This document shows, piece after piece, positions 1 through 64,000 of a stretch of 64,000 nucleotides of DNA; positions within the stretch are counted from its first letter, which is position 1, and the number at the start of each line of letters is the position of its first letter. The notes beneath the pieces are model-generated. The model worked only from the letters and a program-made list of their open reading frames with translations. It did no database searches and was not told where the DNA came from. The DNA is taken from assembly GCA_002269645.1 (NCBI GenBank), contig NIVC01000075.1, positions 195,760 to 259,759 on the forward strand, read 5' to 3'. Source of the stretch: Macrostomum lignano (Eukaryota). A program made the position numbers and the translations under genes.

Positions 1-411
<411 letters not shown>

Positions 412-1268
412 CGAGTACCAAAGAATGTTAAGATTTTCCATAAACGTCCATGGTTGATAGGCTAATTATTTTATGGTTTAAGCGTATCCCTAGGCCTAAG
501 CCTTCAGAGAGTCGCAGTATTTCAGCAATTACCGGCATGCGAAACAGTTTTTCGTAAACCCAGCCCAAATGAGTCAGTGATTTCAGAAATTTAATTAATT
601 CTGCCATTATCCTTTACATGTTAGCCATTTTAATTTGTTTTTTGTTAAAACGGTTTTGGGGTTAAAAAATCTTTCGTCAATAATATTTTAAGCAACTACT
701 AGTATGTAACGACGTCGTTAGCACGTTAAATTTTTAGTTTTAGTTTTAGTTTAGTTTTCTATCTGAGTTTTTATTACTTAAAATTATTGTAGTTGATTAA
801 TTTGCCGGTTCTCCAGCTATTTATTTAATGTAATTTATTTAGAGAAAAATGTACTTCAAGTTTTATTTATTTAAGTCCAAGTTATTATTACTTTTTTTGA
901 TAGACATCTTAGGTTTAAATGAATCGGATTTCCCCGCCAATTCAAATGTTGCCTCGCGCTCGTTTATTGTACTTTCCTCAACTCGGCGTTTTGTCTCGTC
1001 CCTGCGTGTTAACACTACTAATAATTGAACTAGCTAACTAATAAATAAATAATTAATTAATAATTAAATAATCGCTGACTACATCTCGAACTCGCTACGT
1101 CAACGTCACAAGTAGTATGCGAGTAGTCGGGTTACGATGAAAAGGAATTTTCGACATGCATATGCTATTTAGCAAGTTTTTGGTCGATTGCAATTAGGTG
1201 GTTGAAAGTTATTATAGCAAAAAAATCGAAGGTGAAACTAATGCAGGCTCTAAAACTGGGTTTTATTA

Positions 1269-1687
1269 CGAGAGGTATTTCAAAAGTTCGTAGAAAAGCC
1301 GTCTTTGCATAAACCTATAGCCTTGAAACTTTTCACAAATACTATTTCATATATCTATAGCCTGCAGCTAGATTTTCAGCAAAATTGATTGAAATGGCCA
1401 CCAGAAATCTGCCATCAAACTCTGAACCCCCCCCACTGCATTTCCTGCGTTCTCCAAGGAGCAGTCAAGAGCCATAATGCTGTTCCTGTTTCGTCGAGGC
1501 TCTAGCGCAAATGAAGCTGCTTTTAGAAGTTGCTTTGATAGCTGGCTGCAGCGCATGCGAACGTGCATAGAAATTGGTGGCGATTACGTTGAGAGATCAG
1601 ATTAAGATGCTGATTAATGTGTTGCAACCTGCTTTTTGATAACTGCTTGCTTTCTATCACTTTCTACGAACTTTTGAAATCCCCTCG
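1269..1687. mobile_element. Tc1/mariner-type MITE
   Basis: ~28-bp TIRs CGAGAGGTATTTCAAAAGTTCGTAGAAA / TTTCTACGAACTTTTGAAATCCCCTCG, flanked by TA on both sides (1267-68, 1688-89). Confidence 0.8.
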
Positions 1688-1831
1688 TATGTATGCATAA
1701 AACATGATTGCACAGCGGAGTCTTTGTTAGAGTTTCTTCAATGCAGTCGAGTAAGTCATGCAGGTTTTAATATGCATTAAGTACCTACTGTGCCGTGCTC
1801 ATAGCAACAACACAACATCCTGAAACAACAG

Positions 1832-3252
1832 GGACGAGCTGAAGATGATCACCTCGCCAGAGTCGGACAGAAACCTTTTCATTTTCAACGGCTTTGAGCA
1901 TCTGAAGCCTTGGGCTGAAAAATTCTCATCGCGGCTCTGCATGGAGTTGAAGCCTCCGAGCCCGAAGTTGTGCGACGCTGATGTTCAGTTAATGTCAATC
2001 TCGCCCTGCAAGTCTGAGAAAACGCAATCCTCTACAGTAAAATTCAAGTACAACACTGCTAAAAAGTGCATTAAGCGTTTTAGAAACGAGATCAATACAG
2101 GTTGCAGTAAGTTTCATTCTAGCGTTTTCATTTTATTCTAATCTTCTTAAAGAGTTGCTCTAAATTTGCTAATGCTACTTCAGAGTTGTTCAACGGTTTT
2201 TTAATCTTTGCAAAAAATCCCAGATAAGACTCTCGGCGAAAAGACACCGGAGCTTCAAACATCAGCGGTCATGGATTCATGGGACTGCAGTGCTAGCTAA
2301 TGCTAAAACACTGAGTGCACCTTCCTCAGTTGAGCTTACAAAATGCACTTAAACGCCGAACCAAACTTGCAGAGACCACCCGCGTCGACCCGATTGACGG
2401 CAGCGACCACCTGGAAGGCGAGTCTTGGACCAACATGTGCCACGAGTTCCGCTGCGATTCGAGCGGCAATACAATCCTGCCAACCTCAGTTAAGAGTAAG
2501 TTTCTGAGCACAGCTCTTCGTCCCTTCCAGCGCCGCACTAATTCGCCTCAGTCACTGCATGTCTGCCAGCCCTCTCTCAGTCACTGCATGTCTGCCAGCC
2601 CTCTCTCAGTCACTGCATGTCTGCCAGCCCTCCCTCAGTCACTGCATGTCTGCCAGCCCTCCCTCAGTCACTGCATGTCTGCCAGCCCTCCCTCAGTCAC
2701 TGCATGTCTGCCAGCCCTCCCTCAGTCACTGCATGTCTGCCAGCCCTCCCTCAGTCACTGCATGTCTGCCAGCCCTCTCTCAGTCACTGCATGTGTGCCA
2801 GCCCTCCCTCAGTCACTGCATGTCTGCCAGCCCTCTCTCAGTCACTGCATGTGTGCCAGCCCTCCCTCAGTCACTGCATGTCTGCCAGCCCTCTCTCAGT
2901 CACTGCATGTCTGCCAGCCCTCTCTCAGTCACTGCATGTCTGCCAGCCCTCCCTCAGTCACTGCATGTCTGCCAGCCCTCCCTCAGTCACTGCATGTCTG
3001 CCAGCCCTCCCTCAGTCACTGCATGTCTGCCAGCTCTCCCTCAGTCACTGCACCCGGCCAGCTCCGCAACAATCCAGTTGCTAGGCCGTCCACCACTCGC
3101 CCATTCCAGAATGCGTTGCTGCCGACTTCAGCTGCAAGCCGATTGGCGCGGCGCCGTTTCGCTGCAGAAACATCGACGGCGAGAAGAGAGAAAACTGCCA
3201 GTGCATCGACAAGGACGGCGAGGCCATGCTGGTGGTCGACAACCCCAACTGA
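1832..3252 (+). CDS. g0: last three exons (1832-2106, 2373-2495, 3110-3252) of the secreted double-vWA / Cys-rich protein; 5' part is upstream of the window
   Basis: AG/GT sites with matching phases. Exon sizes 275/123/143 nt are identical to g2. The terminal exon reads CVAADFSCKPIGAAPFRCRNIDGEKRENCQCIDKDGEAMLVVDNPN*. Confidence 0.85.
2547..3052. repeat. 29-bp minisatellite (CTCAGTCACTGCATGTCTGCCAGCCCTCC)n, ~17 units, intron 6 of g0
   Basis: Period 29 read directly; lies between donor 2496 and acceptor 3109. Confidence 0.97.
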
Positions 3253-3849
3253 CAGGCAGACAGTCAGCTGATTGGTATCGCGGCCCTCGAATCAAGCTGG
3301 AATAATCGGTGGCTTGCTGTGTGAAAGAAGGACTTGTCCGTTAACAGTCGAAGTTACTTGTTGATCTGATGTTTATATACTTATGAGCAGCCCCTGATGC
3401 GTCTCATCACACCTTTATAAAATTTATTAGTCTGTGTTTTGTGTTGGCTTTATTATTAATCGCCAATTAATTCTGCTTCTCATCTACACCGAATCGATGC
3501 GTCTCAAAACTCAAGCAATCGAACCTCTGTTATTAACTTAGCCTGAATGCTGTGCGCCTGATGCGACTACAAATCGAATTACAAATGTATCTAAGCTTGA
3601 GAAAAAACCGGACCGATTAAATGGAAAGTTTTGCACAATACCGAAAAATTATTTATATATTAGTGCTTGTTACTTTGCATCAGCTGTAAACTATGGTATC
3701 GAAAGTTTAACTACAAAACCACATTGAGACTTTTAGAATTCAGAATTTTAGTGCAATGGGTAAGTCAAAACTTGAGTTATCTCTTGCTTTGTTTGTCTTT
3801 GGCAAAAGCTACTTTCAGTGTTACTGAAACGCGTCTATGGAGGATTCTC

Positions 3850-4446
3850 TATGCCGCGAGTTCTCGGAGGGCGTCGACGAACTGGCTGACTGGCTCACCT
3901 GGCATCTGGGAACGCGACTTGAGCTTGTAGCGGTTGCTGATTGTGCTGTGCGACTGACCGAAGATCGTTGTCAGTGCAGCCACCAGCTTGTCAAACGTAT
4001 CAACGCTCGTCGTGGCAGATTCCTCAGCGCGTAGACTCTCTGGCCTTCCTCGCCTAGCAGATGAACGAGAATCGCCTTCTTGCGTGCATCCGATGCTTCT
4101 TTTAGGTCCAAGGCCTCCAGGTAGATCTTGAATCCTTCGATCCAACGATTCTAAGGCGTGTGTAGCTGTCCTGGGTGGGCGAGAAACACGCGTGGCTCGG
4201 AAATGCTCAGACTCGTCGCCATGTTGTACCTTGAGGCAGCATGGCTAAATGAATAAGATGCGAGAAGCGATTTCAAAGCCAAAGTTCAAAGTCACAAAGC
4301 CTTGAAAAGCCGGTGCGCACTTATATTGTAATTAAAAGCATGATTCAGCAAACACCAAACCCCCCACCCGGCGAGGCCGGTCTGGGCAGACGGACACCCC
4401 CCAGCCAATCAGAACGCGAGCACTCCCAACCGGCGTAAGCCGCATA
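3850..4446 (-). mobile_element. Ty3/gypsy LTR retrotransposon relic: LTR + PBS + degenerate gag 5' end
   Basis: On the minus strand the LTR ends ...TACAACA and is followed directly by PBS-like TGGCGACGAG (4221-4212). Gag-like peptides WNRWIEGFKIYLEAL..RKKAILVHLLGEEG and RYKLKSRSQMPGEPVSQFVDALRELA are broken by a stop and frameshifts. Confidence 0.8.
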
Positions 4447-5872
4447 CAAGGACTACTTAACAACTTAGGACGCTACACTCGCAAATGGTAGAAATTCTAG
4501 AAAAGGCCGCTTGATTTGGCTGTCTATGGTTTTTTAATAAGCCTTTTGGATAAAGAAGCAAGTACTAAGTGATAGATACGAGTAATTATAAAAGTTTTGC
4601 GCTATAATAATTATTTTTACAGTTATACAAACAATAAATATATGCAAATATTCCCAGCATAAGAATTGTAAATGACAATTGAAAAGTACGATATGCAACG
4701 AACCGGAAAACTCCGGACATAACTGTATAAGGAAAACATAGACGGCTATAACAAAGTTTGAAAATATACAGGTGTTTGAAAGAAACATTCAGCTAGGCTT
4801 CAGTTTGCGGAGTCAGCGAGAGCAAACGGTGGTTGATTGTCTGGACGTCTCGGAATCTCTGCGCACCATGCCTTTATAGATGGAGTTGGCCAGTCTTCGA
4901 GACACTCCATGCAGCAGATCTCGGTCCAGTTGAACATCAAAAAAATTTCGAAGATTTTCTCAAATACAAGCACGGAACTGCTAACACAACGCTGCCCAGA
5001 ACCAAGAGAATGGGCATAACAGAAGCAGGCAAAGACAACTAACCATTCAGGCGAATGGCTCAGTTTCCCTCGAGATACAAGCAGTGGAAGTATCCAGACC
5101 AGGCAAACTTGTTGCAATTGTTCGGTCAGGCAAATTTTCTTTGTGGGAAACGTAGCCACAAATGTAGTAAAGAGAGGCTTTCTTCGGTAGAAATTCGAGC
5201 AACGGATAAACTTAGCTCGTCAAAACTGACAGTCTCTTCATCGGTGACATCATGCTGACAACATGCTGATGGCGAGTGATCTGGTGGCGAAGCGTGAAGT
5301 TGCGCATAGAGCTGTATGCGGCGGAGGCGAGCACTAGCCATAATCTGATCCACTGATATGTAATAGCAGCCTCCATGACCTTGACGATAAATTTTTACAA
5401 GCACATCGCGCCGATACGCCAAGACTGTGAAGTCGCTCTTAACTCGAACGGAGGACTTAACAGTGCGCTCATGAATGAGCAAAAAATCGACTCGCAAATC
5501 CTGACATTTGAACAATCCAGCCTCCGGAGGTAACAAAATCCAGGCTTAAAGCTGACATAATGAATAGTGCCCACGAGACAACTCTGTCGACAGCATTGAA
5601 GGCAGTCAATTCATCAGGGGCCCTAGCTCTGTCGACTAACAGCACACCTCGCCGACCAGCATCTCTAGAGCGTCCTAAAATATTTGAAACAGGCTGATAC
5701 AACTTAGTAAGTAAACTAAGTACACAACCATTCATACTTACTTGAGACAGTCTGACGCAGGGAAGTCAATGAAAAATCTTTAAAGATTGCGGGTGGGTCG
5801 ATGGGGCGCGCGTGTATGGCGGTTAATACGTTTCAGTGGTGCATTTTCAGGCCAGTGATTTTTGCAAACTCC
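4447..5872 (-). mobile_element. P-superfamily DNA transposon relic, truncated (one TIR only)
   Basis: Starts CAAGGACTACTTAACAAC after GCCGCATA. Matches the complete copy at 39016-40917 up to position 40461. Transposase-like fragments RQGHGGCYYISVDQI and VSRGKLSH. Confidence 0.75.
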
Positions 5873-6099
5873 TTAATTACCCCCGCGGTAGAGCTTTTCC
5901 CTAGGCTGATCCCAGGCGAAACTAGCTCTCTCCCCCAACAACAACAAAAGCCATCTATACTAATAGCAGACCAGCATTTCGAGCATGGATCGGGCCCCAT
6001 GAACATCTGCATTATAGCAGAAATTTGATTTGCACAGAAACTACTCAATTACGAGCTACTTTCACTGTCAATTTAAAGCTCAGAATTCAAGTACAAAGG

Positions 6100-6324
6100 G
6101 TATGTAAAAACTTTAGTTGTTTATGGCAGTAAATATTTTACTTGCTTAGGTACGGTGAGACGCGTTTCTGTAACACTGAAAGGAGCTTTTGCCAAAGACA
6201 AACGAAGCAAAGGCTTCAATATAAGTACGAAAGTCAAAGGGACCAGCTTAAGCGATACTTCATAGAGTTTTAGCTGTGAAAGAAAAGCGTAGCTTACACT
6301 TGAATAATCAGCTCACAAATCGAA
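6100..6324 (+). promoter_or_regulatory. Conserved upstream block of the vWA genes with a TATA-like TATAAG (6220-6225)
   Basis: The block is conserved upstream of g1, g2, g3 and g4. TATAAG lies ~100 nt before the ATG. Function is inferred from position only. Confidence 0.45.
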
Positions 6325-9300
6325 ATGCTCTCCAACACTTATCCAAGATGCTGGAAGGTTCTTTCTGTCATTGCTCTCTTAATACTGGTGCATCAGATTG
6401 AGCTCAGCTGCTCGACAAGCCCCTGCATCAACCTTGACTTGGTGGTCGCAGTGGACACATCGTCTTCATGCTCTCAAACACAGTTCGACAGGCTGCTCTC
6501 AGATGTGAAGGCCTTGGTCTCTAAATTTCCAATCGGTCCGACAAAAACTCGACTGGCTCTGATCGGCATGTCGCAGACTGCGCAGGTTCTCGCCAACTTC
6601 GACGACGTGATGTCTCTGTCGGACTTCAACTCCGCGGTCGACAGGCTGACGATGAGTTCCGAACGAGCCGAAATCTCGAAGGGCGTCAAGCTGGCTCGAG
6701 AATCCGTACTCAACAAGGCCAGGGCTGCTCCGACTCCAAGACTCTTAGCTCTGGTGAAGGACAGGCAGTGCGCTGAGAGAATAACGGGATCGAGCGACGC
6801 GGAACTGGCTTCGATTAAGTCGGAAGTCGCAGTCCTGAAGTTGACGGGAAACGCAGTGCACGCAATCGGAATCGGTGGATTGTGGAACAGGTGATTAAAT
6901 TTTATTGTTTTTTCTTTAGCTCACATACAATTTGTTTTCATAGCTATATATAGTTTCAGTTGATGCCTGAACCCTGAAAGTCTTTATAGCACAGTTTTAT
7001 CATCCGTTAAAAAGCAACTTTTTTTAATAATGGTGCAGCCAGAAAGTTTATTTGAAGGATAAACCAACCCCACCCACTGAGAGAAACGACGTCGAAACGA
7101 CGTCGTCCCGCACAACGTGATGTTTTTACATCGCATGTATGTCGCAATGTCGTATTGATGCCGTATTCATTTTCATGTAGTATTCGTGCCGTGGCAGGCA
7201 ATTTTTCTCTTTCATTCGTTAAATTACTTTTTCGTTTGAACACGAACAGTACTAACTTAAAAAACGACAAAAAACGATAACAGTATGTCGTGGAATTCTT
7301 TGTAGCATTTAGAAGAGCATGAGATTGAAATCGCGCCAAGGCGTGTAAGAAAGTAAAGCAACAACTGTCTTTTAGCAACTGTCTATGGTTAAAACTGCGG
7401 TGATATCACTAGAAAACTAGAAGGGGTACGAAGAAAATAATTTATAAGTCCTCTTAAGTTTTTAGTCAGCTACTGCTCAAAAACATACAATTATATTCAA
7501 CGACATGACTGGTCGCCCTGCAGAACCTTCATTTAAAGTACCCCCTGGGCAAGTGCGTCCCGCACTGGAGCTGTGCAACATTAATTTCACAATGCGGGAG
7601 CTCGCTCGCCTTGGCGCGATTTCAATTTCATGCTTTTCTGAATGCTACGAAGGTTTCCACGACATGCTGTTATCTTTTTTGTCGTTTTAAGTTAGTACTG
7701 TTCGTGTTCAAACGAAAAATATATTTTACGAACGAAAGAGGAAAATTGCCTCGTGGCCTTAAATGCTATTTTAATCTATCTGCTGTTACTAAAGGTTGGT
7801 TGGAAGTTTCCTAAACCATAAAAGAAACTATCAAATACAAGTAGAATAGCTTGAAATATTTCTTTGCTAGAAAAAGATGGCTAAGGGCATCATTATTTAA
7901 ACTTCACTCGAACTCAAAATTACATGTAAAATGATAGACAAGCACACGATAGATAAATAATCAGCGGTCCCAGTGCGTGACAACGATTGTCTGGCGAGCA
8001 AGATTGTCCGCCGGTAGCGCGAGCCATAGACAATCGTTGTCACGCACTGCGACCGCTGATTCTTTGCATTGTTTTTCTGTTTGACGATCCTACAGACAAT
8101 GCATTGTTTGTAGTATGGATTGTTCTGCATTAAAATGTGAATAATGATCGTCGAATTGCTAAACAATGAACTTCTCTATGGGGAAATCACATAGAAAGTT
8201 GTAGAAAAACCGGTAAATTCCATTATTGTATAAGTATTAAAGTGAGTAAAGGAGTGTAGGTAAGATAGGCTAATCGTGTTTAAATATAATTGCACGCGAC
8301 TAACCGCGGAAGATGAATTACGAAAATATAAAATTTATATAATTTTCCCAGCTGACAGAATTAAACATAACAATGGTAAAAAGATAAAAATAGAGAAAAA
8401 TAGACAGACAGGAGGCGAGAGGAGACAGAGAGGAAAAATTTTGGTAACAGTAACAGTGATATTAGTAAACTAACTGCATATAAAATGAGAGACTTAGATA
8501 ACAGGGCACAATGAGATATTACCATAAGTATTATAGATTAGCTATGAACATATTGCACTGCAAAAGAAAACAGTGGCGCAACCAGGGGGGGGGGGGGCGG
8601 GGGCGCGGTGGCGGTCGCGCCCCCCTTAGGCGGAGATCCAAAAAAATCAAAGGGGGGAACAGAGCCACCCCTCCCGGGACTTTATCCTCCAGAATCCGAC
8701 CCCCCTCAAAAGTTTCTGGTTGCGCTACTGAAAGAAAAAGGAAAACTTTTTTTCGAAGACGGCTGTGAAGAAGGCGAAGAAAAAGCTCAGTTAATAAGAC
8801 ACAGCGAGCATTTTGTAAACTACACCTTTTCGCGTTCTATTTCGATAAAACTGCATTCAATTTCGGCAAACTCGCTTTCATTTTCGGCATCAGCTAATAG
8901 ACCATAGCCCATAGACCTAATTGGTTGTCAACCAAGGTATTGCAGTGACGAAGACAGACTAGGAGAATCGGCAGCGGGTGACAGGTAAGGATGCTGCGGT
9001 TGATGACAGGATATTTACTATGAGAACTGGAGTAACAGGTGGATCTTGCAAGTGGAAAACATCACATTGGAAAGCAATGCGGGCATGGCGACTGCAATGG
9101 CAGGGACTTGAGGAGCATGGATTTGCGTGGTTGAAGAGGATCCAACATCTGGACTGTGATGCGAAGAGAACAATTAGAGGAGAGAAAAGATTTGACCTGG
9201 AAGAGTGTGGCACCTGGGCAGCTTGCAGTGCATTGCTATTGTTGCGTCACTGTTCCACTTCATTCCTTCTCGCAAGTCGCTGATTCGCATCTAGCAGGTA

Positions 9301-12300
9301 CTGACCAATGCATGCCCCAATGGCTGCATCTGTCATTTGGGTGCTGATATCATTTCTGAAAAAAGTGATATTTAAAAGGCCTGCCTGTATACCGCTATGA
9401 ATTTTTCCAGCCAAATTTCTCTATTCTTTTCAAATTAGCATGTCAAAGAGTGTATGCTTTACAAATGTGACAGCTTAATATGTGGAAAAATTAATGTTTA
9501 TTAAATAGATAGTGTCATTAGAAGAAGTAAACTACTTATCAATGATACCAATGACCAATGAACAATGACCAATAGATAGATGTTGATTTTTTTGCTGTCC
9601 TAGACGAGAAGGGGTGGTTGTCTATTTTATCGCCCTTACATGAGATGGCAGTAAGTATTGCATTGGCTAGCTAATTTTAAATATAATTATAAGAGCATTA
9701 TGTATGAATACGAGCGTAGATACGAGCGTATAGTAGATGTTGATCTAAGGGGATAGGCTATATTTTTGTCCTAAAAGCCCCGTAACGACAACTACTTCCG
9801 TAAGTGTCCTCCGCTCTCACAAACATCTATTGGATGTTGGGCACTAAAGTACTTGGCGGGCCAGGGACCAGGGACTTGCACCCAGCATTTGTGCGAGCGT
9901 AGTTTTGGCACTCAAGTTGAACACCCATTTGTGGCTTAGTACCTAGAATAGCTTATTTAAACTTAAATTCGATTGTATAAGTGGGTTGAATTACATCCTG
10001 ACATAGTGGATAATATAACATGATGATTTAGCTCGCATCTTGTCGGCAAAATAAATTTTAGCCACGAACTGAAGGCCATTTTTGGAACCAACTACCTGCT
10101 CTTCAAGAACACAAACAAGGCTATGGAGTCCGCCAAGTCGCTAAACAACAAAGTTTGCCCGAAGCCAGCCTGCAAAAGCTCGGGTCGGACTGTGAAGCGT
10201 GAAACTTGCTTTGGAAAGTCGCAGCACGTATTAACGGTAAACGACAGTGCTTTCACTTCATCTGGCATGGAAGTCTGCAGACAGCAGATTGCTCGATCAT
10301 TTCAGTCTTGCGGTGAGTTACTCCATTTGCTGATTTCTTTCTCTCTGAGGGCTCAATTTTTACTCAAACGCAAAGACTTCTTGGGCCTTAGGGTTGGAAA
10401 AAATGAAAAGTTTTCTGATTTGCATAAAATTCCCAGTATACTTGTACGAGCGTAAATTGCAAATATGAGTAGTTTAACATGTACTTGAAGTAGAAAGTAA
10501 ACCAGCACACGAGGCACTACTAATAAAGGCGGACCATTAACTGTCTTGTCATTTAGTTGGTCTATTAGTTAATTTATTGCGGTTCACGTATATTACAGTG
10601 CAATTTTGAAGACGCGTTTGCCCACAAAAGTACTTCTTGTGGTGATACGAGCTATTGTCAACAGATTTTTATGGAAAGAATGACTGGATAGGCAAGGACC
10701 CTAGAGGCAAGGATGAGGCCAGAACAGAGTGCCCCTAAGCCGAGGTATCATCTAGGCCTGGAAGTGACTCTGGCCCAATATCGTTTGATCAACTAGACTG
10801 TCCGAGTTAACTGTGAAACTATGTGAACGAAATTCCGGGTCGGGGCAGCTTTAAAAACTGGACACTGCTTCGTAACAGCCGCTTGCTCTTTTGATGCAAC
10901 GAAGTATAAACAGCTATTTTTAGGTACTGTTAGCACCAAAGTGTCCTGTGACAGCGTTGGCGCGGTACTGGTAGGTGAAAACCCGCTAAAGAGTTGCGAG
11001 ATAGAGGTGCTGAAGGCCGAGCTCCGTGTGCCTTGTGTACTCTCTTCCCGGATCGTACCCGCTGAGCACGCTGCGTGGTTGTAACATCAGAATGTCATCT
11101 ATCCACTGAATCAGCTACAAATAAGCACGTTTACTGTTCCGACTGGCTGAACGCGCGAGAATCTCTTCCCGAGCGCTGTACCGAAACTTATGGCCTAATG
11201 GCCTTGGTGGGCGACAGCCCTTGTCTAGGTTCACCCTCTCCCGACTTTCCACTTTGGCGAGCTCTCCTGGCCCTCCAGTTTGGCCCTTGCCTAGGTTCAC
11301 CATCTCCCGACTTTCCACTTTGGCGCTCTCCTGGCCCTCCAGTTTGGCCCTTGCCTAGGTTCACCATCTCCCGACTTTCCACTTTGGCACTCTCCTGGCC
11401 CTCCAGTTTGGCCCTTGCCTAGGTTCACCATCTCCCGACTTTCCACTTTGGCGCTCTCCTGGCCCTCCAGTTTGGCCCTTGCCTAGGTTCACCATCTCCC
11501 GACTTTCCACTTTGGCGCTCTCCTGGCCCTCCAGTTTGGCCCTTGCCTAGGTTCACCATCTCCCGACTTTTTACGATCGATTACAACTTTTACTGTCCGC
11601 CTGTTGTAAACTTTATCTCTGTAATAACTCACGCGGACTCCACTGGTTGAGTAAGTTAGAACTTCTCGAGAAAAACTTGAGCGACTGCTAGTTAGCGCAC
11701 GCGTATATATATATTTAATAGGCACGACGTACATTAGTACACACGATACACGTACACGCGAGGAAGAACAATTAATGATGTGCATATACGAGCTACTTAA
11801 GCAAAGTCAACGTTCCCACGCAACCCTACACCCTCAAGCAACCTCAGATCAGTCCAGTGGCACTTTGTTACAATCTTAAGTGTTAGTTTATTCTTAGCCA
11901 CGAGCTAATTTGTCCCACTAGCAATTGGACACCTGTGGTCTGATGAAACTCAATTTAAAGAAGCACTGGTTAAAAGTTTACGGTAACGTGCTTATTTTGC
12001 GTAGCTGCTATTTAGAAGCTCTTAACAGTCGACCACTGGTTATAAATCACTAGTAAAACATTGCTTTTCAAGGTGGGATGAGAGAAGAAAGCTACGGGGT
12101 CAGGTCAGTCTAGAACAGAAAGCAGCATGCATGTGTTTTTTTTACCTCGGGATAAAACATAGAACTCGAGCGTACAGTAGTGTAGTAATGAGTTGAAACT
12201 CATTTGGCCCTAAACTACGGCGAGATGTAGCGAATGTAAAGTTTACAGCGTTAGGCTGATGTCCTAGCGAATATTCTTGATCTGCGAATAATCCCGAGAA

Positions 12301-15300
12301 ACACGTTGCTATGATATGCAACACCTGATATTACTTGCTAACTCTTTAAATTGCACTACGCTCGTAATGCTTCCAGTAAGCTCACAACGAAATTCATTCT
12401 TCACTAAGACTGCTCCAAAACCAGGTAAAAACATTATCTAAACATTTGCCGTTTCCAGTCGAGAAGCAGTCCTGCAGCAAGATAGAGCGTACAGTACAGT
12501 ACTAGCGTACAGTACTTTTAAAACACCACAGCGCCCTGTGACAGCCCACACAGTACCGCTGCCCTCACGGTGCCCCTAAATTCACGCCCCCACCCTAATC
12601 TTGCGGTGTTCCCACCCACACAGCGCACCTACCTCAACTATACCATACCAAACCACTAATTGCATATCTACTTTCACTTTCATCTATTTACAATCATTGA
12701 TGTTGAAATAAAGTCATATATATAATCAATTTATATACAATAAGGCAACACTGGAGTAAAGTACACCAGCAAACACTTGCAGCCGAGAAACATTCCTGCT
12801 ACAAGATGGAGCGAAGCATTGGCTCATGCCAAGCTGACGGCAATTCGGAAATCGTTGAGACGCTGCAGTTTCTCGACCGAAAGAAACAGTCGTGCGTGAC
12901 ATATGAGGAGAAGCACAAAGTGAATTGCTGTAAGTTTCCTGTTCTTCCAATTAATGCCAGTCAGTCAGCCAGTCAGTCACTCATTCGTCAATTAGCCAGT
13001 CAGTCAGTCAGTCAGTCAGTCAGTCAGTCAGTCAGTCAGTCAGTCAGTCAGTCAGTCAGTCAGTCAGTCAGTCAGTCAGTCAGTCAGTCAGTCAGTCAGT
13101 CAGTCAGTCAGTCAGTCAGTCAGTCAGTCAGTCAGTCAGCCACTCACTCACTCAAGTCAGTCAGTCAGTCAGTCAGTCAGTCAGTCAGTCAGTCAGTCAG
13201 TCAGTCAGTCAGTCAGTCAGTCAGTCAGTCAGTCAGTCAGTCAGTCAGTCAGTCAGTCAGTCAGTCAGTCAGTCAGTCAGTCAGTCAGTCAGTCAGTCAG
13301 TCAGTCAGTCAGTCAGTCAGTCAGTCAGTCAGTCAGTCAGTCAGTCAGTCAGTCAGTCAGTCAGTCAGTCAGTCAGTCAGTCAGTCAGTCAGTCAGTCAG
13401 TCAGTCAGTCAGTCAGTCAGTCAGTCAGTCAGTCAGTCAGTCAGTCAGTCAGTCAGTCAGTCAGTCAGTCAGTCAGTCACTCACTCAGTCAGTCAGTCAG
13501 TCAGTCAGTCAGTCAGTCAGTCAGTCAGTCAGTCAGTCAGTCAGTCAGTCAGTCAGTCAGTCAGTCAGTCAGTCAGTCAGTCAGTCAGTCAGTCAGTCAG
13601 TCAGTCAGTCAGTCAGTCAGTCAGTCAGTCAGTCAGTCAGTCAGTCAGTCAGTCAGTCAGTCAGTCAGTCAGTCAGTCAGTCAGTCAGTCAGTCAGTCAG
13701 TCAGTCAGTCAGTCAGTCAGTCAGTCAGTCAGTCAGTCTGCAAGGATGTCTATTTTCCAGTCAGAGCAAGCGAGTGCAAAGATCAAGTCGCAGATGTGGT
13801 GATAATGCTGGATAAATCCTATAGCATTCGTAGTCACTACAGCACTGTTGTGAACTCAGCGAAGGCAATAATCCTGTCGCTAAACATTGGAGAGAGAAAT
13901 GTTCGGATTGGCGTGCTATCCTTCAATGGCTATTCGTCTTACTCAGGATCAAAACGGCATGTGAAGCATCTGCTAGAAATGCTTGTAAACCTTGGCGATG
14001 AGTTCGACGTCTTCGAAATTATAGGAAAGGTTGACGAAAGCAAGACTTTAGAAGAGTTTCGGGACACGCACACTGGTTTCGCCCTCAAAGAAGTCAAGAA
14101 GCTTTTCAACTCAAAAGGCCGAAGAAACGTTTTCAAAGCCGTCGTTATCATCACGGATGGTAGGAGCAACGACGCCAAAGAACTGTTTCAAGCAGTGTCG
14201 GATATAAAAAACGACGATGTCACGCTGTATGCGGTAGGAGTCGGCGACCCGTACGACTTAGATTTGTGAGCCTCTTTGTTAAGATCTTATTTTTAGTTTG
14301 TTCTTTAAATTAGATAGAAGATATTAGCACCAATGGTTGGCTGAAAAGTATACAAATCATATACATGTAAAAATATTAAATACCACGGTGTCACTCTTTA
14401 TGGCACAGTAGTCGACAGCCAATTTGACGTGAACCAGCGAGCCACTTTATATGTCTTATTTCTATACTGCTTTAAAATGCGTATGAAAAGTTTAAAGCAG
14501 TATGAAGTGAGTTATTATTTCACACCAAGGACACCTGTTTGTAGTGGACTTATAAATATATAAGACAACTCTCCTTTGCTCCAATGAAGGGGTAAATTTA
14601 GCACTGAACTAGAAATCTGCGCCCCACATTAATTTTTAAAGCCTTCAATCATTAAGTTATTAAGACAACTGTCCAGACTAAGATATCAGATCCCCTATGA
14701 GCTTTGGCTCAAAGCATCTGTGAAACCCCCATGAGCCAAAGGATTTAAGCCATTCCCAAATGAGCTTTGGCATTTCAGCGATCTTCTCACGAACCAAGAC
14801 AATTAGGGGGCTAGCTTTCCGGGGGGGGGGTTCGAGGGGGGTTTAGGATATCAGCAATCCTTCCATGAGCCTCAGCATGTAAACAATTCCCCTAAGCCGC
14901 AGAGTTCAAGCGATTTCCTTCATGAGCCTATGAGTATCTATGATTATAGAGCGATACCTCTATAAACATTTACTGATTAGCAGGGTGATTCTCTTAAGGT
15001 TGAACCCTAACCCTGAGCCTAATACCCCTATCCTAAGCACTAACTCTAAACCTGCTGAAAGTCACAGCAGTTTAGTCATTCTTCCAGGAGCCAAAAAAGT
15101 TCAGCAATCAGCACGTTAAGTTTTGGTATGTCAGCGATTCTCTATGAGACTAAAGACTCAGAATTTCACATATCCCACCTCTATGAGCCCTGACTATTCA
15201 GTGTTGTGTACTTGTACTTTGTACTTCTTTGTTTATGGCCCTCCCCGTGCGCCTTTGATTTATTTTATAAATGCGATAAGTGTGCCGTGCTCATAGCAAC

Positions 15301-16985
15301 TACACAACATCCTGCAACTACAGTGACGAGCTGAAGATGATCACCTCGCCAGAGTCCGACAGAAACCTCTTCATTTTCAACAAATTTGATCAGCTAAGGC
15401 ATTGGGCTTTAAATTTCTCAGCTCGGCTTTGCATGGAGTTGAGGCCGCCAAATCCGAAGTTGTGCGAAGCTGATGTTCAGATCAAGTCCATCTCGCCGTG
15501 TCTGTCTGAAAAAATGCAAACCACAACTGTAAACTTCAAGTACGACACCGTTAAAAGTGCATCAAGCATCTTAAAAACGAAATAAGTAATGGTTGCAGTA
15601 AGTTGCATTTTCTCATTTTTATATATTTCATGTGTATTGTGATGCTCTTTAATACCAATAATGCAGATATACTAGTATACTACGTGCAATTTTCCTGAAA
15701 GCTTGAGACTTGAGAGTTGCTCAAGAGTTGCCCAAGAATTTCACGGTTTAATCAAAAGTTTTTTCATCGTTTGCTTTTAAGTCCCAAAGAAAGACTCTCG
15801 ATGAAAAGACACCGTAGCCTCAAACGCCAGCCGTCATAGGACTGCTGGAGAATAATACTCAAATATTCAGTGCACCATGCTCAGTTGAGCTTACAAAATG
15901 CACTTAATGCGAACCAAACTTTTAGAGGCCACCTGCGTCGACCCGATTGACGGCAGCGACCACCTGGAAGGCGAGTCTTGGACCAACATGTGCCACGACT
16001 TCCGCTGCGACTCCAGCGGCAATACAATCCTGCCAACCTCAGTTAAGAGTAAGTGTCTGAGCACAGCTCTTCGTCCCTTCCAGCGCCGCTCCAAGTCACC
16101 TCAGTCACTGCATGTCTGCCAGCCCTCCCTCAGTCACTGCATGTCTGCCAGCCCTCCCTCAGTCACTGCATGTCTGCCAGCCCTCCCTCAGTCACTGCAT
16201 GTCTGCCAGCCCTCCCTCAGTCACTGCATGTCTGCCAGCCCTCCCTCAGTCACTGCATGCCTGCCAGCCCTCCCTCAGTCACTGCATGTCTGCCAGCCCT
16301 CCCTCAGTCACTGCATGTCTGCCAGCCCTCCCTCAGTCACTGCATGCCTGCCAGAGCTCCCTCAGTCACTGCATGTCTGCCAGCCCTCCCTCAGTCACTG
16401 CATGTCTGCCAGCCCTCCCTCAGTCACTGCATGCCTGCCAGAGCTCCCTCAGTCACTGCATGTCTGCCAGCCCTCCCTCAGTCACTGCGTGTCTGCCAGC
16501 CCTCCCTCAGTCACTGCATGTCTGCCAGCCCTCCCTCAGTCACTGCATGTCTGCCAGCCCTCCCTCAGTCACTGCATGTCTGCCAGCCCTCCCTCAGTCA
16601 CTGCATGTCTGCCAGCCCTCCCTCAGTCACTGCATGTCTGCCAGCCCTCCCTCAGTCACTGCATGCCTGCCAGAGCTCCCTCAGTCACTGCATGTCTGCC
16701 AGCCCTCCCTCAGTCACTGCATGCCTGCCAGAGCTCCCTCAGTCACTGCATGTCTGCCAGCCCTCCCTCAGTCACTGCGTGTCTGACTGCACCCGGTCAG
16801 CTCCGCAACAATCCAGTTGCTAGGCCGTCCACCACTCGCCCATTCCAGAATGCGTGGCTGCCGACTTCAGCTGCAAGCCGATTGGCGCGGCGCCGTTTCG
16901 CTGCAGAAACATCGACGGCGAGGAGAGAGAAAACTGCCAGTGCATCGACAAGGACGGCGAGGCCGTGCTGGTGGTCGACAACTGA
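6325..16985 (+). CDS. g1: secreted double-vWA Cys-rich protein; exons 6325-6890, 10062-10312, 12783-12929, 13761-14265, 15324-15597, 15926-16048, 16849-16985 (apparent -1 frameshift in exon 5)
   Basis: Signal peptide MLSNTYPRCWKVLSVIALLILVHQIELSCS. vWA motifs DLVVAVDTSSS and DVVIMLDKSYS..THTG..IITDG. Splice phases are 2,1,1,2,1,1. Exon 5 is 274 nt versus 275 in all other copies (A-run at ~15553). Confidence 0.85.
7196..7751. mobile_element. Foldback/MITE-like element with ~145-bp imperfect inverted arms (7196-7343, 7607-7751)
   Basis: The arms are reverse complements; the mirror ORFs 7007..7378(-) and 7611..7814(+) share FKLVLFVFKRK. No TSD established. Confidence 0.6.
8571..8730. mobile_element. 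hAT-type MITE (160 bp)
   Basis: TIRs CAGTGGCGCAACCAG / CTGGTTGCGCTACTG; 8-bp TSD AAAGAAAA at 8563-8570 and 8731-8738. Confidence 0.85.
11217..11570. repeat. 64-bp tandem repeat, ~5.5 units, intron 2 of g1
   Basis: TGGCCCTTGCC recurs at 11281, 11345, 11409 and 11473. Confidence 0.95.
12459..12488 (+). pseudogene. Relic 5' fragment of a g4-type exon 3 (possible 30-nt in-frame micro-exon)
   Basis: TTTCCAG|TCGAGAAGCAGTCCTGCAGCAAGATAGAGC matches the g4 exon-3 start (CTCCAG|CCGAGAAGCAGTCCTGCAGCAAGATGGAGC, 47477). It is followed by GTACAG. Copy at 34027-34056. Confidence 0.6.
12958..13738. repeat. (CAGT)n microsatellite filling intron 3 of g1
   Basis: Direct reading; between donor 12930 and acceptor 13760. 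Confidence 0.98.
16100..16785. repeat. 29-bp minisatellite, ~23-24 units, intron 6 of g1
   Basis: Same unit as 2547-3052, with variant units (GCCTGCCAGAGCTCC). Confidence 0.97.
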
Positions 16986-17770
16986 CAGGCAGACAGACAG
17001 CGGATCCGAATCGCAGCCCTCGAATCAAGCTGGATTAATCGGTGGATTGCTGTGTAAAAGAAGGACTTGTCCGTTAATAATAGTCGAAGTTACATGTTGA
17101 TCAGATATTTGTTTATGAGCAGCCTCTGATGCGTCTCATCACACCTTTATAAAATTTATTAGTCTGTGTTTTGTTTTGGTTTTGTTACTAATTGTCAATT
17201 AATTCTGCTGCTTCTCATTTACACCGAATCGATGCGTCTCAAAACACAAGCAATCAGACATCTGTTATTAACTTAGCCTGAAAGTTATGCGCCTGATGCA
17301 ACTACAAATCAAATTATCTAAGCTTGAGAATAAACCGGAATGATTAAATGGAAAGCTTTCTCTGATACCGAAATAAGATATATGTATTAGTGCTTGTTAC
17401 CTTGCAATAGCTGTAAACCATTGTATCGAAATTTTAACTTGTAAAAAAGCCACATTGAATTGTATTTTAGAATCCAGATTTTTTGTGCAAAAGGAAAGTC
17501 AAAACTTTAGTTGTCTATGGCAGTGAATATTTTACTTGCTCAGAAGCCCCGTGTACAGTTACAGTGAGACGCTTTTCAATAACGCAGAAAGGAGCTTTTG
17601 CCAAAGACAAACGAACCAAAGGCTTCAATATAAGTACGAAAGTCAAGGGACCAGCCAAGGACAACAAGGATCAAGTTGTCCTTGGACCAGCTAAAGCGAT
17701 ACTTTATAGAGTTTAGGCTGCGAAAGAAAAGCGTAGCTTACACTTAATAATCAGCTCTGCACAAATCGAG

Positions 17771-24734
<6,964 letters not shown>

Positions 24735-25330
24735 CAGGCAGACAGTCAGCTGATTGGTATCGCGGCCCTCGAATCAAGCTGGAATAATCGGTGGCTTGCT
24801 GTGTGAAAGAACTAGTCCGTTAATAACAGTCGAAGTTACTTGTTGATCTGATGTTTGTATACTTATGAGCAGCCCCTGATGCGTCTCATCACACCTTTAT
24901 AAAATTTATTAGTCTGTGTTTTGTGTTGGCTTTATTATTAATCGCCAATTAATTCTGCTTCTCATCTACACCGAATCGATGCGTCTCAAAACTCAAGCAA
25001 TCGAACCTCTGTTATTAACTTAGCCTGAATGCTGTGCGCCTGATGCGACTACAAATCGAATTACAAATGTATCTAAGCTTGAGAAAAAACCGGACCGATT
25101 AAATGGAAAGTTTTGCACAATACCGAAATGTTATTTATATATTAGTGCTTGTTACTTTGCATCAGCTGTAAACTATGGTATCGAAAGTTTAACTACAAAA
25201 CCACATTGAGACTTTTAGAATTCAGAATTTTAGTGCAATGGGTAAGTCAAAACTTGAGTTATCTCTTGCTTTGTTTGTCTTTGGCAAAAGCTACTTTCAG
25301 TGTTACTGAAACGCGTCTCTGGAGGATTCT

Positions 25331-25927
25331 CTATGCCGCGAGTTCTCGGAGGGCGTCGACGAACTGGCTGACTGGCTCACCTGGCATCTGGGAACGCGAC
25401 TTGAGCTTGTAGCGGTTGCTGATTGTGCTGTGCGACTGACCGAAGATCGTTGTCAGTGCAGCCACCAGCTTGTCAAACGTATCAACGCTCGTCGTGGCAG
25501 ATTCCTCAGCGCGTAGACTCTCTGGCCTTCCTCGCCTAGCAGATGAACGAGAATCGCCTTCTTGCGTGCATCCGATGCTTCTTTTAGGTCCAAGGCCTCC
25601 AGGTAGATCTTGAATCCTTCGATCCAACGATTCCAAGGCGTGTGTAGCTGTCCTGGGTGGGCGAGAAACACGCGTGGCTCGGAAATGCTCAGACTCGTCG
25701 CCATGTTGTACCTTGAGGCAGCATGGCTAAATGAATAAGATGCGAGAAGCGATTTCAAAGCCAAAGTTCAAAGTCACAAAGCCTTGAAAAGCCGGTGCGC
25801 ACTTATATTGTAATTAAAAGCATGATTCAGCAAACACCAAACCCCCCACCCGGCCGAGGCCGGTCTGGGCAGACGGACACCCCCAGCCAATCTGAACGCG
25901 AGCACTCCAACCGGCGTAAGCCGCATA
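25331..25927 (-). mobile_element. Ty3/gypsy LTR-gag relic, copy 2
   Basis: PBS at 25703-25694. Here the gag N-terminal frame is open: MATSLSISEP..WNRWIEGFKIYLEALDLKEASDARKKAILVHLLGEEGQR. Confidence 0.8.
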
Positions 25928-27373
25928 CAAGGACTACTTAACAACTTAGGACGCTACACTCGCAAATGGTAGAAATTCTAGAAAAGGCCGCTTGATTTGG
26001 CTGTCTATGGTTTTTTAATAAGCCTTTTGGATAAAGAAGCAAGTACTAAGTGATAGATACGAGTAATTATAAAAGTTTTGCGCTATAATAATTATTTTTA
26101 CAGTTATACAAACAATAAATATATGCAAATATTCCCAGCATAAGAATTGTAAATGACAATTGAAAAGTACGATATGCAACGAACCGGAAAACTCCGGACA
26201 TAACTGTATAAGGAAAACATAGATGGCTATAACAAAGTTTGAAAATATACAGGTGTTTGAAAGAAACATTCAGCTAGGCTTCAGTTTGCGGAGTCAGCGA
26301 GAGCAAACGGTGGTTGATTGTCTGGACGTCTCGGAATCTCTGCGCACCATGCCTTTATAGATGGAGTTGGCCAGTCTTCGAGACACTCCACGCAGCAGAT
26401 CTCGGTCCAGTTGAACATCAAAAAAATTTCGAAGATTTTCTCAAATACAAGCACGGAACTGCTAACACAACGCTGCCCAGAACCAAGAGAATGGGCATAA
26501 CAGAAGCAGGCAAAGACAACTAACCATTCAGCGCGATGGCTCAGTTTCCCTCGAGATACAAGCGTAGTGAACTCACTACAAGCAGTGGAAGTATCCAGAC
26601 CAGGCAAACTTGTTGCAATTGTTCGGTCAGGCAAATTTTCTTTGTGGGAAACGTAGCCACAAATGTAGTAAAGAGAGGCTTTCTTCGGTAGAAATTCGAG
26701 CAACGGATAAACTTAGCTCGTCAAAACTGACAGTCTCTTCATCGGTGACATCATGCTGACAACATGCTGATGGCGAGTGATCTGGTGGCGAAGCGTGAAG
26801 TTGCGCATAGAGCTGTATGCGGCGGAGGCGAGCACTAGCCATAATCTGATCCACTGATATGTAATAGCAGCCTCCATGACCTTGACGATAAATTTTTACA
26901 AGCACATCGCGCCGATACGCCAATACTGTGAAGTCGCTCTTAACTCGAACGGAGGACTTAACAGTGCGCTCATGAATGAGCAAAAAATCGACTCGCAAAT
27001 CCTGACATTTGAACAATCCAGCCTCCGGAGGTAACAAAATCCAGGCTTAAAGCTGACATAATGAATAGTGCCCACGAGACAACTCTGTCGACAGCATTGA
27101 AGGCAGTCAATTCATCAGGGGCCCTAGCTCTGTCGACTAACAGCACACCTCGCCGACCAGCATCTCTAGAGCGTCCTAAAATATTTGAAACAGGCTGATA
27201 CAACTTAGTAAGTTAACTAAGTACACAACCATTCATACTTACTTGAGACAGTCTGACGCAGGGAAGTCAATGAAAAATCTTTAAAGATTGCGGGTGGGTC
27301 GATGGGGCGCGCGTGTATGGCGGTTAATTCGTTTCAGTGGTGCATTTTCAGGCCAGTGATTTTTGCAAACTCC
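25928..27373 (-). mobile_element. P-superfamily transposon relic, truncated copy 2
   Basis: Duplicate of 4447-5872; includes YYICGYVSHK. Confidence 0.75.
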
Positions 27374-27824
27374 TTAATTACCCCCGCGGTAGAGCTTTTC
27401 CCTAGGCTGATCCCAGGCGAAACTAGCTCTCTCCCCAACAACAACAAAAGCCATCTATACTAATAGCAGACCAGCATTTCGAGCATGGATCGGGCCCCAT
27501 GAACATCTGCATTATAGCAGAAATTTGATTTGCACAGAAACTACTCAATTACGAGCTACTTTCACTGTCAATTTAAAGCTCAGAATTCAAGTACAAAGGG
27601 TATGTAAAAACTTTAGTTGTTTATGGCAGTAAATATTTTACTTGCTTAGGTACGGTGAGACGCGTTTCTGTAACACTGAAAGGAGCTTTTGCCAAAGACA
27701 AACGAAGCAAAGGCTTCAATATAAGTACGAAAGTCAAAGGGACCAGCTTAAGCGATACTTCATAGAGTTTTAGCTGTGAAAGAAAAGCGTAGCTTACACT
27801 TGAATAATCAGCTCACAAATCGAA

Positions 27825-30800
27825 ATGCTCTCCAACACTTATCCAAGATGCTGGAAGGTTCTTTCTGTCATTGCTCTCTTAATACTGGTGCATCAGATTG
27901 AGCTCAGCTGCTCGACAAGCCCCTGCATCAACCTTGACTTGGTGGTCGCAGTGGACACATCGTCTTCATGCTCTCAAACACAGTTCGACAGGCTGCTCTC
28001 AGAGGTGAAGGCCTTGGTCTCTAAATTTCCAATCGGTCCGACAAAAACTCGACTGGCTCTGATCGGCATGTCGCAGACTGCGCAGGTTCTCGCCAACTTC
28101 GACGACGTGATGTCTCTGTCGGACTTCAACTCCGCGGTCGACAGGCTGACGATGAGTTCCGAACGAGCCGAAATCTCGAAGGGCGTCAAGCTGGCTCGAG
28201 AATCCGTACTCAACAAGGCCAGGGCTGCTCCGACTCCAAGACTCTTAGCTCTGGTGAAGGACAGGCAGTGCGCTGAGAGAATAACGGGATCGAGCGACGC
28301 GGAACTGGCTTCGATTAAGTCGGAAGTCGCAGTCCTGAAGTTGACGGGAAACGCAGTGCACGCAATCGGAATCGGTGGATTGTGGAACAGGTGATTAAAT
28401 TTTATTGTTTTTTCTTTAGCTCACATACAATTTGTTTTCATAGCTATATATAGTTTCAGTTGATGCCTGAACCCTAAAAGTCTTTATAGCACAGTTTTAT
28501 CATCCGTTAAAAAGCAACTTTTTTTAATAATGGTGCAGCCAGAAAGTTTATTTGAAGGATAAACCAACCCCACCCACTGAGAGAAACGACGTCGAAACGA
28601 CGTCGTCCCGCACAACGTGATGTTTTTACATCGCATGTATGTCGCAATGTCGTATTGATGCCGTATTCATTTTCATGTAGTATTCGTGCCGTGGCAGGCA
28701 ATTTTTCTCTTTCATTCGTTGAATTAATTTTTCGTTTGAACACGAACAGTACTAACTTAAAAAGCGACAAAAAACGATAACAGTATGTCGTGGAATTCTT
28801 CGTAGCATTTAGAAGAGCATGAGATTGAAATCGCGCCAAGGCGTGTAAGAAAGTAAAGCAACAACTGTCTTTTAGCAACTGTCTATGGTTAAAACTGCGG
28901 TGATATCACTAGAAAACTAGAAGGGGTACGAAGAAAATAATTTATAAGTCCTCTTAAGTTTTTAGTCAGCTACTGCTCAAAAACATACAATTATATTCAA
29001 CGACATGACTGGTCGCCCTGCAGAACCTTCATTTAAAGTACCCCCTGGGCAAGTGCGTCCCGCACTGGAGCTGTGCAACATTAATTTCACAATGCGGGAG
29101 CTCGCTCGCCTTGGCGCGATTTCAATTTCATGCTTTTCTGAATGCTACGAAGGTTTCCACGACATGCTGTTATCTTTTTTGTCGTTTTAAGTTAGTACTG
29201 TTCGTGTTCAAACGAAAAATATATTTTACGAACGAAAGAGGAAAATTGCCTCGTGGCCTTAAATGCTATTTTAATCTATCTGCTGTTACTAAAGGTTGGT
29301 TGGAAGTTTCCTAAACCATAAAAGAAACTATCAAATACAAGTAGAATAGCTTGAAATATTTCTTTGCTAGAAAAAGATGGCTAAGGGCATCATTATTTAA
29401 ACTTCACTCGAACTCAAAATTACATGTAAAATGATAGACAAGCACACGATAGATAAATAATCAGCGGTCCCAGTGCGTGACAACGATTGTCTGGCGAGCA
29501 AGATTGTCCGCCGGTAGCGCGAGCCATAGACAATCGTTGTCACGCACTGCGACCGCTGATTCTTTGCATTGTTTTTCTGTTTGACGATCCTACAGACAAT
29601 GCATTGTTTGTAGTATGGATTGTTCTGCATTAAAATGTGAATAATGATCGTCGAATTGCTAAACAATGAACTTCTCTATGGGGAAATCACATAGAAAGTT
29701 GTAGAAAAACCGGTAAATTCCATTATTGTATAAGTATTAAAGTGAGTAAAGGAGTGTAGGTAAGATAGGCTAATCGTGTTTAAATATAATTGCACGCGAC
29801 TAACCGCGGAAGATGAATTACGAAAATATAAAATTTATATAATTTTCCCAGCTGACAGAATTAAACATAACAATGGTAAAAAGATAAAAATAGAGAAAAA
29901 TAGACAGACAGGAGGCGAGAGGAGACAGAGAGGAAAAATTTTGGTAACAGTAACAGTGATATTAGTAAACTAACTGCATATAAAATGAGAGACTTAGATA
30001 ACAGGGCACAATGAGATATTACCATAAGTATTATAGATTAGCTATGAACATATTGCACTGCAAAAGAAAACAGTGGCGCAACCAGGGGGGGGGGGGCGGG
30101 GGGCGCGGTGGCGGTCGCGCCCCCCTTAGGCGGAGATCCAAAAAAATCAAAGGGGGGAACAGAGCCACCCCTCCCGGGACTTTATCCTCCAGAATCCGAC
30201 CCCCCTCAAAAGTTTCTGGTTGCGCTACTGAAAGAAAAAGGAAAACTTTTTTTCGAAGACGGCTGTGAAGAAGGCGAAGAAAAAGCTCAGTTAATAAGAC
30301 ACAGCGAGCATTTTGTAAACTACACCTTTTCGCGTTCTATTTCGATAAAACTGCATTCAATTTCGGCAAACTCGCTTTCATTTTCGGCATCAGCTAATAG
30401 ACCATAGCCCATAGACCTAATTGGTTGTCAACCAAGGTATTGCAGTGACGAAGACAGACTAGGAGAATCGGCAGCGGGTGACAGGTAAGGATGCTGCGGT
30501 TGATGACAGGATATTTACTATGAGAACTGGAGTAACAGGTGGATCTTGCAAGTGGAAAACATCACATTGGAAAGCAATGCGGGCATGGCGACTGCAATGG
30601 CAGGGACTTGAGGAGCATGGATTTGCGTGGTTGAAGAGGATCCAACATCTGGACTGTGATGCGAAGAGAACAATTAGAGGAGAGAAAAGATTTGACCTGG
30701 AAGAGTGTGGCACCTGGGCAGCTTGCAGTGCATTGCTATTGTTGCGTCACTGTTCCACTTCATTCCTTCTCGCAAGTCGCTGATTCGCATCTAGCAGGTA

Positions 30801-33800
30801 CTGACCAATGCATGCCCCAATGGCTGCATCTGTCATTTGGGTGCTGATATCATTTCTGAAAAAAGTGATATTTAAAAGGCCTGCCTGTATACCGCTATGA
30901 ATTTTTCCAGCCAAATTTCTCTATTCTTTTCAAATTAGCATGTCAAAGAGTGTATGCTTTACAAATGTGACAGCTTAATATGTGGAAAAATTAATGTTTA
31001 TTAAATAGATAGTGTCATTAGAAGAAGTAAACTACTTATCAATGATACCAATGACCAATGAACAATACCAATAGATAGATGTTGATTTTTTTGCTGTCCT
31101 AGACGAGAAGGGGTGGTTGTCTATTTTATCGCCCTTACATGAGATGGCAGTAAGTATTGCATTGGCTAGCTAATTTTAAATATAATTATAAGAGCATTAT
31201 GTATGAATACGAGCGTAGATACGAGCGTATAGTAGATGTTGATCTAAGGGGATAGGCTATATTTTTGTCCTAAAAGCCCCGTAACGACAACTACTTCCGT
31301 AAGTGTCCTCCGCTCTCACAAACATCTATTGGATGTTGGGCACTAAAGTACTTGGCGGGCCAGGGACCAGGGACTTGCACCCAGCATTTGTGCGAGCGTA
31401 GTTTTGGCACTCAAGTTGAACACCCATTTGTGGCTTAGTACCTAGAATAGCTTATTTAAACTTAAATTAGATTATATAAGTGGGTTAAATTACACCCTGA
31501 CATAGTGCATAATATAACATGATGATTTAGCTTGCATCTTGTCGGCAAAATAAATTTTAGCCACGAACTGAAGGCCATTTTTGGAACCAACTACCTGCTC
31601 TTCAAGAACACAAACAAGGCCATGGAGTCCGCCAAGTCGCTAAACAATAAAGTTTGCCCGAAGCCAGCCTGCAAAAGCTCGGGTCGGACTGTGAAGCGTG
31701 AAACTTGCTTTGGAAAGTCGCAGCACGTATTAACGGTAAACGACAGTGCTTTCACTTCATCTGGCATGGAAGTCTGCAGACAGCAGATTGCTCGATCATT
31801 TCAGTCTTGCGGTGAGTTCGCCCTTACTTCAGTCTTGCATTTGCTGATTTCTTTCTCTCTGAGGGCTCAATTTTTACTCAAACGCAAAGACTTCTTGGGC
31901 CTTAGGGTTGGAAAAAATGAAAAGTTTTCTGATTTGCATAAAATTCCCAGTATACTTGTACGAGCGTAAATTGCAAATATGAGTAGTTTAACATGTACTT
32001 GAAGTAGAAAGTAAACCAGCACACGAGGCACTACTAATAAAGGCGGACCATTAACTGTCTTGTCATTTAGTTGGTCTATTAGTTAATTTATTGCGGTTCA
32101 CGTATATTACAGTGCAATTTTGAAGACGCGTTTGCCCACAAAAGTACTTCTTGTGGTGATACGAGCTATTGTCAACAGATTTTTATGGAAAGAATGACTG
32201 GATAGGCAAGGACCCTAGAGGCAAGGATGAGGCCAGAACAGAGTGCCCCTAAGCCGAGGTATCATCTAGGCCTGGAAGTGACTCTGGCCCAATATCGTTT
32301 GATCAACTAGATTGTCCGAGTTAACTGTGAAACTATGTGAACGAAATTCCGGGTCGGGACAGCTTTAAAAACTGGACACTGCTTCGTAACAGCCGCTTGC
32401 TCTTTTGATGCAACGAAGTATAAACAGCTATTTTTAGGTACTGTTTGCACCAAAGTGTCCTGTGACAGCGTTGGCGCGGTAGGTGAAAACCCGCTAAAGA
32501 GTTGCGAGATAGAGGTGCTGAAGGCCGAGCTCCGTGTGCCTTGTGTACTCTCTTCCCGGATCGTACCCGCTGAGCACGCTGCGTGGTTGTAACATCAGAA
32601 TGTCATCTATCCACTGAATCAGCTACAAATAAGCACGTTTACTGTTCCGACTGGCTGAACGCGCGAGAATCTCTTCCCGAGCGCTGTACCGAAACTTATG
32701 GCCTAATGGCCTTGGTGGGCGACAGCCCTTGTCTAGGTTCACCCTCTCCCGACTTTCCACTTTGGCGCTCTCCTGGCCCTCCAGTTTGGCCCTTGCCTAG
32801 GTTCACCATCTCCCGACTTTCCACTTTGGCGCTCTCCTGGCCCTCCAGTTTGGCCCTTGCCTAGGTTCACCATCTCCCGACTTTCCACTTTGGCGCTCTC
32901 CTGGCCCTCCAGTTTGGCCCTTGCCTAGGTTCACCATCTCCCGACTTTCCACTTTGGCGCTCTCCTGGCCCTCCAGTTTGGCCCTTGCCTAGGTTCACCA
33001 TCTCCCGACTTTCCACTTTGGCGCTCTCCTGGCCCTCCAGTTTGGCCCTTGCCTAGGTTCACCATCTCCCGACTTTCCACTTTGGCGCTCTCCTGGCCCT
33101 CCAGTTTGGCCCTTGCCTAGGTTCACCATCTCCCGACTTTTTACGATCGATTACAACTTTTACTGTCCGCCTGTTGTAAACTTTATCTCTGTAATAACTC
33201 ACGCGGACTCCACTGGTTGAGTAAGTTAGAACTTCTCGAGAAAAACTTGAGCGACTGCTAGTTAGCGCACGCGTATATATATTTAATAGGCACGACGTAC
33301 ATTAGTACACACGATACACGTACACGCGAGGAAGAACAATTAATGATGTGCATATACGAGCTACTTAAGCAAAGTCAACGTTCCCACGCAACCCTACACC
33401 CTCAAGCAACCTCAGATCAGTCCAGTGGCACTTTGTTACAATCTTAAGTGTTAGTTTATTCTTAGTCACGAGCTAATTTGTCCCACTAGCAATTGGACAC
33501 CTGTGGTCTGATGAAACTCAATTTAAAGAAGCACTGGTTAAAATTTTACGGTAACGTGCTTATTTTGCGTAGCTGCTATTTAGAAGCTCTTAACAGTCGA
33601 CCACTAGTTATAAATCACTAGTAAAACATTGCTTTTCAAGGTGGGATGAGAGAAGAAAGCTACGGGGTCAGGTCAGTCTAGAACAGAAAGCAGCATGCAT
33701 GTGTTTTTTTTACCTCGGGATAAAACATAGAACTCGAGCGTACAGTAGTGTAGTAATGAGTTGAAACTCATTTGGCCCTAAACTACGGCGAGATGTAGCG

Positions 33801-36800
33801 AATGTAAAGTTTACAGCGTTAGGCTGATGTCCTAGCGAATATTCTTGATCTGCGAATAATCCCGAGAAACACGTTGCTATGATATGCAACACCTGATATT
33901 ACTTGCTAACTCTTTAAATTGCACTACGCTCGTAATGCTTCCAGTAAGCTCACAACGAAATTCATTCTTCACTAAGACTGCTCCAAAACCAGGTAAAAAC
34001 ATTATCTAAACATTTGCCGTTTCCAGTCGAGAAGCAGTCCTGCAGCAAGATAGAGCGTACAGTACAGTACTAGCGTACAGTACTTTTAAAACACCACAGC
34101 GCCCTGTGACAGCCCACACAGTACCGCTGCCCTCACGGTGCCCCTAAATTCACGCCCCCACCCTAATCTTGCGGTGTTCCCACCCACACAGCGCACCTAC
34201 CACAACTATACATACCAAACCACTAATTGCATATCTACTTTCACTTTCATCTATTTACAATCATTGATGTTCAAATAAAGTCATATATATAATCAATTTA
34301 TATACAATAAGGCAACACTGGAGTAAAGTACACCAGCAAACACTTGCAGCCGAGAAACATTCCTGCTACAAGATGGAGCGAAGCATTGGCTCATGCCAAG
34401 CTGACGGCAATTCGGAAATCGTTGAGACGCTGCAGTTTCTCGACCGAAAGAAACAGTCGTGCGTGACATATGAGGAGAAGCACAAAGTGAATTGCTGTAA
34501 GTTTCCTGTTCTTCCAATTAATGCCAGTCAGTCAGCCAGTCAGTCACTCATTCGTCAATTAGCCAGTCAGTCAGTCAGTCAGTCAGTCAGTCAGTCAGTC
34601 AGTCAGTCAGTCAGTCAGTCAGTCAGTCAGTCAGTCAGTCAGTCAGTCAGTCAGTCAGTCAGTCAGTCAGCCACTCACTCACTCAAGTCAGTCAGTCAGT
34701 CAGTCAGTCAGTCAGTCAGTCAGTCAGTCAGTCAGTCAGTCAGTCAGTCAGTCAGTCAGTCAGTCAGTCAGTCAGTCAGTCAGTCAGTCAGTCAGTCAGT
34801 CAGTCAGTCAGTCAGTCAGTCAGTCAGTCAGTCAGTCAGTCAGTCAGTCAGTCAGTCAGTCAGTCAGTCAGTCAGTCAGTCAGTCAGTCAGTCAGTCAGT
34901 CAGTCAGTCAGCCACTCACTCACTCAAGTCAGTCAGTCAGTCAGTCAGTCAGTCAGTCAGTCAGTCAGTCAGTCAGTCAGTCAGTCAGTCAGTCAGTCAG
35001 TCAGTCAGTCAGTCAGTCAGTCAGTCAGTCAGTCAGTCAGTCAGTCAGTCAGTCAGTCAGTCAGTCAGTCAGTCAGTCAGTCAGTCAGTCAGTCTGCAAG
35101 GATGTCTATTTTCCAGTCAGAGCAAGCGAGTGCAAAGATCAAGTCGCAGATGTGGTGATAATGCTGGATAAATCTGGTAGCATTCGTAGTCACTACAGCA
35201 CTGTTGTGGACTCAGCGAAGGCAATAATCCTGTCGCTAAACATTGGAGAGAGAAATGTTCGGATTGGCGTGCTATCCTTCAATGGCTATTCGTCTTACTC
35301 AGGATCAAAACTGCATGTGAGGGATCTGCTAGAAATGCTTGTAAACCTTGGCGATGAGTTCGACGTCTTCGAAATTATAAGAAAGGTTGACGAAAGCAAG
35401 ACTTTAGATGAGTATGAGTTTCGGGGCACGAACACTGGTTCCGCCCTCAAAGAAGTCAAGAAGCTTTTCAACTCAAAAGGCCGAAGAAACGTTTTCAAAG
35501 CCGTCGTTATCATCACGGATGGTAGGAGCAACGACGCCAAAGAACTGTTTCAAGCAGTGTCGGATATAAAAAACGACGATGTCACGCTGTATGCGGTAGG
35601 AGTCGGCGACCCGTACGACTTAGATTTGTGAGCCTCTTTGTTAAGATCTAATTTTTAGTTTGTTCTTTAAATTAGATAGAAGATATTAGCACCAATGGTT
35701 GGCTGAAAAGTATACAAATCATATACATGTAAAAATATTAAATACCACGGTGTCACTCTTTATGGCACAGTAGTCGACAGCCAATTTGACGTGAACCAGC
35801 GAGCCACTTTATATGTCTTATTTCTATACTGCTTTAAAATGCGTATGAAAAGTTTAAAGCAGTATGAAGTGAGTTATTATTTCACACCAAGGACACCTGT
35901 TTGTAGTGGACTTATAAATATATAAGACAACTCTCCTTTGCTCCAATGAAGGGGTAAATTTAGCACTGAACTAGAAATCTGCGCCCCACATTAATTTTTA
36001 AAGCCTTCAATCATTAAGTTATTAAGACAACTGTCCAGACTAAGATATCAGATCCCCTATGAGCTTTGGCTCAAAGCATCTGTGAAACCCCCATGAGCCA
36101 AAGGATTTAAGCCACTCCCCAATGAGCTTTGGCATTTCAGCGATCTTCTCACGAACCAAGACAATTAGGGGGCTAGCTTTCCGGGGGGGGGGGGTTCGAG
36201 GGGGGTTTAGGATATCAGCAATCCTTCCATGAGCCTCAGCATGTAAACAATTCCCCTAAGCCGCAGAGTTCAAGCGATTTCCTTCAAGAGCCTATGAGTA
36301 TCTATGATTATAGAGCGATACCTCTATAAACATTTAATGATTAGCAGGGTGATTCTCTTAAGGTTGAACCCTAACCCTGAGCCTAATACCCCTATCCTAA
36401 GCACTAACTCTAAACCTGCTGAAAGTCACAGCAGTTTAGTCATTCTTCCAGGAGCCAAAAAAGTTCAGCAATCAGCACGTTAAGTTTTGGTATGTCAGCG
36501 ATTCTCTATGAGACTAAAGACTCAGAATTTCACATATCCCACCTCTATGAGCCCTGACTATTCAGTGTTGTGTACTTGTACTTTGTACTTCTTTGTTTAT
36601 GGCCCTCCCCGTGCGCCTTTGATTTATTTTATAAATGCGATAAGTGTGCCGTGCTCATAGCAACTACACAACATCCTGCAACTACAGTGACGAGCTGAAG
36701 ATGATCACCTCGCCAGAGTCCGACAGAAACCTCTTCATTTTCAACAAATTTGATCAGCTAAGGCATTGGGCTTTAAATTTCTCAGCTCGGCTTTGCATGG

Positions 36801-37822
36801 AGTTGAGGCCGCCAAATCCGAAGTTGTGCGAAGCTGATGTTCAGATCAAGTCCATCTCGCCGTGTCTGTCTGAAAAAATGCAAACCACAACTGTAAACTT
36901 CAAGTACGACACCGTTAAAAAGTGCATCAAGCATCTTAAAAACGAAATAAGTAATGGTTGCAGTAAGTTGCATTTTCTCATTTTTATATATTTCATGTGT
37001 ATTGTGATGCTCTTTAATACCAATAATGCAGATATACTAGTATACTACGTGCAATTTTCCTGAAAGCTTGAGACTTGAGAGTTGCTCAAGAGTTGCCCAA
37101 GAATTTCACGGTTTAATCAAAAGTTTTTTCATCGTTTGCTTTTAAGTCCCAAAGAAAGACTCTCGATGAAAAGACACCGTAGCCTCAAACGCCAGCCGTC
37201 ATAGGACTGCTGGAGAATAATACTCAAATATTCAGTGCACCATGCTCAGTTGAGCTTACAAAATGCACTTAATGCGAACCAAACTTTTAGAGGCCATTTG
37301 TGTCGACCCGATTGACGGCAGCGACCACCTGGAAGGCGAGTCTTGGACCAACATGTGCCACGACTTCCGCTGCGATTCGAGCGGCAATACAATCCTGCCA
37401 ACCTCAGTTAAGAGTAAGTTTCTGAGCACAGCTCTTCGTCCCTTCCAGCGCCGCTCCAAGTCACCTCAGTCACTGCATGTCTGCCAGCCCTCCCTCAGTC
37501 ACTGCATGCCTGCCAGCCCTCCCTCAGTCACTGCATGTCTGCCAGCCCTCCCTCAGTCACTGCGTGTCTGCCAGCCCTCCCTCAGTCACTGCATGTCTGC
37601 TAGCCAACCCTCAGTCACTGCACCCGGCCAGCTCCGCGACAATCCAGTTGCTAGGCCGTCCACCACTCGCCCATTCCAGAATGCGTTGCTGCCGACTTCA
37701 GCTGCAAGCCGATTGGCGCGGCGCCGTTTCGCTGCAGAAACATCGACGGCGAGGAGAGAGAAAACTGCCAGTGCATCGACAAGGACGGCGAGGCCATGCT
37801 GGTGGTCGACAACCCCAACTGA
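27825..37822 (+). CDS. g3: secreted double-vWA Cys-rich protein, ~671 aa; exons 27825-28390, 31561-31811, 34350-34496, 35117-35627, 36688-36962, 37291-37413, 37680-37822
   Basis: Exons sum to 2016 nt and the frame is open. vWA2 reads DKSGS..TNTG..ITDG. g1-like at the 5' end, g0/g2-like at the 3' end. Confidence 0.87.
28696..29251. mobile_element. Foldback/MITE-like element (duplicate of 7196-7751)
   Basis: Same inverted arms, offset 21500. Confidence 0.6.
30071..30230. mobile_element. hAT-type MITE (duplicate of 8571-8730)
   Basis: Same TIRs and AAAGAAAA TSD. Confidence 0.85.
32725..33140. repeat. 64-bp tandem repeat, ~6.5 units, intron 2 of g3
   Basis: One unit more than in g1. Confidence 0.95.
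34525..35094. repeat. (CAGT)n microsatellite, intron 3 of g3
   Basis: Direct reading. Confidence 0.98.
37465..37622. repeat. 29-bp minisatellite, only ~5 units, intron 6 of g3
   Basis: Direct reading. Confidence 0.95.
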
Positions 37823-38418
37823 CAGGCAGACAGTCAGCTGATTGGTATCGCGGCCCTCGAATCAAGCTGGAATAATCGGTGGCTTGCTGTGTGAAAGAAC
37901 TAGTCCGTTAATAACAGTCGAAGTTACTTGTTGATCTGATGTTTGTATACTTATGAGCAGCCCCTGATGCGTCTCATCACACCTTTATAAAATTTATTAG
38001 TCTGTGTTTTGTGTTGGCTTTATTATTAATCGCCAATTAATTCTGCTTCTCATCTACACCGAATCGATGCGTCTCAAAACTCAAGCAATCGAACCTCTGT
38101 TATTAACTTAGCCTGAATGCTGTGCGCCTGATGCGACTACAAATCGAATTACAAATGTATCTAAGCTTGAGAAAAAACCGGACCGATTAAATGGAAAGCT
38201 TTGCACAATACCGAAATGTTATTTATATATTAGTGCTTGTTACTTTGCATCAGCTGTAAACTATGGTATCGAAAGTTTAACTACAAAACCACATTGAGAC
38301 TTTTAGAATTCAGAATTTTAGTGCAATGGGTAAGTCAAAACTTGAGTTATCTCTTGCTTTGTTTGTCTTTGGCAAAAGCTACTTTCAGTGTTACTGAAAC
38401 GCGTCTATGGAGGATTCT

Positions 38419-39015
38419 CTATGCCGCGAGTTCTCGGAGGGCGTCGACGAACTGGCTGACTGGCTCACCTGGCATCTGGGAACGCGACTTGAGCTTGTAG
38501 CGGTTGCTGATTGTGCTGTGCGACTGACCGAAGATCGTTGTCAGTGCAGCCACCAGCTTGTCAAACGTATCAACGCTCGTCGTGGCAGATTCCTCAGCGC
38601 GTAGACTCTCTGGCCTTCCTCGCCTAGCAGATGAACGAGAATCGCCTTCTTGCGTGCATCCGATGCTTTCTTTAGGTCCAAGGCCTCCAGGTAGATCTTG
38701 AATCCTTCGATCCAACGATTCTAAGGCGTGTGTAGCTGTCCTGGGTGGGCGAGAAACACGCGTGGCTCGGAAATGCTCAGACTCGTCGCCATGTTGTACC
38801 TTGAGGCAGCATGGCTAAATGAATAAGATGCGAGAAGCGATTTCAAAGCCAAAGTTCAAAGTCACAAAGCCTTGAAAAGCCGGTGCGCACTTATATTGTA
38901 ATTAAAAGCATGATTCAGCAAACACCAAACCCCCCACCCGGCCGAGGCCGGTCTGGGCAGACGGACACCCCCAGCCAATCTGAACGCGAGCACTCCAACC
39001 GGCGTAAGCCGCATA
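38419..39015 (-). mobile_element. Ty3/gypsy LTR-gag relic, copy 3 (LTR 38792-39015; its last 7 bp are at 40926-40932)
   Basis: PBS at 38791-38782. After removing the P element the LTR reads TGTTGTG...TACAACA (~231 bp). Confidence 0.8.
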
Positions 39016-40917
39016 CAAGGACTACTTAACAACTTAGGACGCTACACTCGCAAATGGTAGAAATTCTAGAAAAGGCCGCTTGATTTGGCTGTCTATGGTT
39101 TTTTAATAAGCCTTTTGGATAAAGAAGCAAGTACTAAGTGATAGATACGAGTAATTATAAAAGTTTTGCGCTATAATAATTATTTTTACAGTTATACAAA
39201 CAATAAATATATGCAAATATTCCCAGCATAAGAATTGTAAATGACAATTGAAAAGTACGATATGCAACGAACCGGAAAACTCCGGACATAACTGTATAAG
39301 GAAAACATAGACGGCTATAACAAAGTTTGAAAATATACAGGTGTTTGAAAGAAACATTCAGCTAGGCTTCAGTTTGCGGAGTCAGCGAGAGCAAACGGTG
39401 GTTGATTGTCTGGACGTCTCGGAATCTCTGCGCACCATGCATTTATAGATGGAGTTGGCCAGTCTTCGAGACACTCCACGCAGCAGATCTCGGTCCAGTT
39501 GAACATCAAAAAAATTTCGAAGATTTTCTCAAATACAAGCACGGAACTGCTAACACAACGCTGCCCAGAACCAAGAGAATGGGCATAACAGAAGCAGGCA
39601 AAGACAACTAACCATTCAGGCGGATGGCTCAGTTTCCCTCGAGATACAAGCGTAGTGAACTCACTACAAGCAGTGGAAGTATCCAGACCAGGCAAACTTG
39701 TTGCAATTGTTCGGTCAGGCAAATTTTCTTTGTGGGAAACGTAGCCACAAATGTAGTAAAGAGAGGCTTTCTTCGGTAGAAATTCGAGCAACGGATAAAC
39801 TTAGCTCGTCAAAACTGACAGTCTCTTCATCGGTGACATCATGCTGACAACATGCTGATGGCGAGTGATCTGGTGGCGAAGCGTGAAGTTGCGCATAGAG
39901 CTGTATGCGGCGGAGGCGAGCACTAGCCATAATCTGATCCACTGATATGTAATAGCAGCCTCCATGACCTTGACGATAAATTTTTACAAGCACATCGCGC
40001 CGATACGCCAAGACTGTGAAGTCGCTCTTAACTCGAACGGAGGACTTAACAGTGCGCTCATGAATGAGCAAAAAATCGACTCGCAAATCCTGACATTTGA
40101 ACAATCCAGCCTCCGGAGGTAACAAAATTCAGGCTTAAAGCTGACATAATGAATAGTGCCCACGAGACAACTCTGTCGACAGCATTGAAGGCAGTCAATT
40201 CATCAGGGGCCCTAGCTCTGTCGACTAACAGCACACCTCGCCGACCAGCATCTCTAGAGCGTCCTAAAATATTTGAAACAGGCTGATACAACTTAGTAAG
40301 TTAACTAAGTACACAACCATTCATACTTACTTGAGACAGTCTGACGCAGGGAAGTCAATGAAAAATCTTTAAAGATTGCGGGTGGGTCGATGGGGCGCGC
40401 GTGTATGGCGGTTAATTCGTTTCAGTGGTGCATTTTCAGGCCAGTGATTTTTGCAAACTCCCATGTAGATGCTAGCCTTCCACAGATAGAATGAAATGAT
40501 CATCACAATTCAGTTAATATAAGTATCTTTATAGTAGAAACGAAAAATTAGGTTCAAAAGGCTACATAAATTACCTTAGCTTGCACAGGCAACGCATTGA
40601 GCCATGCCTCAGCTTCAGCTTCTTCCTTTGGAAAGCCAAAAACAGTGCATTTTTCACCGCTCTTATAATTGCTTCTGCATCCAGGGATGCAGCAATTCAT
40701 TGGCATTTTGATGAAAAAGAGTGTTGCTATTTATCAAGATTTTAGACGAAACAAATTATTGCTACAAACCAGCAGTGCTGGCCTGAACCAGCATTGAGAA
40801 TATGAAAGAATGTTAGTGAAAAGGCTTCATTGCCATAGACATAGCTAAAGCAAGCGGCCTTTTCTAGAATTTCTACCATTCGCGAGTGTAGCGTCCTGAG
40901 TTGTTAAGTAGTCCTTG
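39016..40917 (-). mobile_element. Complete non-autonomous P-superfamily DNA transposon (1.9 kb)
   Basis: ~83-bp imperfect TIRs starting CAAGGACTACTTAACAAC; 8-bp TSD GCCGCATA (39008-39015, 40918-40925). Degenerate THAP9/P-like transposase C-terminal fragments (YYICGYVSHK, SRGKLSHP, RQGHGG). Confidence 0.82.
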
Positions 40918-42040
40918 GCCGCATACACAACAGAATTTATGTAAAAAAGGAAATAATTTTAAACAATTGCATTTTTTTGTTTCTCACTAAAATTTTGTCT
41001 AAAATATGAACTTGCGTCACTTGATTATGGAATGTTCTAATTATCTGATTGGAGGAATCTAGCACGCTGACGAGTGCGTCAATGGCTGAAACACGAGTGC
41101 GCGTAGCGCACGAGGGTTTTTGCCATAGACGCACAAGTCAAAGTGCTTGGTTCCCATTCTTATTTGATCCAACATGTGTGGCTAAAGTAGACAAGGGTGG
41201 AGCTGGGGGTGTGGAGTAGACTTGAACCATAGAAAAAATATGCGCGAGCTAGTCTGAACATTCTTGCACGATGGAAAGAAGATTATGCTTGTAGTCTATG
41301 GCTGTTATGCTAAATATAGAAACATTGCGCATTACATTCTTGCACGATTGACATTCCTGCACGGAGTGCACATGTAAATTCAAGGTGCTTTTACCATAGA
41401 AACTTGCATTTCTGCACGCATATGGCGACTTCCAAAGCATTCTTGCACGCTGGATCAAATAAGAATATTCGCTTTAGTATTGAACGATCGTGACGAGTTG
41501 AACGATCAAATAGCAGCTTTAAATAGCACGAGTCCCGCTGCACAAGGTTGAAATATACCTTTTCAAGCTCGACTTTGGCAAAAGTGACTTCAATTTTGGT
41601 AGTCCAGAGAAAAAGCATATGCCTGCCAGCAACATGTCTATGGTCAACTGTGGTAGAATCGGTTAAAGCGTGCATTCAACTTTGGCAAAAGTCAGCTGCC
41701 CAGACTCGTTCCAATCTGAAAGCCTTTTCCGTAGACTCGGGGCCCTGGTTGCCTTGTTATAGGTAAAAACAATGCCTGGGTTATTCTCGGGGTCCCGCTC
41801 TCGGCGAGAAGCGGAACTTTCCGATTTTTTTTTCTAATTCTCTCTTTTTTGCGCGCACACTCGGGTTGTGCCGTTGGGGTGGTGGCCTGGGGGAAGTCTT
41901 AGAAGCAAGAACAACTTAAGTAGAAGGATGCAACACTCAAAGTCTATGGCAATTTTTGAAGACAAATTTTTGCCGAAAAATACAATACGGAGATAGGAAG
42001 TTTTCATTTTTCAGCACAAAAATTGCTATTGTACCCTTTT

Positions 42041-43333
42041 GTCTATGGTTTCCGGCATTCATACTTGCGGTAACAATTTAATTGTTTGTCGGCTTTTTTC
42101 GATTGTTGCCGGATTTCAGACGAATGTATTTGGCTATCAAAACAAGGAACAACAATAGCAACACGGCGAAAGTGTTTCATGGTCACAAAAAGTTCTTAAG
42201 AACAAACCAATCGAATCAATTGTTTTACTTTCCGTAAAAGTTGAATGTGCAGTTGTGGAACTGACCACCACAGAGGCTTCTCGGCAGGTCTTGGCCACCC
42301 TCGGGTGCTTTCATCAGCTCGCCTCTATCAGACCCAGTTGTCACACTTTCGATGGTGGATTCCGCATCGTCGTCAATCTTGGTGACTTTGGACCCATAGG
42401 CAGCCAGACAAGCGCTCATTCGGGCCACACAGTCCATGTCTCGCCGCTTGTATACATCCACTGAGCTCGAATTCTTGTGTCCCGTCATTAGTGTAATCGC
42501 TTGATTATCGAAACCGGCCTTGGCCAAACAGTTCACCTAAGTTTCAGCAGTTGGGTAAGACAGTATTCTTACAGTTTTACTGAAGTGAGTAGGCCATGCA
42601 ATCTTTACTCACCGTGGTTACCGTTGAGGAACTGTCGGAACCTTGCCACGTGAAGCTTCCGTTGCGTCTCGGTCGATTTCGGCACTGAGTCACTCTCAAG
42701 TCGGTCCAACATTTCCAGATCTTCGCTACCTAGCTCAGGCAGCCCGTTGGAACTGGACGACGCATCCAGGTTGTCCATCTCCAGAACGTAGCGCGTGCTC
42801 GACTCTCTGGTGACAAAAGCCAACTCGTCCGTGGAGAGTCCACATATTTCTCCGCCAGGAATGTTTGCGTAGCGAATCATAGCTACTTTTCCTATTTGCA
42901 CTCCGAATAGGAGAATTAATTCAAGCTCAAAATCAACTTGAGAATTAACTCATGGCAGCCAGGCTAGCTGTCTTCACTGTCCTTTAAATTTGCCATAAAC
43001 GATTAATTATCTCTACAACCCTTTCATTTAGAGAGCAACTAAATTTGCCATAGACGATTGATTATCTCTACAACCCTTTCAAAGCGCATTCCGGCAACAA
43101 TCGCATTTCATACTCAGCATCCGCACTATGTCTGGGCCATAGACAAGGGAAGTCAAAAGGGTACAATAATGACATGTACCGATTTTTTTCGGCAGCAATT
43201 GCTCTACTAAGCTTCAGCCGCTACGCGGCTTCAGCTTACGCAATTGCTGCCGAAAAAAATCGGTATATATCGTTACATTGTAACACGATTGATTGCAATG
43301 TCGAAAAGTTTGCATTAATCCTATAGTCTATGG
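42041..43333 (-). mobile_element. Crypton-like (tyrosine recombinase) element with internal deletion, copy 1
   Basis: N-terminal piece LDRLESDSVPKSTETQRKLHVARFRQFL (42605-42901) and C-terminal piece AGFDNQAITLMTGHKNSSSVDVY..GGQFHNCTFNFY (42225-42536). The TGH-x-x-x-x-S-x-x-x-Y catalytic tail is kept and the R..HxxR core is missing. GTCTATGG occurs at both chosen ends; boundaries are approximate. Confidence 0.65.
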
Positions 43334-43630
43334 GCACTCCCCATCTCGCGCCAACCAAAAAGCGTACATTAAATTATTAAAGCGGTCATTAAATTTATTA
43401 TCATTTATTAACGATGCCGCAGTATTTCGCAGAAACGGAATATACAATACTTCGAATAGAAGAAACAACAGAACAAACTGTTAATAATTAATGCTCAAAC
43501 GAATGCTATAATACTTTATTTGTCTAAACGTCAATTGTCTACTTACTTTCCTATGTTTCTTCGCGCACTCGTGACCTAGATATTTAAGCACTCAAAACCA
43601 AGTATATTGAATCCTATATTGTTCCCTTTT

Positions 43631-44596
43631 GTCTATGGTTTCCGGCATTCATACTTGCGGTAACAATTTAATTGTTTGTCGGCTTTTTTCGATTGTTGCC
43701 GGATTTCAGACGAATGTATTTGGCTATCAAAACAAGGAACAACAATAGCAACACGGCGAAAGTGTTTCATAGTCACAAAAAGTTCTTAAGAACAAACCGA
43801 TCGAATCAATTGTTTTACTTTCCGTAAAAGTTGAATGTGCAGTTGTGGAACTGACCACCACAGAGGCTTCTCGGCAGGTCTTGGCCGCCCTCGGGTGCTT
43901 TCATCAGCTCGCCTCTATCAGACCCAGTTGTCACACTTTCGATGGTGGATTCCGCATCGTCGTCAATCTTGGTGACTTTGGACCCACGTGAAGCTTCCGT
44001 TGCGTCTCGGTCGATTTCGGCACTGAGTCACTCTCAAGTCGGTCCAACATTTCCAGATCTTCGCTACCTAGCTCAGGCAGCCCGTTGGAACTGGACGACG
44101 CATCCAGGTTGTCCATCTCCAGAACGTAGCGCGTGCTCGACTCTCGGGTGACAAAAGCCAACTCGTCCGTGGAGAGTCCACATATTTCTCCGCCAGGAAT
44201 GTTTGCGTAGCGAATCATAGCTACTTTTCCTATTTGCACTCCGAATAGGAGAATTAATTCAAGCTCAAAATCAACTTGAGAATTAACTCATGGCAGCCAG
44301 GCTAGCTGTCTTCACTGTCCTTTAAATTTGCCATAAACGATTAATTATCTCTACAACCCTTTCATTTAGAGAGCAACTAAATTTGCCATAGACGATTGAT
44401 TATCTCTACAACCCTTTCAAAGCGCATTCCGGCAACAATCGCATTTCATACTCAGCATCCGCACTATGTCTGGGCCATAGACAAGGGAAGTCAAAAGGGT
44501 ACAATAATGACATGTACCGATTTTTTTCGGCTACGCGGCTTCAGCTTACGCAATTGCTGCCGAAAAAAATCGGTATATATCGTTACATTGTTACAC
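43631..44596 (-). mobile_element. Crypton-like element copy 2, with a further ~250-bp deletion
   Basis: Near-identical to 42041-43285. The junction GGGACCCA|CGTGAAGC removes ~42397-42648 of copy 1 at a CCA microhomology. Confidence 0.65.
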
Positions 44597-45529
44597 AGTC
44601 AGCTACGAATGACAAAATAGATTCGTAAAACCAATGAGCCGAGCCGTGCCATTTTAATGGTTTTTAGCCACAGGAAATGTGCAAATTTACGTAGAATAAA
44701 AAATTAACATAGAATCCTAATTTTCTGAACGAAAAGCTTTATGAATATCAATAGAGGTTATGAAAGGCAAAACATATCGAAAGATAAACATTGGGTCTGC
44801 ATTCTATCGAAAGCAAAAACAATTTTTGTGCTGAAAAAATTAAGACTTTTTATCTCCTTAGTGTAATTTTTTCAGCAAAAAAGTTGCCTTCAAAAAATTG
44901 CCTTAGATTTTGAGTGTTGCGTCCTTATACTAAAGTTGTCCTTGCTTAGAAGTCGTCTACCTGATTCCACTGTTTGGGTCCTCGGTGTCCTCCTCAATTT
45001 TTTGAACCCTGCAGTCGCTAGGGCAAGACTCCTAGCTCCAATCCTGGTGACCCGGGCTATATGAACCTGGTGGGTGGAATCACTCTTAATTACCCCGCGG
45101 TAGAGCTTTTCCCTAGGCTGATCCGAGGCGAGACTAGCTCTCTCCCCCAACAACAACAAAGGCCATCTATACTAATAGCAGACTAGCATTTTGAGCATGG
45201 ATCGGGCCCAATGAACATCTGCATTATAGCAGAAATTTGATTTGCAAAAAAACTACTTAATTTCTTACACTGTCAATTTAAAGCTCAGAATTCAAGCGCA
45301 AAGGGTATGTAAAAACTTAAGTTGTTTATGGCAGTAAATATTTCACTTGCTTAGGTACAGTGAGACGCGTTTCTGTAATACTGAAAGGAGCTTTTGCCAA
45401 AGACAAACGAACCAAAGTCTTCAATATAAGTACGAAAGTCAAAGGGACCAGCTTAAGCGATACTTCATAGAGTTTTAGCTGTGAAAGAAAAGCGTAGCTT
45501 ACACTTTAATAATCGGCTCACAAATCGAA

Positions 45530-48500
45530 ATGCTCTCCAACACTTATCCAACAAGATGCTGGAAGGTTCTGTCTGTCATTGCTCTCTTAATACTGGTGCA
45601 TCAGATTGAGCTCAGCTGCTCGACAAGCCCCTGCATCAACCTTGACTTGGTGGTCGCAGTGGACACATCGTCTTCATGCTCTCAAACACAGTTCGACAGG
45701 CTGCTCTCAGAGGTGAAGGCCTTGGTCTCTAAATTTCCAATCGGTCCGACAAAAACTCGACTGGCTCTGATCGGCATGTCGCAGACTGCGCAGGTTCTCG
45801 CCAACTTCGACGACCTGACGTCTCTGTCGGACTTCAACTCCGCGGTCGACAGGCTGACGATGAGTTCCGAACGAGCCGAAATCTCGAAGGGCATCAAGCT
45901 GGCTCGGGAGTCCGTGCTCAACAAGGCCAGGGCTGCTCCGACTCCAAGACTCTTAGCTCTGGTAAAGGACAGGCAGTGCGCTGAGAGAATAACGGGATCG
46001 AGCGACGCGGAACTGGCTTCGATTAAGTCGGAAGTCGCAGTCCTGAAGTTGACGGGAAACGCAGTGCACGCAATCGGAATCGGCGGATTGTGGAACAGGT
46101 GGTTCGGTTTTGTTAATACTGTCTTTTGCTACAAAAGCAAGCTACCATCAAAGCTATGTTCTAAATTCAGTTGAGATTCCTGAATTTAAAATAGGTTAAA
46201 GTTGTTTAGTGCTTGGCTGTTCATGTATACAGCAAGAGGGATAGAAACTGCGTCTCTAAGGTTTCTGTGACAGTCCATCTGTTGGTGTGGCAGCTCTTGA
46301 TGGTTTGGTAGCGTTCGACCATCCACAGATAGTCGTCCTCTCTCTAGGTTGATGGGCACTAAAGCACTTGGCGGCGGGGCAGTGCGTGCATTTGCAGTTT
46401 TGGCACACAGGTTCAACACCAATTTGTGACCCACAGTAGCTTCATTAAGCTACAATACGATTTTATAACTGGCTGATATTACATTATAATACCAGCTAAT
46501 TGTGGAAGATATGACAAAATGATGTAGCTCTCCACTTTGAATTTTAGCCGGGTACTGAAAGCCATTTTCGGAACCAGCTACCTGCTCTTCAAGAACAATA
46601 ACAAGGCTATGGAGTCCGTCAAGTCTCTGAACATTAAAATGTGTCTTCCACCAACCTGCAAACACTCGGGGCAGACGGTAAAGCCTGAAACTTGCTTTGC
46701 AAAGTCGCAGCATGTACTGACGTTCAATGTTGCTGGCGCTTTCACCTCGTCTAAGATCGGAGTCTGCAGACAGCACATCGCGAGATCATTTCAGTCTTGC
46801 AGTGAGTTACTCCATTTGCCGATTTATCTATCTCTTACGGCTTCTTTTTCATTTGAAAACAGAGACTTCCTGTCTCTGCAAGTTGGAAGTATTTTTATTT
46901 AAATGCAAAATTTACAGTAAACTTGTTGGGGCATCAAAATTAACAACTTGATGCCGAAAATGTACAAACCTAATCTTGTGGCATTTATGGAGTTGCAATA
47001 TGTTTTATTAAAATTATATTCAGCTTATAAGGTTGTTGTTGTAAAATGCAGAACGTATTCTCACTTGAGCAGGACTCAAGGTTCTTTTTATGAAGTATTG
47101 ATATTGACCGTCTTGCCATCGATTTTTGCTACTACTTAGTTTATTGCACATCACGTGTACTACAATGCATTGTGACCCCTTTTTAGCCACCAAAAGTACT
47201 TCTTGTGATGATATAGTCATCACAAGATGGTCACTTGATGGAAGCTGGTAGATTTATATGGTAAAAATGACTGGAGAGGCAAGGCTCCAAAAGGCAAGGA
47301 TGAGGCTTTATGGTTCTGCCTCTCCTCTAAAGTACTGTTAATTTCTACAGATATTAGTTTTGTTGACTTTTGAAATTGCACTTATGCTTCCGGTAAAATC
47401 ACAACAAATTTTTTATTCACTAAGACTACCTCAAAAACCAGGTAGAAAACTTGAAATTAACATTTGCCCTCTCCAGCCGAGAAGCAGTCCTGCAGCAAGA
47501 TGGAGCGAAGTCTTGGTTCATGCCAAGCTGACGGCAAGTTGGCCATTCTGGAGACGCTGCAGTTCTTCGACCGAAAGAAACAATCATGCGTGACATATGT
47601 AGAGAAGCACAAAGTGGACTGCTGTGAGTTTCCTGTTCTTCCAATAATTGTCAGTCAGTCAGTCAGTCAGTCAGTCAGTCAGTCAGTCAGTCAGTCAGTC
47701 AGTCAGTCAGTCAGTCAGTCAGTCAGTCAGTCAGTCAGTCAGTCAGTCAGTCAGTCAGTCAGTCAGTCAGTCAGTCAGTCAGTCAGTCAGTCAGTCAGTC
47801 AGTCAGTCAGTCAGTCAGTCAGTCAGTCAGTCAGTCAGTCAGTCAGTCAGTCAGTCAGTCAGTCAGTCAGTCAGTCAGTCAGTCAGTCAGTCAGTCAGTC
47901 AGTCAGTCAGTCAGTCAGTCAGTCAGTCAGTCAGTCAGTCAGTCAGTCAGTCAGTCAGTCAGTCAGTCAGTCAGTCAGTCAGTCAGTCAGTCAGTCAGTC
48001 AGTCAGTCAGTCAGTCAGTCAGTCAGTCAGTCAGTCAGTCAGTCAGTCAGTCAGTCAGTCAGTCAGTCAGTCAGTCAGTCAGTCAGTCAGTCAGTCAGTC
48101 AGTCAGTCAGTCAGTCAGTCAGTCAGTCAGTCAGTCAGTCAGTCAGTCAGTCAGTCAGTCAGTCAGTCAGTCAGTCAGTCAGTCAGTCAGTCAGTCAGTC
48201 AGTCAGTCAGTCAGTCAGTCAGTCACTCACTTAAGTCAGTCAGTCAGTCAGTCAGTCAGTCAGTCAGTCAGTCAGTCAGTCAGTCAGTCAGTCAGTCAGT
48301 CAGCAAGGATGTCTATTTTCCAGCTGGAGCAAGGGAGTGCAAAGATCAAGTCGCAGATGTGGTGATAATGCTGGATAAATCTGGTAGCATTCATAGCAAA
48401 TACCACACTGTTGCGAACTCGGCGAAGACAATAGTCGAGTCGCTAAATCTTGGAGAGAAAAATGTTCGGATTGGTGTTGTTACCTTCAATGGTTTTTCTA

Positions 48501-51033
48501 CTTACGTAAAATCAATAATGGTAGTGACGGATCTGCTAGAAATGCTAGTTGGCCTTGGAGATGAGTTCGACAAGTCGAAAATTCTAACAAAGATTGAAAA
48601 AAGCAGGACTGTGGGGAAGTATAGGAACACACATACTGGTCACGCTCTCAAAGAAGTCAGGAAGCTTTTCAACTCCAAAGGGCGAAAAAACGTTTTCAAA
48701 GCTGTCGTTATCATCACGGATGGTTCAAGTAATGATGCCGAAGTACTGTATCAAACAGTATCGGAAATAAAAAACGACAATGTCACGCTGTATGCGGTAG
48801 GAGTCGGCAAAGTGACAAACTACGAACTGTGAGCTTTTATTGTGATCTGTTTTTTTATTTGGGTTCTTTACCTATTGCAACGGGTTTCCCTAACTAGATG
48901 GAATTAGCTGAAGTTGCGGTTTTGGTCGATAAAAAATGGGCACCAAGGCTGCTGGTTGTAGGTAACGTAATTATAAAATTCTAGAAATCATCCACATGTA
49001 TCAACCAACAAAAACGACGGTGTCACTCTTTATGGCAAAGTAGCCAATAGTGGATTCTACATGAATCATTGTGTTCTATTCTATACTTTTCTATTCTAAA
49101 CTGCTGCTGTAAGTTTTATAGAATAACTTGATTGAAACTTATGGTGAGTTATCAAGCCACACCAAGGACAGATGGTTTTAGAGGACTGATAAATGATCGA
49201 GCTTCCTGGGTTGCTGGCTCAAACCTTGTGTAAATCCTACTGCAAAACATAAAAATATTAAGTTTAGCTCATGGTGCTAAATTTACCCGCTCACGGAAAA
49301 AAGGAGTTTGGTGACCCTGTGACCCCTGTGTATGAAATGAGGAGGTTTTTAGTTCAGGAAACCTAACAAGGCTGGACACTGTACAGTTTAAGTGCTCATA
49401 GCAACAACACAACATCTTGCAACAACAGGCGCGAGCTAAATTTGATCACATCGCCAGAGTCCGATAAAAACCTTTTCGTTTTTGAAAAGTTTGAGCAGCT
49501 GAAGCCTTGGGCTGAAAAATTCTCACAGCGGCTCTGCATGGAGTTGAAGCCCCCGAACCCGAAGTTCTGCGACGCCGATGTTCAGTTCAAGTCCATCTCG
49601 CTCTGTCGGTTCAGAAAAATGCATATTAATATGGTAAACTTCAAGTACGACACTTCTAAAAGGTGCATCAAGCATTTCAAAAGCGAGATAAGTGAAACTT
49701 GCAGTAAGTTGCTCAAAAGTTTCTAAATGTAAACCAAGAGTTGTTCAAGAGTTTTTTGATCTTTCGCAAAAAAGTCCCGGATAAGAGTCTCGGCGAAAAG
49801 ACACCAGAGCTTCAAACATCAGCACTCATGGGACTGTTATGCTTGCTAATGCTAAAACACTGAGTGCACCTTCCTCAGTTGAGCTTACACAATGCACTTA
49901 GACGCCGAACCAAACTTGCAGAGACCACCTGCGTCGACCCGATTGACGGCAGCGACCACCTGGAAGGCGAGTCTTGGACCAACATGTGCCACGAGTTCCG
50001 CTGCGATTCGAGCGGCAATACAATCCTGCCAACCTCAGTTAGGAGTAAGTTTCTGAGCACAGCTCTTCGTCCCTTCCAGCGCCGCCCTAACTCGCCTCAG
50101 TCACTGCATGTCTGTCAGCCCTCTCTCAGTCACTGAATGTCTGCCAGCACTCCCTCAGTCACTGCATGTCTGCCAGCCCTCCCTCAGTCACTGCATGTCT
50201 GCCAGCCCTCCCTCAGTCACTGCATGTCATTCAGCCCTCCCTTAGTCACCGCATGTCTGCCAGCCCTCCCTCAGTCACTGCATGTCTGCCAGCCCTCCCT
50301 CAGTCACTGCATGTCTGCCAGCCCTCCCTCAGTCACTGCATGTCTGCCAGCCCTCCCTCAGTCACTGCATGTCTGCCAGCCCTCCCTCAGTCACTGCATG
50401 TCATTCAGCCCTCCCTTAGTCACTGCATGTCTGCCAGCCCTCCCTCAGTCACTGCATGTCTGCCAGCCCTCCCTCAGTCACTGCATGTCTGCCAGCCCTC
50501 CCTCAGTCACTGCATGTCTGCCAGCCCTCCCTCAGTCACTGCATGTCTGCCAGCCCTCCCTCAGTCACTGCATGTCTGCCAGCCCTCCCTCAGTCACTGC
50601 ATGTCTGCCAGCCCTCCCTCAGTCACTGCATGTCTGCCAGCCCTCCCTCAGTCACTGCATGTCTGCCAGCCCTCCCTCAGTCACTGCATGTCTGCCAGCC
50701 CTCCCTCAGTCACTGCATGTCTGCCAGCCCTCCCTCAGTCACTGCATGTCTGCCAGCCCTCCCTCAGTCACTGCATGTCTGCCAGCCCTCCCTCAGTCAC
50801 TGCATGTCTGCCAGCCCTCCCTCAGTCATTGCATCCGGCCAGCTCCGCAACAATCCAGTTGCTAGGCAGTCCACCACTCGCCCATTCCAGAATGCGTTGC
50901 TGCCGACTTCAGCTGCAAGCCGATTGGCGCGGCGCCGTTTCGCTGCAGAAACATCGACGGCGAGGAGAGAGAAAACTGCCAGTGCATCGACAAGGACGGC
51001 GAGGCCGTGCTGGTGGTCGACAACCCCAACTGA
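45530..51033 (+). CDS. g4: secreted double-vWA Cys-rich protein, ~671 aa; exons 45530-46098, 46548-46801, 47477-47623, 48324-48828, 49429-49703, 49922-50044, 50891-51033
   Basis: Exons sum to 2016 nt and the frame is open. This is the most compact copy. vWA2 reads DKSGS..THTG..ITDG. Confidence 0.88.
47650..48303. repeat. (CAGT)n microsatellite, intron 3 of g4
   Basis: Direct reading. Confidence 0.98.
50096..50832. repeat. 29-bp minisatellite, ~25 units, intron 6 of g4
   Basis: Direct reading. Confidence 0.97.
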
Positions 51034-52741
51034 CAGGCAGACAGTCAGCTGATCGGAATGGCAGCACTCGAATCAAGCTGGATTAATCGGTGGATTTCCA
51101 TGTGAAGGAAGGACTAGTCTATTCACAGTAGTCATGATTACATGTACGTTTTAGCAGCTATTTACGGGAACCATTAATTTATTATCGACACTACACTGCA
51201 TGATTATCCTCCATTAGCACTGTAGCTCGCTGATTCCCAACAACAGTTTTTCATTCTTCTGATTATCTATAATGAACGATTATCGCCATAAAGCAAATGC
51301 CTCCGATGCGTCTCATCAAACTTGGATAAAAATTATTAGCTAGTATGTGCCTATAGAAAATGTATGTATCTGTTTATTTTTGACGTAAATCCTATGCTTT
51401 TGATTAAGCAATACCTTCAAAGTTAATTTTCAGGGATACTAATCAAGGCGATAACACGGCGAATAAAATATCAATATTAAAATCAATTTTCCAAGCACCC
51501 ACTTCGCTATAAATATTAAGATAATTTTTTTGAATTAACATTGAATTTCACAAGCGCTTGTCCAAATGTCAGGAACATATTTTTTATACAGACTTGCAAC
51601 ATCCTGCAGTGCATACCATTGGCAACGGGCATGAATCTACCTCTTTCCATAGATTTCAATCTATCGTAAATATAGATTATGGATTACCGATAATCCAGAG
51701 CTACATAGTCAATATCTTGAACTGAAATGCTTTATCCAGAGAATAAAATTATACAATCACAACAAGCTATTTGGGAGACATACAAGGTTCTGGTGCCCCT
51801 AGCGCTGGCGTTCCTTGCGCTGGCGCTCCTGGTGCTAAAGCGGCGGTGCTGGCGCCTCTTAGCAAAACCCTGGTGCTTGGTTTGCGCCTGTTTCCGTCTC
51901 TGCTCGCTTATATTGACTGTAGGAATACCAAGCCATTTTTGCGCCCGTCGAACTACCAAGAGTGGGGGGAATCCCCCCTGACAATTTTTTTGCTGAGCCG
52001 GAACGGAGCAACGCAGGCACACGAAATTCAAGAACACGGGCTAACTTTTAGTTGCGCCCCTTTTCGAACAAGAATCAATTTGCCAGCCCTTCGGACCGTC
52101 GAGATATTCGACAATTTTGCCAGAAGGTCGGATTTTTCCCATAAGCGCCAGTGTATTCAGTCCGGCGCAGCAAAAAAACATTGTCAGGGCCCCCCTCTTG
52201 ATAGTTCTAGTGTTAAGGGCAGACTTGCGTGACCCCATGCAAGAGTCATGATGACAGCTATGATTTTAATCGTTCCAAATATGGCTCATTCTTCGATTCT
52301 TAGAATTTTCAACTGGCGGACAGGAAAATTAAGCATCGACTCGCAGAATTTTCTAATTTTCTTTATTCTCTAAAGAAAATGTTCTGTTCCCGCCTTTTGA
52401 CGCTGTCCCAGACGGTAATCTAGTAAGAAAATCTTTAGCACTGTGCGCTTAATCCAAGTATTTTTATTTCACAATTTTTGTCGACATAACGCATTTAGCC
52501 GCGCAGTAACCCGATTCGCAATCTTTTGAGAAGCCTCAGCGAATTCTCATGGATGATAGAAGGCATCTGGAATCAAGATGAGAAACGTATTGATGTGGAA
52601 CATCTGGAACTAAGATCGGATGAAGCGTTGAAGCGTATATTTAAGCGCTTCGTAGCCGAGCGCACAGTCGCTGCCAGTTGGAAATTCTCAGCTTCCTAAA
52701 TAGTAGATAAGAGTTTTTTGAGCCGCGAACGAGCATTTGTC

Positions 52742-53606
52742 ATGGGTAACGGTAAGTCTTTGTTCACCTGACATGTACATTTTCGCGTCTTTAATTTTTA
52801 GTAGGTAGAACTTGAGACGCTTTGCTACAGCGTGCCAGTGTTATGTTGCTGTGTCGCTGACTTGTAGTTAGTTTTGCAGGAGGGCTTCTGATACTTCTAC
52901 AGGTTGACCCACAGCCAAGTGAAGAGGCTATCGGTAAATCATGCTCATTCCGCCAATGCCCATGCATTCAGGACGTGTTAGACACTAAATAGCTACTCTT
53001 CCCCAGTTGTTGACTTTAGATTTCTCAAAATTGTAGCTCTACTTTCAGAATGTGAACCCTTCACTGTAATGATTTTTATACTTCATTCAACTTTCCATTT
53101 TTTGCCCTCCTGGCTTTGCTTCTTAAGACCGGCACTCACTTCTCATTGTTGTATACGCTCATGTGACGTTTTATATCCTTTATGTTTTAGTAAACCTTCT
53201 ATCCGGACGGAAGAGCCAAGGCCTTGCGCTCCTGCTGAGTCTGATGGTCATGTCTATCAGCTGCTGTCAAACCAGCGCTGAGTCACAGCATAAAGGCAAA
53301 TTCCTTTATTGCGGTCCGGCCAGTCCAGTCATGATAGACTGGCTCTGCCGGTCAATCAAACACCTGGAGAGCTTCGGAATCAAAGACGGCTACATCGATC
53401 CGGCTCAGGGATATCTGCCGCTAAGCGCTCCGCCACCTTGGAAAAAGAGATCCGGCAATCCTACTAGCGAGCAATCAACTGACGAGCTTCTAGACGACCT
53501 ACCGGATGAGGCGACAATAATTAAACGAGGAATTCACGCGCACGTGGCCATGTCGCTTTGTTGCAGACGCATGTGCGATGCCAGAGTGTTCTGCAAAGGC
53601 TACTGA
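52742..53606 (+). CDS. Insulin/relaxin-like peptide precursor, 141 aa; coding exons 52742-52751 and 53191-53606
   Basis: ATG GGT AAC G|GTAAGT spliced to TTTTAG|TA gives MGNVNLLSGRKSQGLALLLSLMVMSISCCQTSA (signal peptide). B chain CGPASPVMIDWLC (C-x11-C), KKR, acidic C-peptide, KR, then A chain GIHAHVAMSLCCRRMCDARVFC. Confidence 0.82.
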
Positions 53607-54540
53607 TGTCAGTTCAAACAGTAGTAGCATGCAGTAGTATAGTGCTGTGCTCGTACTAATTGGGAGATTAAAATACTGGCATGGCTGATTCTATGTCGTC
53701 TAGTAGTGCTGGATAAATCACGACGTCAACAAATACACCGAGCTCTTTTCTGTCTGCTATCAGACACTCGAGAAGTTAAATCAAACTTGCATGCAATTCT
53801 CTTTTTGTACATATATTAAGATTACAGACGGATACCTACTAATCTGTAACTTATGCAATAAGTTTTGTGTACATACATGTTCTCCGAAAGGGGATGCCAA
53901 TTTAGAGACTGGAATGAAGCCTGAAGTTAATCTCAGAGTTTAGTAGTTTTTCTAGCACACTACATGTACAGTATAGTTTGGTTCTACCACGCGGTTGTTC
54001 ATGTAGCAAATTGGGCCCGCGCACAGTGAGTGACGCGATACAGTGTTGGTCTCTCAGTTGGTTTCTCAATTAATCAATACAGTATTCAATACAGTATTCA
54101 ATACAGTATGAATTTAAATTTTGAAGAATAAATTTGAAATGGAAAGCAATCAAGACTCAGTCAAATTTACAGTGTAGTAGCTGTGGCTCGGATAAAATTC
54201 TTGTGTCTCACTCGCGTTTTTAGATCGATCGGCAAGGATTGTACAAATAAATAATCCGCAATCAGAAGCGCGTGTTTTGATAGTCTTCACTCTTCAATAC
54301 TTCAAACCCTGTCGTGGACATCCAACGGCTTTTGAATCTTGTTTTTTATTAACATGAACATCTACACTGCGCATTTTTATATTAATTTTTTAAGATGTGG
54401 TAAGCAAGAGAAGTAATTAATTAAACTTTCCTAATATATTTACACTAAATTTTACACATTTTGTTTATATACATGAAAATTTTATTTAAAACTAGACTTG
54501 TTTTCATTTTCATTTTCTCAGGTATTGCACCACAGAGAAC

Positions 54541-57500
54541 ATGAAGTGTTCTAGGTGTAAAGAAAATCGTCCTACAATCTACTGTACAGGGTGCACGACA
54601 AGTAAGTATCGCATTTTGCGGTGGAAACTAGTAATGATTCACATTTTGAGCATATTTGGGTTCTGTCTAATCTGTCATGACATATTATGGACAGCTTAGC
54701 CTAGGGAATTTTCGTTTTTTAATTGGCAGTTGTTATTGTTATGGTGACCGTATTAATCGTCAAAATGACACTATTTCTACGGTCAACATATAAAACAAAG
54801 GCCACGCTTAAATACACGATGGCCGAGTCTATAATGCAAAAACTTACAGACGGCGGCCGTTTCCGTAATATAGAATGTGTCACACTCGAGAGTGGGAACC
54901 CTGCACATCGCCAGCGGCCGTGTCGTTAGCATTAGCATTGAATATTTGAATGGGTTCAAACTTAAAGACATAAAAGGTGGCCATGTCACTAATATAGAAT
55001 CCATTCAACAATAGAGATGGCGGCCATCTTATTGCCAAAATTTAGAGCCACTACATAGACTCTAACAGATTCTAAGAAGCTGTACTGTAAATATAAGAGT
55101 AAAAATAAGAGTGAATGATACAATAGTAACTTATAGTTTTTAACTGACCATCCGTATCTTAGGCCCTAGCCCATAGTAAGTGCATGCCTAGTGCCCACAC
55201 TTGTCTAGGCCAGTGTTGCAACAATAAATGACCTTTTTGAGTTCTATAAAAATGTTTTTGGCTGATAATTTGGTTGATTATTTATCTTTCTTGCTAGTAC
55301 TATTTACAGTGGAAAATTAATATGCATAAATATTTGTTTGACTGTCTTATTACAAGCTAAACACTAGAAAGCTTGAAATTTACACTTAAAAGTGAATTTT
55401 TCTATCTTTTTATAGCAACTCTTTTAGTTTTATGTGATTCTATAAAGTACATGCCAGGTTATGTATGCACGCTATGTTTTTAAAAATTATGCATGCCAAC
55501 TATACAGATTTGACTTGGTATACAAGGCTAATGCTAATGTATACCTGAATTTTTAGGGTATATTCTATTGAAAGTATGGACCTCATTTAACTTAATTATA
55601 AATATAATATGATAATATAACTTTCAATGACTAAAATAGCCATTCTGCTATTTTCATGTTGATAAAATCACCATAAAAATAATAGCTTCACTATTTATAT
55701 TGTCATGTAATTACTTAAGCCCTAATATTACTTTTTACATTTATCTTAACAATAATTGATTTATTATATTTAGTATAAGCACTATACTATAGCAATAAAT
55801 AACAACACTAGAAAATTGCCCTTTTAATTAGGCTACCGAATCAATAGCCCTATAGTGTGAGTGCCCTTGGCAATATGATCTTATTAAAAGTGCCTTAGTT
55901 AACTTTAAATATTACAAGCTAGGAAGTTGTTTAGTTTATGATAGAGTCAATATTTTTAGGATATACAACTTAATTATTTGCACTTTTAAAGTAAAATATA
56001 TGGTATAAAATGCAAGACTTTAAGACTAGCAGTAAGAGATTTAATTTTTGTATGATAATAACTAAATGAGATAACTAGCCTAATATTTGTTATAGTTGAC
56101 TAAGTTCTGATTTTTATAGATTAAATTTTTATGTTAAAGCTTAGAGATGACCTAAAATGATTTTAACTGATATTTAAAACTTGAAATAATAATTCATCTA
56201 GACTTAATACCTAAAAATCATCTAAAGTTTTGAAGCCAATAAAGCAATCATATATGCAGACTTTGAAGAAAGTTTTATATTTGATTCTTATTTGTTCTTG
56301 GCTTTGGTTATTCATATTCAAAATATTTAAAGGTGTTATTATTTATTAAACATATTTATAGCTTCAAGTTCAAATTAGCTTTGATAAACAATAGCTATTG
56401 CACAGTTTTAGCTAAGAGCCAATTTCTCTTTTTAGCTATAATCATTTTTTTAGCATTAAAAAATGCTTAGAATCTATACTAGAGGCAGGTACAATAAGAA
56501 TATACCTAAGTCTTCAATCAATATAAACCAATATAAAAGACTGTTTTTGGTGTTTGGAGGGTTGCTAACTGACAGGTTAGCAATTAAATTAAGAAAGGGT
56601 GATCTGTGGAGCCCACAAGTTAAATGATAAGATAAACCTATAAGACCTATAAGGCACACACTAGAGGTTGGGGACTAGGGAAAAGAAGAGAGACTAGCTA
56701 AAGTGACAAACATAAAGGAAAGGGGGAAGAGTTAATGGGGGCAGATTTAGATTTGCCTCTTTCTATGTTGACTTTTTTAGGTATATTATCAATTTGTATA
56801 GATTCACTAGTTGTAACTTCCTAATAATTGTAGTATCCTATCCTTATCTTAGTAGTGCTTAGTCTATTGTTAAGGTGATAAGTCTCTAACATACCTTTCA
56901 AGTTCTTTATTTTGTATACTATTTTGACTAAGGCACTATTTGCATTCAATTCAAGGTTTAAGCATTCATCTGACAAGATAATGAAAATAGAACTTGAACC
57001 TTTTTTTAAATATGCAACATATATAGCAAAGCAAAAGATTCTAACAATTCTTTTATCATGAGCCTCAAATTTTGTGCATCAATGTACCTAAAAAAGTGTA
57101 TTAGCCAAAATCAAATTTATACCCAACAAGTTTAAAACAAAAATGCGTAATTTTGTGGCTATCTTTATTTAAGTTACAAAATAAGTTTATATGGGCATAT
57201 ATTCTTGATGCTATTTTTATATTTTTATTTCTTAGCATTAGCATGAGATTTCCTCGCTACAGATTCCTCCCTGGATGTGGCACACGCTCACATATGGTGT
57301 ACAAGCATTTTTTAGATAAGCTGATTATCAATATTAAAACTTAGTTAAGTGGAAAAGTTTTTGCAGTTTTTTGAAGTCTTAGCATGGACTTTCTAGAATT
57401 TTTCCCTATATATATAATAATAGAGAGAGCAGCACTATCTATCTATTGAGAAATTGTTAAAAACAAAATTTATTTTATTGTAATTAAGACAGGCAACATT

Positions 57501-60500
57501 AAGAACTGACAGCTCTGTTTTTTGCTAATTTGTTACAAAAAGCTGTAGAGAATAATTTGCAAATGTTAAAATAGAATACTGCAGGTTTTCTTATGCACTC
57601 TAGTATGATTATTAAGTAAATGATGTTTCATATTGCATCCATTTTATCCATTAACAGGCAATGGTCAGGTGCAGCTGTGCTCCAATTGTTTCTTTGAGTA
57701 TCATGTTGGACCATTAGCTGTTGCCCACAAGCCAACCTTGGTGTCTAAAGAGGTGAGCAGCTCACTGCATGTTTCAACTTGCTTTTTTGTAATTAACTTT
57801 TTAATGAATTAAAACTGCTTTGTGATAACACCAAAAAACCCTAAAAATTCAGGCGCTGTTCGAGCTGTGGGAAAAAGAAAAGCAAGACTGTGCCACTTAT
57901 CTGGCTGCAGCAAAACACTGCTCCCAGGAGCTACAGAATCTGTTGTGTTCAAAGGACTCTAGCCTGATCGAAGAGGAGTGAGTATTGTTTTTTTGGTGCA
58001 TTTACAAGTGAGACAGGTTGGTGGAGAAAAGACACAAAGCAACGAGCTAAAAAAGCATAAAATGGCATGCAATTTTACACCTATTGTTTTTCCAGCTGCC
58101 AGGCCGTTAGCGCTCGGATTAACGCAGACGCGGACGCAATAGTGGCTAAATTGGCTGGCCTTACCGACCAGGTAAACAGTCTGCGCAAGGATGCAATCAA
58201 CTTCGTGTCCAGCCGTTACGAGGAGAAACGCGACAATCTTGTTAAGACAAAACAGCGTCTAGACAAGTCTGTTACAGATTTTACCGATTTGAGTCTTCAA
58301 CTGGACGCAGTTAGTAGCGCAAAAAGTGACGATGAGTTGTTGCAGAAGTTTCTTAGTATGAATCAGGTGAGTTAATAGCACTGAATACTTTGTAATTCAT
58401 TGTTATCAGGCATCTAGACCACTATATAAGCCGCCCGACTTTCTGTCTCAGATGAAGCCCAGCCTCCAGCGCTGCTTACCCTCGGAGAATCTGATGGACA
58501 CCGACCCGACTGGTTGGTACGCTTTGCCGTTGCCAGCCAATTGCGACATACTTGCTAGCCTAACCGAATTGAAGCATCGCTTAGATAAACTCTCTGTCAG
58601 ACAGGAATGCGACGGCGCACTCGGTCAGGCGGCTTTCAATTATCTTGCTAAAGATTTGAAATCGTTAACCGCAAACAGTGACAAATCTCGGCGGCCTATA
58701 GTTCGATGCTGCCTACTGTCCGATCTGTCCCCGTATGGCATATTTACCGCTTGCCAGGCATCCCCAGTCCGATTCGAGCTGATCAGCCATATCCAGTCTG
58801 ATTTACAGCTGCGCAGAGCTGTTGAGCCGGGCTTTCGAACTGTTGTTGAAGCTTGCTCTGTTAAGGCAACTTCCCCATTGGCGCTGCGTCCAGATCAGCG
58901 AGTGTACGCCATGAGTCGCGACGGCACCTGGGGTCGCGGGCGAGTCCTGTCCGAATCATCCGCCAGCGTGTCAGTTCGATTCTTTGATCTTGGCAAAACT
59001 GAAAACATCAGTAGAGATCGCATAGTGGATGCTGAATCCGATACCAGGTATTCGGCTGTGCCTGAGCTCAGCTTTGAATGCTGCTTAGCGGAACCAGCTC
59101 AACAGGCTGTGCTAAAAGACCCAAATTGGTTCGCAAATCGCATTGGCGGCCAAGATGGTCGAGCGTTTCTATTACGATCAGCTGGCGAGTGCCGATTCCG
59201 ATCTAGGCGGGTGCTGCGTGTCGAAGCCTGGCCCGATAATGACGCCGAAACTGATCATGCCGTTGTTGACGAAGATTTTGCAGCTAAATTGGCTGCGGAT
59301 TTCTCCGACTTGCTGACCGGAGCCGTTAAAGAAACGGTTAGCAGTCATGCTGCTTCTCATCATCGGGACATTCGATTGCAGGAGAATCCCGACCTGCCGT
59401 GCCAGGTGTACACATTCAGTGCCACTACTACCGCGGCGCCTTCATCCACGCCCTCAGTTGCTTTGAACGCAATATCGCCATTTGAAGAAGAGTTCGCGCC
59501 GCTAATCCGTCAGGGCATGTTGCGCCCCATTGCCGACGATGAAGCCGGTATGTTAAACGGCGGCCGCGCTGTTGACAGCGATGCCGAGGGGCTGGATTAT
59601 GCCGAGGACGACGAAGACAACGATCAAGTTGTTGTGCTCGTGGATCGGAACGCCGTACGGGCTGCGTCCTTGCCCGGCTCCCAGGTCACTAGTCCGACCT
59701 CTTCGAGTGTCTCCGTTCAGCAGCAGCAGCAACAGCAGCAACAGCTGTTGCAACAACAGCACCAGTTGCAATTGTACTCTCAGCAAATGTCGCTGCCAAT
59801 GCAGCTGCAGCATCAGCTTCATCACCAGACTCATCCGCCGCCGCCGCCGCCTCAGTCCATGATGCTGCCACCGCCTATTCCACAGGTCAGCCAGTCCATG
59901 CCTCTGCAGTATGGCCATCATCAGCATCCGCCACCGCATCATCACCCTCATCATCCTCACCATCATCACGCCATGTCGCACGCTCCGCCAATGTCTGACT
60001 ATGCCCAATCGGATTATTCCCACTCCGGTTTGTACGCGGCGCCTCATCATCATCCGCAGCGGCAGCAGCAGCATCATCCGCAGCATCCGATGCAGCTGGA
60101 TCTGTCAAGTATGATTAGCCCGCATTTCCTACCGACGCCCGGTCAGCCACCGCCGCCGCAGCATTTAGTCTATAGCCAACCGCCACCGCAGATGCCGCCG
60201 CCAACTGGTTATCACCATGGGCCTCATCCCAGTCAACAGCCGCCGGTGACAATGTCAATGCAGCCAATGCATCATCCTGTAATAGTGCCAGTGTCCGATT
60301 GTATTGCAGCTGGTGCTATTGTTAATGGCGGCAGTAGTACTAATGGCAGAAATAATGGCGCTGGTGGCTCTAGTACTAGCCCGTATTATTATTCCGAACC
60401 CAGGCCAGAAGTGGAGTGCCCAGGGAATTCCGCTGAGCTACACGATGACGAAGTGCCCGACAATGGAGAGCGTAATGAAGAAGGTAATTAATTTCATTCC

Positions 60501-63367
60501 AATAAGCAATATTGCCAATTCTTACTTGTGCGGGATTTGGGTACTGGAACCGGAACCTGGCAGAGATTCTCGGGTCTTAAAACTTCGGGAAGGCCTAGGT
60601 ACAGTAGGTGAGCCTATCCCGAGTAAAGGCGTGGCATTCACAGATAAAGTGCTCCGCATTCTCAATACGGGAGAGGCAAAATGAGATTTCCTCGCTACGG
60701 ATTCCTCCCTGGGGGTGGCACGCGCTCACATAGGGTGTACAAGCACCCAAGGTTCACGGGATCAAGCCTGGGGTACTATAGCGCGAGAGTCAGACCCGTT
60801 ATCTTCTGAGCCCGTTATCACATAAATCAACTTGTTTTGCAGAAAAAGAAGAGAAAGAAGAGGAGGAGGAATGCGGCCACAATGCCGAAGAAGATGCCGA
60901 AGAATACGATGTCGGCGACGAGCAAGACGAAAGAGACGGGGATTATGATGATCAGGAGGCGGAGGAAGCGGATGAAGATTTTCACGAAGCCGAAGAGTCG
61001 CCTTTCGATTCCTTATCGGGGGATGAACGCCGTTGGACCAGCCGCAGCGCCAACTGGGAGGATGTGGTGGCAGCCGATGAGAAAGCCAAAGCTGACTCCG
61101 CCGCCGCTGCTGAGGCACTGAAGAAGACTGAGCGATCGTCTGACGGCGCGTCGCCTCAGACAACTCCTAAGCTGGCCAGTCCGGCTCCGCCTGCGGCTAC
61201 TAGCAGCCGATTCAATGGCTGGCAATATAACGTATTAAAGAACACCCTACAGAAACGGGCAACTAGTCCCGACACTACTGCCGCTGCCGCCGCAGACGCT
61301 TCGACGAGGCACGTTCAACCAGCGACTGGACAGCAGCCGCGTCAGCAGTCGCCGATGACTGGGGACAGTCGAGGAGGAGGAGCAGGACTTCGTCAACCGC
61401 GCCGGGATGAACGCGGCGGAGGCGGCTTTCGAGGCGGAGGCGACAGAGGGCCTGGCACTAAGCGTTCCGGGTAAATGCGGTGTTTAATCCTTTGATTTAC
61501 TTCTACAGCACTTTTTAGTCAACTCTTTAACTAGGGGTTTGGAGTGCCTTTAAGTTTGATTTCCAGTGTTATGCGTGATTAATTATTGGGAATCGAATTG
61601 TTTAAGATCACGTAAATTGAAAGCTAGCACGGTCACGTAAAAGTCACCATGGGAGTCACATGAGGGTCACTGGTCAAATACGTGCTATGTGTAGGTCATG
61701 AATTCGTGTAGGTCACATACGAGTTATAAGTAGGTCACATACGAGTTATGAGTAGGTCACATACGAGTTATGAGTAGGTCACATACGAGTTATGTGTAGG
61801 TCACATACGTGCTGTGTGTAGGTCACATACGAGTTATGTGTAGGTCACATACGTGCTATGTGTAGGTCACATACGAGTTACATGCAGGTCATATACAAGT
61901 CACATGTAGGTCACACATGGAACCAACCATTCTAAACTTTAATGCACAGGTGTTTGTGTTTCTTAAATATTGTAGAAACAAATTGCTTCTCACTTCTAAA
62001 CTCAAACTTGTCTCTCTAAGTTTGGCTGCTTCCTTTTTAGCGGTGGAAAACAGCAGCGCAATATTGATCGGCCCGCATCTGGCGTTGGCGGCGGCAACAG
62101 CAAAAGGGTTTCAGGACCATCGAGCGCCGTTGGAGTGCCGCCCGTCGTTTTTGGCCGAGCTGCTGCCCCTACTGCGCCCAGATTAATGGGCACCGGCGGC
62201 GGTCGCTTACCACCTGCTAAAGGGTGAGCGAAAGCAAATATCTGCTTTTAAGTTTTAACCTGAGATCAAATGCGGGTGCAGTTTTTTACACCCTGGTGCA
62301 TTGCAATCAAAACCCCAGCTCCAAAAGCTATCAACACTAGCTCCAGGTTGTCAGAACCCTAGCTCCAGAGAGTCAGAACCCTAGCTGCAGGGTGTCAGAA
62401 TCCTAACTCCAATATGTCAGAACCCTTAGCCTAAAGTTGTCAGAACCCTAGCCTCAAGATGTCAGAACCCTAGCTCCAGGGTGTCAGAACCCTAGCTCCA
62501 AGTTGTCAGAACCCTAGCCTCAAGTTGTCAGAACCCTAGCTCCAGGGTGTCAGAACCCTAGCTCCAAGTTGTCAGAACCCTTAGCCTCAAGTTGTCAGAA
62601 CCCTAGCCTCAAGATGTCAGAACCCTAGCTCCAGGGTGTCAGAACCCTAGCTCCAAAGTTGTCAGAACCCTAGCCTCAAGATGTCAGAACCCTAGCTCCA
62701 GGGTGTCAGAACCCTAGCCTCAAGTTGTCAGAACCCTAGCTTCAGGGTGTCAGAACCCTAGCTCCAAGTTGTCAGAACCCTTAGCCTCAAGTTGTCAGAA
62801 CCCTAGCCTCAAGATGTCAGAACCCTAGCTCCAGGGTGTCAGAACCCAAGCTCCAAGTTGTCAGAACCCTTAGCCTCAAGTTGTCAGAACCCTAGCCTCA
62901 AGATGTCAGAACCCTAGCTCCAGGGTGTCAGAACCCTAGCTCCCAAGTTGTCAGAACCCTAGCCTCAAGATGTCAGAACCCTAGCTCCAGGGTGTCAGAA
63001 CCCTAGCTCCAAGTTGTCAGAACCCTAGCTCCAGGGTGTCAGAACCCTAGCTCCAAGATGTCAGAACCCTAGCTCCAGGATGTCATAACCCTAGATCTAT
63101 TGGTCTCAAACCACTGCACCTACTCATCACACACAGGTTGGCTCCAGTTGACAAGCCCCATCAGCCTCAACAACAACAACAACAACAGCAGCAGCAGCAA
63201 AACTCCTGTGGCAATTGCGGTTTGCCGACGTCGCACTGCCGATGCCAGATGGCCTCGGGCCGCGGCCAGCGCACAGGAGGCGGCGGTGGCAAGAAGAGCG
63301 GCAGGCCTAAAAGTGGCCGAGGACAAAACCGGTCTGACAGGAGACCGTCGAATTCCGATATTAAGAG
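54541..63367 (+). CDS. B-box zinc finger / coiled-coil / extended Tudor protein with Q/H/P-rich, acidic and G/R-rich regions (RNF17/Qin-like architecture), ~1208 aa in the window; exons 54541-54601, 57658-57752, 57853-57977, 58096-58366, 58452-60483, 60843-61470, 62041-62223, 63137-63367, probably continuing past the window
   Basis: All splice phases match. MKCSRC..YCTGC..LCSNCFFEYH..AH is B-box-like, followed by a helical coil exon and Tudor LRPDQRVYAMSRDGTWGRGRV..VRFFDLGKTE..YSAVPELSFECCL. The last exon may instead stop at TGA 63369-63371. Confidence 0.82.
61680..61915. repeat. 22-bp tandem repeat (GTAGGTCACATACGAGTTATG(A/T))n, intronic
   Basis: Period 22 (ACGAGTTATG at 61741 and 61763). 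Confidence 0.93.
62345..63085. repeat. 22-bp minisatellite (GTCAGAACCCTAGCTCCAGGGT and variants), ~33 units, intronic
   Basis: GTCAGA recurs at 62461, 62483 and 62505. Confidence 0.95.
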
Positions 63368-63384
63368 GTGAGTGAGATCTCAGT

Positions 63385-64000
63385 GAGATCCTCGATTGCT
63401 GGGCCAGCCTCCCAGATCCTCGATTGCTGGGCCAGCCTCCCAGATTCTCAGTTGCTGGGCCAGCCTCCTAGATCCTCAGTTGCTGGGCCAGCCTCCCAGA
63501 TCCTCAGTTGCTGGGCCAGTCTCCCAGATCCTCAGTTGCTGGGCCAGCATCCCAGATTCTCAGTTGCTGGGCCAGCCTCCCAGATCCTCAGTTGCTGGGC
63601 CAGCCTCCCAGATTCTCAGTTGCTGGGCCAGCCTCCCAGATCCTCGATTGCTGGGCCAGCCTCCCAGAGCCTCAGTTGCTGGGCCAGCCTCCCAGATCCT
63701 CAGTTGCTGGGCCAGCCTCCCAGAGCCTCAGTTGCTGGGCCAGCCTCCCAGATCCTCAGTTGCTGGGCCAGCCTCCCAGATCCTCAGTTGCTGGGCCAGC
63801 CTCCCAGATTCTCAGTTGCTGGGCCAGCCTCCCTGATCTTCAGTTGCTGGGCCAGTCTCCCAGATTCTCAGTTGCTGGGCCAGCCTCCCAGATTCTCAGT
63901 TGCTGGGCCAGCATCCCAGATTCTCAGTTGCTGGGCCAGTCTCCCAGATTCTCAGTTGCTGGGCCAGCCTCCCAGATCCTCAGTTGCTGGGCCAGCATCC
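63385..64000. repeat. 28-bp minisatellite (GGGCCAGCCTCCCAGATCCTCAGTTGCT)n, running off the window end
   Basis: Period 28; starts just after the GTGAGT donor at 63368. Confidence 0.96.

What the first reader, a model, noticed from the sequence alone, without database searches (positions are those of the whole stretch)
1832..51033. Tandem array of at least 5 secreted double-vWA / Cys-module proteins: candidate diversified recognition or adhesion family
Seen: the same 7-exon gene (signal peptide, vWA1, 4Cys, 4Cys, vWA2, 4Cys, VWC-like tail, ~670 aa, no transmembrane segment) recurs head-to-tail. Each copy has its own ATG, signal peptide and stop, and the g1-g2 spacer is only 785 bp. The ORF track hides this because exons are split by micro/minisatellites. 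Established: vWA domains with a DxSxS..T..D MIDAS bind ligands through a divalent cation (integrin I-domains, matrilins, collagen VI). Inference: an expanded, secreted, sequence-diversified vWA family fits self/non-self recognition, reproductive (gamete or seminal) proteins, mucus or glue, or innate immunity. I do not recognise this architecture as a named family.
Basis: partly seen in the sequence, partly recalled or inferred. Interest (0 to 1): 0.8.

Follow-up and report, generated by a model that had tools for sequence, protein, structure and literature searches.

The report
Tandem secreted double-vWA gene array
A flatworm (Macrostomum lignano) scaffold carries a head-to-tail array of five copies of an uncharacterised, lineage-restricted gene for a secreted, cysteine-rich protein with two von Willebrand A domains. 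The first domain is kept almost identical between copies, while the second, metal-binding one has diverged strongly.

Summary
Window 1832-51033 holds five + strand copies of one 7-exon gene, and every intron is GT-AG. Three copies are intact (g2 672 aa, g3 and g4 671 aa). g1 has a 1-bp deletion in an A5 run. g0 is only exons 5-7, because an assembly gap lies just left of the window.

The window is Macrostomum lignano scaffold NIVC01000075.1 (Mlig_3_7). The same exon pattern reproduces exactly two transcript-derived GenBank proteins at sister loci.

The protein layout is: signal peptide, vWA1, two 4-Cys modules, vWA2, a third 4-Cys module, and an 8-Cys tail. There is no transmembrane segment. 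vWA2 has a complete MIDAS (metal-ion-dependent adhesion site). vWA1 lacks the MIDAS threonine. The Cys modules match no Pfam family and no PDB sequence, and no PDB fold for the C-terminal part, so "VWC-like" is unsupported.

Full-length relatives were found only in M. lignano, plus two anonymous transcript contigs.

Synonymous divergence is mosaic. The promoter, exon 1 and exons 6-7 are homogenised, which indicates gene conversion. vWA2 and exon 5 are old and divergent. Among recent copies vWA2 has an excess of amino-acid changes.

g0/g2 and g1/g3 belong to a 21.5-kb duplication at 98-99% identity that could be an assembly artefact. Three distinct gene types are real in any case.

The tissue and the ligand are unknown. 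This is a new variant of a known kind, of moderate interest.

The parts
1832..3252 (+). g0: 3' part (exons 5-7: 1832-2106, 2373-2495, 3110-3252) of a g2-type copy. Cut by the scaffold gap left of the window. Has Cys->Arg in exon 6 (KTTRVDP).
   Evidence: Exons 5-7 are 99-100% identical to those of g2.
6325..16985 (+). g1: A-type copy. Exons 6325-6890, 10062-10312, 12783-12929, 13761-14265, 15324-15597, 15926-16048, 16849-16985. 1-bp deletion (A5->A4) in exon 5 gives a frameshift. 6-bp deletions in exons 4 and 7.
17771..24734 (+). g2: B-type copy, intact, 672 aa. Exons 17771-18336, 19385-19638, 20762-20908, 21009-21519, 23314-23588, 23857-23979, 24592-24734.
27825..37822 (+). g3: A-type copy, intact, 671 aa, 97.8% identical to GenBank Mlig004332.g2 (P0001). 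Exons 27825-28390, 31561-31811, 34350-34496, 35117-35627, 36688-36962, 37291-37413, 37680-37822.
45530..51033 (+). g4: C-type copy, intact, 671 aa, 95.6% identical to UniRef A0A1I8J873 (P0006). Exons 45530-46098, 46548-46801, 47477-47623, 48324-48828, 49429-49703, 49922-50044, 50891-51033.
281..16268 (.). First copy of the ~21.5-kb segmental duplication (tail of the B-type gene, 3-kb spacer, A-type gene). Its twin is 21761-37632, at 98-99% identity.
21761..37632 (.). Second copy of the ~21.5-kb segmental duplication.
12958..13738 (.). (CAGT)n microsatellite in intron 3 of g1. Also at 34525-35094 in g3 and 47650-48303 in g4. In g2 intron 3 is only 100 bp and TRF called no array there. It reads as an SQSV repeat ORF that merges exons 3 and 4 in the ORF list.
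16099..16785 (.). 29-bp minisatellite in intron 6 of g1. Also at 2546-3052, 24030-24534, 37464-37622 and 50095-50834. Copy number ranges from 5.5 to 25.5.
17520..17770 (+). Conserved ~250-bp upstream region with a TATA-like ATATAAG about 95 nt before the ATG. The equivalent region is present before g1, g3 and g4 (87-95% identity).

Best explanation
The locus is a tandem array, in Macrostomum lignano, of a lineage-restricted gene family for secreted proteins of about 71 kDa.

Protein layout (g3 numbering):
- signal peptide;
- vWA1, bracketed by Cys34 and Cys221;
- two 4-Cys modules with spacing C-x9-11-C-x19-22-C-x10-11-C;
- vWA2, bracketed by Cys327 and Cys528;
- a third 4-Cys module;
- an 8-Cys C-terminal tail.

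Shown:
- the gene models;
- the secretory layout;
- a complete MIDAS in vWA2, invariant in all paralogs compared, and an incomplete MIDAS in vWA1;
- three divergent gene types (A = g1/g3, B = g0/g2, C = g4) in head-to-tail order.

Inferred from the divergence pattern: the array grows by tandem or segmental duplication. Gene conversion or unequal recombination keeps the promoter plus exon 1 (signal peptide and vWA1) and exons 6-7 with their flanks nearly identical among all copies. vWA2 and exon 5 escape this and have diverged. Even among very recent copies vWA2 accumulates mainly amino-acid changes, several next to MIDAS residues.

Inferred mechanism: the proteins are extracellular, divalent-cation-dependent binders. 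vWA2 is the variable specificity domain. vWA1 plus the Cys tail is a constant framework, for example for assembly, anchoring to a common partner or disulfide-linked multimerisation. The nearest structural relatives of vWA2 are collagen- or matrix-binding A domains (mussel PTMP1, collagen VI, integrin alpha1/alpha2 I domains, VWF A3). I therefore favour a matrix or secretion-associated adhesive role over signalling.

The tissue and the ligand are not known.
For: Gene models:
- tblastn and splice sites, all GT-AG.
- The same seven-exon pattern applied to two sister loci reproduces the GenBank proteins P0001 and P0002 exactly. Those GenBank models derive from RNA-seq transcript assemblies (PMC5730564).

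Organism and record: window 1-5308 is 100% identical to NIVC01000075.1.

Domains:
- Pfam VWA twice.
- Hydropathy and cysteine map.
- MIDAS residues D339, S341, T426 and D456 are invariant among 8 paralogs. The alignments to TRAP and PTMP1 place them at the motif positions.

Mosaic evolution:
- Nucleotide identity is 95-100% in exons 1, 6 and 7 (93.7-95.1% for exon 7 of g1, which carries a 6-bp deletion), against 63-82% in exons 4 and 5.
- dS is 0-0.10 against 0.29-0.73.
- Four-fold-site divergence differs among exons, p about 1e-6.
- Non-coding flanks share the high identity: the ~300 bp upstream of the ATG is 87-95% identical, and the block of intron 5, exon 6 and the start of intron 6 is 93.7% identical between g2 and g4.

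Variability: vWA1 is 86% invariant and vWA2 26% invariant.

Recent copies: exon 4 Nd:Sd is 10-18: 1-4, against 3-8: 7-18 in the rest of the gene, Fisher p 0.001-0.01.

Structural neighbours: PTMP1 E 1.2e-17, collagen VI, integrin I domains, VWF A3.

Distribution: full-length hits occur only in M. lignano (three clades), plus two intronless anonymous contigs.
Against: - There are no expression, localisation or binding data for any member. Text and supplement searches for the gene IDs and for vWA in Macrostomum papers found nothing.
- omega in vWA2 is 0.6-0.75 between types. Its excess over 1 among recent copies is not significant against neutrality (binomial p 0.2-0.4). Relaxed constraint or patchy conversion from other paralogs explains the pattern as well as positive selection does.
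- Enrichment of the changes near the MIDAS is not significant (p 0.10).
- The similarity to collagen-binding A domains is generic to the vWA fold (16-25% identity).
- The full-length AlphaFold model is poor outside vWA2 (mean pLDDT 48.5).
- The internal-repeat claim for the three 4-Cys modules rests on spacing and weak hhalign scores (E 0.007-0.01, probability about 5%).
- g1 is frameshifted and g0 lacks a conserved Cys, so not every copy need be functional.
Confidence: 0.6

Rival explanations
1. Ordinary structural matrix adaptor family, like matrilin, PTMP1 or collagen VI. The proteins bridge collagen or other matrix fibres. The divergence of vWA2 is neutral or relaxed drift after duplication, and conservation of the ends is a by-product of gene conversion. 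No recognition or arms-race function is involved.
For: The best sequence and fold neighbours are collagen-binding A domains and the two-vWA byssal protein PTMP1. Pairwise omega in vWA2 is below 1 between types. omega above 1 among recent copies is not significant.
Against: - No EGF, coiled-coil, collagen triple-helix or LCCL parts were found.
- The family is restricted to one lineage rather than conserved, which is unusual for core matrix components.
- The N:S ratio is strongly and significantly higher in vWA2 than in the rest of the gene among recent copies.
Confidence: 0.3
2. Diversifying recognition or reproductive family. vWA2 is under diversifying selection because it binds a variable partner, such as mate-derived, microbial or self/non-self ligands. 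Gene conversion preserves a constant framework.
For: Constant ends with a variable core that keeps its MIDAS invariant. Nd:Sd of 10-18: 1-4 in vWA2 among copies that are about 97-99% identical. Changes at positions 342, 425, 427, 430 and 458, next to MIDAS residues. Lineage restriction and copy-number and arrangement differences between scaffolds.
Against: No expression data. The statistics are compatible with relaxed constraint. Some of the 'recent' differences resemble other paralogs (g1 shares a 2-aa deletion and RxTHTG with g4), which suggests micro-conversion rather than new mutations.
Confidence: 0.2
3. The five-copy count is partly an assembly artefact. The 21.5-kb duplication (g0/g2 and g1/g3) would be two haplotypes or homeologs laid in tandem. 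The true array in one haplotype would then be three genes, B-A-C.
For: - The two units are 98-99% identical over about 16 kb, including introns and spacers.
- The same scaffold has an N gap at the window edge. Beyond the gap lies an inverted, 97-98% identical copy of the A-type gene with the small neighbouring gene and the Tudor gene.
- A second scaffold shows yet another arrangement.
- The genome paper reports duplicated copies in the annotation: 66,777 transcriptional units that collapse to 33,715 at 95% identity. M. lignano's duplicated genome is otherwise my own recollection.
Against: The two units differ by a frameshift, in-frame indels, minisatellite copy number (23.7 vs 5.5 repeats) and 11 amino-acid changes in exon 4, and they are joined without a gap in the window. 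Even if this reading is true, three clearly distinct paralogs in tandem remain (dS up to 0.7).
Confidence: 0.35

Closest known systems
Macrostomum lignano 'VWFA domain-containing / hypothetical' proteins Mlig004332.g1/g2, Mlig003734, Mlig014655, Mlig025477 (P0001-P0010, P0166), and the distant clades Mlig013408/Mlig006715 (P0019) and A0A1I8JMB3 (P0111)
   Same: Same seven-exon gene and the same architecture. g3 is 97.8% identical to P0001 and g4 is 95.6% identical to P0006. P0019 aligns end to end at 27% identity with the cysteine framework conserved.
   Different: None of these is characterised or named beyond the domain. g2 has no close annotated counterpart (best 80%). The P0019 clade has the reverse MIDAS pattern: complete in vWA1 and degenerate in vWA2.
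Proximal thread matrix protein 1 (PTMP1) of the mussel byssus, PDB 4CN8
   Same: Secreted protein with two vWA domains and a MIDAS. It is the best hit both by sequence (E 1.9e-11) and by fold (E 1.2e-17). From my own knowledge, it binds collagen.
   Different: Only 16-17% identity. In PTMP1 the two vWA domains abut, with no 4-Cys modules and no Cys-rich tail. It comes from a different phylum. The similarity is that of the vWA fold in general.
Matrilins (vWA - EGF repeats - vWA - coiled coil)
   Same: Secreted proteins with two vWA domains separated by small disulfide-rich modules and a C-terminal region that could mediate assembly.
   Different: No EGF domain and no coiled coil was detected (Pfam). 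The C-terminus here is an 8-Cys beta-rich tail. No orthology: the best non-Macrostomum hits are multi-vWA proteins at about 30% identity, over vWA domains only.
Collagen-binding A domains: integrin alpha1/alpha2 I domains, VWF A3, collagen VI N/C domains
   Same: vWA2 superposes with target-normalised TM-scores of 0.75-0.86 and has the full DxSxS..T..D MIDAS.
   Different: Those are domains of much larger membrane or multimeric proteins. Identity is 17-25%. No collagen-binding residues were tested.
VWC / single-VWC (chordin-like cysteine-rich) domain
   Same: Exon 6 carries C-x-D-P-x-x-G-x-x-Y/H-x-E-G-E-x-W-x3-C-x-x-F-x-C. From my own knowledge this resembles the G..Y..GE.W...C..C.C core of VWC.
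   Different: No Pfam VWC hit at E<=10. No PDB sequence hit. No VWC structure appears among the Foldseek matches of a pLDDT-79 model. The only weak hit is Fn1_2 in one member (E 0.014).

Membership tests
vWA (von Willebrand factor type A) domain superfamily | Match to the PF00092 profile above the gathering score, for each of the two domains | tested here: met
   Exon 1: 73.6 bits. vWA2 exon: 75.1 bits. Cut-off 23.8. Two stretches in P0001, E 3.2e-45. Fold neighbours have target-normalised TM-scores of 0.75-0.86.
vWA domains with a functional MIDAS | DxSxS ... T ... D metal-coordinating residues all present | tested here: met
   vWA2: D339-K-S341-G-S343, T426 and D456. D339, S341, T426 and D456 are invariant in 8 paralogs. 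S343 is Thr in one paralog. Metal binding itself was not tested.
vWA domains with a functional MIDAS | The same residues in vWA1 | tested here: not met
   vWA1 has D41-T-S43-S-S45 and D146. The Thr position aligns with R114/A115 (SSERAEISKG), invariant in this clade.
Matrilin | EGF-like domain(s) between the vWA domains | tested here: not met
   No EGF family hit at E<=10 on the inter-vWA segment or on the whole protein.
Matrilin | C-terminal coiled-coil oligomerisation domain | tested here: not met
   The C-terminal 85 residues hold 8 Cys and are predicted beta-rich. No helix lies after the module that follows vWA2.
Cochlin / vitrin | N-terminal LCCL domain before two vWA domains | tested here: not met
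   vWA1 begins about 8 residues after the predicted signal peptide. No LCCL hit.
Collagen VI-type chains | Gly-X-Y triple-helical segment flanked by vWA domains | tested here: not met
   No collagen repeat in the 671-aa sequence.
VWC (PF00093) / single-VWC proteins | Profile match or fold match to a VWC domain | tested here: not met
   No Pfam hit. No PDB profile hit. No significant Foldseek hit (best E 0.12, unrelated folds). Motif resemblance only.
Secreted (classical pathway) protein | N-terminal signal peptide and no other membrane-spanning segment | tested here: met
   A single Kyte-Doolittle 19-residue peak above 1.6 at residues 9-32, and none elsewhere. The C-terminus is hydrophilic. 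No dedicated signal-peptide predictor was available.
Macrostomum double-vWA / 4-Cys family (unnamed) | Collinear full-length alignment with a conserved cysteine framework: three C-x9-11-C-x19-22-C-x10-11-C modules plus an 8-Cys tail | tested here: met
   g1-g4 are 58-98% identical to P0001-P0010 and 27% identical end to end to P0019. The Cys columns of the third module and the tail, which all seven sequences cover, are invariant across the three clades and two anonymous transcripts. The Cys of the first two modules are invariant in their own alignments.
Tandemly arrayed gene family under concerted evolution | Region-specific near-identity among paralogs that extends into non-coding DNA, with heterogeneous synonymous divergence | tested here: met
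   dS is 0-0.10 in exons 1, 6 and 7 against 0.29-0.73 in exons 4 and 5. Four-fold-site heterogeneity p about 1e-6. Upstream 300 bp, intron 5/6 and 3' flank show blocks of 87-100% identity.

The most novel reading that the evidence does not exclude
The array encodes a flatworm-specific system of secreted recognition molecules. Gene conversion maintains a constant framework (vWA1 plus the Cys tail). A MIDAS-bearing vWA2 is diversified by selection, between paralogs and between haplotypes, to bind variable partners such as mating-partner, microbial or allogeneic ligands. This would be a vWA-based analogue of other variable recognition families, built partly from a previously undescribed 4-Cys module.
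Probability: 0.15. Interest if true: 0.8.

Novelty: new variant of a known kind. Interest (0 to 1): 0.45.

Why it matters
vWA domains are among the best understood extracellular binding modules. This family places two of them in a new frame of unclassified 4-Cys modules and an 8-Cys tail.

Its evolutionary pattern is unusually clear. One vWA domain is nearly invariant and the other is hypervariable yet still carries a MIDAS, inside a tandem array shaped by duplication and gene conversion.

M. lignano supports transgenesis, and RNAi and in situ hybridisation are in use there. The function is therefore directly testable. If the proteins prove to be glue or mucus components, reproductive proteins or recognition molecules, the array would be a compact model for how a binding domain diversifies while its scaffold is held constant.

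If they are plain matrix adaptors, the finding is a useful annotation of an uncharacterised lineage-specific family. It is also a warning about duplicated and inverted segments in this scaffold.

Tried and rejected
1. Expression and function from the literature.
- Full-text searches for the gene IDs, for 'von Willebrand' or 'VWA' with Macrostomum, for seminal-fluid and prostate papers, for matrix gene names and for single-cell or gland papers found nothing on this family.
- Supplement searches in five papers were also negative.

2. Identifying the Cys modules.
- Pfam at E<=10 on the inter-vWA and tail segments and on all seven tail homologs gave only Fn1_2, E 0.014, in one member.
- A PDB profile search found nothing.
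- Foldseek of the tail model found nothing significant.
- hhalign between the three 4-Cys modules aligned the cysteines in register for two of the three module pairs (A4-A5 and A6-A5), but only at E 0.007-0.01 and probability about 5%. The A6-A4 comparison did not align them (E 0.085).

3. A tail-only search of the 5.8-billion protein set returned nothing. It did not even recover the known members, so it is uninformative. The profile search with the full alignment recovered only M. lignano members plus generic vWA proteins.

4. The full-length AlphaFold model from 8 close paralogs was poor outside vWA2 (pLDDT 48.5). I did not use it for the Cys modules or for mapping variable sites.

P0001 was used instead.

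6. The pseudogene-array reading is rejected. Three ORFs are intact, omega is 0.1-0.4 in most exons, the cysteines and the MIDAS are conserved, and sister copies have transcript-derived models.

7. Coding microsatellites are rejected. The SQSV and 29-bp repeat ORFs lie between GT and AG sites, are in frame with the flanking exons only in g1, and are spliced out in the annotated proteins.

8. Rfam and tRNA scans of the window were empty.

Full report
**Source of the window**

The window is eukaryotic. A rough splice of one copy found Macrostomum lignano 'hypothetical / VWFA domain-containing' proteins at 59-74% identity and nothing else. Window 1-5308 is 100% identical to GenBank scaffold NIVC01000075.1 (assembly GCA_002269645.1, Mlig_3_7), positions 195760-201067. 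So the window is that scaffold from 195760 onward. About 2.76 kb of N lies immediately to its left.

**Checking the observation**

tblastn with the 671-aa protein P0001 shows five collinear sets of hits on the + strand, each set following the same seven segments. I fixed every boundary by hand from the sequence. All introns are GT-AG and the phases agree between copies.

| Copy | Span | State |
|---|---|---|
| g0 | 1832-3252 | exons 5-7 only; Arg replaces a conserved Cys in exon 6 |
| g1 | 6325-16985 | frameshift in exon 5; in-frame 6-bp deletions in exons 4 and 7 |
| g2 | 17771-24734 | intact, 672 aa |
| g3 | 27825-37822 | intact, 671 aa |
| g4 | 45530-51033 | intact, 671 aa |

- The g1 frameshift is one base missing from an A5 run (GTTAAAAAGTGC -> GTTAAAAGTGC). 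It could be a real lesion or a consensus error.
- g0 stops at the (TCTA)n run that abuts the scaffold gap. Its missing 5' half is an assembly matter, not evidence of a truncated gene.
- The (CAGT)n array in intron 3, the 29-bp minisatellite in intron 6 and the 64-bp minisatellite in intron 2 of g1/g3 explain the long repeat-encoded ORFs that obscure the exons in the raw ORF list.

**Are the junctions real?**

I could not map reads. I applied the same seven-exon pattern to the two sister loci that carry GenBank models (L004 for P0001, L001 for P0002). It reproduced both deposited proteins exactly. Those GenBank models come from a genome-guided transcriptome built from RNA-seq (StringTie plus mapped de novo transcripts, TransDecoder ORFs). 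That filter probably also explains why g1-g4 themselves have no deposited protein.

g3 is 97.8% identical to P0001 and g4 is 95.6% identical to P0006. Two anonymous homologs sit on short intronless contigs that run uninterrupted through what are four exons here, so they are spliced transcripts from other organisms:
- P0020, from a Logan assembly of SRR30276812;
- P0058, from JGI sample 3300019095.

**The protein**

- Pfam finds two vWA domains and nothing else, even at E<=10 on the remaining segments.
- The only hydrophobic stretch is N-terminal, residues about 9-32. The C-terminus is hydrophilic.
- There are 28 cysteines at conserved positions (g3 numbering): C29; C34 and C221 around vWA1; C49 and C149 inside vWA1; C327 and C528 around vWA2; three groups of four; and eight in the tail.

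| Cysteine group | Positions | Exon |
|---|---|---|
| 4-Cys module 1 | 226/238/261/272 | 2 |
| 4-Cys module 2 | 278/288/310/321 | 3 |
| 4-Cys module 3 | 539/551/571/583 | 5 |
| 8-Cys tail | 587-656 | 6-7 |

- The three 4-Cys groups share the spacing C-x9-11-C-x19-22-C-x10-11-C. Profile-profile comparison aligns modules 2 and 3, and modules 1 and 3, in cysteine register, but only weakly (E 0.007-0.01). The module 1-2 comparison did not align them (E 0.085). I treat 'three copies of one module' as likely but not shown.
- vWA2 has the full MIDAS (D339-x-S341-x-S343, T426, D456). D339, S341, T426 and D456 are invariant among eight paralogs.
- vWA1 has DxSxS and the Asp, but Arg/Ala sits where the Thr should be.
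- The tail has a VWC-like motif in exon 6. However, Pfam, a PDB profile search and Foldseek on a reasonably confident tail model (pLDDT 78.9; best E 0.12) give no support.
- The full-length model is good only for vWA2. Its best structural matches are the two-vWA mussel byssal protein PTMP1, collagen VI, integrin alpha1/alpha2 I domains and VWF A3. This agrees with the sequence search of the PDB.

**Distribution**

An exhaustive HMMER scan of 1.84 billion cluster representatives gave 1821 hits. Only five align beyond the vWA domains:
- P0003, which is this clade;
- P0019, which is Mlig013408/Mlig006715, 27% identical end to end;
- P0111, another M. lignano protein;
- the two anonymous transcripts.

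Everything else is generic multi-vWA matrix protein at about 30% identity over vWA domains, for example from lamprey, Argonauta and Capitella. The architecture is therefore restricted, as far as these data show, to Macrostomum and perhaps close relatives.

**Organisation of the array**

- The copies fall into three types: A (g1, g3), B (g0, g2) and C (g4).
- Window 281-16268 and 21761-37632 are one 21.5-kb unit repeated at 98-99% identity. Each unit holds the tail of a B gene, a 3-kb spacer with gag-like remnants, and an A gene.
- Each complete copy has a conserved ~250-bp upstream region with a TATA-like element.
- Across the N gap, the same scaffold carries an inverted A-type gene (P0001) followed by its own copies of the small gene and the Tudor gene that also follow g4.
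- A second scaffold (NIVC01001851.1) has P0004 (+), P0005 (-) and P0002 (+) before the same Tudor gene.
- So the cluster is real and multi-membered. Copy number and orientation differ between scaffolds, and part of that may be mis-assembly of haplotypes or homeologs. Only long reads or depth can decide.

**How it evolves**

- Nucleotide identity between types is 95-100% in exons 1, 6 and 7 (93.7-95.1% for exon 7 of g1, which carries the 6-bp deletion), but 63-82% in exons 4 and 5.
- Synonymous divergence tells the same story. dS is 0-0.10 in exons 1, 6 and 7, against 0.29-0.73 in exons 4 and 5. Exons 2-3 are low between A and B but high against C.
- Four-fold sites differ among exons with p about 1e-6.
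- The high identity extends into the upstream region. The block of intron 5, exon 6 and the start of intron 6 is 93.7% identical between g2 and g4, and the g2 and g3 3' flanks are identical over 150 bp.
- That pattern is the signature of gene conversion or unequal exchange, not of purifying selection alone.
- At the protein level vWA1 is 86% invariant and vWA2 26% invariant among seven lineages.
- Among the four very recent A-type copies, exon 4 has Nd:Sd of 10-18: 1-4 while the rest of the gene has 3-8: 7-18 (Fisher p 0.001-0.01).
- Several of the changes sit next to MIDAS residues (342, 425, 427, 430, 458). Neither omega above 1 nor the clustering is significant on its own. Some differences look like short conversion tracts from other paralogs.

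**Interpretation**

What is shown:
- a lineage-restricted, secreted, disulfide-rich double-vWA family in tandem array;
- a constant N-terminal vWA1 and C-terminal tail;
- a variable vWA2 that keeps its MIDAS.

What I infer is that these are extracellular, cation-dependent binders. vWA2 would set specificity. The constant parts would provide assembly or anchoring. The proteins most likely sit in a matrix or a secretion.

Whether they are structural adaptors, glue or mucus components, reproductive proteins or recognition molecules cannot be decided without expression data, and I found none.

**Verdict**

This is a new variant of a known kind: vWA-domain secreted proteins in a new architecture with an interesting evolutionary mode. 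Interest is moderate rather than high, because the function is still open and part of the copy number may be an assembly effect.

Noticed in passing
window 52742-53606 (+), ORF 53163-53606: Small gene between the array and the Tudor gene, annotated from transcripts at the sister loci (141 and 143 aa). It has a signal-like N-terminus, 'LYCGPASPVMIDWLC' (C-x11-C), KKR, a spacer, then KR-'GIHAHVAMSLCCRRMCDARVFC' (CC-x3-C-x5-C). That layout resembles an insulin-like peptide precursor (B chain, C peptide, A chain). Pfam gives no hit, and the last Cys spacing is 5 rather than the usual 8.
   Followed up: partly
left edge of the window; L004 5309-8072 and 10001-29845: About 2.76 kb of N abuts window position 1 in scaffold NIVC01000075.1. 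Beyond it lies an inverted, 97-98% identical arm: the A-type gene P0001, the 143-aa gene and the Tudor gene. This is either a real inverted duplication or a mis-joined haplotype or homeolog.
   Followed up: partly
window 58067-60491 (+) and onward: A Tudor-domain gene (PF00567, E 2e-08) with long Gln/His/Pro-rich low-complexity stretches. Its counterparts at the sister loci are annotated as 1237-1239 aa. It marks the 3' boundary of the array on three scaffold arms.
   Followed up: partly
window 3849-5735, 25331-27203, 38419-40291 (- strand): The 3-kb spacer repeated after g0, g2 and g3 carries broken minus-strand ORFs with weak PNMA / retrotransposon-gag similarity (E 0.0015 and 0.018). It is probably a decayed retroelement that travels with the duplicated unit.
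   Followed up: partly
window 40461-45082: A 4.6-kb insertion specific to the g3-g4 spacer. It holds a 548-bp direct repeat (42646-43193 and 43984-44531, 99.8% identical) and minus-strand ORFs without Pfam hits. One ORF ends in '...TGHKNSSSVDVYKRRD', which from my own recollection is reminiscent of tyrosine-recombinase/Crypton-derived domains.
   Followed up: no
window 12806-14269 (+): In g1 only, exon 3, the (CAGT)n intron and exon 4 form one continuous 487-aa ORF, so intron retention would insert an in-frame (SQSV)n tract. In g3 and g4 the repeat length breaks the frame. Probably coincidental.
   Followed up: no
window 61706-64000: Three minisatellite arrays near the right end of the window: a 22-bp unit at 61706-61915, a 22/89-bp unit at 62333-63094 and a 28-bp unit at 63386-64000. 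GC content here is 51-56%, higher than over the array.
   Followed up: no
P0019 clade (Mlig013408/Mlig006715), not in the window: In this distant clade with the same architecture the MIDAS pattern is reversed. vWA1 has the Thr (GGKTDF), while vWA2 reads DITRS ... no Thr ... LLTSGNS. This suggests the two clades use different domains for metal-dependent binding.
   Followed up: no

What the first reader, a model, noticed from the sequence alone, without database searches (positions are those of the whole stretch)
13761..14265. Hypervariable MIDAS face of vWA2: g1 and g3 differ almost only by replacement changes in one ~260-nt patch
Seen (manual alignment of 13761-14265 with 35117-35627): 12 substitutions, 11 non-synonymous and 1 synonymous, plus an in-frame 6-nt indel. 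All fall within 13819-14080; the remaining ~185 nt of the exon are identical. Changes are DKSYS/DKSGS, N/D, RHVKH/LHVRD, G/R and EEFRDTHTGF/DEYEFRGTNTGS. The rest of the g1/g3 pair is almost invariant: exon 1 has 1 change in 566 nt, exon 2 has 2 synonymous changes, exon 3 has none, and the adjacent ~1-kb intron has only a handful. g2 (DKSFS..AHTYTGY) and g4 (DKSGS..RNTHTGH) vary at the same loops while the metal ligands D-S-S, T and D stay intact. Established: the betaA-alpha1 and alpha3-alpha4 loops form the ligand-binding MIDAS surface. Inference: positive or balancing selection on ligand specificity, as in immune, allorecognition or fertilisation proteins.
Basis: partly seen in the sequence, partly recalled or inferred. 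Interest (0 to 1): 0.87.

Follow-up and report, generated by a model that had tools for sequence, protein, structure and literature searches.

The report
Fast-evolving vWA2 binding face, flatworm genes
In a tandem family of secreted two-vWA-domain genes of the flatworm Macrostomum lignano, near-identical gene copies differ almost only by amino-acid changes around the metal-binding site of the second vWA domain, which suggests selection for new binding specificities, although import of sequence from unseen gene copies is not excluded.

Summary
g1 exon 4 (13761-14265) and g3 exon 4 (35117-35627) differ by 12 substitutions (11 replacement, 1 silent) plus a 6-nt in-frame indel, all within 13819-14079. 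This is the densest cluster in a 16-kb duplicated unit that is otherwise about 0.55% diverged (scan P=5e-5).

The window is Macrostomum lignano scaffold NIVC01000075.1. The genes encode 671-aa proteins: signal peptide, vWA1, Cys-rich linker, vWA2, Cys-rich tail. My 7-exon g4 model equals PAA91747.1 exactly.

A third close copy (P0157/P0156, outside the window) changes the picture. g3 carries the central haplotype. g1 and P15x each diverged from it by about 10 replacement and 1-2 silent changes, at different codons. On this three-copy tree exon 4 has N:S = 21:3 and the other six exons 7:16 (Fisher P=9e-5). Replacement divergence is 13x (g1) and 4.7x (P157) the flanking non-coding rate. Thirteen of 17 variable residues lie in MIDAS-side loops (P=1e-4), and the metal ligands are invariant.

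Caveats: dN/dS>1 is not significant from the counts alone (P=0.17). Gene conversion is active in the family. g1 has an exon-5 frameshift and no annotated product. Diversifying selection is the best explanation, but it is not proven.

The parts
13761..14265 (+). g1 exon 4. It encodes the first ~3/4 of vWA2, including all five MIDAS ligands. The variable patch is 13819-14079.
   Evidence: AG/GT splice sites, frame and translation; Pfam VWA 1.4e-19
35117..35627 (+). g3 exon 4, the partner of the comparison. It carries the central type-A haplotype shared at 11 of 12 patch sites with P0156/P0157.
   Evidence: part of the annotated partial protein PAA91745.1 (P0178)
21009..21519 (+). g2 exon 4 (type-B vWA2, DKSFS..AHTYTGY)
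48324..48828 (+). g4 exon 4 (DKSGS..RNTHTGH)
   Evidence: the g4 model equals PAA91747.1 exactly
6325..16991 (+). Gene g1. Exons: 6325-6890, 10062-10312, 12783-12929, 13761-14265, 15324-15597, 15926-16048, 16849-16991. The frame is broken by a 1-nt deletion near 15552.
15545..15560 (+). g1 exon-5 frameshift: A5 becomes A4, so the exon is 274 nt instead of 275 nt, giving ...KYDTVKSASSILKTK*
   Evidence: the other four window copies and P0157 are intact
17771..24734 (+). Gene g2, intact 672-aa model (exon 2 starts at 19385)
27825..37822 (+). Gene g3, intact 671-aa model. Exons: 27825-28390, 31561-31811, 34350-34496, 35117-35627, 36688-36962, 37291-37413, 37680-37822.
45530..51033 (+). Gene g4 = BOX15_Mlig002694g1 (PAA91747.1), 671 aa, 7 exons
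1832..3252 (+). g0 fragment: exons 5-7 of a g2-like gene. Its 5' half lies in a run of Ns upstream of the window.
281..16268 (+). Left copy of the ~21.4-kb tandem duplication. It pairs with 21761-37632 at 98-99% identity.
21761..37632 (+). Right copy of the tandem duplication
12950..13745 (+). (GTCA)n microsatellite filling intron 3. It ends about 15 nt before the exon 4 acceptor and is present in every family member.

Best explanation
The window holds a tandem array of paralogous Macrostomum lignano genes. Each encodes a secreted protein of about 671 aa: signal peptide, vWA1, Cys-rich linker, vWA2, Cys-rich (VWC-like) tail.

The family evolves in two modes at once. Duplication and gene conversion keep vWA1, the linker, the tail and even the introns 94-100% alike. 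Exon 4 encodes the metal-ion-dependent adhesion site (MIDAS) of vWA2 and the loops around it, and it accumulates amino-acid replacements far faster than neutral DNA next to it.

The replacements flank the five metal ligands but never hit them. They concentrate in five elements: the betaA-alpha1 loop, a family-specific betaB-betaC hairpin, the Thr loop before alpha4, the betaD-alpha5 loop and the betaE-alpha6 loop.

The most likely mechanism is diversifying (positive) selection on the ligand-contact surface of vWA2. New gene copies would then acquire new binding specificities while sharing a constant scaffold.

Shown: the anatomy, the rates, the N:S contrast and the topological location. Inferred: that vWA2 binds a ligand through its MIDAS, that the changes alter specificity, and that selection rather than sequence import drove them.
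For: Anatomy:
- The g4 model reproduces PAA91747.1 exactly.
- There are two Pfam VWA domains.
- AF2 gives pLDDT 86.4 and pTM 0.87.

Rates:
- The patch is the densest cluster in 16 kb (scan P=5e-5).
- Patch pN is 0.0545 against a non-coding rate of 0.0055.

Replication in a second lineage:
- P0156/P0157 differ from g3 by about 10 replacement and 1-2 silent changes at other codons of the same exon.
- The flanking non-coding branches are only 0.2-0.5%.

Contrast within the gene:
- Exon 4 has N:S 21:3 and the other exons 7:16 (Fisher 8.8e-5). Omega is about 2.1 against 0.15.
- dN over the non-coding rate is 12.9 on the g1 branch (P=4.7e-7) and 4.7 on the P157 branch (P=5e-4).
- There is a sharp exon/intron edge: intron 4 has 10 changes in 1058 nt (0.95%) on the whole tree.

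Location:
- 13 of 17 variable residues lie in MIDAS-side segments that make up 30.5% of the exon (P=1.3e-4).
- Family-wide, these segments show 3.43 states per column against 2.34 elsewhere (P=5.8e-6).
- D17, S19, T102 and D132 are invariant in 7 vWA2 types.

Deep paralogs:
- Exon 4 has dS 0.27-0.72 and dN/dS 0.63-0.80. Exon 1 has dS 0.04-0.10 and dN/dS 0.16-0.5.

No donor:
- 8-9 of the 12 variant alleles match nothing in the window beyond chance length.
- g1-specific motifs are absent from six family loci.
Against: - dN/dS>1 is not significant from exon-4 counts alone (binomial P=0.17-0.20).
- The comparison with the intron rate assumes that the changes arose in place. Conversion is active in the family: P157 exon 1 carries a g4-like tract with 3 N and 7 S, and g3 exon 6 has paralog-matching silent changes. 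Some states are shared across paralogs: TCT GGT in g3 = g4 = P15x, N31 and H106 in g1 and g4, V143 and N155 in P15x and g4.
- g1, the most divergent copy, has a frameshift in exon 5. It has no annotated product; the record's model P0171 is a g1-exon1/g2 chimera. Its haplotype appears in no other record.
- The MIDAS-side segments were defined by me from secondary-structure topology after seeing the data. No 3-D distances could be computed.
- No expression, ligand or population data exist.
Confidence: 0.55

Rival explanations
1. Mosaic gene conversion without positive selection. Exon 4 looks special only because it is the one part of the gene where paralogs differ enough for conversion to be visible.
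For: - Conversion tracts are visible elsewhere: P157 exon 1 is g4-like (3 N + 7 S) and g3 exon 6 positions 16011/16014 match g0/g2/g4.
- g3's TCT GGT lies in a 58-nt exact match with g4.
- Several states are shared across paralogs.
- Multi-nucleotide clusters are common in this region.
- The assembly has an N-gap next to the window, and 36% of its length lies in chimeric scaffolds (PMC10733133), so unseen copies are plausible.
Against: - Variant sites are interleaved with stretches where g1 = g3 but every known paralog differs, so known donors would need tracts of only 3-15 nt.
- No donor exists for Y20, K68/H69, G88, D101 or F106 among 7 vWA2 types or in six loci.
- Paralog-derived tracts should bring about 28% silent changes, but only 3 of 24 are seen (P about 0.06).
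- Even a close unseen donor would itself need the same replacement-biased history.
Confidence: 0.27
2. g1 is a decaying pseudogene and/or exon 4 sits in a mutational hotspot created by the adjacent ~0.8-kb (GTCA)n microsatellite. The changes are neutral and persist in loops simply because loops tolerate change.
For: - g1 has a frameshift in exon 5.
- g1 has no annotated product and the record's model is chimeric.
- The microsatellite ends about 15 nt before the exon.
- N:S of 11:1 or 21:3 is statistically compatible with no constraint (P=0.17-0.20).
- Silent divergence in exon 4 is nominally 2.6x the intron rate (3 observed against 1.15 expected, P=0.11).
Against: - Relaxed constraint cannot raise the rate 13-fold above flanking non-coding DNA.
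- Exon 4 of g1 has no stop or frameshift, its indel is in frame, and all MIDAS ligands and core residues are intact.
- The same pattern occurs in P15x, an intact haplotype present in many copies and in both assemblies.
- There is no excess of changes in intron 4 right after the exon (0.95%).
- g3 has the same microsatellite and no unique change in exon 4.
- The A5 to A4 deletion is a typical long-read homopolymer error.
Confidence: 0.1
3. Assembly artefact. g1 and g3 are not tandem paralogs but haplovariants or homeologs wrongly expanded into tandem, or the differences are consensus errors.
For: Mlig_3_7 is documented to contain collapsed or expanded haplovariants and chimeric scaffolds (PMC10733133). 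There is an N-run directly upstream of the window. The g1 frameshift looks like a homopolymer error.
Against: - The differences are codon-structured: an in-frame indel and no stops.
- They are clustered in one exon and absent from 185 nt of the same exon and from the flanking intron. Random consensus error does not do that.
- The interleaved order g0-g1-g2-g3-g4, with different neighbours for g1 and g3, is not a simple haplotig duplication.
- g3's haplotype is independently supported by P15x at 11 of 12 sites.
- If g1 and g3 were alleles, the sequence contrast and its interpretation would stand, shifted towards balancing selection.
Confidence: 0.05

Closest known systems
Mussel proximal thread matrix protein 1 (PTMP1; PDB 4CN8/4CN9/4CNB)
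   Same: It is a secreted protein built from two vWA domains with a MIDAS. It is the best non-collagen sequence match (profile E=5.3e-17), and the match includes the CM..KP segment after the second domain. It is also a structural match (TM about 0.6).
   Different: PTMP1 has adjacent A domains, without the ~140-aa Cys-rich linker or the C-terminal VWC-like tail. Identity is only about 23%. To my knowledge, no tandem family with one hypervariable domain is described for it.
Collagen VI / matrilin-type vWA domains (PDB 9HAN; 'cartilage matrix protein-like' of Ostrea edulis)
   Same: Collagen VI is the best profile hit (5.8e-22). The nearest non-Macrostomum proteins in the large databases are multi-vWA, collagen-VI-like or matrilin-like proteins at 22-30% identity.
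   Different: Those are large multi-domain matrix proteins under ordinary constraint. The flatworm proteins are short, lineage-specific (no relative above 30% identity outside M. lignano) and modular, with one constant and one variable vWA.
Integrin alpha I-domains and the specificity-determining loop of integrin beta I-domains
   Same: The fold and the DxSxS...T...D MIDAS are the same. The variable positions correspond to ligand-contact positions of integrin alpha2 I: the x of DxSxS (N154), two residues after the second Ser (Y157), the neighbours of the MIDAS Thr (L220) and two residues after the MIDAS Asp (E256). These numbers are from my own knowledge of Emsley et al. 2000. The variable hairpin sits between betaB and betaC, where beta-integrins carry their specificity loop (own knowledge; topology).
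   Different: The flatworm protein is not part of an integrin: it has no transmembrane segment or heterodimer partner. Metal and ligand binding are untested.
Plasmodium TRAP vWA domain
   Same: It is a MIDAS-type vWA adhesin and a structural hit. It is known for polymorphism attributed to selection (own knowledge; reviewed in PMC9019593, which I did not read in detail).
   Different: TRAP variation is allelic within a single-copy parasite gene and is driven by host immunity. Here the variation is between recent tandem or dispersed paralogs of a free-living animal.
Multigene families that combine concerted evolution with diversifying selection on a recognition domain (e.g. MHC, plant R genes, reproductive proteins such as abalone lysin/VERL; own knowledge)
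   Same: The flanks are homogenised, the recognition module is hypervariable, replacements exceed silent changes in the binding surface, and the genes are arranged in tandem.
   Different: The variable module here is a vWA/MIDAS domain in a flatworm. Function, expression and ligand are unknown.

Membership tests
von Willebrand factor type A domain (Pfam PF00092) | Significant match to the family profile | tested here: met
   Exon 4 alone scores 1.4e-19. Full proteins score 3e-45 to 2e-47 with two stretches.
von Willebrand factor type A domain (Pfam PF00092) | Alpha/beta Rossmann-like fold: a central sheet (betaA-F) flanked by helices | tested here: met
AF2 gives pLDDT 86.4 and pTM 0.87 with the expected order of elements.
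MIDAS-type (metal-dependent) vWA domains | DxSxS motif after betaA, Thr in the alpha3-alpha4 loop, Asp after betaD | tested here: met
   D17-K-S19-x-S21, T102 and D132 are present. D17, S19, T102 and D132 are invariant in 7 vWA2 types. S21 is Thr in P0158.
MIDAS-type (metal-dependent) vWA domains | Actual metal coordination and metal-dependent ligand binding | not testable with these tools
   This needs recombinant protein, a metal-binding assay or a crystal structure.
PTMP1-like two-vWA secreted matrix proteins | Secreted, two tandem vWA domains, detectable sequence relationship | tested here: met
   There is an N-terminal hydrophobic signal-like segment, two VWA domains, and a profile E of 5.3e-17 to 4CN8.
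PTMP1-like two-vWA secreted matrix proteins | Same domain architecture (A1-A2 directly adjoining) and collagen binding | tested here: not met
   The architecture differs: a ~140-aa Cys-rich linker (exons 2-3) and a Cys-rich tail (exons 5-7) are present. Collagen binding is not testable here.
Genes under diversifying (positive) selection | dN/dS significantly above 1 in the region or at sites | tested here: inconclusive
   pN/pS is 3.4 in the patch and omega is about 2.1 in exon 4 on the 3-copy tree, but binomial P is 0.17-0.20. PAML/HyPhy site models were not run: there are too few close sequences and recombination is present.
Genes under diversifying (positive) selection | Replacement:silent ratio significantly higher than in the rest of the same gene, and replacement rate above the local neutral rate | tested here: met
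   21:3 against 7:16, Fisher 8.8e-5. dN over the non-coding rate is 12.9 (g1) and 4.7 (P157). This is valid only if the changes arose in place.
Genes under diversifying (positive) selection | Selected sites concentrated on the interaction surface | tested here: met
   13 of 17 fall in MIDAS-side segments (P=1.3e-4). Family-wide variability is higher there (P=5.8e-6). This is based on topology, not on distances, and the segments were defined after seeing the data.
Balanced polymorphism (allorecognition or immune type) | Excess intermediate-frequency alleles or trans-specific polymorphism in populations | not testable with these tools
   No population or second-species sequences could be reached. 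The metagenome scan found nothing, and no relative above 30% identity exists outside M. lignano.
Gene-conversion mosaic | An identifiable donor whose sequence matches the variant tract, including its silent sites | tested here: not met
   This holds only for TCT GGT (58-nt match to g4). All other variant alleles match 8-13 nt, which is the chance level. g1 motifs are absent from L001-L006. Unseen copies cannot be excluded.

The most novel reading that the evidence does not exclude
The family is a flatworm recognition system built on a vWA/MIDAS scaffold: mate or gamete recognition, seminal-fluid/receptor conflict, or self/non-self or pathogen recognition. A constant vWA1-plus-tail module would do the common job. 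A cassette-like vWA2 would be actively diversified between copies, through recurrent selection and possibly short-tract exchange favoured by the conserved (GTCA)n intron next to the exon. This would make a vWA domain the variable recognition element of a multigene repertoire in a hermaphroditic neopolyploid animal.
Probability: 0.12. Interest if true: 0.8.

Novelty: new member of a known kind. Interest (0 to 1): 0.5.

Why it matters
The family is uncharacterised. No paper in the searched library mentions its gene IDs. It has no relative above about 30% identity outside M. lignano.

It offers a clean natural experiment. Several gene copies are nearly identical over about 10 kb, yet differ by about 10 amino acids each on one face of one domain. 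Specificity-determining residues of a MIDAS domain can therefore be read directly from the sequence and tested by swapping a handful of residues.

M. lignano has transgenesis, RNAi and in situ methods, so expression site and function are readily testable. In a genus where reproduction-related genes evolve fast (PMC8662610), such a family is a candidate for sexual-conflict or recognition biology.

It also illustrates how concerted evolution and diversifying selection partition a gene in a neopolyploid genome. If the cause turns out to be conversion from unseen copies, the finding is ordinary family dynamics.

Tried and rejected
- **Word-indexed search with exon 4 alone:** it found nothing, even though family members are in the collection. 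A full-length family alignment was needed.
- **Metagenome DNA scan:** a scan for an invariant 23-mer gave 0 hits.
- **First AF2 run (4 sequences):** it was too uncertain for residues 57-76 (pLDDT below 50). Its helix there was replaced by a beta-hairpin in the 7-sequence model.
- **Residue-level mapping of the middle region by PDB sequence alignment:** unreliable.
- **Model coordinates:** they are not exposed to scripts, so no distances to the MIDAS could be measured.
- **29-bp minisatellite as coding sequence:** I first took it (e.g. 16099-16785) for coding because it is open in three frames. The exact match of the g4 model to PAA91747.1 places it in intron 6.
- **g2 or g4 as conversion donors:** rejected for all sites except TCT GGT.
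- **P0157 itself as donor of g3's patch:** rejected, because its own five patch-region changes are interleaved and absent from g3.
- **DGR-like or deaminase-like targeted mutagenesis:** considered from the substitution spectrum (7 transitions, 5 transversions, no base bias). I saw no support.
- **g0 as a hidden donor:** its visible exons 5-7 are g2-like, and its 5' half lies in an N-run.
- **Literature search for expression of the gene IDs:** no result.
- **M. lignano adhesive proteins:** they carry vWD domains, not vWA, so there is no link.
Full report
**What is in the sequence**

The window is eukaryotic. A neighbouring Tudor-domain ORF is 100% identical to Macrostomum lignano BOX15_Mlig031761g3. 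The window maps to scaffold NIVC01000075.1, positions 195,760-259,759, of assembly Mlig_3_7.

It contains a tandem array on the + strand:
- a 3' fragment g0 (exons 5-7);
- four full genes g1 (6325-16991), g2 (17771-24734), g3 (27825-37822) and g4 (45530-51033).

Exon boundaries were derived from splice sites and paralog conservation. They are validated by the g4 model, which reproduces the annotated 671-aa protein PAA91747.1 residue for residue.

The proteins have a signal-like N-terminus, vWA1 (exon 1), a Cys-rich linker (exons 2-3), vWA2 (exon 4 plus the start of exon 5) and a Cys-rich VWC-like tail (exons 5-7). Only VWA is recognised by Pfam. A ~21.4-kb unit (281-16268) is repeated at 21761-37632 with 98-99% identity.

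**Check of the observation**

The alignment of 13761-14265 with 35117-35627 shows exactly what was described: 12 substitutions, of which 11 are replacement nucleotides in 10 codons and 1 is silent, plus a 6-nt in-frame indel. All lie within 13819-14079. The claims about exons 1-3 and intron 4 also hold.

Against the background of the duplicated unit (0.55% outside the patch), the patch is the densest 262-nt window. The scan-statistic P is 5e-5, or 0.007 if adjacent changes are collapsed into single events.

Two corrections are needed:
- The 11:1 ratio is not significantly above the neutral expectation by itself (binomial P=0.19).
- g1 and g3 also differ in exon 6 (5 nt), and by a 1-nt deletion in an A-run of g1 exon 5 that truncates the g1 reading frame.

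**Is there a donor in the window?**

For each variant allele I looked for the longest exact match containing it elsewhere in the window.
- Only g3's TCT GGT (three of the twelve differences, including the one silent change) lies in a long match: 58 nt shared with g4.
- g3's GAT at codon 70 is the state of all other paralogs.
- The remaining alleles match 8-13 nt, which is the chance level.
- Between the variant sites g1 and g3 are identical, while g2 and g4 differ at many positions. No g2 or g4 tract can therefore explain the patch.

**The wider family changes the picture**

A profile search with full-length models recovered the family in M. lignano on at least five scaffolds and in two independent assemblies.

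All members share nearly identical vWA1 and tail, but have very different vWA2. Seven vWA2 types are now known.

For the same paralog pairs:

| Exon | dS | dN/dS |
|---|---|---|
| Exon 1 | 0.04-0.10 | 0.16-0.5 |
| Exon 4 | 0.27-0.72 | 0.63-0.80 |

The gene is thus a mosaic of homogenised flanks and an old, fast-evolving middle.

Two further copies are of the g1/g3 type. P0157 lies 4.7 kb upstream of the window, inverted, across an N-run. P0156 lies on scaffold NIVC01001851.1. In exon 4 they carry g3's state at 11 of the 12 patch sites plus the insertion. They also carry about 10 replacement and 1-2 silent changes of their own at other codons: 23, 38, 59, 66, 99, 137, 143, 155 and 168.

This 'P15x' haplotype is the common one, seen in 9 records from both assemblies. 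The g3 haplotype occurs only in g3. The g1 haplotype occurs in no annotated protein.

**Branch-resolved test**

In a three-way alignment of the whole genes, g1, g3 and P157 form a near-star tree. The non-coding branch lengths over 4,479 clean sites are 0.20%, 0.31% and 0.49%.

| Branch | Exon 4 replacement (N) | Exon 4 silent (S) |
|---|---|---|
| g1 | 10 (plus the indel) | 1 |
| P157 | 9 | 2 |
| g3 | 0 | 0 |

In addition, one site (codon 66) has three states. Counting it as two replacement changes gives a total of 21 N : 3 S in exon 4.

- The other six exons together have 7 N: 16 S. Fisher P is 8.8e-5, and omega is about 2.1 against 0.15.
- Replacement divergence in exon 4 is 12.9 times (g1, P=4.7e-7) and 4.7 times (P157, P=5e-4) the branch's own non-coding rate.
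- The excess stops at the exon boundary. Intron 4 has 10 changes in 1058 nt on the whole tree. This argues against a regional mutational hotspot caused by the (GTCA)n microsatellite that fills intron 3.
- The test for omega>1 from exon-4 counts alone remains non-significant (P=0.17).

**Where the changes lie**

With seven vWA2 types as the alignment, AF2 gives a confident model: pLDDT 86.4, pTM 0.87, and 86-95 over residues 51-80. It shows the classical vWA order of elements, plus a beta-hairpin (56-61, 64-68) inserted between betaB and betaC. This hairpin varies in length and is deleted in P0159.

I defined MIDAS-side segments from the topology: betaA-alpha1, the betaB hairpin up to betaC, the Thr loop up to alpha4, betaD-alpha5 and betaE-alpha6. 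They cover 30.5% of the exon.

| Comparison | Variable residues in MIDAS-side segments | P |
|---|---|---|
| g1 vs g3 | 8 of 10 | 0.0018 |
| P15x-specific | 6 of 8 | 0.012 |
| All type-A | 13 of 17 | 1.3e-4 |

- Across the seven types these segments are also the most variable: 3.43 against 2.34 states per column (P=5.8e-6). Residue 65 has seven states in seven types.
- The ligands D17, S19, T102 and D132 never change. S21 is Thr in one paralog.
- N31, L38, G88 and D152 lie elsewhere.
This result is supportive, not conclusive.

**Interpretation**

The best explanation is diversifying selection on the ligand-contact face of vWA2 in a family whose other parts are kept uniform by duplication and conversion (confidence about 0.55).

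Conversion is clearly active: P157 exon 1 is g4-like with 3 N + 7 S, and g3 exon 6 carries paralog-matching silent changes. The assembly is known to be imperfect (PMC10733133). Against this rival:
- no donor was found;
- the interleaving of variant and identical stretches would require very short tracts;
- silent changes are fewer than paralog-derived tracts would bring (P about 0.06).

Pseudogene decay of g1, or a mutational hotspot, cannot produce a 13-fold local excess with an intact frame and intact ligands. Neither explains the intact, multi-copy P15x lineage. Assembly error cannot produce codon-structured, exon-limited differences.

Whether g1 and g3 are true tandem paralogs or mis-expanded haplovariants affects only the label: paralog divergence or allelic polymorphism.

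**Comparison with known systems**

The domain is a bona fide MIDAS-type vWA domain. The closest solved relatives are collagen VI A-domains, mussel PTMP1 (also a two-vWA secreted protein), vWF A3 and integrin alpha I domains.

Architecture and lineage restriction set the family apart. There is no relative above about 30% identity outside M. lignano.

The evolutionary pattern, conserved scaffold with a hypervariable recognition surface, is well known from other families. Here it is a new instance, on a vWA scaffold in a flatworm. Function, expression and ligand are unknown, and no paper mentions the gene IDs.

I therefore rate it as a new member of a known kind, with moderate interest.

Noticed in passing
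window 15545-15560 (g1 exon 5): g1 has a 1-nt deletion in an A-run (274-nt exon against 275 nt in g0, g2, g3, g4 and P0157). It causes a frameshift and a stop after ...KYDTVKSASSILKTK. This is either a young pseudogene or a homopolymer assembly error.
   Followed up: partly
window 6325-6890 joined to 19385-24734 (protein P0171 = PAA91744.1): The public annotation at g1 is a chimera of g1 exon 1 spliced to g2 exons 2-7, skipping g1 exons 2-7. g3 is annotated only as a partial 391-aa model (PAA91745.1), and an 85-aa fragment is PAA91746.1.
   Followed up: partly
window 2546-3052, 16099-16785, 24030-24534, 37465-37640, 50091-50843: A 29-bp minisatellite is open in all three frames (a 29-aa 'SLHVCQPSLSHCMSASPPSVTACLPALPQ' pseudo-repeat). 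It lies in intron 6 of every family member and its copy number differs between genes.
   Followed up: partly
L002 about 5309-8050 (scaffold just upstream of window position 1): A run of Ns about 2.7 kb long directly abuts the window start. The 5' half of g0 is therefore missing, and P0157 lies beyond it in inverted orientation, followed by its own 143-aa gene and Tudor paralog. The inverted join may be a scaffolding decision.
   Followed up: partly
window 3330-3341, 5051-5054, 10320-10323 (with a 15-nt indel): There are tight multi-nucleotide replacement clusters between the two copies of the duplicated unit in non-coding DNA (10 of 12 adjacent bases differ at 3330-3341). These are complex mutation events or micro-conversions, and they remain unexplained.
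   Followed up: no
L002 10001-10566 (P0157 exon 1); window 37291-37413 (g3 exon 6): Likely gene-conversion tracts. P0157 exon 1 carries 3 replacement and 7 silent differences from g1/g3 that match g4. g3 exon 6 has ACC TGC changed to ATT TGT, plus two silent sites that match g0/g2/g4.
   Followed up: partly
protein P0158/P0016 (scaffold NIVC01001851.1): One paralog has DQSST instead of DxSxS (second Ser replaced by Thr) in vWA2. It is the only departure from the canonical MIDAS ligands among the seven vWA2 types.
   Followed up: no
L005 23224-23735 (scaffold NIVC01003242.1): An unannotated g2-type gene follows the type-A gene P0179. The 'type A then type B' gene pair is thus a repeated unit of the family on several scaffolds.
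   Followed up: partly
window 3852-5765, 25334-27046, 38422-40128 (minus strand): Repeated ORFs of 130-143 aa on the minus strand lie in the intergenic DNA after g0, g2 and g3. They are probably a transposable element carried along with the duplications.
   Followed up: no
window 58358-64000 and 62307-64000: This is a Tudor-domain gene (BOX15_Mlig031761g3; its called range would end at window 64647, beyond the window). Within its range, two blocks of short tandem repeats (62.3-63.1 kb, and 28-nt units at 63.39-64.0 kb) are open in several frames. Paralogous Tudor genes follow P0156 and P0157.
   Followed up: no
window 1-411: A (TCTA)n-type microsatellite lies at the very start of the window, at the edge of the assembly gap.
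   Followed up: no
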